Source of the DNA: Eledone cirrhosa
Lineage: Eukaryota
NCBI GenBank assembly: GCA_964016885.1
Contig: OZ024749.1
Span: 36,146,001-36,210,000, forward strand
Reading direction: 5' to 3'
Length of the DNA stretch: 64,000 bases
Shown here: positions 1-64,000 of the stretch, one piece after another
How positions within the stretch are numbered: position 1 is the first letter of the stretch
How the letters are laid out: each line of letters begins with the position of its first letter
Notes under the pieces: model-generated
Told to the model about the DNA's origin: nothing
What the model saw: the letters and a program-made list of their open reading frames with translations, nothing else
The model's database searches: none
Position numbers and translations under genes: made by a program

Positions 1-700
1 GGTGCTGGGAGTAGGGGAGGTGCATGTATGTAGGGTGGGGATTCAAAAGATTGGTCTAGGGTGGTGCTCTTACCTGGTGAAGGATCGAGTGTCCGGATAT
101 GGGTGAAAGGTGAAGTGTGAGGGCATGGGAGATGTCTGGAAGGGGGAGAGAGAGAGAAGTGGTGAATACTAGAGACCACTTGATGTATGCTTCAATCTGC
201 TCACATGGTAAGGCGGGTCTTCTGTATTACAGTAGAATGCCATGTATATGTATACTACCCTACTATATACTTTGCTATATCTAGGAACGATCGACTTTCG
301 TCAAATCGGACCGAGGGAACAATGTTTCCGTTGGTCTTTCCAATTGCTAATACTATCTATCGTTCGCAACTCCAGGTAGAAGAAGCAACGTGAAATAAAG
401 TGTCTTGCTCAAGGACATAACGCATTGCCTGGTCCAGGAATCGAACTCACAACCTTACGATTTCGAATCCAATTCTCTAACCACTCAGCCACACGCCTTC
501 ACGTGTTTGCTATATAAGTGTACTATATATTGTACATCTCCTTCCTCACCCATGTATTTCTGAGAGGGTCGTGAGGGCAGTCTTGAAACACTCCCTCCAG
601 CAGGTCCTCTCAAAAGTAACTGTCTCCAATTGATCTGGCTGGATCTCCAAGCGAGACTAGCTGAGCTCATGTATGTTATTTAGGCCGTACTACATAATAT

Positions 701-874
701 AATTGTTTCTACATTTGGCACAAGGCCATCAATTACCCAGTACATTACTGGTACTTTATTTTATCGACCCCGTAAGGATGAAAGGCAAAGTCAACCTCGG
801 CGGGATTTGAACTCAGACCGTAAAGGGATGTAACTATGCTGGAAAGCATGGCGTCCAACCCTCTACCGATACTG
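701..874 (-). mobile_element. tRNA-derived SINE family A copy
   Basis: Reverse complement of the ~185-bp repeat GGCGGTGGATTGGCAGTATCGG...GAGTTCAAATCCC (B-box)...CCTTTCATCCTTACGGGGTCGATAAAATAAAGTACCAG...GTAGAAAC found more than 10 times in the window. Confidence 0.85.
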
Positions 875-902
875 AATAATATAACTATTAATGTCTCTAT
901 TG

Positions 903-1630
903 CACACACACACACACACACAGACTCACACACAGACTCACACACACAGACTCACACACACAGACTCACACACACACTCACACACACAGACTCACACACA
1001 CAGACTCACACACACAGACTCACACACACAGACTCACACACACAGACTCACACACACAGACTCACACACACAGACTCACACACACAGACTCACACACACA
1101 GACTCACACACACAGACTCACACACACAGACTCACACACACAGACTCACACACACAGATACAGACACACAGATACAGACACACAGATACAGACACACAGA
1201 TACAGACACACAGATACAGACACACAGATACAGACACACAGATACAGACACACAGATACAGACACACAGATACAGACACACAGATACAGACACACAGATA
1301 CAGACACACAGATACAGACACACAGATACAGACACACAGATACAGACACACAGATACAGACACACAGATACAGACACACAGATACACACACACAGATACA
1401 GACACACACACAGACACACACACACATACACACACACAGGTGCTCGCACATGCACACACACACACACACACATACACACACAGGTGCTCGCACATGCACA
1501 CACACACACTCACACACACACACACGCACAGATACACACACATACACACACACAGGTGCTCGCACATGCATACACACACACACATACACACACAGGTGCT
1601 CGCACATGCACACACACACACACACACACC
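903..1630. repeat. CA-based compound microsatellite/minisatellite
   Basis: Blocks of CACACACAGACT, CACACAGATACAGA and CAGGTGCTCGCACATG units. Confidence 0.95.
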
Positions 1631-4058
1631 TACCTCAAGAAATTTGGTGATCATAAGTTTAGATGTGAAAAACATTGTTAGTCATGCCTGGATATTAAAA
1701 AAATTATGATAGTTATCAACATTCCTTAAATATATATGCAGTTGATTGTATATATTTGAAGTATGTAGATTCAATCTTCTTGATGACTTTACACATACAT
1801 GCAATCAGATATAATTTGTCTGTTTTATACATTTATAATCAACCTCCTTCCCTATCTTCTTTCATTGGTTACAAGCCACCTTCATTTTGTCAATATCTCT
1901 GTCAAAATAACAACTCTGTCTGTTTGTCCAATGTTTTGTATTCACTTGCCATGCTAGTATGGATTTTACTGGATGCCATGGACAGTTAGCTATATCTTGC
2001 TCATATGTTTCATATAAAGACATGGTTTCTATTGCTGGATGTCTTTCCTAATGCCAACGAATTCTCAGTGTGTTCATTGCATTTTATCAGGGCACTAGCA
2101 CTACATAGGTTGTCATTTGCTTGACCAGACTGAAGAGTCCTTTCTAGCCAAATTGGCTCTGTTCAAATGTCAACCACTTTACAGAATTTACTGGGTTTGT
2201 ATTATTATATTATAGTATCAGCAGTAGAGGTTGTCAGCTCCTTGAAAAACCCAAAGATTCTCCCTAACTTGTGTTGGCTGTGGGCAAAAGAAGTTGATAG
2301 CTCAAAAACTGACTCCTTTGGAGGAATGCATTTGTCATGTACTGCCTGAGTTCCTGATTAAGTCAGTTGAGGATATACTCAGATTATTACAAACACTGGT
2401 AAACAACACTCGTGCCCATGTAGAATGTTACACTTCAACCATTATATTGTTCAAAATAAAACATATTTTATGGAAATTGACCAATAATTAATAAATTAAC
2501 AATTTTGAATAGGGAGTTTCTTTCCACCCCTTGATATATAAATATATATAGGGGGAAAGATGGATGGAGCCTTGGGCTTAAACTGGTGCATGTTTTTCAT
2601 CATCATGAGGGCCATGATAGAAAAGCACTGTATTTTTAACCCTTTTCATACCAACTTTTGTAAGAACCTTTTATATTCCTTTTATATTCCAAACTCCCAA
2701 CTTAATAATGAGAAAATTATATTATAAATTCCCTTCAAAATTTTTTCAAAATTATTTGAAAACCACAGGTTGTCTCTTTCTGTAGAAATATAACAAAAGG
2801 ATTAAAGGGAAAGACTGCAAAAGATAATCATAATCGTTAACTGACATCCACCATATATATATTATATATATATATTATATATTATATATATATTATATAT
2901 GTATTTCATTTTCCAATCCATTGCATGTGTATTTTTTATGTCTTTTGGGTGGTACAGCTAACTATGTTCCACAGTTGAACAGGCTGTCAGAAATAGGTTC
3001 CAGATCATCTGAGAATGTTATGAGGTAGACTAGCTTTCTATCCAGGCAATTTATCACATATCTCCTTATTAATTGCAAAGAAGCTACAGCCGAGTACTGA
3101 TTCTTTAAAGTTTCTTTACCCATTCATTACCATATTTCTAATGGCAGACACACACATACACACACTCTCACTCTCTCTCTCTCTTTCTCTTTCTCTCATT
3201 CTCCCCCCCCCTCTCTCTCTCACAGAGAGAGACAGAGAAAGAGATATATAGTAGATACAAATTGGTATTGCAATGATGATAATGCAACATTTATTCTGTT
3301 TTTAAGGTGATTACTGTAACCTTTTACTGGAACTTTTCAGGAGGAATCCAGACTAAAGGACTGAGGGGTAGGTGGCTTTGGGGGTGAGGATTTTTTAATG
3401 AGAGGAGAGAAGTAAATATTTGAGATATTTCAGTCTAGAAGGTCAAGGTGCCATAATTTTAGTCGATATCAACAGAAATAATTAAATAAATTAAAATATA
3501 TTCAAAGCCCAGTAACGAGGTTATCTTTTTTCAGAGAAGAGGCCATCAAAAGGTTAAGTTATCTAACATACTACCATAGCAGACATTGTTTTTGTCCTTT
3601 CCCACTAAATATTTCAAATTTCATAAAGAAACACTTGATAGTGACGGTGATAATGATAGTGATGGTGGTGTTGATGGGTATGATAGTAGTGATGGTGATG
3701 GTGGTGTTGATGATAATGGTGTTGGTGGTGTTGATAGGATGATGAAAGTGATGATGATGATGATGATGGTGGTGGTGCTGGTGGTAGTGACGATTATAGT
3801 GATAACAATGATGGTGGTGAGGGTGACAATGATGGCGATAAAGGTATAATGTTGCTGGTGATAATAATGATGGAGATGATGATGATATAAACTAGGCTGA
3901 CCCTGTGGAAATTCTAGTTTATTTATAAACTACCAAGTGTTAAAGATCAGTATGGTATTGTTTTATTTATAAGTCTCTCTCTCTCTCTCATACACACACC
4001 TGGGTTTTAAAAAAAATATTTCAGTATTACTATCACTAAATCCAACACCACTTCTCTT

Positions 4059-4158
<100 letters not shown>

Positions 4159-4743
4159 CCTTTCCCATAAAGACTTGTTACAGTTTGGGATTAAAACAAA
4201 ACATTTAGCATCATCAATATCACACTTTCTCTGTCTCTTTCACACACACACACACACTTGTTACTTCCATTCCAGTGTGACTAGTGTTTTACTATCACCC
4301 CTCTAACTCTACCCAGGTTAGATATCAATCCACCCCGCTTCCCTTTACCCAGGTGAGAACCCCACCCCCAACAGTGCTGCAGCAGTCAGGATATTTAAAT
4401 CCCCTCATACAACTACCAATACTGTTGTTCAATCAGTCACATGTTGATTCCATTGAAGTTGCTGTGATTTATACACACTCGTATATACATTTACATCATA
4501 TATATATATATATATTGATTTATTGATTTCTACACATTATTGTGTGTATTTGTTCATGTATGTGTGTGTGTGTGTGTGTGTGTGTTTGTTCATGTGTGTG
4601 TTTGTGTGTGTTTGTTTGCTGTTCAAATAACCAATATAGTTTTTAATGCATTGAGCACTCTTTTGTTTACAAACATTGGATATATATATATATATATATG
4701 TGTGTGTGTATATATTTGTGTTTATATATATATATATAAATTC

Positions 4744-4774
<31 letters not shown>

Positions 4775-4884
4775 CATACCATAGACACACATTCTAAACC
4801 CCCCACACACTATAATAATCTATTAATAGCCAATTATTGTCAGGTTCTTCCATAACTAATTCACATCCACCAAGTGTGTTGTAT

Positions 4885-5810
4885 ACACACACACACCCCT
4901 ATCATAACATCACACTCACACCCCTATCATAACATCACACTCGCACCCCTATCATAACATCACACACACACCCCTATCATAACATCACACACACACCCCT
5001 ATCATAACATCACACACACACCCCTATCATAACATCACACACACACCCCTATCATAACATCACCCTCACACCCCTATCATAACATCACACTCACACCCCT
5101 ATAATAACATCACACTCACACCCCTATCATAACATCACACTCACACCCCTATCATAACATCACACTCACACCCCTATTATAACATCACACACACACCCTA
5201 TCATAACATCAGACTCACATCCCTATCATAACATCACACTCACATCCCTATCATAACATCACACTCACATCCCTATCATAACATCACACTCACATCCCTA
5301 TCATAACATCACACACACACCCTTATCATATCACACACGCACCCCTATCATATCACACACGCACCCCTATCATATCACACACGCACCCCTATCATATCAC
5401 ACACACACTACCATCGCCACACACACACTACTATCGCCACACATACACTACTATCGCCACACACACTGCCATTACCACACACACACACTACCATTGCCAC
5501 ACGCACACACTACCATCGCCACGCACACACTACCATCGCCACGCACACACTACCATCGCCACGCACACACTACCATCGCCACGCACACACTACCATCGCC
5601 ATGCACACACTACCATCGCCATGCACACACTACCATCGCCATGCACACACTACCATCGCCATGCACACACTACCATCGCCATGCACACACTACCATTGCC
5701 ACGCACACACTACCATCGCCACACACACAACCATCGCCACACACACAACCATCACCACACACACACTACCATCACCACACACACACTACCATCACCACAC
5801 ATACCACCAC
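4885..5810. repeat. Two adjacent minisatellites (~25-bp CACACCCCTATCATAACATCACACT; 20-bp ACGCACACACTACCATCGCC)
   Basis: Direct tandem units visible. Confidence 0.95.
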
Positions 5811-6277
5811 TACTTAAATCATCACCGCCACCACTTCCTTACCACTTCCCTACATGTAATGGATCAACGCTAGGCCTCCTCCTAACTCACGCCATTCTTC
5901 TATTGAAATGGTTCTACTGTGAACCTGTTCCACCAGTTGGCTGTTTGGACACCCCTACCTCACTCTGAATGGACTGATTCCATGTCATATATCTGTGTTG
6001 TTGGTGTTCTGTTCTTTTAAACACCTAAAACTACTCTCCTCTCACACCATCACACAACACCATATGTTACTATTATCAACAACAAAACCACCACCCCACA
6101 CTATGCTACACACTGCCACTCCACTCCATCACACTACATCATTCCACACCACTTCACATGTGACTAATAGGAACACCACCACTACAACTACACCAATACA
6201 ATATATATATATTTATTTAGAAATAAATATATAAATTTCTAAATACACTTCATCAAGTAACCACACAACCCCTTGTT

Positions 6278-6319
<42 letters not shown>

Positions 6320-6392
6320 GAGCGGAGCAAGCAATTATCAAACAATCTTTTAAATAAATTAAAAAACGATTTAAATATTCACCTGTTCTATT

Positions 6393-6472
6393 GCTGTTAC
6401 CAACGGTTTCACTAATCAAAAGATTGGAAATCCAGAGAATTTCCAATGGATAGAATTAGATCTTCAGACAGC
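6393..6472 (-). ncRNA. Type I hammerhead ribozyme motif (intact core, GUA cleavage triplet)
   Basis: Minus strand reads GCUGU CUGAAGA U CUAAU..AUUGGAAAUUC ucu GGAUUUCCAAU..AUUAG U GAAAC C guu G GUA ACAGC. Stem I GCUGU/ACAGC, CUGANGA and GAAA cores, long stem II, short stem III. Confidence 0.8.
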
Positions 6473-7168
6473 TATTTCCATACCATAAGGGTGCAAATCT
6501 CATAGTAAGTCAATATTTCGCTTACTGCCCGATGCATGCGGTCAAGCCGTTAAAGTGACGCACACGCAAAATTAAGCCACAAGTAAAAGCTGGGTATTAT
6601 AAACTTGTTGATCATGCCACTAAAAATAGCAGCGCGATACGTTTTGTTCTCTACATAAGGAGAAAAATCATAAAAGGGTATGGATATTCCAACAGGCACT
6701 AGGTATATATATATAAAAGATGTAAAATAAGAAAATTATAGTAATTAACTCACTTACTTAAATTTCACTCCAACTAATTAGTTTCTGAAAGGGGATATAC
6801 ATAGTCTCCCAATGGAGACCAAGGAGAATCCTTTCTTCATCTTTGTTGTATACATCTGTATAAATATGTTGGTAGATATACTAATTCTTTATAATTATCT
6901 CCAAATTGTTTTGTTGAGCAAAAATTTGTCTAAATTACTACTATGGTTCATAGTATTAAACTTGGCTACTGTCTTTTTAACACCCCACTCCTCACTGATT
7001 AACCTCGATTTCACGTGATTGATTCTTTTGAATTTGCCACTGACCAGGAAGGCAGTGAAGTTTTCAATGGCTTGGGATTTAGTCCTTGCTAGCTTTTTTC
7101 CATCCACTGAATTATTTTTGTATTTGATCCCTGTGTCCCCGAATCGCCAGGAATCTTAGCCGAGAATG

Positions 7169-7249
7169 ACTCCCTGATGAAGAAAGGTTCTCCATGGTCT
7201 CCATTTGGAGACTATGTATATCCCCTTTCAGAAACTAATTATTTGGAGT
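7169..7249 (+). ncRNA. Type I hammerhead ribozyme motif, stem III mutated
   Basis: ACUCC CUGAUGA A GAAAGG..AUGGUCUCC auuu GGAGACUAU..CCUUUC A GAAAC UAAUUA UUU GGAGU. The inverted copy at 6767-6841 has GUU at the cleavage triplet but is truncated inside CUGAUGA. Confidence 0.65.
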
Positions 7250-7431
7250 GAAATTTAAGTAAGTGAGTTAATTACTATAATTTTCTTATTTTACGTCTTT
7301 TATATAATTGTTCTGCATCTCTTTGTATTGAACCACAAAGTTACTAAGACAAAACCTATATCTTTGCTAGCGAAAGTATACATCTGTATAAATGTGTTGG
7401 TAGATATACTAATTCTTTATATATATATATA

Positions 7432-7566
7432 TTACAGCCTTTTACGGTTTGAGTTCAAATTCTGCTGAGGTTAACTTTGCCTTTCATCCTTACGGGGCTC
7501 AATAAAATAAAGTACCAGTAATGCACTGGGATAATTGCTGGTCTTGTTCCAAAAATAGAAACAATT
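7432..7566 (+). mobile_element. SINE family A, 5'-truncated
   Basis: Matches the family from the B-box region to the 3' end. Confidence 0.8.
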
Positions 7567-8249
7567 ATAATACCTAAGGAAACTATGCAATACAATCTAG
7601 TAGAAGGCCAGTAGCAAATCAGAACGTGTGTGTGTGATATGACTGGGGTCTCTATCATTACAATACTCAAGAAATTTCCCATGAGTTGCAACTTTGTAGG
7701 AGGTCAGCTAAACCTACATAGGTGTGAGCTGTAAATTTCATTTTCCTATCATTTCTGATGGTCTTTAACTGTTCTTTCGAAGATTACCCCTGACATCCAG
7801 GCTGTTCAACAGATATTTGCGATGGTCTGTGTACCTCAGGTAACAACAGTATATATGCCTTCAGTCACAATCGTGTGTGCACCCTAATAAATGTTATATG
7901 TACCTTTTTATTTCAATTTTCTTCAAAATCCAAACATGAACATTCTTGTAGAAAACATGTGACAGAGAGGTTATTCTTCTTGAAATGAAGTTTCTAATTT
8001 ACAATAGCTTGTGCCTTTGTGTTTCTGGTTGGGAGCAAGGGTATATATATATAGATATATATAAACAGGTGCATTTGTAGAACTACATCTCTTGCTGTTT
8101 GGATGATGATGCTTATACCATGTGTGTTATTTTATGCACAGGTATCTTGCGGAACCAGAGGCCTGTGTCCCGGGGTAATGTATATGTATATTATATATTT
8201 TTATATATGTATGACTTGATTGGAGTCTCGTTTTTCTTTGTTTACAGTT

Positions 8250-8810
8250 CATCACTATCATCATCATTATCGTCGTCATCATTGTCATCATTTTTATGTC
8301 TGCTTCTCCATGCATGCATGGGTCAGACAAGTCCTCTCCAGTACAGCATTTCTCCACTTGTCTTGTTTCTTTGTCATCTCCTTTGTGAGGTTCAGCATCT
8401 TGAGATCAGCTTTCACCACTTTCCACCCCAAGTCTTCCTTGGTCTTCCTCTTCCATGTTGTCCTTCCACTTGGAACTCTGGCACATCTTCCACCAAACAA
8501 TCATCATCCATATGCATTATATGTCTGTTGTACCAATGCAATCTTCTCTCGTGCACACTACATTTGATTCTACTTATTTGCAGTTTTTCTATCAACTTGT
8601 CTGTGCTTTGTCGTTCATGTACTCTAACATTACACATCCAGTGGAGCATGCTTAATTCATTTCTTTCCAGCCTTCACATATCGTCTGCATTCAATGCTCA
8701 TGTCTCACTACCATGCAACATTGCACTATGTACACAGGCGTCATACCATCTGCCCTTCATTCAGTGAGAGAATCGCTTTTTTGTCAACATAGGTAATAGC
8801 TCTCTGAGTT
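8250..8810 (-). mobile_element. RTE-clade LINE 3' fragment (degenerate)
   Basis: Frameshifted ORFs MLHWMCNV...RRLHWY..HIMHMDDD...GRGRPRKTW and VVKADLKML...DKWRNAV, typical of the RTE ORF C-terminus; GAT-like tail. Confidence 0.8.
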
Positions 8811-8986
8811 GGATATCCTATACATGTGTATATATGTATATATATACATATGTATGTATGTGTATATATGTATATATATATATATATCATGTTTATGTAT
8901 ATATATATATATATACATATGTATGTATGTGTATATATGTATATATATATATATCATGTTTATGTATATATATATACGTATGTATG

Positions 8987-9019
<33 letters not shown>

Positions 9020-9177
9020 CATGTTTATATATATATATGTATAAGAAATTAAGGAAGAACCAGAATTTAAATTAAATCATTTAATTGATGATTGCTTTAA
9101 TATAACAGGAATATTCATTCCTGTAATAATAGTTTCATCAGAATCTATTAAATATAAGTATTATTTATCATTTCATA

Positions 9178-9363
9178 GGGCGGTGGATTGGCAGTATCGG
9201 TAGAGGGTCGGACGCCATGCTTTCCAGCATAGTTACGTCCCTTTATGATCTGAGTTCAAATCCCGCCGAGGTTGACTTTGCCTTTCATCCTTACGGGGTC
9301 GATAAAATAAAGTACCAGTAATGCACTGGGATAATTGCTGGCGTTGTGCCTAAAGTAGAAACA
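9178..9363 (+). mobile_element. SINE family A, full length with 18-bp TSD
   Basis: ATTATTTATCATTTCATA at 9160-9177 and 9364-9381. Confidence 0.9.
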
Positions 9364-9640
9364 ATTATTTATCATTTCATATCCATAAAACAATCACAGA
9401 GATTCTATATACTCTAGTTGTATACCTATAACTCTAATTTGGTGAGTAGTATATGTGTATCAGTGTGCAATAGATAGTATATCTTTAATTACTGCATGTT
9501 ATATTTGTATCACTAATAAATTTGAATTGCGTATTTAGGCTTCCTTAAAATGTTAATGTTTTTCCAACAGTATTCGAATTGTTTACATTTTCAGGCTTCT
9601 GTGATTGTCTTGTGGACACGTGTTGTTAAATATTACTTAT

Positions 9641-9701
9641 ATTCAATAGATTCTGATGAAATTATTGTTATTTTAATGAAATGATTATCAATCAATTGAA
9701 T
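9641..9701 (+). ncRNA. Type I hammerhead ribozyme motif (AUC triplet)
   Basis: AUUCAAU-A-GAUU CUGAUGA A AUUA..UAAU GAAA U gauu AUC AAUC-A-AUUGAAU. Stem I is 11 bp with a 1x1 mismatch. Very AT-rich, so partly chance-prone. Confidence 0.6.
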
Positions 9702-9735
9702 GATTTAATATAAATCCTTATTAATCTTCATTTTA

Positions 9736-9796
<61 letters not shown>

Positions 9797-10446
9797 ATAT
9801 ATATATATATATAGATATATGGTCGGTGAGATTGTAAAACTATGTTGATTTGAAATTTACCAATTGGATTAAACTATGAACTGTCTCTTACCTATTTAGC
9901 TGTGGATTATAAAATTGAGCTTTAAAATGTTCTTTGCTTTTATATGGTTGCATTATCAACTCATCTAAACTGTTTTTATATATGTATATATGTGTGTATG
10001 TATGTGTGTAACTTTGTTTCTGTGATTCTGTTTAACATTATAGATGCATGGTGTGTGTATGTATGTATGTATGTGTGTGTGTGTGTGTATAGCGTATGCA
10101 TGCATGTATGCATTCACACACACATAAATAGTTGGGTGTTTTTAAATACCAATGTACATAGAACATTCAGACATTAACTGAATGAGCACTCAATACATGT
10201 GAGCAGAGTGTAAGATATATTTTCTGAAGTAAAGGTGGTAGTGATTTCAAAATTGTTTCTTCAGACAGAGGCAGCCTTCAAAGTCACTGCCACTTTTTTC
10301 TTTTGAAAATCTGTATAAAGGTATGTGGCTTAGTGGTTAGTGTTGGACTCACACACATGAAGTGATGGGTTTGGTTCTTGGATTAGGTTGTGTTTTGTAC
10401 TATTGAGCAAGACGCTTCGTTTCACATTGCTTTTCATTATAGTACT

Positions 10447-10630
10447 GGCGGTGGATTGGCAGTATCGGTAGAGGGTCGGATGCCATGCTTTGACGCATAG
10501 TTACGGCCCTTGCCATTCTGAGTTCAAATCCCGCCGGGGTTAACTTTGCCTTTCATCCTTACGGGGTTGATAAAATAAAGTACCAGTAATACACTGGGTA
10601 ATTGCTGGCCTTGTGCCAAAAGTAGAAACA
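10447..10630 (+). mobile_element. SINE family A nested in a family B SINE-like element
   Basis: Full family A sequence flanked by TATAGTAC; the host element continues on both sides (compare 42866-43290). Confidence 0.85.
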
Positions 10631-10923
10631 AATATAGTACCGAAGCCCTAAAGTTAAAACACCCGTGAAACCTCCTGTTAGACGCAGCCTTGTATCAGGC
10701 AAGCTAAATCTACATGTGTGTGAATTGTAACAGAATGATAGGACTGAGGCCCTTACATTAAAACATTGGAGAAACCTCCTATGAGATGTATGATGCTGGC
10801 TAAACCTACATAGGTATGAGCTGTAAGAACAACATGATACAAATGGTGTCCCCTATAGTTAAAATGCAAAAAAATCTTCTTTATACCTGCTTCTGTGTAA
10901 ATTTCATTTCTTCATACACACAC

Positions 10924-11104
10924 ACGTCGGGAAATCCCATTATAATGAGATCGACCGAAACAAATTGAGCGTTTCTTTATTACCTTGGGATTGAAAAAAA
11001 TTTTGTTGTGCTCATAATTTTTATATATTTGTTGCTGTGCTCATAATTGTTTTGGCATTGATACGTTATAAGGAAAAATTCATTATAATGGAATTTTACC
11101 TGTA
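10924..11104. mobile_element. Small Tc1/mariner-type MITE (degenerate)
   Basis: Inverted ends AAATCCCATTATAATGA/TCATTATAATGGAATTTTACCTG-TA. Confidence 0.45.
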
Positions 11105-11599
11105 TATAATATATAATATATATATATATAATTATATATATATATATAAATGATAATATAAAACAAATTTGCACTTAGAAAAAAATAAAACCAATTGGAT
11201 TGCATAATATTGAGCCTAGCTTGCACAATAACTTGAATAAACTTCTGGAAAGTTGCATGAGACAACACAACATAGATATGGGAAAACAATTAGGAAAGCA
11301 AAGAGTACACAGAAGCAAAGAATAATAAAAAGTTATGACAATGAAATTATTGTGTACAGTGCTCAGGTGCACTACAACTCATCAAAGGTGCATGTATAGT
11401 ACATAGAATAATGTACAAATGTCAGGAAAATTAATAATGTACGAGTCATGAAATACATGTGTGTGTGGAGGGATATCAAGTATAATGTTATGTATGTGTG
11501 TGTGTGTGTGTTATGCCTGTTTATAAAAATTTGCAGTATACTGTTGCTACTGCTTATTAAAAGTATGATCCCCAGCATTATTATATATTATAACTCCAG

Positions 11600-12510
11600 C
11601 ATTGCCACTAACCTTAACTCCACCATTACAACTAACCTCCACTCCAACACCATCATTAACCTCCATTCCACCAACACCAACTTCCATTCCATCACCACCA
11701 CCACCACCACCATTAACCTCCATTCCACATCCACCATCACTGTTAAACTCCACCAGTAACCTCCACCATCACTGTTAACCTCCACCAGTAACCTCCAGTT
11801 CTATTAACCTCCACCAGTAACCTCCACTACTATTAACCTCCACCATCACTGTTAAACTCCACCAGTAACCTCCACCATCACTGTTAAACTCCACCAGTAA
11901 CCTCCAGTTCTATTAACCTCCACCAGTAACCTCTACTACTATTAACCTCCACCATCACTGTTAAACTCCACCAGTAACCTCCACCATCACTGTTAAACTC
12001 CACCAGTAACCTCCAGTACTATTAAACTCCACCAGTAACCTCCACTACTATTAACCCCCACCATCACTGTTAAACTCCACCAGTAACCTCTAGTACTATT
12101 AAACTATTAAACTCCACCAGTAACCTCCACTACTGTTAAACTCCACCATTAACCTCCACCATCACTGTTAAACTCCATTATTCTGTTAACCTCCACCACC
12201 GCCACCACCACTAACCTCCACTTCCCACCACCACTAACCTCCACTTCCCACCACCACCAACCTCCACTTCCCACCACCACCAACACTACCTTCACCACCA
12301 TTAACCTCCACCATCACTATTAACCTCCACCACTAACCTCTACTAACCTCCACCATCACCACTTCTAACCACCTCCACCTGTAACCTCCATTCCACCATT
12401 ACCACCCTCCACACTATCATTACTACCCCCCCCCCCCAACCTCCACTCCACCCCCACCAACCTCCACTCCACCCCCCACCATTTCACCTCCACTCCACCC
12501 ACCTCACAAT
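11600..12510. repeat. Degenerate CTCCACC-rich minisatellite
   Basis: Repeated AACCTCCACCATCACTGTTAAACTCCACCAGT. Confidence 0.9.
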
Positions 12511-13114
12511 TCACATGTCACCAATCTCTCTCTGCCACTTATATTTTCTGTTGTGTTATTCTAAATATAAGCCAATTATATATTTTTCAAACTTTATTAT
12601 TTTTATTTTATTTTATTTTATTTCTATCTCTCTTACCCTCTCTCTATCTCCCACCCTCTCTTTCTCCTCTCTCTCCCACTCTCTCTCATCTCTTTCACTC
12701 TCTCTCCCTCTCTCCCACTCCCCCCTCTCTTTCACTCTCTCCCCTCTCTCTTTCACCCCCTCTCTCTTTCACCCCCCCTCTTTCACTCTCCCCCCTCTCT
12801 TTCACACTCTCCCCTTCTCTCTCTCACTCTCCCCTTCTCTCTCTCACACTCTCCCCTTCTCTCTCTCACACTCTCCCCTTCTCTCTCTCACCCCCTCTCA
12901 CCCTCTCTTCTGCACTCTCTCTTACCCTCTTTCCTCACATCTATTCAGTTTCAATTCCAAATTTTTCATGATTTCTTCAGATAAAACCAACAATTATTTT
13001 AGCAGACATTTATTTTATATATTGTTGTTGTTTGTGTATTTTAGTTTTTAAAAAAAAATATATCAAATCTAATATATTTGTTAATGTTAGACATTTCTTT
13101 GGTAAACAACTGTC

Positions 13115-13151
<37 letters not shown>

Positions 13152-13252
13152 CTGTATACAATCACATGTGTGTGTATGTGTATATATATATATATATACA
13201 CATCCACACATATATTTCATGTGGATATATATATATGTGTATATATTATATA

Positions 13253-13288
<36 letters not shown>

Positions 13289-13599
13289 TATACACACACA
13301 CATATATATAATATATGTGTATATATTATATATATATATTATACACACACACATATATATAATATATGTGTATATATTATATATATATATTATACACGCA
13401 CACATATATATAATATATGTGTATATATTATATATGTATATATATTATACACACACACATATATATATATAATATATGTGTATATATTATATATATTTAT
13501 ATGTATACACACATTCACACAAACACACACACTCAAAGACCAAAGTTATTCTTACAGTGTTGACAATTATATTTCCCTGAAATCTCACCATTACACAAA

Positions 13600-14676
13600 G
13601 ATAGCTCACTGGAAGTTGTGGGGCATTATGGGTAACTTGATTGGATGACTTTGCTACTGTAGAGTGGTGTGTGGTATGGTAGTGTGGATAGCTCACTGGA
13701 AGTTGTGGGGCATTATGGGTAACTTGATTGGATGACTTTGGTCCTGTAGAGTGGTGTGTGGTATGGTAGTGTGGATAGCTCACTGGAAGTTGTGGGGCAT
13801 TATGGGTAACTTGATTGGATGACTTTGGTCCTGTAGAGTGGTGTGTGGTATGGTAGTGTGGATAGCTCACTGGAAGTTGTGGGGCATTATGGGTAACTTG
13901 ATTGGATGACTTTGGTCCTGTGGTGTGGTATGGTAGTGTGGATAGCTCACTGGAAGTTGTGGGGCATTATGGGTAACTTGATTGGATGACTTTGGTCCTG
14001 TGGTGTGGTATGGTAGTGTGGATAGCTCACTGGAAGTTGTGGGGCATTATGGGTAACTTGATTGGATGACTTTGGTCCTGTGGTGTGGTATGGTAGTGTG
14101 GATAGCTCACTGGAAGTTGTGGGGCATTATGGGTAACTTGATTGGATGACTTTGGTCCTGTGGTGTGGTATGGTAGTGTGGATAGCTCACTGGAAGTTGT
14201 GGGGCATTATGGGTAACTTGATTGGATGACTTTGGTCCTGTGGTGTGGTATGGTAGTGTGGATAGCTCACTGGAAGTTGTGGGGCATTATGGGTAACTTG
14301 ATTGGATGACTTTGGTCCTGTGGTGTGGTATGGTAGTGTGGATAGCTCACTGGAAGTTGTGGGGCATTATGGGTAACTTGATTGGATGACTTTGGTCCTG
14401 TAGAGTGGTGTGTGGTATGGTAGTGTGGATAGCTCACTGGAAGTTGTGGGGCATTATGGGTAACTTGATTGGATGACTTTGGTCCTGTAGAGTGGTGTGT
14501 GGTATGGTAGTGTGGATAGCTCACTGGAAGTTGTGGGGCATTATGGGTAACTTGATTGGATGACTTTGGTCCTGTGGTGTGGTATGGTAGTGTGGATAGC
14601 TCACTGGAAGTTGTGGGGCATTATGGGTAACTTGATTGGATGACTTTGGTCCTGTAGAGTGGTATGGTAGTGTGGG
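13600..14676. repeat. 80/87-bp minisatellite, ~13 units
   Basis: GATAGCTCACTGGAAGTTGTGGGGCATTATGGGTAACTTGATTGGATGACTTTGGTCCTG... with unit lengths 87,87,87,80x6,87,87,80 and a final partial unit. Confidence 0.97.
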
Positions 14677-14689
14677 CATGTGAAATGTT

Positions 14690-14840
14690 AGAGAGGACAT
14701 CCAGCTGTAGAAATCAAGCCAGATCAGTTCCTGTATGAGCAAGGCATGGTCAGCCGACCAGACACTGCACACAACAGGACAACCCGTCTAACCCATGCTA
14801 GCGTGGAAGAACGGACGTAAAACGGTGATGATGATGATGA
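14690..14840 (+). mobile_element. RTE LINE 3' end fragment
   Basis: Near-identical to 30695-30839, ending GGACGTAAAACGGT(GAT)n. Confidence 0.8.
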
Positions 14841-15207
14841 TAGAGGTTTGAACACAGTTGATTTCTTCCAGAGTGAGGAAAAGGCAGTGGTAAAGAGATA
14901 TAGAGAAAGAATACTCCAGTTGTGAACTGGTACTTTTGTTCTTTGGTATTGAAGGAAGGAAATACAAAGTTGACCTTGTCTCTCCTTACACAAAATTCTC
15001 AATGAATGATTACAGGAATAACTGGACAGAATATTGAAAACTGATTGAAAATTCTCTTTTTCCCTCTCTTTTTCATCCTTCTTCTCCCTTTTAACATAAA
15101 TTATACTTTTAGTTCTTTTACTGTCTCCCTCTCTTACACTTTCTTGCTCATCCTCACTGCTCCAAAATAGTAAGAATTTCAGTGATATATACACACACAT
15201 ACACACA

Positions 15208-15530
15208 CGGACAGAGACGGACAGATGGAGAGAGAGAGACAGATGGAGAGAGAGAGAGAGACGGAGAGAGAGAGACGGACAGAGAGACGGACAGAGAGAC
15301 GGACAGAGAGACGGACAGAGAGACGGACAGAGAGACGGACAGAGAGACGGACAGAGAGACGGACAGAGAGACGGACAGAGAGACGGACAGAGAGACGGAG
15401 AGAGAGACGGAGAGAGAGACGGAGAGAGAGACGGAGAGAGAGACGGAGAGAGAGACGGGGAGAGAGACGGGGAGAGAGACGGGGAGAGAGACGGGGAGAG
15501 AGACGGGGAGAGAGAGACAGACAGAGAGAC
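15208..15530. repeat. 12-bp GACGGACAGAGA minisatellite
   Basis: Tandem units with block-wise variants. Confidence 0.95.
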
Positions 15531-15539
15531 ACACATCAC

Positions 15540-16150
15540 TGTGTTGTTGATGGGACAGTTAGAAAGTGTGCACATATTGTAATATGCAGGTTGGTGTCTG
15601 TATTCTCCTCAATGAGGGGCTCATGTCCTCCTTGTTCTTTTAAGTGTTGTTGCCTTGAAATTTCGGTGTTTGGTGAAAGAAGTAGGGTAGTCGTTCTCAG
15701 TGAGAACTCTAAAATAATTCCACCAATGTTTGTCACTACCCTCATTGTGCCTGGGAGATCTTATTCCGTACATAAGCCATTTTGGCTTTGTAGGGAAAGG
15801 TAGAATCATGGTAGAAAAATGTGTCTGAAAAGGTAGAATCATGGTAGAAAAATGTGTCTGCAGGTATCCTTCTTCTAAAATTTTGTGTATATGTGACTCT
15901 TAATGTAAAGTGGAGTAGAGAGAGGGACCCTGTGGTGTTTGTGTGCTCATCCACAAAATTCACATGCGTGCCTTCTTTTTCGAAGATGTTGTAAATCTTG
16001 ACAGCTTTTTCACATGATGATGTGGGCATCAGTATATCATCGATATACCTGGAGAAAAAGGAGCAAGAGCAGCAGGTGGTGAGTGCTGTATTCTCCAACT
16101 GGTCCATGTATGTGATGACCAGCAGGAGTAGAGGAACATGATATCAAAAC
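15540..16150 (-). mobile_element. Penelope-like reverse transcriptase pseudogene fragment
   Basis: FSRYIDDIL...FVDEH...SLSLLHFTL...DSTFPYKAK: YIDD catalytic motif with downstream motif spacing typical of PLE RTs; contains stops, frameshifts and a 30-bp duplication. Confidence 0.7.
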
Positions 16151-16289
16151 TAAATGGATATCTATTCTAAGAGTGGTAGAGTAAAGTTCTTTTCGTCTGA
16201 TGATTACTTCGTGTGAGCTGTCTGTGTCCAGGGAAAGTGAAGGAGGGGTTTCAGAAGTCTGGAGAGAAATCATGAAATTTTGTAGAATA

Positions 16290-16296
<7 letters not shown>

Positions 16297-16325
<29 letters not shown>

Positions 16326-16527
16326 TGTATGTATGTATGTATGTATGTATGTATGTATGTATGTATGTATGTATGTATGTATGTATGTATGTATGTATGT
16401 ATGTATGTATGTATGTATGTATGTATGTATGTATGTATGTATGTATGTATGTATGTATGTATGTATGTATGTATGTATGTATGTATGTATGTATGTATGT
16501 ATGTATGTATGTATGTATGTATGTATG
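16297..16527. repeat. (ATGT)n microsatellite
   Basis: Perfect tetranucleotide run. Confidence 0.97.
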
Positions 16528-17262
16528 TCAGGTCACCAGTTGGTGCTACTGGTAACATGTATCCCAGTACAACCTGTCCCATGGTCGGGTCGTTGGCGAC
16601 TAAACTGGCAACCCCACCAAGGTTTCTTGGTGAGGAGTGTGACTTTGGACATCCTGCAGGACTAAAAACAAAACCTGTCAAAGGGCAAAGGAGCTCTTAA
16701 GAGTCAATGGCCATCCAAAATCACTGGGAGAGATGACCCCTTAGCCTTTGTCAAGGCAGAATTCTAGGAGAAGGAAAACTCTGATATAACACCTGCAACC
16801 CTGATGATATCCAATGATGTTGACTTGTTCTTCTTTTTGGTAAATATCATCTTGGTTAAGAGAGTGGGAATGGCTTTGTGCAGTGCCTTTGCTCACTATA
16901 AAAGCTTCACGGCACAGGCATTGCTTTATATCTGGAGATCTCTCTGCACTTGTCGTCACATGGTACCATGGGCCCAGCAGTATGTGTCAATAATTGTCAC
17001 AAGTGTAGTGTTTGTACCAAAGTTTTCAAGTCGCTGGCCGGACTGAAAAGTCACACTCGTTCAGCACATCGGTAGGGTTCTCCTACATGGATATAAAGTA
17101 GTGGCCGTACTCGAAAACGAGTTGGCAGCCACCATGTATGTATGTATGTATGTATGTATGTATGTATGTATGTATGTATGTATGTATGTATGTATGTATG
17201 TATGTATGTATGTATGTATGTATGTATGTATGTATGTATGTATGTATGTATGTATGTATGTA
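16526..17262 (+). mobile_element. Internally deleted non-autonomous RTE-like element
   Basis: RTE-type leader motif CTAGGAGAAGGAAAACTCTGA, then a C-terminal C2H2 finger CSVCTKVFKSLAGLKSHTRSAH*, a stem-loop CTCG-AAAA-CGAG, GGCAGCCACC and an (ATGT)n tail. Confidence 0.65.
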
Positions 17263-17577
17263 TGTGTGTGTGTATCATAGATGTTAAGAATACATTGTAT
17301 CTCAAACTTGAAACCGTTTCTTATTCTACTTTGATAAAGGGTTCCAACCGAAACGTTAGATCCCTTCTTTCGTTTCTATTCAGTGTAAATAACTTCACTG
17401 TACGCACATTGTTGAAACATCTGTGGAAATATTTTGTCAATCACGTGTCTTCTTTTTTTTCACTTTTTCAATGTTTTTAACTTTTACATTTTAACTTTGT
17501 TCCACTATTCTATGTTCTCACATTTTGTGTGTGTGTATGTGTATGTATGTAAGTATGTATGTATGTATGTATGTGTG

Positions 17578-18059
17578 TATCTGCTGATACATGGGAAAAT
17601 ATTGCTGGTGATCGTAATAAATGGTGAAAGACTGTATATGAGGGAAAAGTTGCCTTTGAGGCATCTCGAATCGCATACGAGAAAGTAAAGCGGGATGTGA
17701 GGAAGGGCATTGCTGTTGCACTTCCAGACGGCAAGGGTCCTCCTATGGTACTGTCATGCAGCGTCTGTGTGTGACTCTGCCTAAGCAAAGCTGGACTCGA
17801 AAGTCATCTTCGCAGTCATAAAGTAAGACCAGTGGTTGACTACCAGGCTGCTGTTGGAGATGCTACTCATCATGCTTGCCAAGCATGTGGTAGAGATTGT
17901 AAATCAGCAGGAGGGCTCAAGCGACATGCAAAAGTACATGAACTCGAACCACAGCCGGCTATTCCCAGTGAATGTTTTGGTTGCCGACTCTGTGCAAGAC
18001 ATTTTAGATCATTGGCTGGGCTAAAAAGCCACATTCGATCGCAGCGCTGTTAATTGCCA

Positions 18060-18122
<63 letters not shown>

Positions 18123-18130
18123 GATATGTT

Positions 18131-18161
<31 letters not shown>

Positions 18162-18288
18162 GTATATTATTATTGTTGTTATTGTCGTTATTATTATTGT
18201 TGTTATTATTATTATTGTTATTAATATATATATATATTTTGTTTCTCGTACAATAGCCATACTCGATAACGAGGGGGCAGCCATCATG

Positions 18289-18292
<4 letters not shown>
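17578..18292 (+). mobile_element. 5'-truncated RTE-like LINE with three C-terminal C2H2 zinc fingers
   Basis: ISADTWENIAGDRNKW*KTVYEG followed by CSVC..LSKAGLESHLRSH, CQACGRDCKSAGGLKRHAKVH and CRLCARHFRSLAGLKSHIRS. Terminal stem-loop CTCG-ATAA-CGAG GGGGCAGCCATC at ~18260-18285. Confidence 0.7.
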
Positions 18293-18348
<56 letters not shown>

Positions 18349-18396
18349 TCTATGTGCTCCTGTATGTGTGTGGATATATATGTTGGATATATACAT

Positions 18397-18435
<39 letters not shown>

Positions 18436-19434
18436 CATGCGCGTGGGGACACACACACACATATCCCCCCAGACAACACTAAATTTAAATTAATCTATCA
18501 TAGATCCACCTTATAATTTTTGAAATAGAAAGCTACAACGCCTACCATAAACAAACTTTTTTATTAAGTCATCTTTTACCAATAAAATCAAGAAATTATA
18601 TTTAGAATTCAAATAAATATGATAAATTAATATACAATACAATTTAATGAAACAAACGAACCACAAACATTCTGTTGCAGACATGACATACAGTCTTAGA
18701 TGAGAGATATAGCCAGAATAATATCTGATTACCTCCAGCAATTTAGCTAATGAGTTAGTTCCACACAACGACAACCACAGTCATTTTGATATAGATTACA
18801 TACATTCCCAGAATGTTATTCTGATTAACTCAGTCTACTTGGCTGATGAGCAGGTTCCATACTAAAGTTCCAAATTTCTGTCCTTGTCCTTATGTAATAA
18901 TTTAGTACTATATTTCATTGTATATAATACGACTTGAGTATAATATCACACCTGTTTTTGAAGCTAAAAAGCAAAGCAAGAATAAAATCATCCTTGTGTA
19001 TATGATACTGGAGTAGAAACATGTGTATGTAAATTTGTATTGTAAATTTGTTTCAAAATCTTTATTTCACACATATTTTGCTATAATATTCAGTTTCTCA
19101 TAAAGTTAAAGAAATAAAACAACCAGATGACTTATCCTACTTCCTGTTTCAAAACAAGATTTTGAATTTTTATGAAATATTGATATAACCTTGCTATTTA
19201 AAATGACTATATTTAAGCTCAGTAAAAATTTCTGAAAATATGTACTTATGCTTTATACCACTCCTTTTTTGTCCTTAATTTTAATTAAATTAATAATTTC
19301 TCATATTATGCATGAGAAAATATTTGTTATACCCAGGAGCAGGACTGGGTATGTGGTGTATTGTTCCATTCTTGAGCTGCTTCTGATATATTTTCTATAA
19401 AATTGCTTATTTTTCTTTTTCGTATTTTTTACAG

Positions 19435-19566
19435 ATGCCCACCGGGCATTAGAATTACTTGAGGATTACCACAGCCGCTTGACCAAACCACAAGACAAAG
19501 CTCTAAAAAATGCCATAGAGCGGGTCATCAGGATTTTTAAAAGCCGTTTGTTTCAAGCCCTATTAG
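19435..19566 (+). CDS. dlg1: dlg1 (discs large 1/SAP97) coding exon, first part of L27 domain
   Basis: 132-nt exon between a polypyrimidine tract ending TTTTTTACAG and a GTAAGT donor, phase 1-1. Translates (D)AHRALELLEDYHSRLTKPQDKALKNAIERVIRIFKSRLFQALL, closely matching my recollection of the Drosophila Dlg-S97 and vertebrate SAP97 L27 region. The upstream MPVxKQ start exon was not found in the window. Confidence 0.96.
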
Positions 19567-22500
19567 GTAAGTGGAGCCCTTCACTTTATTTTACATATTT
19601 TTTAACCCTTTCATAGATTTCACTTCATTTCACACAGTTTTTGTATTGATTTTTTTTCAATTAATGGAGTTTTCAGATGATATTGACTTTCATGAGTGAA
19701 ACTTTCAATATCATTTGTGATGCTGAGAATATTACAGATAATACTGAGAGTATTGGCAATACATAGTATTCCAAGCAATACTTGAAGAATCAACGTGGTA
19801 CTCAGTATATCATAGGTGGCCCTCAGTATCACAGGCAGTACATTGTGTCACTGGCAACACTCAGTGTCACTAGTGGTACTCTGTGTTACTGGCAATAGTT
19901 GAAGTGTTACAAACATGAACATATCAGATGTTTCATTTAGTGTTAACCCCAGGGTATTCATTAATGGCACTTTTGCCCAGCTCTATAAAAGTCTTTATAT
20001 TTATCTAATAACATTTCATCATAATTTTTTTGTAAGAACCTTTATGTTCCAAACACCAACTTGATAATAAGATAATAAGAAAGAAAATTATATTATTAAA
20101 ATTCCACCAAATTCATGATTATTTTCAAATCTATTTGAAAGCCATAGGCAGTGTCTTTCATTAGAAATATGGTAACAAATGGGTTAAGTTTCCACACCTG
20201 TTTTTCTGTACTCATCACAATGAATATATCATTAACATACCTGGTATATATAATGAAGTAACAAATAATTATGTTCTCAAGAGTAACCAAACAGAATGTT
20301 ACAAATGTGGGTTAGAAATGGGAATATTGGTTGTGCAGGCCAGGAGAAACTCTGTAAAGTGATTGGTGTTAGGTCGAGGAGCCAAAAATGGAATGTATGA
20401 ATGACATGTGGTCCTTCAACTCACCTGTAACGCCAATAACTCTTTAAAAGAACTCACTCAAACTGTGACAATCCATTCAAACAATGTTAGCATGAAATGA
20501 AAAACAAAACATGAAATTCACAGCTCACACCCATGCTAGTTTGCCTGGCTTCCAACAAAATGTCTCAGGAGGTCTATTAAGCGTTTTAATGTTAGAAGCC
20601 TCAGTCATATTATGTTGGTTGTTTTAACTCACACTTATGCAGGTTTAGCTGGTGTCCTAAAAGGTTGCATCTCATCGGAGGTTTCTTGGGTATTTTAATG
20701 ATAGGGGCCTCAATCATATCGTGTAGATCACCCCTATGTAGGTTTATATCTCAGTTTTCCTGGATATTTTAATGATTGTGGCACCTGTCTTATATTCTTG
20801 TTGTCGCAGTTCTCACTTTTGTAAATTTAGCTGACTTCCTATGTGGTTCTATCCTAAACGTTTTTCAGGTATTTTAAAATGAAATTCTAGTAGCCATTAA
20901 AGTGAGTGTGTAATGGAAACAAAGCACTCTTAGTTTACAATGGTCTCTCTTGTAACATAAACATCAAAGATATAGAAAATGCTTAAATGGGTCTTTAATT
21001 AAATGACCTAATTAGTGGTGGTGGTTGGGGTGGCTTAATGATGTTACCATCTTTAGTCTGGAGGAATTATCACCCAGATGAACAAAAGACTGGTCAAAGA
21101 TTTTAACAAATTCACAATGGCTGATGGTGTTGGTGATGATGATGGGATATAAAATCACTAAGATCAAAGGAGCAGAGACTGTTTGTATGTGTCAGGTTAC
21201 TCATTGTAGCATTAGTAGTAGTGGTAGTAGCATTATGGTAATAGTAGCAGTAGCATTAGTGATAGTAGTGGTAGTAGTGGCAGTAGCATTAGTGGTGGTA
21301 GTAGCATTAGTGGTAGTGGTGGTAGTAGCATTAGTGGTAGTAGTGGTAGTAGCATTAGTGATAGTAGTTGCAGTAGCATTAGTGGTGGTAGTTCTAGTGG
21401 GTTGATGGTAGCGGTGTACTGTTTTTAATCAATATTACTATAGAAACGTTAGTTTGATGATGTTTATGGTGATGGTGGTAGTTGTGTTGATTGTGACAGT
21501 ATGGGTGGTGGTGGTTGTGTTGATGGTGTTGATAGTGGTGATGGCGAGAGTGTAGTTGGTGATGACAATATTAGTGATGATGAGAATGATAACAATGATG
21601 ATGTTGATGTCAGTGATGATGATAATGACCATGACGACAGTAATGATGAAAATGATGATGATGATGATTTAGATTTTAAAGAACCCCAGTTTTTTCTACT
21701 AAATGAATTGATTGATTTTTCAGTTCTAGTTGGTAAAATATTGGTATTGATTAGCATTGTGATTCCATCCCAATATTCTCTGATAAAATAGAACGCTTGA
21801 CTAAGTTATTGAATTTTAAAATTACTATTATGAAAAGTTGATGTTAACACTATTTATTAATGGAGAGAAAAAATATATATTTGATTTCTCTCCTGATAAT
21901 TCTTCCTCTATAATCTCAGTACATCATCATTCTTATGGTAGTGGATAAAGTACACAGCTTCACAGACAGTGTTGTTCCCTCTCTCTATATATATATATAT
22001 GTCATCATCATCATCATCCTCATTTAACGTCTGCTTTCCCGGCTAACAAGGGTTTGACATAGACTAAGTCAGTACTGAAGCGGGGATACTGACCTTCTAA
22101 ACAGGTGGGGAGTCTGCATCTCACTTACATATGATCTTACATTCTATAGAGTACACAGGAGTGGTTGTCGTGCTTTTTACACAATTTAAGGGTCCTCCTA
22201 ACCCTTTGTTTGGCTGCATGTACTTCCTATCACCAACCACCTTACTGGGTTGGTCCTTGTCCCAATGGAAGAGCCTTCTCTGCTCAGTGGTAGTGATGGT
22301 GGAGGCAATAGGAGGTTAAGTGCTTTTGTGGGGGGAAGCAGCTAAGGAGTGAATGCTGAAGAGGGCATGGGTGAGGTGGTGTGGTGATGGTGAGGATAGC
22401 TACAAGGGAGCGCTGGTGGACATGGAGAGGGGACAAGCCAAGTCACATTGTATGCTGTTGGCTGAATCTTCATCAGCACGGCATAGTGCCAGCCCTTTTG

Positions 22501-23380
22501 GTCCTTTTGTCATTTCTGTCATGAGGTTTAGTTTTTAAAGGTCACTCCTCACAATTTCATCCTATGTCTTCCTGAGTCTGCCTCTTCCATGGGTTCCAGC
22601 CGCTGGGGTTTCTGTGTGTGTGTGTGTGTGTGTGGTGTCCACACTGTAAAGTGATCATGCAGGTGTCTTGACAAAAAGCACCCGGTTCACATTGTAATGT
22701 TCTGTGGATGTCACAACAAAAAGCATCCAGCACACACTGTAAATGTGGTTGGCATTAAGGGCATCTAGCCATATAAACCAAGCCAGAAACAGTTCTGTAT
22801 GAGCAAGACATGGTCATCTGGTCTGACTACTCTAACAGGACAACTCATCAAACCCATGCTAGCATTAAAAAATGGACATTAAATGGTGGTGGTGGTGGTG
22901 ATGATGTGTGTGTGTGCCCATGTCTGTTAACTATTTTGCTTTGCAACTGCATGATTCTGGGTTCAATCTTTTCCTGATAAATCTTTTCCTGTTGTCTCAG
23001 TAATAGGTTATTCTTGTGGCAATGAATAAAGAACAGATCTTCACATTGATATTGCTGTTTTGTTTTCCCCTTCCCTTTTATATGTTAAAGCCTTTTTGAT
23101 ACCAACCTGACTAAAATCACCTGATTCTATGAACCAAAACAATCCATTTATGTTATAAGGGATCCTATATAAATTAAATCTTATAAGATAAGTTTATATA
23201 AATGAAATAATTAATAATCCTATTAGATTACTCATTAATTACTTCATTAAGATCCTGTACTACATAAAAACCACAGTAAGACATCCTTGAAAAGCACAAA
23301 ACAGCACTGTGATTGCATCTGATTAGAAATTGCCTTTACTCTAATACTGCATTTTTCACAACAATCTGTCCACTGGTTAA

Positions 23381-23588
23381 CCCTTTAGCATTTAAAGCAG
23401 CTGTATCTGGCCAGAATTCTCTCACCTCTTTCTGTTCAAACCAGTTGTAACCAGCCACTCATACTGACATTAAGGTATTGTTCTCAAAATGAATAATATA
23501 AAAATCTCATAGATTCAATATTATGTGAGATATTGCTTTTACTGTGAAAATGTAATAGTAAATATAGAGTAATGTAAATGCTAAAGGG
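23381..23588. mobile_element. piggyBac-like MITE family D1
   Basis: TIRs CCCTTTAGCATTTA/TAAATGCTAAAGGG with TTAA on both sides; homologous to 36611-36808 and 62362-62559. Confidence 0.85.
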
Positions 23589-23916
23589 TTAAGAGTTTAA
23601 TTTAGTTTCATTACCATATTTCATTAGAAATATGGTAAAGAAAGGTTTAAAACTTAATTGAGCAAACATAACGTAACTACCAGTGTGACCTGTTGCATAT
23701 AAGGAGGAGATCTATGAAATAAGGGCTGAAGCTATTAAGTGGCAGGTGGTACAGTACATTACAGTCAATTCAGAGATCAAGGCTGAAAGATAGATAGATA
23801 GATGGTTATAGATAGGTAGGTAGATAGAGAGATGGATTAATAGATAGATAGATAGATAGGTAGGTAGGTTGGCAAATAAAGAGAAAGATAGATAGATACA
23901 GGGATACATACATAGA

Positions 23917-24955
23917 TATCTTTCTTTATTTGCCACAGGGGCGTACAAAATGGGACATTACAAGACGTGACGGCAGGGGTTTTACATAAAAATCATAACT
24001 TTAACATTAATAAATAACAAACTATAAAAATAAAATAACAATTGAAATCCCCAATAGGGAGGGAATGTTACTGCAGGGTTGTTTTACACCCCATGGATAG
24101 AACAACCCTCAACACCAGGAACACGTTTTGTAGGTGTTCCCGTCTTCCCTCTGTTTGTCTTCCTCAACCTACAGGTTTATATACAGAGAAGGCCCATTCA
24201 CTCGGGCCATTTTCGCCACATTCACTCACCTTTCAGCGAATTTACTGGGGTGTAGCACCTCTCTCTCTCCACTCTCACCTTCCTTCTAAAGTGGTACTTA
24301 AAGAAGGGGATAAGTTGTTGTCCGGAGAAAAAGGTGTTTGCCCTCAGCCCTTTTAACCTCGTCCACCATATTACCTCTTTCGCCATAGCCATCAGACAGA
24401 GGAAAACCACCTCTCCTTCATTCTTAAATGAAGGCAGCGGGGTGATCCTCACAATGGACTCGGCTGACAACTGGATGCGTCCCACACGTGACAGTAACTG
24501 TTCAACATAATTCCACAGGTCGGTCACCCCTGGGCACTGAACAATTGCATGCAGAACGGTTTCGATGTCCTGCTCGCATCTTGGAGAGGTCCTTTTGGCA
24601 GGATCTCTGCCAGGGTGTCCGTTCCTGTAGATTTTGTTTTGAACTGGTAGAGCTCCTTGGTAGCACTGCCAGGCCAGAGACCTCTGGAAGTTATCCATAG
24701 GTCCTGGACGGAAAGTCCTCCCAAACAGACTGGTCAGTTCATCCTCCTCGATGCCTAGAGTTTCCCCGAGAACGTCGTCGCACTTATCCTCCACTAATCC
24801 CCTATAGAATATCGAAGTGGAGTCTCCGCTTGGCTGTGAGTGCTTGAAGGCACTCGAGGTGCCAGGCACCCATTTTAAGTCTTCGCTCAGGACTGCAGCT
24901 CTGTTAGTGAGACGAGTTGTGAAAGAGCTTGTCTCACAAACGACAGCCACAACGG
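23917..24955 (-). mobile_element. L1/Tx1-clade LINE 3' fragment (zf-RVT-like C-terminal domain)
   Basis: ORF 24222-24950: SLAWQCYQGALPV...SPRCEQDIETVLHAIVQC...LWNYVEQLL...AKEVIWWTR, a CCHC-type zf-RVT signature; 3' end AATAAAGAAAGA. Confidence 0.8.
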
Positions 24956-25802
24956 TTCACCGGTCAGGAATACCTGGAGATGGCGTAGCTTCAGTGCATG
25001 TTTGTGCATCATCAGCCACGGCACATACATAGATAAACAGACTGACAGATATATAGATAGGTAGGTCTGCAGATAGAGAGATAAGCAAACAAACAGATAG
25101 GTTGATATATATATAGGTAGATACAGCTCATGACTGCATTCTTGCTGTAGTTAGTCACCATAACAACCATAGATCTGTTGATAGTGAGGGTGGGGTTTGT
25201 TGTGATGGTGGGGGTGGTAGTTAATGTAGTCAGTCAACTGTACTGATGTAATACCCTTGGTGGTGCTGTGGTGAGATCACAAGATCAAGGAGGGGAGGAA
25301 GGTCTCTCAAGATTTCATACTCATCATCATCATTGCCACCTCCACCACTGCTGTTAGCATCATCATCACTGCCACTACCATCATTATCATTATCATCATC
25401 ATCATCGTCATCACCACTGCCACCATCACCTTTTTGACCTTTCCTTCTTTGATGCAGTGGATCATTCAGGGTGTGTTAGCTAGCTGGAAGGAAAGTTGGG
25501 TCTGTCTGCTACAATATTTATCAACCCCGAAAGGATGAAAGGCAAAGAGGCCTGTGGCAGGACTTGAACTCATATGCAATTCCTTAATGACTCATGAAAC
25601 ACACACTGATATTTCAAACGATGCATGCATGCATGATCCCGTAACTCCTGATGAAGTCGAAGGGATGCTGTATTTACATATGGCCTTTCTAGGGCATTTT
25701 TTTAAACTTGGCAGAGCCTACCTTCATCTCCAGGTCTGAATACAGCATATTTCTTCCATAGAGAGCTAGGGAAAGAGATATAGAGGAAGAATCGGCCCCA
25801 TA

Positions 25803-25981
25803 TTGGCAGTATCGGTAGGGGGTCGGACGCCATGCTTTCCAGCATAGTTACGTCCCTTAACGATCTGAGTTCAAATCCCGCCGAGGTTGACTTTGCCTTT
25901 CATCCTTACGGGGTCGATAAAATAAAGTACCAGTAATGCACTGGGTTACTGCTGGCCTTGTGCCAAAAGTAGAAACAATTA
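25803..25981 (+). mobile_element. SINE family A copy
   Basis: Near-identical to 34948-35131. Confidence 0.85.
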
Positions 25982-26395
25982 TTAGACTGGTACATTTTTT
26001 TTTTTTAACAACTTCGAATGGATGAAAGGCAAAGTTGATCTTGGCAGGATTTGAACTCAGAGAGTAGAGAACTGGAACAAATACTACAAAACATTCTATC
26101 AGATGTTCTAATGACTCTGCCAATTTGCTGCATTATTTCAAACGAAAATTACTGTATACACTTTATATAGAATAGAATGGATCTCTGTTTGACTAATGTA
26201 ACAACGTGCTGGTGAAATTTATGTTTAAGTGCTTGAGCATTCCACAGGCAAATGTACCCATAACGTAATTCTCTGGGAGATTCAGGTCATTGCCAGCTAG
26301 TGAAGAAAACAGATGTTAAATGATGAAGACAATGTGTAACAAAGCTGACCCCTTGAATTTTATGCACAGTTCATTTTGTATTATAGTATAATAGA

Positions 26396-26582
26396 GTGGT
26401 GGATTAGCAGTATTGGTAGAGGGTCGGACGCCATGCTTTGCAGCATAGAGTTACAGCCCTTTACGGCCCGAGTTCAAATCACGCCGAGGCTAACTTTGCC
26501 CTTCATCCTTACGGGGTTGATAAAATAAAGTACCAGTAATACACTGGGATAATTGCTAGCCTTGTGCCAAAAGTAGAAACAA
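26396..26582 (+). mobile_element. SINE family A copy (variant)
   Basis: Family A sequence with a variant 5' region. Confidence 0.85.
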
Positions 26583-26827
26583 TCATAGTATAAGTAGCTG
26601 AACATTCCGTAGACACGTAATTCTCAGGGAGATCCATTATGACTCGATGTGGGACAAAGCTGGTCCTTTGAATTACAGGTACAGTCCATCCGACAGGGTT
26701 CAATATTTTTTCCGTTCACCCAGTTTCATTCACAAGGCATGGGTCGAGCCTGAAATGGGGCAAGTGATACCCAAGATGTCACACAGTGGGTTTGAACCCA
26801 GGACATTTGAATTTGTGTATGTGTGAT

Positions 26828-27218
26828 ATCATCATCATCATCATCATTTTACGTTCGCTTTCCTCTGCTTGCAAGGGTGAGACAGGAACTGATTCTGGCT
26901 TGATTTCTACAGCTGGATGCCCTTCCTAACACCAACCTCATTTATAGTGAGTGTTGAGTGCTTTTATTCCATGGCACCTACACGTCCACTTTACAGTGTG
27001 GGCTGGGTGCTTTTTTGCCGTGGCACCTCCACGACCCCTTTGCAGTGGAATGATAGACCCCCCAGTCCCTATCATCTCATTTCTACAGCTGAGTAAACTG
27101 GAGTAATGAGAAATAAAATGTCTTGCTCAAGGAAACAACACATCACCCGGTCTGAGAATTGAACTCACAACCTTTCGATTGCAAGGCCAATGCTCTAACC
27201 ACTAAGCCATGTGCCTCC
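26828..27218 (-). mobile_element. tRNA-derived SINE family B with RTE-type 3' tail
   Basis: Minus strand: A-box TGGCTTAGTGG, B-box GAGTTCAATTC, central CCTTGAGCAAGACA.TTTATTTC, body GGAAGGGCATCCAGCTGTAGAAA, ending in (GAT)n. Head fragments also at 385-500, 32459-32523, 47740-47860 and 60773-60855. Confidence 0.8.
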
Positions 27219-27319
27219 AATATACTTGACAATGTTCTTCTACATAAACTTCTCCTCATTCAATACCTTGTCTTGTGTAGATAGGTGTGTGTATGTGTTT
27301 AAGTGTGTGTGTTTGTGTA

Positions 27320-27690
27320 TGTGTGTGTGTTTGCAGGCATGTGTATGTGAGTGTTTCTATATGTGTGTTTGCAGGCATGTGTATGTGTGTGTTTCTATAT
27401 ATGTATGTGTTTGCAGGCATGTGTATGTGTGTGTGTTTCTATATATGTGTGTGTTTGCAGGCATGTGTATGTGTGTGTTTCTATATATGTATGTGTTTGC
27501 AGGCATGTGTATGTGTGTGTTTCTATATATGTGTGTGTTTGCAGGCATGTGTATGTGTGTGTTTCTATATATGTGTGTGTTTGCAGGCATGTGTATGTGT
27601 GTGTTTCTATATATGTGTGTGTTTGCAGGCATGTGTATGTGTGTGTTTCTATATATGTGTGTGTTTGCAGGCATGTGTATGCGAGTTTGT
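27320..27690. repeat. ~42-bp minisatellite (GTGTTTGCAGGCATGTGTATGTGTGTGTTTCTATATATGTGT)
   Basis: About 9 tandem units. Confidence 0.9.
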
Positions 27691-27691
27691 G

Positions 27692-27722
<31 letters not shown>

Positions 27723-27792
27723 CTATGATGTAATTGACCCCTATTCTCCTACTTCACCTTCTCCTCACTTAATACCTTATCTTGTAGAGAGT

Positions 27793-27858
<66 letters not shown>

Positions 27859-28142
27859 CTGTTAGTATATGTGTGTGAATGGGTATTAGTAGTGCATTGT
27901 ATATGTATGCATGCACGCTGTTAGTATATACATTGTGTTAGTATATGTATGGTATGTGTATGTGGTATAATTGACCCTTACCCCCTCTCTCCCTTCTTAC
28001 CCAATGTCTTATCTTGAAGTTATCCTTTGATGTGTTATATCTCTACGCTCTCATCTCTGATTGGCTAATTAATGTGCTTCTATGTCAATACTAGCTCCTC
28101 ATTGGATAATCAATGTGCTATTTATTTATCCACCCCCCTCTC

Positions 28143-28190
<48 letters not shown>

Positions 28191-28285
28191 CCCTGATTGG
28201 CTAATTAATGCCCTCCCTTCACCTTACTCTCTTGTGAAGTGAATTAAGTCAGGGATGAGTCAGGAAAAACTGAAGAGGGAAAAAC

Positions 28286-28342
<57 letters not shown>

Positions 28343-28384
28343 GTTTAGTTTTTCTCTGTATATATATAGATATACAAGCACATG

Positions 28385-28424
<40 letters not shown>

Positions 28425-28461
28425 TGTATGTATGTATGTATGTATATATATATATATATAT

Positions 28462-28690
28462 CATCATCATCATCACCGTTTTACGTCCGTTCTTCCACGC
28501 TAGCATGGGTTAGACGGGTTGTCCTGTTGTGGGCAGTGTCTGGTCGGCTGACCATGCCTTGCTCATACAGGAACTGATTTGGCTTGATTTCTACAGCTGG
28601 ATGCCCTTCCTAACACCAACCTCATTTACAGTGAGTGCTGGGTGCTTTTTCGTGGCGCCTACACGTCCACTTTACAGTGTGGGCTGGGTG
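28462..28690 (-). mobile_element. RTE LINE 3' UTR fragment
   Basis: Reverse complement of 30610-30839. Confidence 0.85.
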
Positions 28691-28977
28691 ATATATATAT
28701 ATATGCATGCATGTATGTATGTATGTATATATATATATATATATATGCATGTATGTATGTATGTATGTATGTATATATATATATGTGTGTGTGTGTGTGT
28801 TGTGTGTATATTTATTATTGTCAGGTCAGGCTTCTGCCTGCCACTGGTACCATGTAACACAGTACAATCTACATCATGGTTGAGTAGTTGGCAAACAAAG
28901 CAGCTCCCCACCAGACCCTGGTCTGGTAAGAAGGGTCAATGGAATCTCACCAGCACATAAAACAAGAGCTGTATCAT

Positions 28978-29311
28978 TTCATCATCATCATTTCATTTTA
29001 CGTCCGCTTTTTCCCTGCTTGCAAGGGTGGGACGGGAACTGATTCTGGCTTGATTTCTACAGCTGGATGCCCTTCCTAACACCAACCTCATTTACAGTGA
29101 GTGCTGGGTGCTTTTTTGCCGTGGCACCTACACGACCACTTTGCAGTGGAATGATAGGAACCCCAGTCCCTATCATCTCATTTCTACAGCTGAGTAAACT
29201 GGAGCAATGTGAAATAAAGTGTCTTACTCAAGGAAACAACACATCACCCGGTCTGAGAATTGAACTCACAACCTTTCGATTGCAAGGCCAATGCTCTAAC
29301 CACTAAGCCAT
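28978..29311 (-). mobile_element. SINE family B copy
   Basis: Highly similar to 26828-27218 but with one internal ~46-bp unit fewer. Confidence 0.8.
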
Positions 29312-29334
29312 GTATATATATATATATATACATA

Positions 29335-29908
29335 AATAATGACAGCTGTATAAAAAAGTGCAGGGCAATAAAAATAGCCGGTAGCCACGGAGTAGGCAGA
29401 CACAGAAAAACCTGGGACGACTTGATAAATTGCGACCTCACACACTTACACCTCTCCAAGACAATGTCATTGGACCGAGATCTTTGGCGCTACACAGTAA
29501 TACAGAAGACCCGCCTTACCTAAGTACAAAGTGAAACCTACTACAGTCAGTAGGCACCTCTAACAAAAATACACCCCCTCCCACTACCCCCACCCCATCC
29601 ACACCACCCCTTTCAATGTAAAGTTATGTTGGTACCACAACATCCAGTCCGAAACAAATGAGGTCGTGTAGGTGTCACGACAAAAAAAACACACAGTCCA
29701 CGCTGTAATGTGGCCGTGTAGGTAACACAGTAAAAACCTCCCAGTTCCACACTGTAAACGTGGTTGGTATTAGGAAGGGCATCCAGCCGTAGAAAACCCG
29801 CCAGACAGTCCTATGCGAGCAAGACAACCACTCTTGCCTCAAGTGGGAAAACTCCCGTCCAAACCCATGCAAGCGTGGAATATGGACGTTAAACGATGAT
29901 GATGATGA
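29335..29908 (+). mobile_element. 5'-truncated RTE LINE (second subfamily)
   Basis: Encodes DSCIKKCRAIKIAGSHGVGRHRKTWDDLINCDL...DRDLWR; 3' end GGACGTTAAAC(GAT)n. Confidence 0.8.
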
Positions 29909-30336
29909 AATAATACAAGGGGAAGCTTAGTAAAATCAAAGCTTTGGCTGTGGCCAAGCAAAGTCGACCTACAATAAGGAATGAGTAGCAAAGCACTCAA
30001 TAAGGGTAGGTTCTTAGAGTAATAACATACGTTTAAATAGCTTGCAAATTGAAAATTGCGGTAGGCAAAACCCAACCATACAATACCCAAACGAAAAAAC
30101 TAATCAGATTATATATTTATATATGTATATATATTTGTATATATATGTAATTCAAGAGTCAATAAAACCAAGGATTAATATTATTATTTATTTATTTATT
30201 TATTTATACATCTAGGGCTAAAGTATCTCATCAATTGTGGAAAAGATATTGTTAGTTAATTTACTCCATTATAGGTTCTATACTCAAAACTGTATCTTTT
30301 CAACCTATATATATGTGTCTAGTTATATATATATAT

Positions 30337-30839
30337 ATGAAGGATGACAGCTGCATAAAAAGGTGCAGAGCACTAGAAGTCGATGGAAACTGCGGAGTGG
30401 GGAGACCCAAGATGACCTGGGATGAAGTGATAAAAGCTGACCTTACCCAATTACACCTCTCAAAGGCGATGGCACACGACCGTGACCTCTGGCGTCACGC
30501 AGTTATACAGAGTACCCGAACTCCCATGGGTACAAGCTGAAGCATATAGACAATATGCCCCCACACCCCCCACTGCAAGGTGGTCGTGGAGGTGCCACAG
30601 CAAAAAAGCACCCAGCCCACACTGTAAAGTGGATGTGTAGGTACCACGAAAAAGCACCCAGCACTCACTGTAAATGAGGTTGGTGTTAGGAAGGGCATCC
30701 AGCTGTAGAAATCAAGCCAAATCAGTTCCTGTATGAGCAAGGCATGGTCAGCCGACCAGACACTGCCCACAACAGGACAACCCGTCTAACCCATGCTAGC
30801 GTGGAAGAATGGACGTAAAACGGTGATGATGATGATGAT
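30337..30839 (+). mobile_element. 5'-truncated RTE LINE (young subfamily)
   Basis: Encodes MKDDSCIKRCRALEVDGNCGVGRPKMTWDEVIKADL...DRDLWRHAV followed by the 3' UTR and (GAT)n tail. Confidence 0.85.
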
Positions 30840-31057
30840 ATATATGTGTGTGTATGTGTATATATGTGTCTATGTATATATGTATATACATATATATATA
30901 TATGGACGTTGAATATATATATATATATATATGTATGTGTATATATGTATCTATGTATATATATATATATACATATATATATATGTATGTGTATATATGT
31001 ATCTATGTGTGTATGTATATATATATATATGTATGTGTATATATGTATCTATGTGTG

Positions 31058-31097
<40 letters not shown>

Positions 31098-31583
31098 TAT
31101 TTATATGTATGTCTATTTATATGTATATATATATATATATATGTGTATATCTGTGTCTATGTATATGTGTATATCTGTGTCTATGTGTATATCTGTGTCT
31201 ATGTATACGTGTATATATGGGTCTATGTATGTATGTGTATATATGTGTCTATGTATATATTTGTATGTATGTGTATATATATGTCTATATATATGTATAT
31301 ATGTGTGTATATGTATCTATATATATATATATATATATATATGTAGGATGTTGCTTTTCACCATGTAGTTCAGTCTTCAAGCTGAGATAGTGTACGCCAT
31401 GAGTTCACTGCCAGATACAGTCCTATACAAGTGAGACACGGTCACCCGATCAATCTTGTCTGAAATGGGACAATTCCCATCTAACCCATGTTAGTGTAGA
31501 AGATAGATGTTAAACGATGATGATGATGATGTATATATGTGTGCATATATGTGTATATATGTATTTATTAATTAAATTAATGA

Positions 31584-31803
31584 CTCTGCCTTTCATCCTT
31601 ACGGGGTCGATAAAATAAAGTATCGGTAATGCACTAAAATAAACTATCAGTCATGCACTGGGGTCGCATAGTTACGTCCCTTTACGGTCTGAGTTCAAAT
31701 CCCGCCGAGGTTTACTTTGCCTTTCATCCTTACGGGGTCGATAAAATAAAGTACCAGTAATGCACTGGGTAATTGCTGGCCTTGTGCCTAAAGTAGAAAC
31801 AAT
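31584..31803 (+). mobile_element. Rearranged SINE family A insertion (internal fragment plus truncated copy)
   Basis: The CCTTTCATCCTTACGGGGTCGATAAAATAAAG core occurs twice; flanked by duplicated TTAATTAAATTAATGA. Confidence 0.75.
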
Positions 31804-32546
31804 TAATTAAATTAATGATTGTTGCATGAGCTACTGCTTATTATGAGACGAGCAGGATTTTTATTGAGGTTTACTCCTCTAGATTTGATTTGTCCTATGA
31901 TAGACATATCAGAGGTACCTCATGCAGGATGTCGCTTTTTGCCATGTAGGTTAGTCTTTGAACTGAGAGAGAGGCTAGGTGCTCAGCTTGAATGAGCATA
32001 TATTGTGTGTCATCAGTTCATTGAGTAGCATGTTAAACAGACACTGGGGCACATGGGACCATCACAAAAGACAATCCGGTGTCAACCAGTAAAATCTACT
32101 ACAGCTCTGCACACTCTTAAATTCACATGTACGTATTTACACCCCCACACAATATATACATATGTACACACCATTAGATAGCCATTGACTCACATGGGTT
32201 TCTCCACCATTTGTCAAGTTTTGCAGGGTATCCAAAATCACCCTCATTACCAAGCAAACTTAGTGGGGTTGCTGGTTTAGTGGGGTTGCTGGTTTAGTTG
32301 CCGATGACCCAACCATTTGACAGGTTGTACTGTAGCATTCAGGAATGACCTGACATCATCATCATCATCATCATCATTTACACATACAGAGTAACAATGT
32401 TTCCATTGGTATTTCCATTGCTGGTATTATCTACTGGTCACAACTCCTTGTAGAAAGAGCAATGTGAAATAAAGTCTTGGATTCAAAGTCACAGCCTTAC
32501 TCTCTAACCACTAAGCCACATGTTTTTACTATTATATAGAAACTAC

Positions 32547-32631
32547 ATTTTCATCCTTACGGGGTCGATAAAATAAAGTACCAGTAATGTACTGGGTAAT
32601 TGCTGGCCTTGTGCCAAAAGTAGAAACAATT
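32547..32631 (+). mobile_element. SINE family A, 3' half only
   Basis: Matches from TTTCATCCTTACGGGG to GTAGAAACAATT. Confidence 0.8.
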
Positions 32632-34444
32632 ATATGACAGCTGCTGAGCAATGACATCTATCTTCTCCATTTGGTGGCTGTTTACGGTCCTGCTTGGTTT
32701 GCGTGTTTGCTAGGTGCTTAGTGGACTGATTGGAGCGATATTGGTCTTGTTTGTGTGTGTGTGGAGGGGGGGGGGGGCACATACACACACACATGCTTGC
32801 ACATATATGAGAGGAAATAGGATTATCTGTTTTATGTAGACTAATTCATGCAAATCAAAAAATAAAAGAGGCAGTTTACCAGTTAATTGTGCTCAACATG
32901 GTCGGTGGAGTTGTGTAACTTGAGTATCTTGATGACACGAGATGCATAACAACATTGAAACACATCTATTTATGTGTAGGTTTTAGTGTAGTTTATTGTG
33001 TGTATATGTATGTTTATATATGTGAGTATGTGTATATCCTTTTGTGCCTTGACTTTTTTTGTATTGTTTGTTTGTGAGTGTGCATGTTTGTGTATGTCTG
33101 TGTCTGAATTCTTTTGTTTTTTGTGTGCATGTGTGTATATATGTATATATAGGTATATATATTTGTGTGTGTATGTGTGTGTGTATATATATATATATAT
33201 ATACAAATATAAATTAGCGAGAATCGTATTTCAGCTCAAGAATTAACGAAAATCAACGTCCGATATGTGTGGCAAGCGCTCGATGATTCATGTGAATCAG
33301 AGCTACAACATATGTTAAGGGCCAAACACACTGAGATGATGGTTAAACAGATCATCCGCACAGCCAAAACAAACGACCAAGTAATTCGGGTCAAACAATA
33401 AAAATATATATATATATTATGAATCGTACTATTCAAACTTTATAACACTAGCTTTGAAACATATGATAACATTATAATGTTCAATACAAAAAAAGGAAAC
33501 GAGTCAATCATCCGATTGGACCTAGGAAACGATGTTCCCATGGTCTATTTATACCTATTTATACCTATATCTTTCCACTTCATTCCCCCTTCATATCCTC
33601 ACTCACTCCATTCACTCCTCTTCTCCAAACTGTCTCCAGTTATCACATGAAGTTTGTCTTTATCTCATCCTCTCTTTAACAATTGTCATCATATCAGCAA
33701 TACATATGATTTGTCTATCACTTAGCCTTTATCTCGCTCTCTCTCTCTCTCTCTCACAGACACACACATAGACACACACGTATATATTTGGTCAGACATA
33801 CATATACACAAAGCGAGAGAGAAACATAGAAAGAGAGAGAGAGATAGACAGATTTAAGATAGAGACACAGATATTCAGAGAGAGACAGACAGGCGGAAGT
33901 ACAAAGAGAGACATAGATAGATATTCAAAGAGAGAGAGACTGACTGAAGTACAAAGAGAGACATAGATAGATATTCAGAGAGAGAGAGAGAGACAGATGG
34001 AAGTACAAAGAGAGACATAGATAGATATTCAAAGAGTGAGAGACAGATGGAAGTACAAAGAGAGACATAGATAGATATTCAGATAGAGAGAGACAGATGG
34101 AAGTACAAAGAGAGACATAGATAGATATTCAGAGAGAGAGAGAGAGAGAGAGACAAACAAACAGAAATAGAAGTACAAAGAGAGACAGAGAAAAAGGTAA
34201 AGAGAGAGATAATGTAAAAAACAATATTATTAAATGATTGATGATATCCATCCAATGTTCCAGAGGTCCACACATCAAATCTGTTGCAGCCATTTTTACT
34301 GTCAAAAACATTGTCTCCACATTCACTGATTTACTTTGTCATTTATTGTCACTCTCTCTCCTTTTCTTTCTCCTCCTCTTTCCCCTTCTCCTCCATCTCT
34401 TCTCTCTCCTCTCACTTTGTGTACGTGTATACACACACACATGC

Positions 34445-34488
<44 letters not shown>

Positions 34489-34947
34489 ATGATGATGATA
34501 TCTCTTCTCACCATTTTACTGCTTCATTCAGTCTCTCTTTATCTCTCAATCAGTCTCTCTTTATCTCTCAATCTGTCTCAATTCTTTCATTTGTTTCTTT
34601 TCCTTCTCCTCCTCTCCTTCCTCTTCATGTTGGTGCCATTCTCATTCAAAGATAAATAATGTCTTTGACACTAATTCAATAATGTTCGTTATTTTCCAAT
34701 TTCCTTCCTTCCATGCTTCTCTACTGTCATCACCGACACCATCATTACCATCACCACTGTCTTCAACACCGCCATTACCACCATCTCCTATGTCGCCATC
34801 ACCGCCATCACTATTATCACTATTATCACCATCGTTACCACCAGCAATGTTACTAACACCAACCTTACTACCAACACCAAAGGTGCTACCAACATTACCA
34901 CTATGAACAATATGTTGCTACTAACACAACCATTATTACCACCAATA

Positions 34948-35131
34948 GGGCGGTGGATTGGCAGTATCGGTAGAGGGTCGGACGCCATGCTTTCCAGCAT
35001 AGTTACGTCCCTTTACGATCTGAGTTCAAATCCCGCCGAGGTTGACTTTGCCTTTCATCCTTACGGGGTCGATAAAATAAAGTACCAGTAATGCACTGGG
35101 TAATTGCTGGCCTTGTGCCTAAAGTAGAAAC
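34948..35131 (+). mobile_element. SINE family A, full length with ~20-bp TSD
   Basis: AACCATTATTACCACCAATA at 34928-34947 and 35129-35148. Confidence 0.9.
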
Positions 35132-35199
35132 CATTATTACCACCAATACCATTATCACCACAACACAAATACTATCATAACCCCCAAATATCACCATCA

Positions 35200-36082
35200 A
35201 CATAATCACTGACAGTATGGGCATGTGATACATAAGGAGAGCAAAAGTTGTATTAAAAAGTACCTAGCAATTGGGGTGGATGGAATCTGTGGAAGGGAAA
35301 GACCAGGGAAGAAGTTGAGAAGAATGATCTCAAGAAACTGTACCTTTTGAAGGAGATGACTCAGGACCGAGATGACTGGTGTTATGCCATAATACCGTCG
35401 GTACAAGTGATGTAACAGTAAATGGGATAAAATACCAGAGGCTACAGAGTTTTTTAATCAAATGGTGGCAGTGTAGGGTTTGAGAGGACTCTTCAGTCTG
35501 ATCTAGAATATGACAACCTCACTAGTGTTGGTGCCATAATAAAATACACTCAGTGCAACTTGTAAAGTGGTGGTGTTGGTGCCACAATAAAATACACTCC
35601 ATACAGCTTGTAAAGTGGTGGTGTTGGTGTCACAATAAAATGTACTCAATACAGCTTGTAAAGTGGTAGTGTTGGTGTCACAATAAAATGTACTCAATAC
35701 AGCTTGTAAAGTGGCAGTGTTTGTGTCACAATAAAATGTACTCAATACAGCTTGTAAAGTGGTAGTGTTGGTGTCACAATAAAATGTACTCAATACAGCT
35801 TGTAAAGTGTTATTGTTTATGCCATGATAAACTGCAACCAGTTTACTCTGTAAAGTTGTAGTGCTGGTGTCACAAAATATTCATGCAGTACATGATGTAT
35901 GGCTTGTCGGCTGGTAACACAATGAAATGTCCCTGATAGACTGTTGATTGTAGAGAACATATGTAAGTAGTGTGGACCCCCAGCCCATTTGAGAGATCAG
36001 TGGCTCCAATTAAGTACTGACATGGTTTGTGGTGACCTCTCCAAACGTTGTTAGCTGGGAAAATGGACATTAAACGATGATA
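35200..36082 (+). mobile_element. Old RTE 3' fragment with 48-bp tandem expansion in the 3' UTR
   Basis: Degenerate ESKSCIKK..GVDGICGRERP peptide; ~7 units of CACAATAAAATGTACTCAATACAGCTTGTAAAGTGGTAGTGTTGGTGT at 35525-35880; ends GGACATTAAACGATGAT. Confidence 0.6.
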
Positions 36083-36145
36083 TATGTGTGCATGCTTGTA
36101 TAAGTATTGTGCATGCTTGTATAAGTATGCATGCTTGTATAAGTA

Positions 36146-36194
<49 letters not shown>

Positions 36195-36610
36195 GGCATG
36201 GCAATCGTTTCGCTTGAAGCCCTGAAAGTTATTAAATTCCTCGCAATTGATATTCTTCAATTAACCCAACTATAGTTACATAATGACTTTCACAAACTTT
36301 GAATTATACCATGATAAAACCTAAAGTCACTTGGATGAATAAGAATTTAATTGGGTCAACAACCACATATTAACCCTATCGTTACCATATTTCTAATGAA
36401 AGAAGATACTGTCTTTGATTTTCTAATAATTTTGAAAATAATCGAAACATTGGAGGGATTTAGTAATATAAGAAATTTTCTCATCATTAAGTTGATGTTT
36501 GGAACATAACTTAATAAAGGTTCTGACATCAAATTTTGGTGGAAGGTTGTTAGATAAATATAAGCACTTTAGACATTATCAAACACTGCTGATGGCATTT
36601 TTACATTTAA

Positions 36611-36808
36611 CCCTTTAGCATTTACATTATTCTATATTAACTATTATATTTACACAATTATCTCACATAATATTGAATCTATGAGATTTTGATATTATTT
36701 ATTTTGAGAACAATATCTTAACATCAGTATGAGTGGCTGGTTATGGCTGGTTTGGACAGAAAAAGGTGAGAATTCTGACTGGATGCAGCTGGTTTAAATG
36801 TTAAAGGG
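36611..36808. mobile_element. piggyBac-like MITE family D1
   Basis: TTAA-CCCTTTAGCATTTA...TAAATGTTAAAGGG-TTAA. Confidence 0.85.
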
Positions 36809-37772
36809 TTAAGGATTTAGGAAACATTACCCATTAAAACAACACCAATATAAATAATTTATATATAAACAGTTTTGTATTGTAGAACCAAGGTGGTTTG
36901 GTAAGAAAAGGGTTAAATTGTCATATATACCATCTATACATACACATACTCACACACACACACACATACCCCAGACGCATGTGTGGTGTCCTCACATGCG
37001 TGTGGGGGTATTACTTGTTTAAAATATTGGCTGAAACCAATTTGTAGCATGTATACAACTGCAACAATTAAGGTATGAGTTTGGTTGTTAGTCTAATGTT
37101 CACAGTTTAGCAGACAAACACTCAAGAATTTAAAATGTCGATTTAATTATAGTGATTGTGGTGTAGAAATTGTTGGTGTTGTTTAATTCCATAGATTTTG
37201 TAGAGAAACCATCAATTGCAGTGTTTATCTGTGGCTATTGTATATATATATATTATTAATCTCTTGGTAGTTAATGTCTGGTTTGGCTGGTGGTAGTAGT
37301 GTTGTTGTTGTTGATGTATGTCTGTGTGTATGTAAAAGTCAGCAATTGGAGTGAAAATAATTGTGACTATTCTAGATATAATCTTTTGGTAGTTAAAGTC
37401 TGGTCTAGTCTGGTCTAGTCTGGTCTAGCTGGTGGTGTTGGTGAAAGAGAGACTTTAACCACCATCCCATGCATCATGTATTTCTAGTAGGACATAAGCA
37501 ATCTCCTCTGAACACTTTAAGACCTGTAATTCTATATTGACTCCATGTAATTAAAAACTATTTAACAAACAATTTCTCTGGATGGAAATTGTGCTAGAAC
37601 ACTTGTGGTCATTGCTGTCCACTTGGTCATTACATTACAGCCACTTGATCAGTTGATTGTATGTCTAAACACCATTTTAATCTTTTTCACACCAACCCAA
37701 ACAGAACCACTTCTGGTTCCATTCAACAAAACTACCCATTTTAAAGAGTTCATATTTAAATTAAAATCTTCC

Positions 37773-37974
37773 AACTTTCAATATGTAAGGACAATGTATT
37801 TACTATTTTAGTAACTTTCAATATGTAAGGACAATGTATTTACTATTTTAGTAACTTTCAATATGTAAGGACAATGTATTTACTATTTTAGTAACTTTCA
37901 ATATGTAAGGACAATGTATTTACTATTTTAGTAACTTTCAATATGTAAGGACAATGTATTTACTATTTTAGTAA
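37773..37974. repeat. 40-bp minisatellite x5
   Basis: AACTTTCAATATGTAAGGACAATGTATTTACTATTTTAGT, perfect copies. Confidence 0.97.
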
Positions 37975-38197
37975 TGAAATAACTAATAATTTTAGTAAAT
38001 CCCTCAAAATTCTTCAATAATTAATTGAAATAGTGTATTTCATTAGAAATATATTCAGTGAAGGATTAAGATTTATAACAAATCCTTTTCAAAATGTTGC
38101 TAGTAGCCTCCCTACAATTCTTCTTGTCTTATGTTATTAAACTGTTCCTGTAACTTATTTTGAAAATAATCAAGAATCTGGAGTGATTTAATAAAGT

Positions 38198-38660
38198 CAT
38201 CATCATCATCACCGTTTTACGTCCGTTCTTCCACGCTAGCATGGGTTAGACGGGTTGTCCTGTTGTGTGCAGTGTCTGGTCGGCTGACCATGCCTTGCTC
38301 ATACAGGAACTGATCTGGCTTGATTTCTACAGCTGGATGCCCTTCCTAACACCAACCTCATTTACAGTGAGTGCTGGGTGCTTTTTCGTGGCGCCTACAC
38401 GTCCACTTTACAGTGTGGGCTGGGTGCTTTTTTGCCGTGGTACCTCCACGACCACCTTGCGGTGGGGGGTGTGGGGGCATATTGTTTATATGCTTCAGCA
38501 TGTACCCATGGGAGGTCGGGTACTCTGTATTACTGCGTGATGCCAGAAGTCACGGTCGTGTGTCATTGTCTTTGAGAGGTGTAATTGGGTAAGGTCGGCT
38601 TTTATCACCTCATCCCAGGTCATCTTGGGTCTCCCCACTCCGCGGTTTCCATCAACTTCT
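38198..38660 (-). mobile_element. 5'-truncated RTE LINE, inverted near-copy of 30375-30839
   Basis: Same peptide (EVDGNRGVGRPKMTWDEVIKADL) and 3' UTR on the minus strand. Confidence 0.85.
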
Positions 38661-38691
38661 AAAGTAACTTTCTCATTATTAAATTGGTGTT

Positions 38692-38869
38692 GAATTGGCA
38701 GTATCGGTAGAGGGTCGGACGCCATGCTTTGACGCATAGTTACGGCCCTTGCCATTCTGAGTTCAAATCCCGCTGAGGTTAACTTTGCCTTTCATCCTTA
38801 CGGGGTTGATAAAATAAAGTACCAGTAATGCACTGGGTAATTGCTGGCCTTGTGCCAAAAGTAGAAACA
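38692..38869 (+). mobile_element. SINE family A with 17-bp TSD
   Basis: ATTATTAAATTGGTGTT at 38675-38691 and 38870-38886. Confidence 0.9.
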
Positions 38870-39073
38870 ATTATTAAATTGGTGTTTGGTTTATAGTTAA
38901 CAGTGGTTCGTACATAGAATTAAAATGATAAATAAACCTTTTATCATATATTTAATGAAAGTCACTGTTTATGGTTCTCAAATAATTTTGAAAATAATCA
39001 AGAATTTGAAAAAAATTAATAATATAAGTAACTTTCTCATTATTGAGTTGATGTTTGTGGTTTTAGGCAGATA

Positions 39074-39810
39074 CTGTATACACTCGAATATAAGCTGAGG
39101 AATATGTGACCAACATATCAATGGTAAAATTAGAAGTCGACTTATATTCAGTGTCAAATTCTACATAAATAAAGTGCTAAAATATCTTGAGTGGTTATTT
39201 CACAATGAAACACTGCTTTTCTACATTTACTACATCATTGTTGGTGTTATTTATGTATTCCCTTGAAAATATTTCCAAAAAATGTTTGTATATATAAATA
39301 TCACATACTCATATATATATATATAATATATATACACACACACACACGTTTTCGCTGACAATATTCTTTCTTTCAATCTTACTACTGATTTTATTTTATT
39401 GTTCTCACTCACTCACTCTCCCTTCTCACTCTTGCTCTCTCTTTTTCTGGCTTTGTTTCTCCTCTCTTTCACTTGCTGTCTTGTACTTACTTCTACTATG
39501 AATCCCTATACAAAGTTCTCTTATTCAATCTTTTCCTTTCAAAGTACTCTTAGCATATGAGTGACCGGAAGTAAACAAACATTCGAGAAACTTGTTGAAA
39601 CTTAACATAATAGAAAATTATACACTCTAAATGACACTTACAACATTTTAAGCATCAAAGTATTAAAACTTCATAAATATATTTTATACTCATGAGAATT
39701 TCAAAACCACTCCATCTAAACCGTGTTGATTAACTGCCTTGGCTTATAAACTGGGTTTGAATTTTTGCCCATTTCTCAGGCATGCAAAAAATATATTCAA
39801 GTATATATGG
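39074..39810. mobile_element. Tc1/pogo-like MITE
   Basis: Imperfect TIRs CTGTATACACTCGAATATA/TATATTCAAGTATATATGG flanked by TA. Confidence 0.65.
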
Positions 39811-40454
39811 TAGTTATGGAAAGAGTTAAAATATTCCTGATATTTAATAACTGTAAATAAAGATGTTAATACATTTACTATCTGTGACTAGATAAAATAA
39901 CACTTTGATTAAGCAAAGATAAACAGCAGTGTAAGAAACTGTTAGGTTGATATGACATTGCTTATCTCCTGGGAAAATACTTAAAAATATTGCTATGTGA
40001 TGTTTGATAACAATGAAATATGGAGTGTGAAGAAAACTAATGATGTTCTGCATTTTGCATTAACTATTAACATCTTATACGTCATGAAACCTCATTAGCA
40101 AGACATTCTTGAAAAGTAAGAACAAATATAAAAGTCTTTATCCTAATACTACAAATGTTTACAACAACCTCTCCACTGGAAAAATACTATAAACATTTGA
40201 ATTAACAAACCACATTTACAAGACATTCTTGAAAAGTACAAAGCAGCACTATGACTGCATTACATTAAAAATCAACCTTCACTTTAACACTGCAAATGTT
40301 TACAACTATATGTCAACTGGAAAAAGGTACTATAAATATTTGAATAAACAAACCTGCTTTTAGATATTTTCCACCAAATCATTACATTAAGAGTTAACTG
40401 GCAAATAGAGTTCAATTTGACAGGAATATATCTAATTGCAGTTAATCTTCTAAA

Positions 40455-40626
40455 TGTTGAATACTATGGGATGTGAGATATATAAATGATTCATTGGATA
40501 CATCATGGATAATATATATAATATATATAGGCATTTTGGATATACCATGGATATGAGATATATACTGGTTTATTGGATACATTGTGGATTTCAGAGAAAA
40601 ATATTGATTCAATGGATACACCATGG

Positions 40627-40686
<60 letters not shown>

Positions 40687-42080
40687 TTCTGAATACATCT
40701 TAACTATAGAGATAAATATTGGATGTTTGCAGACATCATGGGATACCAGGTAATAATACTGGTTCATTGGATATACCATGGATATCACATACATTGGTCT
40801 TTTGGATACATCATGGATAGCACAGATAAACATTGTTCAAAACATCATGGATATCAAATATAAATATTGCTTCTATGGATACATAATTCTTAATAAAGAT
40901 ATATTGCCATTTTTGGATATACCATGGATATTGGATATAAGCATTGCTCCATCGGCTACACCATGGATATCATATATATATATATGGTTTGTCCCCAAAG
41001 TAAGGGTAGTGATGTTTTAAATGTATATTAGATGTACATGAAATTACAAGTGATCTCCTTCAAAATACAACCCTTGGGATATTACACAGTGGTTCCAACG
41101 TTTTTCCATTGATCATAGTAGTACTAAAAGTCATTTTCTGTGAGTGTCCTTAGCTTGTCGGTTACCATCTGTACATTTTCCACAGTCCCAAAATGATTAC
41201 GCTTCAACTTTGATTTCAACTAATGGAAGAGGTAGAAATTAGAGCTAGAAATTCTCTAATTGATAGCACTGTGTGCGTGCTAGTTTTGCATAAATTTTTT
41301 GCATTTTGTTGAAATTCTGGGAATTACATTTTTATCCAAGCCTGTTTCTTCTGCAATCATCCTAACACTTAATTGTCGATATTTTACCATCGCCACTTTC
41401 ACCACTTCTACATTTTGTTCATTTGTTGATAAGATTGGTTTTCCAGAAAGATCATCATTTTCAACATATTCTCAGCTCTTTTGGAAAGCTTTGTGCCAAT
41501 TAAAAGCCTTCTCGATAGAGTGGCACATCTATAAGCTTCTGTTAAAGAATTGTTTGGTGGCAGATTTGTTGAGTTTCACATAAAATTTGATCATGTACTA
41601 TTGTTCGATATTTTCCTGTATCACAAACAACAGAGGTTATAAACACCTCTGTACACAAACAGCAATAATGCACGATTGATTCAATCAATCATGTTGAAAC
41701 AAGTATGTATGTGCAACCAAGGGCATAACCAACATGCCTATATACATCAAAGATGCTGCGTTCTGTCAATCATAGGAAAATCAGTACCCTTACTTTTTGG
41801 ACAAACCTCTTGTGTGTGTATATATATATACACACACATGTATATATATATACACATATATATATATATACAGATATATATATACACACATATATATATA
41901 TATATATACACACACACGTATATGCACAGGTCTTTAGGATACACCATGGAGATAATTTATATTGATACACTGTTGATATCACAGATATATATATATATGT
42001 TCAATGAATGCACCATGGATATCAGAGATAAATACTGTTTGCTTGGATACTGTTTGTTTGATGAGATAAACATTGGCTCA
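40455..42080. repeat. Degenerate ~40-bp tandem repeat (GGATACACCATGGATATCAGA core) hosting the mariner insertion
   Basis: Core recurs on both sides of 40984-41812. Confidence 0.7.
40984..41812 (-). mobile_element. Internally deleted mariner transposon
   Basis: ~28-bp TIRs GGTTTGTCC.AAAGTAAGGGTA.TGAT. Minus-strand remnants FNWHKAFQKS*EYVENDDLSGKPILSTNEQNVEVVK...LSVRMIAEETGLDK (HTH) and RWNHCVISQGLYFEGD (C-terminus). Confidence 0.85.
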
Positions 42081-42509
42081 TTTGTATATTTGTGATTCGG
42101 AGGGAAAAAACAACTAAAAAAAAAATACACACAAAAAAAAACCCCCATACATACACACACACACACAAAATATACTTTTTAATAGATTAAGATGAGATTT
42201 TAGTCTAACTCCTACAGACTTTATCAATATCAAGTTAATTCCACTCCAAAATAGATGACGTTTAGACATTTTCTAGTAACCAAACATTGAAATTCGAACA
42301 GTTTGAAGTTAATCAATATCCAGCAATCATTTTAAAATCAGAATTTTCGAGAATTTTTTTTCCCTTCTTTCTTCTCTGCTTCCCATTTAAATCTGTTGCC
42401 TTAATTAATACTTTTTAAAAATCTGCTATTTTATTGTTATATAATGTTGTCTCTTTATTTTCTTCTTTATATATTTTTGTTTTTCTAATGCCATTAAGCC
42501 ATTTATTAA

Positions 42510-42745
42510 CCCTTTCATTACCACATTTCTAATAAAAGACATTGCCTATGTTTTAAATAATTTTAAAAATAATCTAGAATTTAGTAATATAACTTTCTTA
42601 TTATTAAGCTGGTGTTTGGAACAACCTAACAAATGTTCTTACTTAAAATTGATGGAAGGTTTTTAGATAATTATAAACACTATAAAATAAACAGCTTTGT
42701 ATCATAGAACCAGGTATGGTTTCAGGGGGTTTGGTATCAAAAGGG
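42510..42745. mobile_element. piggyBac-like MITE family D2
   Basis: TTAA-CCCTTTCATTACCA...TGGTATCAAAAGGG-TTAA. Related copies near 2640-2805, 19945-20187, 23090-23650, 36375-36913, 60913-61145, 61150-61365 and 62270-62886. Confidence 0.75.
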
Positions 42746-42865
42746 TTAATATAGTGATAGAATTTGCTGCTAATCTACCAACATTTGTTGGTCCACATTG
42801 GCTTCACCTATTGCCATATATCTGTTGTAAACTGTTGGTAAAAATTAATTCTTCCTCACAGAATC

Positions 42866-43290
42866 ATGTGTGATTGAGCAGTTAGTGTCTTGGACTCATG
42901 ATCATAAAGTTATGGGTTTCATTTCTGGATTGGATGGCATGTAGTGTTCTTGAACAAGATGTTTCATTTCACAGTGCTTTTCATTATAGGACTGGGATCC
43001 CCCATCATTAAAGCACCCTAGAAGCCTTCCATGATATGCAACCTCATATGTTTGATAAACCTACATAGGTATATGTATGAGCTATAACAATAACATTATA
43101 GGATTGGGGTCCCTATAATTAAAATGCCCAAGAAACTCCATATAAGGTGCAACTTCATATGAGGTTTGCTAAACCTACATAAGTGTGAACTAATAGGACT
43201 GAAGCCTCTATCATTAACACACCCCAAGAAACTTCCTACGAGATACAACCTTGTAGGAGGCCAGCTAAACCTACATATGTGTAAATTTTG
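42866..43290 (+). mobile_element. SINE-B-like head followed by tandem ~90-100-bp units
   Basis: tRNA-like head, then repeated ATAGGACTGGGG.CCCT.TCATTAAAA..AGAAAC..CTAAACCTACATA units. Related stretches at 10320-10870, 20560-20880 (-), 7640-7735 and 61738-61990. Confidence 0.55.
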
Positions 43291-44020
43291 TTGCATTATC
43301 TTTTTAACAGAACTATGTTTTTCTCCATTGGTCAGCCATATTTAATTCCCAATTATTTTTGTTTTAAGTGATATTTTTTAATTATCAGAAAATAATTAAT
43401 TAATGGCTACAAAACATTTTGATCTTCTGTGAAACGCTAATGTTTTATGGAAGTGTTTTGTATTTATTTACTGTTGTTGTTTGGAGTAGTGCTGGTGGGG
43501 TGGTGGTGGTGGTGTTGTAACAATGTTGTTGTTGGTAGTGGTGGGTGTTGGTGATGGTGGGGGTGCAGCTGGTGGTGGTTGTAGCAATGTTATTGTTGTT
43601 GGTAGTGGTGGGTGTGGGTGATGGTGGGATTGCAGCTGGTGTTTGTTGTTGGTAGTGGTGGGTGTTGTTGGTAGTGGGTGTGCTGGTGGTACTAGTGGGT
43701 GTGTTAGTGTTCTAGATTCTCTTTATATTGATGAGGATGGTAATGGGGATGAAGATAAGTATTGGTGATGATGAGGATAGATTCATCATCTTTTTTCTGT
43801 TTTCCCTGTTAGTAAGTGTTGGACAGCTTATCACAGACTGAGTCAGCACTTAGTCATAGCCACTGATCATCTCACATACATTCTAGAGCAGAGGTTCTCA
43901 AAGAGGACGCTACCACCCCCAGGGGACGCTGGGGCCTAAATGGGTGGTAGAGATGATATAATAGTATATTAAGTATCAAATGATACATATATATATATAA
44001 ATATAGTAAAATAAAATATA

Positions 44021-44838
44021 ATAATAATACTATTTATAGTTATGTATATAGTATAAACAACCATAAACAGGAAGGCCAGTAATTTCTTAATAACCTTATT
44101 ACCAGTAAGAGAAATAGCTCAATGTATGAACATCAGTTGTTTTACAGAGCAGTTAAATCAATAAATTATACAATTATCAAAGTTGTGTTCAAATCATTTA
44201 ATAGCTGACAATCGTTTCTTCCAAATTCTCGTTTGGAGTCATCGGAGCATTATCAATGTTTGCACATAATTAGCCTCCTATTCAACTGAACAATAATATA
44301 GATACATATATATTGATGTTGTGAGCAACAGTTTCGTATTTACAGGGTGGAATGGATGTGACATATATTTTACAAGAATTGTACAATAATTGTACAAACA
44401 TTCAAGTTCAAATTAAATTAAAATCAAAAGCACGGAGTGGAATACATGCAACAGTTAAAACAAGGGAATAGTCCAAATATTAAAGAGGCATTGAGGACCC
44501 AGTTTTGATAAAGGAAGAGTGCGATAACAATTCATTTGCAGGCGTGTGGATAGTGTGACTGCGTAAGTCATATACATGAGAAGGAGACAAGCAAAGCTAT
44601 TATACATATATAGATGAATAAATACTGCAGTTAAAGCAAATATGTTAATGTATTAGAGTCTATGGTGGATGTTGATGTTGACATCAATTTATATGTATCT
44701 ATATTATTGTTCAGTTGAATAGGAGGCTAATTATATGTGCAAACATTGATAATGCTCCGATGACTCCAAACGAGAGTTTGAAAGTAACAATTGTCAGCTA
44801 TTAAATGATTTGAACACAACTTTGATAATTGTATAATT
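44021..44838. mobile_element. Fold-back hammerhead-bearing insertion with 17-bp target-site duplication
   Basis: ~158-bp inverted arms 44162-44319/44681-44840; TAGTAAAATAAAATATA duplicated at 44004-44020 and 44839-44855. Confidence 0.65.
44195..44258 (-). ncRNA. Type I hammerhead-like motif (CCGAUGA core variant, GUC triplet)
   Basis: Minus strand reads CAUU GA UAAU GCU CCGAUGA C UCCAAA cgagaa UUUGGA A GAAAC gauu GUC AGC U AUUA AAUG. The inverted copy at 44754-44798 (+) has GUAAC in place of GAAAC. Confidence 0.65.
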
Positions 44839-46669
44839 TAGTAAAATAAAATATATTTATTTATATATAGCATATATTATATTATTTATTATATATAAAT
44901 TAACGATTTTATTCATTATATATTATTTACAGTTTGAGTGTAGGCAGGGCTCTGGAAATAGGGGTGGGGGCACTGAGGATATGTGGCGGTGAGGGGGGGG
45001 GGTTTGGCCTAAAACGTTTGAGAACCTCTGCTCTAGAGTGTACTGGATGCATTGTATCATGGCACCAACACTAGGGAGGTTGTCATGTCTTTGACACAAT
45101 TGAAGAACTCACTTGACTCTTATTTACCAAAGGTTTAGAATAGCAGCAGATGGCACAACAATCTCTCTTACTAGTTACTGGTATTCTATGAATTTTTGGA
45201 ATTTAGTGGAAGTAGGAATGTCACCAAAGATCTAAATATTTTGTGTGTAAAACCATTATTAACTTTTAACATCCTGTAATGATTTGGCAGAATATATCCA
45301 ACAAAACAAGTTTCATAGTATCTTTACTGGTGGATAGATTGTTGTGGAAATTTGCAGTATTAGAGTAATTACTTTAAATTTTAATGTGATGTAGATATAG
45401 TGCTGTTTTGTATTTTTCAAGAATATTTTGCTAATGTGGTTTCATATGGTACAGGACATTAAATGTTGATACTAATCAAATAGTAACTATTATCAAGGTT
45501 TGTAAAGACCTGAGTTGTTTGGTAAATTAAGGAACAAGCATTCTTAAATTCTCTTTGGGTGGTGCTGATTCCAACATAGATTATCTGGTATTGCTGTATA
45601 AAATTCTCTGGGTAAATTTGTAACCTTGTGTTGGTATCTTTGGTAGATCAGGCTTGTATGTGTTTTATTTTTGGTATTGACTGTTTTTTTGTAAGTGGGG
45701 TTACACATTCATAACCCTTTTCAAATCAAAGTGCTTGAAACTAGCTCTGTTTATTTATTTATTTTCCAAACAAAACTGGTTAATTTACAAAGCATTGGAA
45801 AAATTTGAAATTATGTTAGCCTCAATGTAAATAAACATAAATGATAGTTGAATAAATGAAGTTAAGTACTCCCTAGTGCAGCAATGGGGAACCTGTGGCC
45901 TTCCTTGCCATTCTTTGTGGTCTTTTGAAAGAATCAAAAATTTCCAACAAAATTTTGATTTTTTATTAATATGTTTTTGTCTATCTCTTATTATTTTAAT
46001 TTAACCCAAAAGATGAACATACTTTAAATATCAAAGAGTGAAAGAAAATTCAATAAAATAATCCACACAGAGATAACCAGAATTAAAAACTTAGTAAATC
46101 ATAAGGACCATTTAAAGTTAACTCATGTTGCCTATCAGTTATCATTCTCCTTGATATGTGTATGTATGTATTATCATCTTCATTGTTTAACGTCCATCTT
46201 CCATGCTAGCAAGGGTTAGATGGGATTGTCGCACTAGAAGCAAGTTTGGTTGGGTGACTGTCTCGCTCGTATAGAACTGTATCTGGCAGGTTTTTTACGG
46301 CTGGATGCCCTTCTTAACACTAACCACATTTACAGTGTGGAATACATACATATATAGATATATACATACACAGACATACATACATATGTGCACATACACA
46401 AACATTTAGTTACTATGGCTGGTATTACAATTGTTAGAGTTGCTACTGTATCGATGTTGTTGTTGTTATTACTGTAGCAGTATGTCGACAATGTCTGTAG
46501 ATGTAGTCAGTGTCATACACCATTGTTGTTGTTAGTGTTGTTGTAACAGTGTTGTTGTTATAGCAGCGTTATGTGGTTATTATTGTAATCATATGTCAAC
46601 ATTCTCTTTAGGTGTGATCAATGTGATGTATGTGGCTATTGTTGTAGTGGTATGTAAACAATGTTTAGG

Positions 46670-47010
46670 TGTAATCAATATGCCATATAATGTTATGTTG
46701 TTGTTATTGTTATTACTGTAGTGGTATGTAATCAATGTGCCATATATTGTTATGTTGTTGTTATTGTTATTACTGTAGTGGTATATAATCAATGTGCCAT
46801 ATAATGTTATGTTGTTGTTATTGTTATTACTGTAGTGGTATGTAATCAATGTGCCATATAATGTGTTATGTTGTTGTTATTGTTATTACTGTAGTGGTAT
46901 GTAATCAATATGCCATATAATGTTATGTTGTTGTTATTGTTATTACTGTAGTGGTATGTAATCAATGTGCCATATAATGTGTTATGTTGTTGTTATTGTT
47001 ATTACTGTAA
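46670..47010. repeat. ~57-59-bp minisatellite
   Basis: GTAATCAATGTGCCATATAATGTTATGTTGTTGTTATTGTTATTACTGTAGTGGTAT, about 6 units. Confidence 0.9.
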
Positions 47011-47067
47011 TCATATGTCAACAATGTCTAGGTGTAATCAATATGTCATACGCTCTTATGTTATTGT

Positions 47068-47243
47068 TTGGCAGTATCGGTTAGAGGGTTGGACGCCATT
47101 CTTTCTAGCATAGTTACGTCCCTTTACAGTCTGAGTTCAAATCCCGTCGAGGTTAACTTTACCTTACATCCTTACGGGGGTCGATAAAATAAAGTACCAG
47201 TAATGTACTGGGTAATTGCTGGCCTTGTTCCAAAAGTAGAAAC
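47068..47243 (+). mobile_element. SINE family A copy
   Basis: Family A sequence, slightly diverged. Confidence 0.85.
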
Positions 47244-48596
47244 AGTTATTGTAGCATTGTCAACAATATCTAGGTGCAATCAGTGTCAGACACTGTTGTT
47301 GTTGTTGTTGTTGTTGTTGTTGTAGTTATTATCATTACTGTAATCATGTCAACAATGTCTGTGGGTGTACTCAATGTGTCATATACATTTTATTGAATTG
47401 CCAATCAGACTGAAATCTTTTTGAAATATTGATTTCATATTGATTTCATATCCATAATATCAAAAATAATTGGGAGATTTAGGAAAATGTTGAATCTACA
47501 CACGCACGCACTCTCCCACTCACTCTCACCCACACACACACACACTCTGTTCAATGAACCTCTGTTAGTTCTGGCAACAAGCGTTCCATTTGTTTAACCA
47601 ACACAACAACAGACTCATTAAATTAATGTACAGGTGGTTCATCATGTTATAGACACATGTATCATTACAAAGATTCAGTTTGACTGTGTGGCATAGCTGG
47701 CCCTTTAAATTACAGATATCTATTTTTTTTTTTATCAGCTTAGTGTACTGGAGCAATATGAAATAAAGTGTCTTGCTCAAGGACACAATGTACCACTGGA
47801 AATTAAACTCTTGACAATATAATCATGGGTCGAACATTATAACCACACTAGGCCACCAGTCTTTAAATATATATATCATCATATATGTCTATTTTTCCAT
47901 GCTCGCAGAGCTCAGACCATGTTTCCTTGTGTTTCTTTGTGTGTGCATATATATCATCATCATCGTTTAACGTCTATCTTCTACGCTAGCATGGGTTAGA
48001 CGGGTTTGTCCCATTAGCGGCAAGTTGGGTCGAGTGACCGTGTCTTGCTCATATAGGACTGCTTATGTCTGGTTTTCTATGGCTGGGTGCTTTTTGCTGT
48101 GTTGCCTACACAACCACTTTACAGTGTGGGCTAGGTGTTTTTTGTCATGACACCTACATGGCCACTTTACAGTGTGGGTTGGAGACTTATGATGATATAA
48201 AATTAGTTATTATAATGATAGTGAAACGAGAAAGTCCCTGGTTGGGTAGGTATCAAAAGGACCAGAGTGGACTGCTACTTGTAGCTTAAGACCAGGTTGT
48301 TGACTCTGCTAAAAGTACCTAAGGACAGTGTGTGGGGAGGTGTTTAAGTCAATGATACTTACAACAGGGTGGACTCTGCTAAAGGAAGCCATGTACCAGA
48401 GTTAACTGTACTAAAAATATCCGAAGACCAGGGTAGATTGTTACAAAAAGGGTCAGGTGGTGGTGTTAAACCAGTTAATATTAGTTTACCACTCAATAAT
48501 AGAACACACATTAAACATCAAAACACACACACACCCTGCAAAAATTCTTCAAGCAAATTCCACTGAGTTACAAAGAACAGTAGTAGTGTCACATGT

Positions 48597-51500
48597 GTAA
48601 GGTAACACTGTTTTATACCTGTAAGGTAACACTGTTTTATACCTGTAAGGTAACACTGTTTTATACCTGTAAGGTAACGCTGTTTTATACCTGTAAGGTA
48701 ACACTGTTTTATACCTGTAAGGTAACACTGTTTTATACCTGTAAGGTAACACTGTTTTATACCTGTAAGGTAACACTGTTTTATACCTGTAAGGTAACAC
48801 TGTTTTATATCTGTAAGGTAACACTGTTTTATACCTGTAAGGTAACACTGTTTTATACCTGTAAGGTAACACTGTTTTATATCTGTAAGGTAACACTGTT
48901 TTATACCTGTAAGGTAACACTGTTTTATATCTGTAAGGTAACACTGTTTTATACCTGTAAGGTAACACTGTTTTATATCTGTAAGGTAACACTGTTTTAT
49001 ACCTGTAAGGTAACACTGTTTTATATCTGTAAGGTAACACTGTTTTATACCTGTAAGGTAACACTGTTTTATACCTGTAAGGTAACACTGTTTTATACCT
49101 GTAAGGTAACACTGTTTTATACCTGTAAGGTAACACTGTTTTATACCTGTAAGGTAACACTGTTTTATACCTGTAAGGTAACACTGTTTTATACCTGTAA
49201 GGTAACACTGTTTTATACCTGTAAGGTAACACTGTTTTATACCTGTAAGGTAACACTGTTTTATACCTGTAAGGTAACACTGTTTTATACCTGTAAGGTA
49301 ACACTGTTTTATACCTGTAAGGTAACACTGTTTTATACCTGTAAGGTAACACTGTTTTATACCTGTAAGGTAACACTGTTTTATATCTGTAAGGTAACAC
49401 TGTTTTATACCTGTAAGGTAACACTGTTTTATACCTGTAAGGTAACACTGTTTTATACCTGTAAGGTAACACTGTTTTATACCTGTAAGGTAACACTGTT
49501 TTATACCTGTAAGGTAACACTGTTTTATACCTGTAAGGTAACACTGTTTTATACCTGTAAGGTAACACTGTTTTATACCTGTAAGGTAACACTGTTTTAT
49601 ATCTGTAAGGTAACACTGTTTTATACCTGTAAGGTAACACTGTTTTATACCTGTAAGGTAACACTGTTTTATACCTGTAAGGTAACACTGTTTTATACCT
49701 GTAAGGTAACACTGTTTTATACCTGTAAGGTAACACTGTTTTATACCTGTAAGGTAACACTGTTTTATACCTGTAAGGTAACACTGTTTTATACCTGTAA
49801 GGTAACTGTTTTATACCTGTAAGGTAACACTGTTTTATACCTGTAAGGTAACACTGTTTTATACCTGTAAGGTAACACTGTTTTATACCTGTAAGGTAAC
49901 ACTGTTTTATACCTGTAAGGTAACACTGTTTTATATCTGTAAGGTAACACTGTTTTATATCTGTAAGGTAACACTGTTTTATACCTGTAAGGTAACACTG
50001 TTTTATATCTGTAAGGTAACACTGTTTTATACCTGTAAGGTAACACTGTTTTATACCTGTAAGGTAACACTGTTTTATACCTGTAAGGTAACACTGTTTT
50101 ATACCTGTAAGGTAACACTGTTTTATACCTGTAAGGTAACACTGTTTTATACCTGTAAGGTAACACTGTTTTATACCTGTAAGGTAACACTGTTTTATAC
50201 CTGTAAGGTAACTGTTTTATATCTGTAAGGTAACACTGTTTTATACCTGTAAGGTAACACAGTTTTATACCTGCAAGGTAACACTGTTTTATACCTGTAA
50301 GGTAACACAGTTTTATACCTGCAAAGTAACACTGTTTTATATCTGCAAGGTAACACTGTTTTATACCTGTAAGGTAACAGTTTTATACCTGTAAGGTAAC
50401 ACTGTTTTATACCTGTAAGGTGACACTGTTTTATACCTGTAAGGTAACACAGTTTTATACCTGCAAGATAACAGTTTTATACCTGCAAGGTAACAGTTTT
50501 ATACCTGTAAGGTAACACTGTTTTATACCTGTAAGGTAACACTGTTTTATACCTGTAAGGTAACACTGTTTTATACCTGTAAGGTAACACTGTTTTATAT
50601 TTGTAAGGTAACACTGTTTTATATCTGTAAGGTAACACTGTTTTATACCTGTAAGGTAACACTGTTTTATACCTGTAAGGTAACACAGTTTTATACCTGT
50701 AAGGTAACACTGTTTTATATCTGTAAGGTAACACTGTTTTATACCTGTAAGGTAACACTGTTTTATACCTGTAAGGTAACACTGTTTTATACCTGTAAGG
50801 TAACACTGTTTTATACCTGTAAGGTAACACTGTTTTATACCTGTAAGGTAACACTGTTTTATACCTGTAAGGTAACACAGTTTTATACCTGTAAGGGTAA
50901 CACTGTTTTATATCTGTAAGGTAACACAGTTTTATACCTGTAAGGTAACACTGTTTTATACCTGTAAGGTAATACAGTTTTAAACCTGTAAGGTAATACA
51001 GTTTTAAACCTGTAAGGTAATACAGTTTTAAACCTGTAAGGTAATACAGTTTTAAACCTGTAAGGTAATACAGTTTTAAACCTGTAAGGTAACACAGTTT
51101 TAAACCTGTAAGGTAACAGTTTTAAACCTGTAAGGTAACACAGTTTTAAACCTGTAAGGTAACACAGTTTTATACCTGTAAGGTAACAGTTTTATACCTG
51201 TAAGGTAACGCAGTTTTATACCTGTAAGGTAACACAGTTTTATACCTGTAAGGTAACACTGTTTTATACCTGCAAGGTAACAGTTATATACCTGTAAGGT
51301 AACACTGTTTTATATCTGTAAGGTAACACTGTTTTATATCTGTAAGGTAACACTGTTTTATATCTGTAAGGGTAACACTGTTTTATACCTGTAAGGTAAC
51401 ACTGTTTTATACCTGTAAGGTAACACTGTTTTATACCTGTAAGGTAACACTGTTTTATACCTGTAAGGTAACACTGTTTTATACCTGTAAGGTAACACTG

Positions 51501-54500
51501 TTTTATATCTGTAAGGTAACACTGTTTTATATCTGTAAGGTAACACTGTTTTATATCTGTAAGGTAACACTGTTTTATATCTGTAAGGTAACACAGTTTT
51601 ATACCTGCAAGGTAACACAGTTTTATACCTGCAAGGTAACACAGTTTTATACCTGCAAGGTAACACTGTTTTATACCTGTAAGGTAACACAGTTTTATAC
51701 CTGTAACGTAACACAGTTTTATACCTGCAAGGTAACACTGTTTTATACCTGTAAGGTAACACAGTTTTATACCTGCAAAGTAACACTGTTTTATACCTGC
51801 AAGGTAACACTGTTTTATATCTGCAAGGTAACACTGTTTTATACCTGCAAGGTAACACTGTTTTATACCTGCAAGGTAACACTGTTTTATACCTGTAAGG
51901 TAACACTGTTTTATACCTGTAAGGTAACACGGTTTTATACCTGTAAGGTAACACTGTTTTATACCTGTGAGGTAACACTGTTTTATACCTGTAAGGTAAC
52001 ACTGTTTTATACCTGTAAGGTAACACTGTTTTATACCTGTAAGGTAACTGTTTTATACCTGCAAGGTAACAGTTTTATACCTGTAAGGTAACAGTTTTAT
52101 ACCTGTAAGGTAACACTGTTTTATACCTGTAAGGTAACACTGTTTTATACCTGTAAGGTAACACTGTTTTATACCTGCAAGGTAACAGTTTTATACCTGT
52201 AAGGTAACACTGGTTTATATCTGTAAGGTAACTGTTTTATACCTGTAAGGTAACACAGTTTTATACCTGTAAGGTAACAGTTTTATACCTATAAGGTAAC
52301 ACTGTTTTATACCTGTAAGGTAACACTGTTTTATACCTGTAAGGTAACACTGTTTTATACCTGTAAGGTAACACAGTTTTATACCTGCAAGATAACAGTT
52401 TTATACCTGCAAGATAAGTTTTATACCTGTAAGGTAACACTGTTTTATATCTGTAAGGGTAACACTGTTTTATACCTGTAAGGTAACTGTTTTATACCTG
52501 TAAGGTAACACTGTTTTATACCTGTAAGGTAACACTGTTTTTTACCTGTAAGGTAACACTGTTTTATACCTGTAAGGTAACACAGTTTTATACCTGTAAG
52601 GTAACACAGTTTTATACCTGCAAAGTAACACTGTTTTATATCTGCAAGGTAACACTCTTTTATACCTGCAAGGTAACACTCTTTTATACCTGCAAGGTAA
52701 CACTGTTTTATACCTGTAAGGTAACACTGTTTTATACCTGTAAGGTAACACTGTTTTATACCTGTAAGGTAACACTGTTTTATACCTGTAAGGTAACACT
52801 GTTTTATACCTGTAAGGTAACACTGTTTTATACCTGTAAGGTAACACTGTTTTATACCTGTAAGGTAACACAGTTTTATACCTGCAAGATAACAGTTTTA
52901 TACCTGCAAGGTAACAGTTTTATACCTGTAAGGTAACACTGTTTTATATCTGTAAGGGTAACACTGTTTTATACCTGTAAGGTAACACTGTTTTATACCT
53001 GTAAGGTAACACTGTTTTATACCTGTAAGGTAACACTGTTTTATACCTGTAAGGTAACACTGTTTTATACCTGTAAGGTAACACAGTTTTATACCTGTAA
53101 GGTAACACAGTTTTATACCTGCAAAGTAACACTGTTTTATATCTGCAAGGTAACACTCTTTTATACCTGCAAGGTAACACTCTTTTATACCTGCAAGGTA
53201 ACACTCTTTTATACCTGCAAGGTAACAGTTTTATACCTGTAAGGTAACACTGTTTTATACCTGTAAGGTAACACTGTTTTATACCTGTAAGGTAACACTG
53301 TTTTATACCTGTAAGGTAACACTGTTTTATACCTGTAAGGTAACACTGTTTTATACCTGTAAGGTAACACAGTTTTATACCTGTAAGGTAACACTCTTTT
53401 ATATCTGTAAGGGTAACACTCTTTTATATCTGTAAGGGTAACACTGTTTTATACCTGCAAGGTAACACTGTTTTATACCTGTAAGGTAACACAGTTTTAT
53501 GCCTGTAAGGTAACACTGTTTTATATCTGCAAGGTAACACTCTTTTATACCTGCAAGGTAACACTGTTTTATACCTGTAAGGTAACACTGTTTTATACCT
53601 GTAAGGTAACAGTTTTATACCTGTAAGGTAACACAGTTTTATACCTGTAAGGTAACACAGTTTTATACCTGTAAGGTAACACAGTTTTATACCTGTAAGG
53701 TAACACAATTTTATACCTGTAAGGTTAAACAGTTTTATACCTGTAAGGTAACACAGTTTTATACCTGTAAGGTAACACAGTTTTATACCTGTAAGGTAAC
53801 ACTGTTTTATACCTGTAAGGTAACACTGTTTTATATCTGCAAGGTAACACTCTTTTATACCTGCAAGGTAACACAGTTTTATACCTGTAAGGTAACACAG
53901 TTTTATACCTGTAAGGTAACACAGTTTTATACCTGTAAGGTAGCACAGTTTTATACCTGTAAGGTAGCACAGTTTTATACCTGTAAGGTAACACAGTTTT
54001 ATACCTGTAAGGTAACACAGTTTTATACCTGTAAGGTAACAGTTTTATACCTGTAAGGTAACAGTTTTATACCTGTAAGGTAACAGTTTTATACCTGTAA
54101 GGTAACAGTTTTATACCTGTAAGGTAACAGTTTTATACCTGTAAGGTAAGTTTTATACCTGTAAGGTAACACTGTTTTATACCTGTAAGGTAAGTCTTAT
54201 ACCTGTAAGGTAACACAGTTTTATACCTGTAAGGTAACACAGTTTTATACCTGTAAGGTAACACTGTTTTATATCTGTAAGGTAACACTGTTTTATATCT
54301 GTAAGGTAACACTGTTTTATATCTGTAAGGTAACACTGTTTTATACCTGTAAGGTAACACAGTTTTATACCTGTAAGGTAACACAGTTTTATACCTGTAA
54401 GGTAACACAGTTTTATACCTGTAAGGTAACACAGTTTTATACCTGTAAGGGTAACACAGTTTTATATCTGTAAGGTAACACAGTTTTATATCTGTAAGGT

Positions 54501-57500
54501 AACAAATTTTTATATCTGTAAGGTAACACAGTTTTATATCTGTAAGGTAACACAGTTTTATACCTGTAAGGTAACACAGTCTAATACCTGTAAGGTCACA
54601 CTGTTTTATACCTGTAAGGTAACAGTTTTATACCTGTAAGGTAACAGTTTTATACCTGTATGGTAACACTGTTTTATACCTGTAAGGTAACAGTTTTATA
54701 CCTGTAAGGTAACACTGTTTTATATCTGTAAGGTAACACTGTTTTATATCTGTAAGGTAACACTGTTTTATATCTGTAAGGTAACACTGTTTTATATCTG
54801 TAAGGTAACACTGTTTTATACCTGTAAGGTAACAGTTTTATACCTGTAAGGTAACACAGTTTTATACCTGTAAGGTAACACAGTTTTATACCTGTAAGGT
54901 AACACAGTTTTATACCTGTAAGGTAACACAGTTTTATACCTGTAAGGTAACACAGTCTTATACCTGTAAGGTAACACAGTTTTATACCTGTAAGGTAACA
55001 GTTTTATACCTGTAAGGTAACACTGTTTTATACCTGTAAGGTAACACTGTTTTATATCTGTAAGGTAACACTGTTTTATATCTGTAAGGTAAAACTGTTT
55101 TATACCTGTAAGGTAACACAGTTTTATACCTGTAAGGTAACACAGTTTTATACCTGTAAGGTAACACAGTTTTATACCTGTAAGGTAACACAGTTTTATA
55201 CCTGTAAGGTAACACAGTTTTATACCTGTAAGGTAACACTGTTTTATACCTGCAAGGTAACACTGTTTTATACCTGCAAGGTAACAGTTTTATACCTGTA
55301 AGGTAACACTGTTTTATATCTGTAAGGGTAACACTGTTTTATATCTGTAAGGGTAACACTGTTTTATATCTGTAAGGGTAACACTGTTTTATACCTGTAA
55401 GGGTAACACTGTCTTATACCTGTAAGGTAACACTGTTTTATACCTGTAAGGTAACACTGTTTTATACCTTTAAGGTAACACTGTTTTATACCTGCAAGGT
55501 AACACTGTTTTATACCTGCAAGGTAACACTGTTTTATACCTGTAAATGTAACACAGTTTTATACCTGTAAGGTAACACTGTTTTATACCTGTAAGGTAAC
55601 ACTGTTTTATACCTGTAAGGTAACACTGTTTTATACCTGTAAGGTAACACAGTTTTATACCTGTAAGGGTAACACTGTTTTATACCTGTAAGGGGAACAC
55701 TGTTTTATATCTGTAAGGTAACACAGTTTTATATCTGTAAGGTAACACAGTTTTATATCTGTAAGGTAACACAGTTTTATATCTGTAAGGTAACACAGTT
55801 TTATACCTGTAAGGTAACACAGTTTTATACCTGCAAGGTAACACAGTTTTATACCTGCAAGGTAACACAGTTTTATACCTGCAAGGTAACACAGTTTTAT
55901 ACCTGTAAGTTAACACAGTTTTATACCTGTAAGGTAACACAGTTTTATACCTGTAAGGTAACACAGTTTTATACCTGTAAGGTAACACAGTTTTATACCT
56001 GTAAGGTAACACTGTTTTATACCTGCAAGGTAACACTGTTTTATACCTGTAAGGTAACACTGTTTTATATCTGTAAGGGTAACACTGTTTTATATCTGTA
56101 AGGGTAACACTGTTTTATATCTGTAAGGGTAACACTGTTTTATACCTGTAAGGGTAACACTGTTTTATACCTGTAAGGGTAACACTGTTTTATACCTGTA
56201 AGGTAACACTGTTTTATACCTGTAAGGTAACACAGTTTTATACCTGTAAGGGTAACACTGTTTTATACCTGTAAGGGGAACACTGTTTTATATCTGTAAG
56301 GTAACAGTTTTATATCTGTAAGGTAACACAGTTTTATATCTGTAAGGTAACACTGTTTTATATCTGTAAGGGTAACACTGTTTTATATCTGTAAGGGTAA
56401 CACTGTTTTATACCTGTAAGGGTAACACTGTTTTATACCTGTAAGGGTAACACTGTTTTATACCTGTAAGGTAACACTGTTTTATACCTTTAAGGTAACA
56501 CTGTTTTATACCTTTAAGGTAACACTGTTTTATACCTGCAAGGTAACACTGTTTTATACCTGCAAGGTAACACTGTTTTATACCTGTAAGGTAACACAGT
56601 TTTATACCTGCAAGGTAACACTGTTTTATACCTGTAAGGTAACACTGTTTTATACCCGTAAGGTAACACAGTTTTATACCTGTAAGGGTAACACAGTTTT
56701 ATACCTGTAAGGGTAACACTGTTTTATACCTGTAAGGGGAACACTGTTTTATATCTGTAAGGTAACACAGTTTTATATCTGTAAGGTAACACAGTTTTAT
56801 ATCTGTAAGGTAACACAGTTTTATATCTGTAAGGTAACACAGTTTTATACCTGCAAGGTAACACTGTTTTATACCTGCAAGGTAACACAGTTTTATACCT
56901 GTAAGGTAACACAGTTTTATACCTGTATGGTAACACTGTTTTATACCTGTAAGGTAACACTGTTTTATACCTGTAAGGTAACAGTTTTATACCTGTAAGG
57001 TAACACAGTTTTATACCTGTAAGGTAACACAGTTTTATACCTGTAAGGTAACACAGTTTTATACCTGTAAGGTAACACAGTTTTATACCTGTAAGGTAAC
57101 ACAGTTTTATACCTGTAAGGTAACACAGTTTTATACCTGTAAGGTAACACCGTTTTATACCTGTAAGGTAACACAGTTTTATACCTGCAAGGTAACACTG
57201 TTTTATATCTGTAAGGTAACAGTTTTATACCTGTAAGGTAACACAGTTTTATACCCGTGAGGTAACAGTTTTATGCCTGTAAGGTAACACAGTATTACAC
57301 CTGTAAGGTAACACAGTATTAGACCTGTAAGGTAACACAGTATTACACCTGTAAGGTAACACAGTATTACACCTGTAAGGTAACACAGTTTTATACCTGT
57401 AAGGTAACAGTTTTATACCTGTAAGGTAAGTTTTATACCTGTAAGGTAACAGTTTTATACCTGTAAGGTAACAGTTTTATACCTGTAAGGTAACAGTTTT

Positions 57501-60012
57501 ATACCTGTAAGGTAACACTGTTTTATACCTGTAAGGTAACACTGTTTTATACCTGTAAGGTAACACAGTCTTATACCTGTAAGGTAACACTGTTTTATAC
57601 CTGTAAGGTAACACTGTTTTATACCTGTAAGGTAACACTGTTTTATACCTGCAAGGTAACACTGTTTTATACCTGCAAGGTAACACTGTTTTATACCTGC
57701 AAGGTAACACTGTTTTATACCTGTAAGGTAACACAGTTTTATACCTGTAAGGTAACACAGTTTTATACCTGTAAGGGTAACAGTTTTATATCTGTAAGGT
57801 AACGCAGTTTTATATCTGTAAGGTAACACAGTTTTATACCTGTAAGGTAACACAGTCTAATACCTGTAAGGTCACACTGTTTTATACCTGTAAGGTCACA
57901 CTGTTTTATGCCTGTAAGGTAACACAGTTTTATACCTGTAAGGTAACACAGTTTTATACCTGTAAGGTAAAACTGTTTTATACCTGTAAGGTAACACAGT
58001 TTTATACCTGTAAGGTAACACTGTTTTATACCTGTAAGGTAACAGTTTTATATCTGTAAGGTAACACTGTTTTATACCTGTAAGGTAACACTGTTTTATA
58101 CCTGTAAGGTAACAGTTTTATACCTGTAAGGTAACACAGTTTTATACCTGTAAGGTAACACAGTCTTATACCTGTAAGGTAACACAGTTTTATACCTGTA
58201 AGGTAACACTGTTTTATACCTGTAAGGTAACACTGTTTTATATCTGTAAGGTAACACTGTTTTATATCTGTAAGGTAACACTGTTTTATATCTGTAAGGT
58301 AACACTGTTTTATATCTGTAAGGTAACACTGTTTTATACCTGTAAGGTAACACTGTTTTATACCTGTAAGGTAACACAGTTTTATACCTGTAAGGTAACA
58401 CAGTTTTATACCTGTAAGGTAACACAGTTTTATACCTGTAAGGTAACACAGTTTTATACCTGCAAGGTAACAGTTTTATACCTGTAAGGTAACAGTTTTA
58501 TACCTGTAAGGTAACACTGTTTTATATCTGTAAGGGTAACACTGTTTTATATCTGTAAGGGTAACACTGTATTATATCTGTAAGGGTAACACTGTTTTAT
58601 ACCTGTAAGGTAACACTGTTTTATACCTGTAAGGTAACACTGTTTTATACCTGTAAGGTAACACTGTTTTATACCTGTAAGGTAACACTGTTTTATACCT
58701 GTAAGGTAACACTGTTTTATACCTTTAAGGTAACACTGTTTTATACCTGCAAAGTAACACTGTTTTATACCTGCAAGGTAACACTGTTTTATACCTGCAA
58801 GGTAACACAGTTTTATACCTGTAAGGTAACACAGTTTTATACCTGCAAGGTAACACTGTTTTATACCTGTAAGGTAACACAGTTTTATACCTGTAAGGGT
58901 AACACTGTTTTATACCTGTAAGGGGAACACTGTTTTATACCTGTAAGGGGAACACTGTTTTATATCTGTAAGGTAACACAGTTTTATATCTGTAAGGTAA
59001 CACAGTTTTATATCTGTAAGGTAACACAGTTTTATACCTGTAAGGTAACACAGTTTTATACCTGTAAGGTAACACTGTTTTATACCTGCAAGGTAACACA
59101 GTTTTATACCTTCAAGGTAACACAGTTTTATACCTGTAAGGTAACACAGTTTTATACCTGTAAGGTAACACAGTTTTATACCTGTAAGGTAACACAGTTT
59201 TATACCTGTAAGGTAACACTGTTTTATACCTGTAAGGTAACACTGTTTTATACCTGTAAGGTAACACAGTTTTATACCTGTAAGGTAACACAGTTTTATA
59301 CCTGTAAGGTAACACAGTTTTATACCTGTAAGGTAACACCGTTTTATACCTGTAAGGTAACAGTTTTATACCTGCAAGGTAACACAGTTTTATACCTGTA
59401 AGGTAACACAGTTTTATACCTGTAAGGTAACACTGTTTTATACCTGTAAGGTAACACAGTTTTATACCTGTAAGGTAACACAGTTTTATACCTGTAAGGT
59501 AACACAGTTTTATACCTGTAAGGTAACACAGTTTTATACCTGTAAGGTAACACAGTTTTATACCTGTAAGGTAACACCGTTTTATACCTGTAAGGTAACA
59601 GTTTTATACCTGTAAGGTAACAGTTTTATACCTGCAAGGTAACAGTTTTATACCTGCAAGGTAACACTGTTTTATATCTGTAAGGTAACAGTTTTATACC
59701 TGCAAGGTAACACAGTTTTATGCCTGTAAGGTAACACAGTATTACACCTGTAAGGTAACACAGTATTAGACCTGCAAGGTAACACAGTATTACCCCTGTA
59801 AGGTAACACAGTATTACACCTCTAAGGTAACACAGTATTACACCTCTAATGTAACACAGTATTACACCTCTAAGGTAACACAGTATTATACCTGTAAGGT
59901 AATACAGTATTACACCTGTAAGGTAACACAGTATTACACCTGTAAGGTAACACAGTATTACACCTGTAAGGTAACACAGTATTACACCTCTAAGGTAACA
60001 CGGCATTACACT
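48597..60012. repeat. ~11.4-kb satellite array of a 24-bp unit CTGTAAGGTAACACTGTTTTATAC
   Basis: Roughly 480 tandem units with 22- and 25-bp variants; source of the VLPYRYKT/CKVTLFYT pseudo-ORFs. Confidence 0.98.
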
Positions 60013-62361
60013 TGTGGAATAAATATCATACTTGTGAGGTAAGTCACGTATGTACAGTAACTGACATCTGGAGCAAATTATTAGTGAAATGATGGCAATG
60101 ATGATAATGTTGAGGATGGGGAGGGGAAGAAGATCAATGTAAGAATGTAGTTGAGTGGTAGGAGTAAAACAGGGAGGTGTAGTGGGAGAGACTGTAGTAC
60201 AGGTAACAGGACTTATTGATCACTTATTATGGAGTGGTGGGTGGTTGTAGTAGTGGTTAGGTAGTGTTGTTGTTGTTGTTGTTAGTGGTGGGGTGGTGGT
60301 ACTGTTGGTTGCAGCATAGTAACATACACAACCACCACCACATAGCAACGTACCACCACCATCAACATCCAGGTGTAATATCAACATCAAATGACAGGTG
60401 TACAGACAGCTATTTACATGAGAGAACATGTGGGCACACTCACATGTGTGCATGTGTTATAGTGTGTATGCATGTACTACAAGGTAAACAGATTTTGGTT
60501 TGAACATGTAACTGGTATGGCTTCAATCATACACACACACACATATATACACATACACACACACAGTTCATTAGCTTTGTTGCTTCTGATGAGTGTGCCA
60601 GTTGTTTGAACAGAGCAGCTTGCTCCTGAAATTAGCTTGTATATGGCTGAGCATTTCACAGGCATGTGCACCCTTAATGTTGTTCTCAGGGAGATTCAAT
60701 GTGACAATGCAAGACAAAGCAGGCCCTTTGAATTACAAGTGCAACTCATATTTTGCCAGCAGAATTGACAAGAGCAATGTGAAATAAATTGACTTGCTTA
60801 AGGACACAGCACATTACAACCTTATGAACTTCCTACCCACTATGCCACATGCCATTATGTATACATGCATGCTCATACACACATGTCCCTCATCATCTCT
60901 GCTGGTCTTTAACCCTTTCATTACCATATTTCTAATGAAAGACACTCTATGATTTTCAAATAAATTTGGAAATATTCAAGAATTTGGAGGGATTTTGTAA
61001 TGTAACTAACTTAATCACTATTAAGCTGATGTTTGATACAACTTAACAAAGGTTCTTACTTAAAATTATGATTTAAGACTTTTAGAAGTGTATGAGTTTG
61101 AAATAGTATTGTAGAACCTAGGGTGGTTTGCTATTGACAGTGTTAAGAGTGAGGTTCTTACATAAAATTATGATGAAAGGTTTTTAGACAAATATTAACA
61201 CTTTATAATAAACAATTCTGTATCATAAACCAGTAGTGATTTCAGATGGTTTTGTATGAAAGGGGTTCATAATGAAATAGTAATTTTAGTAAATCTTTTG
61301 AAGTTCTTCATTAATTAGTTGAAATAGAATATATGGCTTAAGAAATATGGTCATGAAAGAGTTAACCATATCAGATAAAAGTCCATTTTCACACTGACCA
61401 TATCATTATTTCCATTGCACTGACCATCTAGTTGATAGAGCTGTAGACTCTACTGAATAAGACAAGTCTCAACAGAGCTTTGTTGACCAATTAAAGTGTT
61501 CCACCTGTTGGTACAGCTAAATGCAACATGGTCACGCAAGGATGGTGATAGATACATAAAATATGCATGAGTATTGTGTCCTTGAGGTTAGGTGGTTTGT
61601 AATAACAGTGGGAAATCTATGGCCATTTATAGCAACTGCTGTAAATAGTGAGATTTAACAGATGTCCAGCTTAGCTTGGTTTAGTGCCAGCCTTCCAATT
61701 GAAGGGTTGTTCGTTCAGATTTTATTACTGTAGAGTGATGGTATGTGGCCTAGTCATCAGGCTGTTAGACTTATGATCCTGAGGTTTTGAGTTTGATTAC
61801 TGGCCAGGGCAGTGCATTGGGTTTTTTAATAAAACACTTCATTTGACATTGCTTTTGATGACAAGCTGGGATCCCTATCATTAAAAAACTTCATTTCACA
61901 TTGCTTTTCATGATAGCCTGGGAGCCCTACTATTAAAGTACTTCATTTCACATTGCTTTACATGATAGACTGGGAGCTCTACCATTAAAACATGTTTCAG
62001 AATCACGCCACTCCATTGATCAAACAACTGAAACACTAGTCACTGGAACTAACAGAAGTTCAACACTATCAAACAGAACAACTTATAATTAGTTCCTAAG
62101 CTAGTTTCATCCAGCAGAAGTTAGTCCAACGTTCACAAATTATAGAAGTTTCTAACATTTATGTTGATAATTTGATGTGATATTTGCACACTTAATTAAA
62201 CCAAATTAAATTTATTTTCAATATTCCTCTTGTATGAAACCGTCCCTGATTTTACAGTAAAAAAAAATTGTTTTATAGTGTTTGTATTTATTTAAAAAAA
62301 AAAACCTTCCATCATAATTTTATATAAGAAACTTTAAGTTATGTTCTGAACACTAGCTTAA

Positions 62362-62559
62362 CTCTTAAGCATTTACATTACTCTATATTTACTATTATAT
62401 ATTCAAGGTAAAGGCTTTACTTCACATAATATCAAAGCTATAAGATTTTGATGTTATTTATTTTGAGAACAATACTTTAACACTGGTGTGAGCGGCTGAT
62501 TTGAACAGAAAGAGGTGAAAAAATTCTGGCCGGATATGGCCGGTTTTAATGCTTAAGGG
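62362..62559. mobile_element. piggyBac-like MITE family D1
   Basis: TTAA-CTCTTAAGCATT...AATGCTTAAGGG-TTAA; interior matches 36611-36808. Confidence 0.8.
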
Positions 62560-62574
62560 TTAATAATGTTTTTA

Positions 62575-62762
62575 AATTTAGGCACAAGGCCAGCAATTCT
62601 GCAAGGATGAGCAAGTCAATTATATTGATCTCAGAACTTGGCTGGTACTTTATTATTTTATCAACTGTGGACAGATGAAAGGCAAAGTTAACCTCGGGAT
62701 TTGAATTCAGAACAAATACTACTGTTTGTCCAACACTCTAACAATTCTACCAATCCGCCATC
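62575..62762 (-). mobile_element. Diverged SINE family A-related copy
   Basis: Reverse-complement match to the core (GATGAAAGGCAAAGTTAACCTCGGGATTTGAATTCAG) and to both ends. Confidence 0.7.
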
Positions 62763-63441
62763 TTACATTAGCTTAATAATGACAAAATTAGTTATATTGC
62801 TAAATCACACAAAATATTTTATTATTTTCTAAATCACTTGAAAACCATCGGCAATGTCTTTTATTAGAAATATGGTAATGAAAGGGTTAAGGGGGCACAC
62901 ATGGCAGAAATTCCTAACATTTAAGTTGATAAGTTGATAATTTGATGTGACATTTGCACTAATTAGAATCAAACTTAATTAAAACTAATATTTATTTCAC
63001 CCCTCACCCTCTCTCAAACACATGAATATCTAGTTCACTTAAGAAGCATTAGGAACATTTAAAATGTAGCCATCCCAATGCTAATGACTGATATAATAAA
63101 TAGTCAATCACTATGAATAATAGTTGAGTATCCTTGAGGGTGGGTCTCTTGTTGGTAATAAGAGAAAACTGGTATCTGCTATCCATATTAAATGAGGCCT
63201 CATATCTCCTCCCATTTTGGGTCAGTTTTCTTTCTTACAGTGTCTAGCTTGCAGTGTTTCTCTTCTTTACAAAACTTCATCTTGCTTTTCTCCACTAGTT
63301 GTGGTCTCTTGCCGTTGTTCATCCTCTTCACCCTCTCCCACTGTATCAGACAGTACTCTAAGCACCTGGTTATGTCATCGTGTATATCTGTTCTTCACTG
63401 TGTTGTTTGCTTTGTTGTTTCCGTTTCCTTTTTACATATAC

Positions 63442-63500
<59 letters not shown>

Positions 63501-63521
63501 CACTGTGTCTGTCTGTTGTAG

Positions 63522-63655
63522 ATATCCAGGAATTTTACGAAGTAACACTTTTAGATGATTCCAAGTCAACACAACAGAAGACTTTGGAAACTTTACAGAT
63601 TGCCAGTAAATGGGAAAAGGAACCACCAATCACAAATAGCCAACCCAAGTTCGAC
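63522..63655 (+). CDS. dlg1: dlg1 next coding exon, end of L27 domain plus linker
   Basis: Acceptor TGTTGTAG, donor GTGAGT, 134 nt. Splices in frame to the previous exon (G|AT = Asp) giving DIQEFYEVTLLDDSKSTQQKTLETLQIASKWEKEPPITNSQPKFD, the DIQEFYEVTLLD motif of Dlg1. Confidence 0.96.
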
Positions 63656-64000
63656 GTGAGTTAACCTTTACTCTTTTTTCTTTCTTATTTTTATCATTGT
63701 TATTGCTAGTTTTTCTTTATTCTTGCAGAAACAAAAACAAAAAAAAACAAACTTGTTGAAAAAAGAACATTTGCAAATTTTCAGTCTTTTGTTTCTGAAT
63801 TATCTTTCTTGTTAAACCACACAACTTCTGATTGGTTGGATTTTACTTCTTCTTCATATCCTGTTGTACCACATGAACCAGCATTCAGATATTCTTGAGA
63901 CGTGTAGAACATTAGGTCTGCATCAAACTCTAACTCTACAAATTTTCGCAACAATCGGTTCATTATGAGTTCAAATCCCGCCGAGGTTGACTTTGCCTTT

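Follow-up and report, generated by a model that had tools for sequence, protein, structure and literature searches.

A stretch of 64,000 nucleotides from Eledone cirrhosa (contig OZ024749.1, positions 36,146,001 to 36,210,000, hereafter "the window") holds three fold-back elements with hammerhead ribozyme motifs in their arms, here families A, B and C, and a fourth motif, family D. What kind of elements are these, and which enzyme wrote them?

Minimal hammerheads in aged insertions

A descriptor of the minimal type I hammerhead gave exactly four matches in the window, at 7174 and 9653 on the plus strand and at 44245 and 6467 on the minus strand; 20 dinucleotide-shuffled versions of positions 1-48400 gave none. 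The motifs that the preliminary description had placed in three fold-backs and at 6393-6472 are genuine: they are hammerheads of the minimal type I, and their helix III is palindromic. An Rfam scan of the window listed 150 of 162 matches (E<=5), none of them to a hammerhead family, and a strict descriptor that demanded pairing at the first position of helix II gave no match in the window, because a mismatch occupies that position.

The core CUGANGA...GAAA...NUH was present with helices I and II, C having CCGA instead of CUGA. The short helix I, long helix II and palindromic helix III are those of the PLE (Penelope-like element) minimal hammerheads described in the available text of PMC4209133. 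The consensus given there combines a single bulged base with a G10.1-C11.1 pair at helix II, whereas a 1x1 mismatch is found in most families here; the bulge and pair were not found in A, C and D, where the mismatch predominates (59/59 copies of A), and the B family has a paired G-C. The text of Fig. S3 in PMC4209133 seems to show a mismatch for two entries, its extraction being ambiguous. Helix III formed no hairpin in the monomer; the palindrome pairs between copies: family copies of A, C and D form duplexes of -5.8 to -11.3 kcal/mol, while those of B (-1.9) and of the window's own A copy (-2.0 kcal/mol) are weak. Between subfamilies that are 70-86% identical, helices I and II have changed in a compensatory way, as seen in few and related sequences. 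For A, RNAalifold gave helices I-II; for C it gave helix II alone, and for neither the three-way junction. In a natural A dimer, the hammerhead fold lay about 24 kcal/mol above the minimum, helix III not counted.

Positions of all features are given in Table 1. The inverted arms reported earlier were confirmed at 6710-6833/7183-7306 for A (124 nt, 95% identity), 9046-9170/9624-9734 for B (77-84%, in pieces) and 44153-44330/44670-44849 for C (90-93%). The extents first assigned were too small, the elements spanning 6710-7420 (A), 9046-9982 (B) and 44021-44838 (C), and one arm of each carries a "tail" of 100-250 nt that had been missed. Nor is the motif intact in both arms, as had been claimed: the left arm of A is cut within the core, that of B has lost GAAA-helix III, and the right arm of C has GTAA in place of GAAA. 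The complete copies are also aged, A by a change in helix III and B by a deletion in helix II. Family B is old and decayed; the roughly 600 nt of non-coding DNA reached upstream of it contain neither ORF nor tandem unit. Its left arm is interrupted by a short repeat, presumably SINE-like, flanked by an 18-bp target-site duplication (9160-9177/9364-9381). The D insertion stops +87 after the cleavage site and sits in (TA)n.

Table 1. Features of the window (minus: reverse strand).
Feature	Position	Strand	Description
Family D insertion	6317..6703	-	single 5'-truncated arm of 467-nt tandem non-coding unit; stops at proximal end point
Hammerhead D	6393..6472	-	CUGAAGA core; long helix II, U.U at base; palindromic helix III
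Family A inverted arm	6710..6841	-	stops at proximal end point (+62); cut in ribozyme core
Family A long arm	6848..7420	+	more than one 528-nt unit; stops at distal end point (+175)
Second bulged hairpin of A unit	6898..6919	+	just 3' of distal end point
Hammerhead A	7169..7249	+	CUGAUGA core; A.A at helix II base; helix III palindrome, one decay change
Family A tail	7307-7420	+	part of long arm
Bulged hairpin A	7310..7333	+	GUUC / stem / UU / GAAC; just 3' of proximal end point
Family B inverted arm	9046..9400	-	hammerhead broken, GAAA-helix III deleted
Short abundant repeat	9178..9366	+	later insertion inside family B left arm
Family B long arm	9405..9982	+	decayed hammerhead, microsatellite, tail
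Hammerhead B, decayed	9649-9693	+	inside family B long arm
Family B microsatellite	9735-9820	+	at proximal end point; interrupts tail
Family B tail	9820-9982	+	end of long arm
RT/endonuclease remnant	15531..16143	-	broken; P0001-type PLE, a different family, not partner of A-D
Target-site duplication of C, left copy	44004..44020	+	17 bp
Family C long arm	44021..44690	-	3' UTR/pLTR of coding Hydra-type PLE
Family C tail	44021-44153	-	part of long arm
Bulged hairpin C	44117-44150	-	in family C long arm
Hammerhead C	44203-44248	-	CCGAUGA core; inside family C long arm
Family C short inverted arm	44681..44838	+	hammerhead broken (GTAA); stops at proximal end point
Target-site duplication of C, right copy	44839..44855	+	17 bp

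5' truncation, partial tandem, inverted copy and one-sided tail give the four elements a Penelope-type anatomy; they are aged insertions that have lost their 5' part. Both the hammerhead type and the inverted-end layout proposed for them stand. Inverted arms with a tail are published PLE anatomy (PMC4209133, PMC3846280, PMC8557442, as available), and dual motifs on opposite strands 100-700 bp apart have been reported (PMC4209133). In the accessible parts of PMC3846280 and PMC8557442, EN+ PLE insertions likewise show partial tandems, an inverted 5'-truncated copy, a tail at one end, (TA)n targets and a hammerhead in the pLTR; tails there measure 30-40 bp, versus about 100-200 nt here. The fold-back architecture is thus already known and the finding, as first stated, is ordinary.

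Nor is the locus specially colonised. Forty sampled stretches of 10 kb (400 kb) held 13 hammerhead sites in 11 stretches, a density at which a 64-kb stretch should contain about 2; at equal stringency, 3 were counted in the window. Extrapolation from these 13 sites suggests a genome load of about 0.5-1.7 x 10^5.

Family C belongs to a coding Hydra-type element

Judged from its genomic relatives, family C represents the end of a coding PLE of Hydra type that has lost its 5' part. It matches two loci (L178 and L179) at 90-93%, both of which continue into GIY-YIG and RT frames; the ORF is reached 1.3 kb upstream, in cis, so that the linkage of arms to such ORFs looked for since the preliminary description is present for C. 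An intact sister, P0002, is organised as HHR-ORF-HHR over 4199 bp and encodes 819 aa. Motifs RWR (standing for RWK), DKT, CxCX5C, CxxC and CxH were recognised in it by eye against the description of the Hydra clade in PMC8557442; it has no CCHH, and its EN is C-terminal. Pfam RVT_1 did not match P0002. The clade assignment of C/P0002 was made from motifs and by-eye likeness to published Hydra sequences, not from a tree. As in the Hydra clade with C-terminal EN+ (PMC8557442, available text), protein motifs, hammerhead and TA-rich targets occur together, and three of the published Hydra hammerheads share, by eye, the U.U mismatch at the helix II base. In contrast to that clade as described there, generally below 3 kb, the C/P0002 unit is 4.2 kb with a 3' UTR of 1.3-1.4 kb, has a CCGA core, and occurs with dozens of full-length open frames in the genome. 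It is distinct by eye from Hydra-1_Obim, and PMC8557442 was the only relevant paper retrieved on octopus and hammerhead ribozymes.

The RT remnant noted near 15540-16150 is genuine, matching P0001 at 45% over 125 aa, but it does not belong with the fold-backs to which it had been tied: its family carries a different hammerhead, with a bulge-type and not a mismatch-type helix II, and at the DNA level matches none of A, C and D.

Families A and D are non-coding tandem retrozymes

The families are dispersed and multi-copy, as predicted, with 2156 (A), 2111 (C) and 117 (D) exact core matches and none for reversed controls. Their description as non-coding fails for C and holds for A and D, whose units, 528 and 467 nt long respectively, are arranged head to tail, each with one type I hammerhead and no ORF. 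From these sequences, A and D are classed as ORF-less tandem retrozymes. Two contig sets of one sample cover both.

Metazoan non-LTR retrozymes are built alike, from tandem units that lack an ORF and contain a single type I hammerhead, and a PLE origin has been proposed for them (PMC7229834 and bioRxiv 10.64898/2026.07.22.740005, in the text available); no mollusc was sampled and no cis signal named in what is accessible of the preprint. A and D differ in having minimal, not canonical, hammerheads and PLE-type ends, and are known here from DNA alone.

Could A and D instead be pLTRs whose coding PLEs are rare or lost and which were never mobilised in trans, their arrays being later satellites grown by unequal crossing-over? 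Family C shows that a motif-only stump can conceal a coding parent, the available text of the preprint (bioRxiv 10.64898/2026.07.22.740005) argues for the same route in Xenopus, and in a 16-unit array without ORF (L292) three unit pairs differ by 1-6 bases, a sign of local duplication. Yet none of 48 A and 51 D sampled insertions reaches an RT + GIY-YIG ORF in cis, a profile search found no ORF remnant, and their long arms run on into the preceding unit. The arrays, L292 included, bear an inverted arm, and A and D arrays stop at the same two end points (see below), so that multimers were inserted as such. We consider this explanation unlikely. No coding element with the own ends of A, B or D was found in the sampled DNA. 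An apparent Hydra ORF N-terminus within the A unit was no better than shuffles and its ATG was not conserved, and an A subfamily starting at unit position 460 was discarded, three of its four copies duplicating one segment.

Two end points, paired between arms

Families A, C and D each have two discrete 3' ends: +62/+175 in A, +87/+189 in D and about +50/+190 in C. In two-armed insertions, one arm had the short and the other the long end in 42/44 cases: 16/17 for A and 16/17 for D (p=1.4e-4 each versus 50:50), and 10/10 for C, counted by hand. Nine A pairs and six D pairs with one end off-site were left out of the count, which adds this pairing to the published EN+ PLE picture (PMC3846280, PMC8557442, available text). 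(TA)n was found on both flanks of 54/94 inserts. That ribozyme cleavage sets the 5' ends is not claimed: in a biased sample, 3/77 arms of A and 3/76 of D began at the site, versus 1.2 and 1.3 expected.

An inverted arm might also arise from self-primed fold-back synthesis that uses the first cDNA or an antisense template, without a second target priming, as was put forward for rotifer PLEs from junction palindromes (PMC3846280, available part). The two arms of an insert are indeed more alike than average, the partner being closer than the median other copy in 22/23 pairs and the closest of all in 10/23; this likeness also counts in favour of the mechanism proposed below. Against this, the arms of L008 (A) and L080 (C) are wholly non-overlapping, neither containing the other, and arm 5' ends are unrelated in unit coordinates, either arm being the longer. 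Self-priming is therefore distinctly unlikely.

A bulged hairpin at the end points

A bulged hairpin lies 0-7 nt past the proximal end point in A, C and D, and another past the distal one in A and in the intact sister of C, with the same offset in all four. It was detected in 30/59 motif copies of A (37 extend far enough), 7/22 of C (9) and 6/32 of D (13), over a descriptor background of 0.013 per 100 nt. Under the same descriptor it was absent from the P0001 family (0/6). It was also absent from two mismatch-type families, fam2 (0/16) and fam4 (0/3), which counts against the mechanism below. It was recognised by eye in two consensus ends published for Hydra elements in PMC8557442; three of the five ends compared there lacked a clean hairpin, two of them stopping early.

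The hairpin is likely a cue telling the Hydra-class enzyme where copying starts. Since A, C, D and two published Hydra ends share it, Hydra-type enzymes may be what mobilises A and D, each of whose RNAs would be primed twice; for these families the link is this short hairpin and the helix II mismatch. New here are the short-plus-long pairing count and the hairpin common to A, C and D: the literature search found nothing joining Penelope, twin priming and pLTR, or the Penelope-like Hydra clade, hairpin and non-autonomous elements.

Mobilisation by another PLE clade (P0001-type or the two-frame L158-L163), with a convergent or unrelated hairpin, is improbable. In its favour are the abundance of these families, of which some have long open frames, and the shortness of the hairpin; but its offset is constant in A, C, D and the sister of C, the P0001 family has no hairpin and a bulge-type helix II, and BLASTN of A or D against the two-frame family of L153-L177 gave no link. 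That the arms are terminal inverted repeats of MITE or foldback DNA transposons, with motifs by chance, fits the inverted ends and TA targets and is refuted by the rest: no fixed terminal repeats around a fixed internal segment were seen, arm length varies at the inner side, many copies are one-armed, the units stand in tandem, an RT ORF adjoins C, shuffles contain no motifs and the helices covary.

Proposed mechanism

The best explanation as a whole is that A-D are aged Penelope-type inserts all written by a Hydra-type reverse transcriptase-endonuclease (probability about 0.6). Such an enzyme probably cleaves a TA-rich target on both strands; two fixed sites on the element RNA would then each receive one of the DNA ends as primer, the hairpins perhaps serving as binding or start signals. 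Both cDNAs would stop at scattered points and be joined back to back, giving the fold-back, a by-product that would mask its own ribozyme. The template may be uncleaved or re-ligated multimeric RNA, because the arms read through the cleavage site. Hammerheads would cleave only as dimers via the palindromic helix III, probably protein-assisted.

The available text on the anole Poseidon enzyme PAc (PMC11167929) describes, in vitro, two internal start sites 3' of the hammerhead that define the tail, nicking and extension of both strands of AT-rich DNA, an uncleaved RNA template and a protein-assisted ribozyme. Its start site shows no strand difference, which counts against strand-specific short-plus-long priming. 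The PAc start sites lie in an AC-rich stem-loop without target homology, whereas the ends here fall on TTTA/TATA runs just 5' of the bulged hairpin.

More tentatively, at somewhat less than even odds, the paired hairpins would be a recognition code of Hydra-clade enzymes from corals to cephalopods, one hairpin per subunit, yielding opposite-strand cDNAs. A two-headed RT-endonuclease so loaded would cut the (TA)n target and thereby produce the short-plus-long fold-back, and A and D retrozymes would persist by retaining both hairpins.

Significance

The large hammerhead load suggested for this genome is of a type that Rfam did not flag among the matches listed for the window. What remains of value is mechanistic: how PLE inverted ends form, and which enzymes move animal retrozymes. 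The near-strict short-plus-long pairing and a hairpin common to coding and non-coding families lead to testable predictions, and the genome supplies an intact driver ORF (P0002), non-coding substrates and dozens of open-frame copies for reconstitution. If true, the recognition code would link a retrozyme of animals, by way of a defined RNA signal, with one particular enzyme that mobilises it.

Elements of the window

The window covers G000:C9:36146001-36210000 of a 3.0-Gb animal genome. As the preliminary description stated, the three inverted arm pairs (fold-back families A, B and C) are present in the window, and its four hammerhead motifs, the fourth in the single arm of family D, all match a minimal type I descriptor that gave no match in 20 shuffles. 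Its placing of a motif in both arms of each fold-back held for one arm only. The A left arm begins within the hammerhead core, GAAA and helix III are missing from the B left arm, and the C right arm reads GTAA. A tail on one arm of each fold-back, between a proximal and a distal 3' end point, had been overlooked. In an Rfam scan of the window, no hammerhead family was among the best 150 of 162 matches listed.

A 17-bp duplication is found on both sides of C, and a short-repeat insertion with an 18-bp duplication inside B is a later event. A microsatellite lies at the B proximal end point inside the element, and likewise in an independent copy (L050), as if this point seeded or attracted repeats. 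The remnant of a Penelope-like element (PLE) reverse transcriptase, announced at 15540-16150, was recovered, and the two zinc-finger frames are probably LINE remnants.

Features of the window (hammerheads: complete motifs matching the descriptor)
Feature	Position	Strand	Remarks
Family D element	6317-6703		hammerhead 6467 (-)
Family A element	6710-7420		hammerhead 7174 (+)
Family B element	9046-9982		hammerhead 9653 (+)
Microsatellite in B	9735-9820
Tandem repeat	13669-14675		80-bp unit, ~12 copies, 97% matches
RT remnant	15531-16143		45% identical to P0001
C2H2 zinc-finger frame	17775-18050	+
zf-RVT frame	24225-24956	-
Family C element	44021-44838		hammerhead 44245 (-)
Tandem array	48596-60001		24-bp unit, ~478 copies, 95% matches

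Insertion ends and arm pairing

Insertions end 3' at two points past the predicted cleavage site (A, +62 and +175; D, +87 and +189; C, about +50 and +190). These ends mostly adjoin (TA)n, which occupies both flanks in 54 of 94 inserts. After removal of three duplicate loci, both ends of two-armed inserts were at the fixed points in 17 of 26 cases for A and 17 of 23 for D; one end of each kind was found in 16 of the 17 A inserts and in 16 of the 17 D inserts. For C, a hand count excluding L073 and L081 (off-site end) and L065 and L071 (complex) gave one of each in 10/10. At two loci (L008 and L080) the arms share no sequence at all, and copying by fold-back therefore cannot yield them. In 22 of 23 inserts, the partner arm was nearer to its mate than the median among the other copies was, and in 10 it was the nearest of all, consistent with a single template or a single source family.

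The 5' ends lie at scattered positions, and since the cleavage site is crossed by most arms, the RNA copied was either uncleaved or re-ligated. This end pattern agrees with the anole PLE in vitro (PMC11167929), where synthesis starts at two internal sites, both strands are extended, and ribozyme cleavage is protein-assisted and not required.

Coding relatives

Linkage to PLE RT/GIY-YIG ORFs exists for C. Upstream sequence continues in three C copies (L072, L077, L089); in L077 and L089 it runs for 1.3 kb and enters the end of a GIY-YIG frame. L178 has RT pieces past this frame, its Pfam GIY-YIG match (E=2e-4) being just under the cut-off. The window copy is 90-93% identical to L178 and L179. 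A young sister family of C (L283-L285, L288) has dozens of identical-scoring 832-codon open frames, a 4199-bp unit ordered hammerhead-ORF-hammerhead, and a hammerhead with core CCGAAGA and an A.G mismatch. Its protein P0002 carries the motifs of the Hydra clade (PLEs with a C-terminal EN) listed in section 11 of PMC8557442, and is placed there by these motifs. Judged from its sequences, this Hydra-type PLE has likely been active recently.

The view of the families as non-coding, untenable for C, stands for A and D. These consist of units of 528 nt (A) and 467 nt (D) arranged head to tail, their long arms run on into the preceding unit, and no ORF was reached in 48 A or 51 D insertions. Locus L292 holds 16 A-subfamily units and one inverted arm; its 15 complete units mostly differ by 14-39 bases, three being recent duplicates. 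The B upstream extension (~600 nt) met neither ORF nor tandem unit.

P0001, the protein matched by the RT remnant, is an 860-aa RT/GIY-YIG protein encoded in 3127-bp tandems; its family (L141-L152) is young, with tandem and inverted arrangements, and its bulge-type hammerhead differs from those of A-D. In another PLE family (L158-L163), two frames overlap and the 3' region is microsatellite-like; the minimal type I descriptor finds no hammerhead there.

Ribozyme-like features and a shared hairpin

Compensating changes were found in the helices. The A subfamilies share 70-86% identity across the unit; their core is preserved and helix II varies in compensating pairs; in six sequences, few and related, 97.7% of cells pair, three cells changed on both sides, and 1/500 shuffles scored as high. 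In a D relative (71%), a helix I pair changed from G-C to A-U and helix II was rebuilt. Helix III cannot form a monomer hairpin, but a computed self-duplex forms, as expected for dimer-type minimal hammerheads, whose helix III pairs between copies (PMC4209133). Most families differ from the consensus in the same source by a 1x1 mismatch at the helix II base (A 59/59, D 30/32, C 16/22), which three published Hydra sequences share by eye. In a transcript spanning the fold-back, the intact motif would pair with its antisense arm (A, 71/81 nt; C, 44/46), so that such copies probably do not work as ribozymes.

Comparison of the A, C and D tails revealed a bulged hairpin (4-bp basal stem GYUC/GARC, 2-nt bulge, upper stem) beginning 0-7 nt past the proximal end. 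It occurs in 30/59 A motif copies (37 long enough), 7/22 for C (9) and 6/32 for D (13), against a background of 0.013 per 100 nt. A second copy lies past the distal end in A, with a reduced form in C's intact sister and a looser one in D; a single copy of B shows a version with a long loop. A hairpin descriptor found none in the P0001 family (0/6), fam2 (0/16), fam4 (0/3) or the ~422-nt array family. By eye, 2/5 published Hydra ends have it, and no published description was found in the literature covered, which was partial.

Genomic background

Exact core patterns (22-25 nt) gave 2156 matches for A, 2111 for C and 117 for D, reversed controls giving 0. B had 42, and its relatives are mostly 68-87% identical, so this family is old. 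Among forty 10-kb stretches at round coordinates, weighted to large contigs, 11 contained motifs, 27 in all at 13 sites (five shuffles, 0). About two sites are thus expected per 64 kb, versus three in the window at the same stringency, and the locus does not appear specially colonised. Extrapolated to the 3.0-Gb genome, the load is roughly 0.5-1.7 x 10^5 sites (Poisson range; large contigs overweighted). The 316 motif hits from all retrieved loci fell into 15 multi-member clusters. Three loci (L184, L185, L192) are copies of one C1 genomic segment with an A insertion in common. Hammerhead tandem arrays fill the whole 10 kb of L278 (G000:C28:110000001-110010000; ~422-nt units) and occupy L171 5364-5984 (310-nt units).

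Mechanism and relation to published elements

Insertion anatomy, end pairing, the ORF link of C and hairpin placement are direct observations; the route behind them is probably as follows. A Hydra-type RT-endonuclease would cut both strands of a TA-rich target, cDNA synthesis would begin once at each of the sites marked by a hairpin, and the resulting pair of truncated cDNAs would be joined back to back, with A and D probably carried in trans.

An inverted pLTR (pseudo-LTR) with tail is already described for PLEs (PMC3846280; PMC8557442), as are opposite-strand hammerhead pairs 100-700 bp apart (PMC4209133), retrozymes as PLE derivatives (bioRxiv 10.64898/2026.07.22.740005; PMC7229834), an octopus Hydra family (PMC8557442 supplement) and Penelope among expanded cephalopod repeats (PMC8967140). 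The families are new and their kinds known; what is added, and open to testing, is a putative ribozyme variant together with a candidate signal for the start of synthesis.
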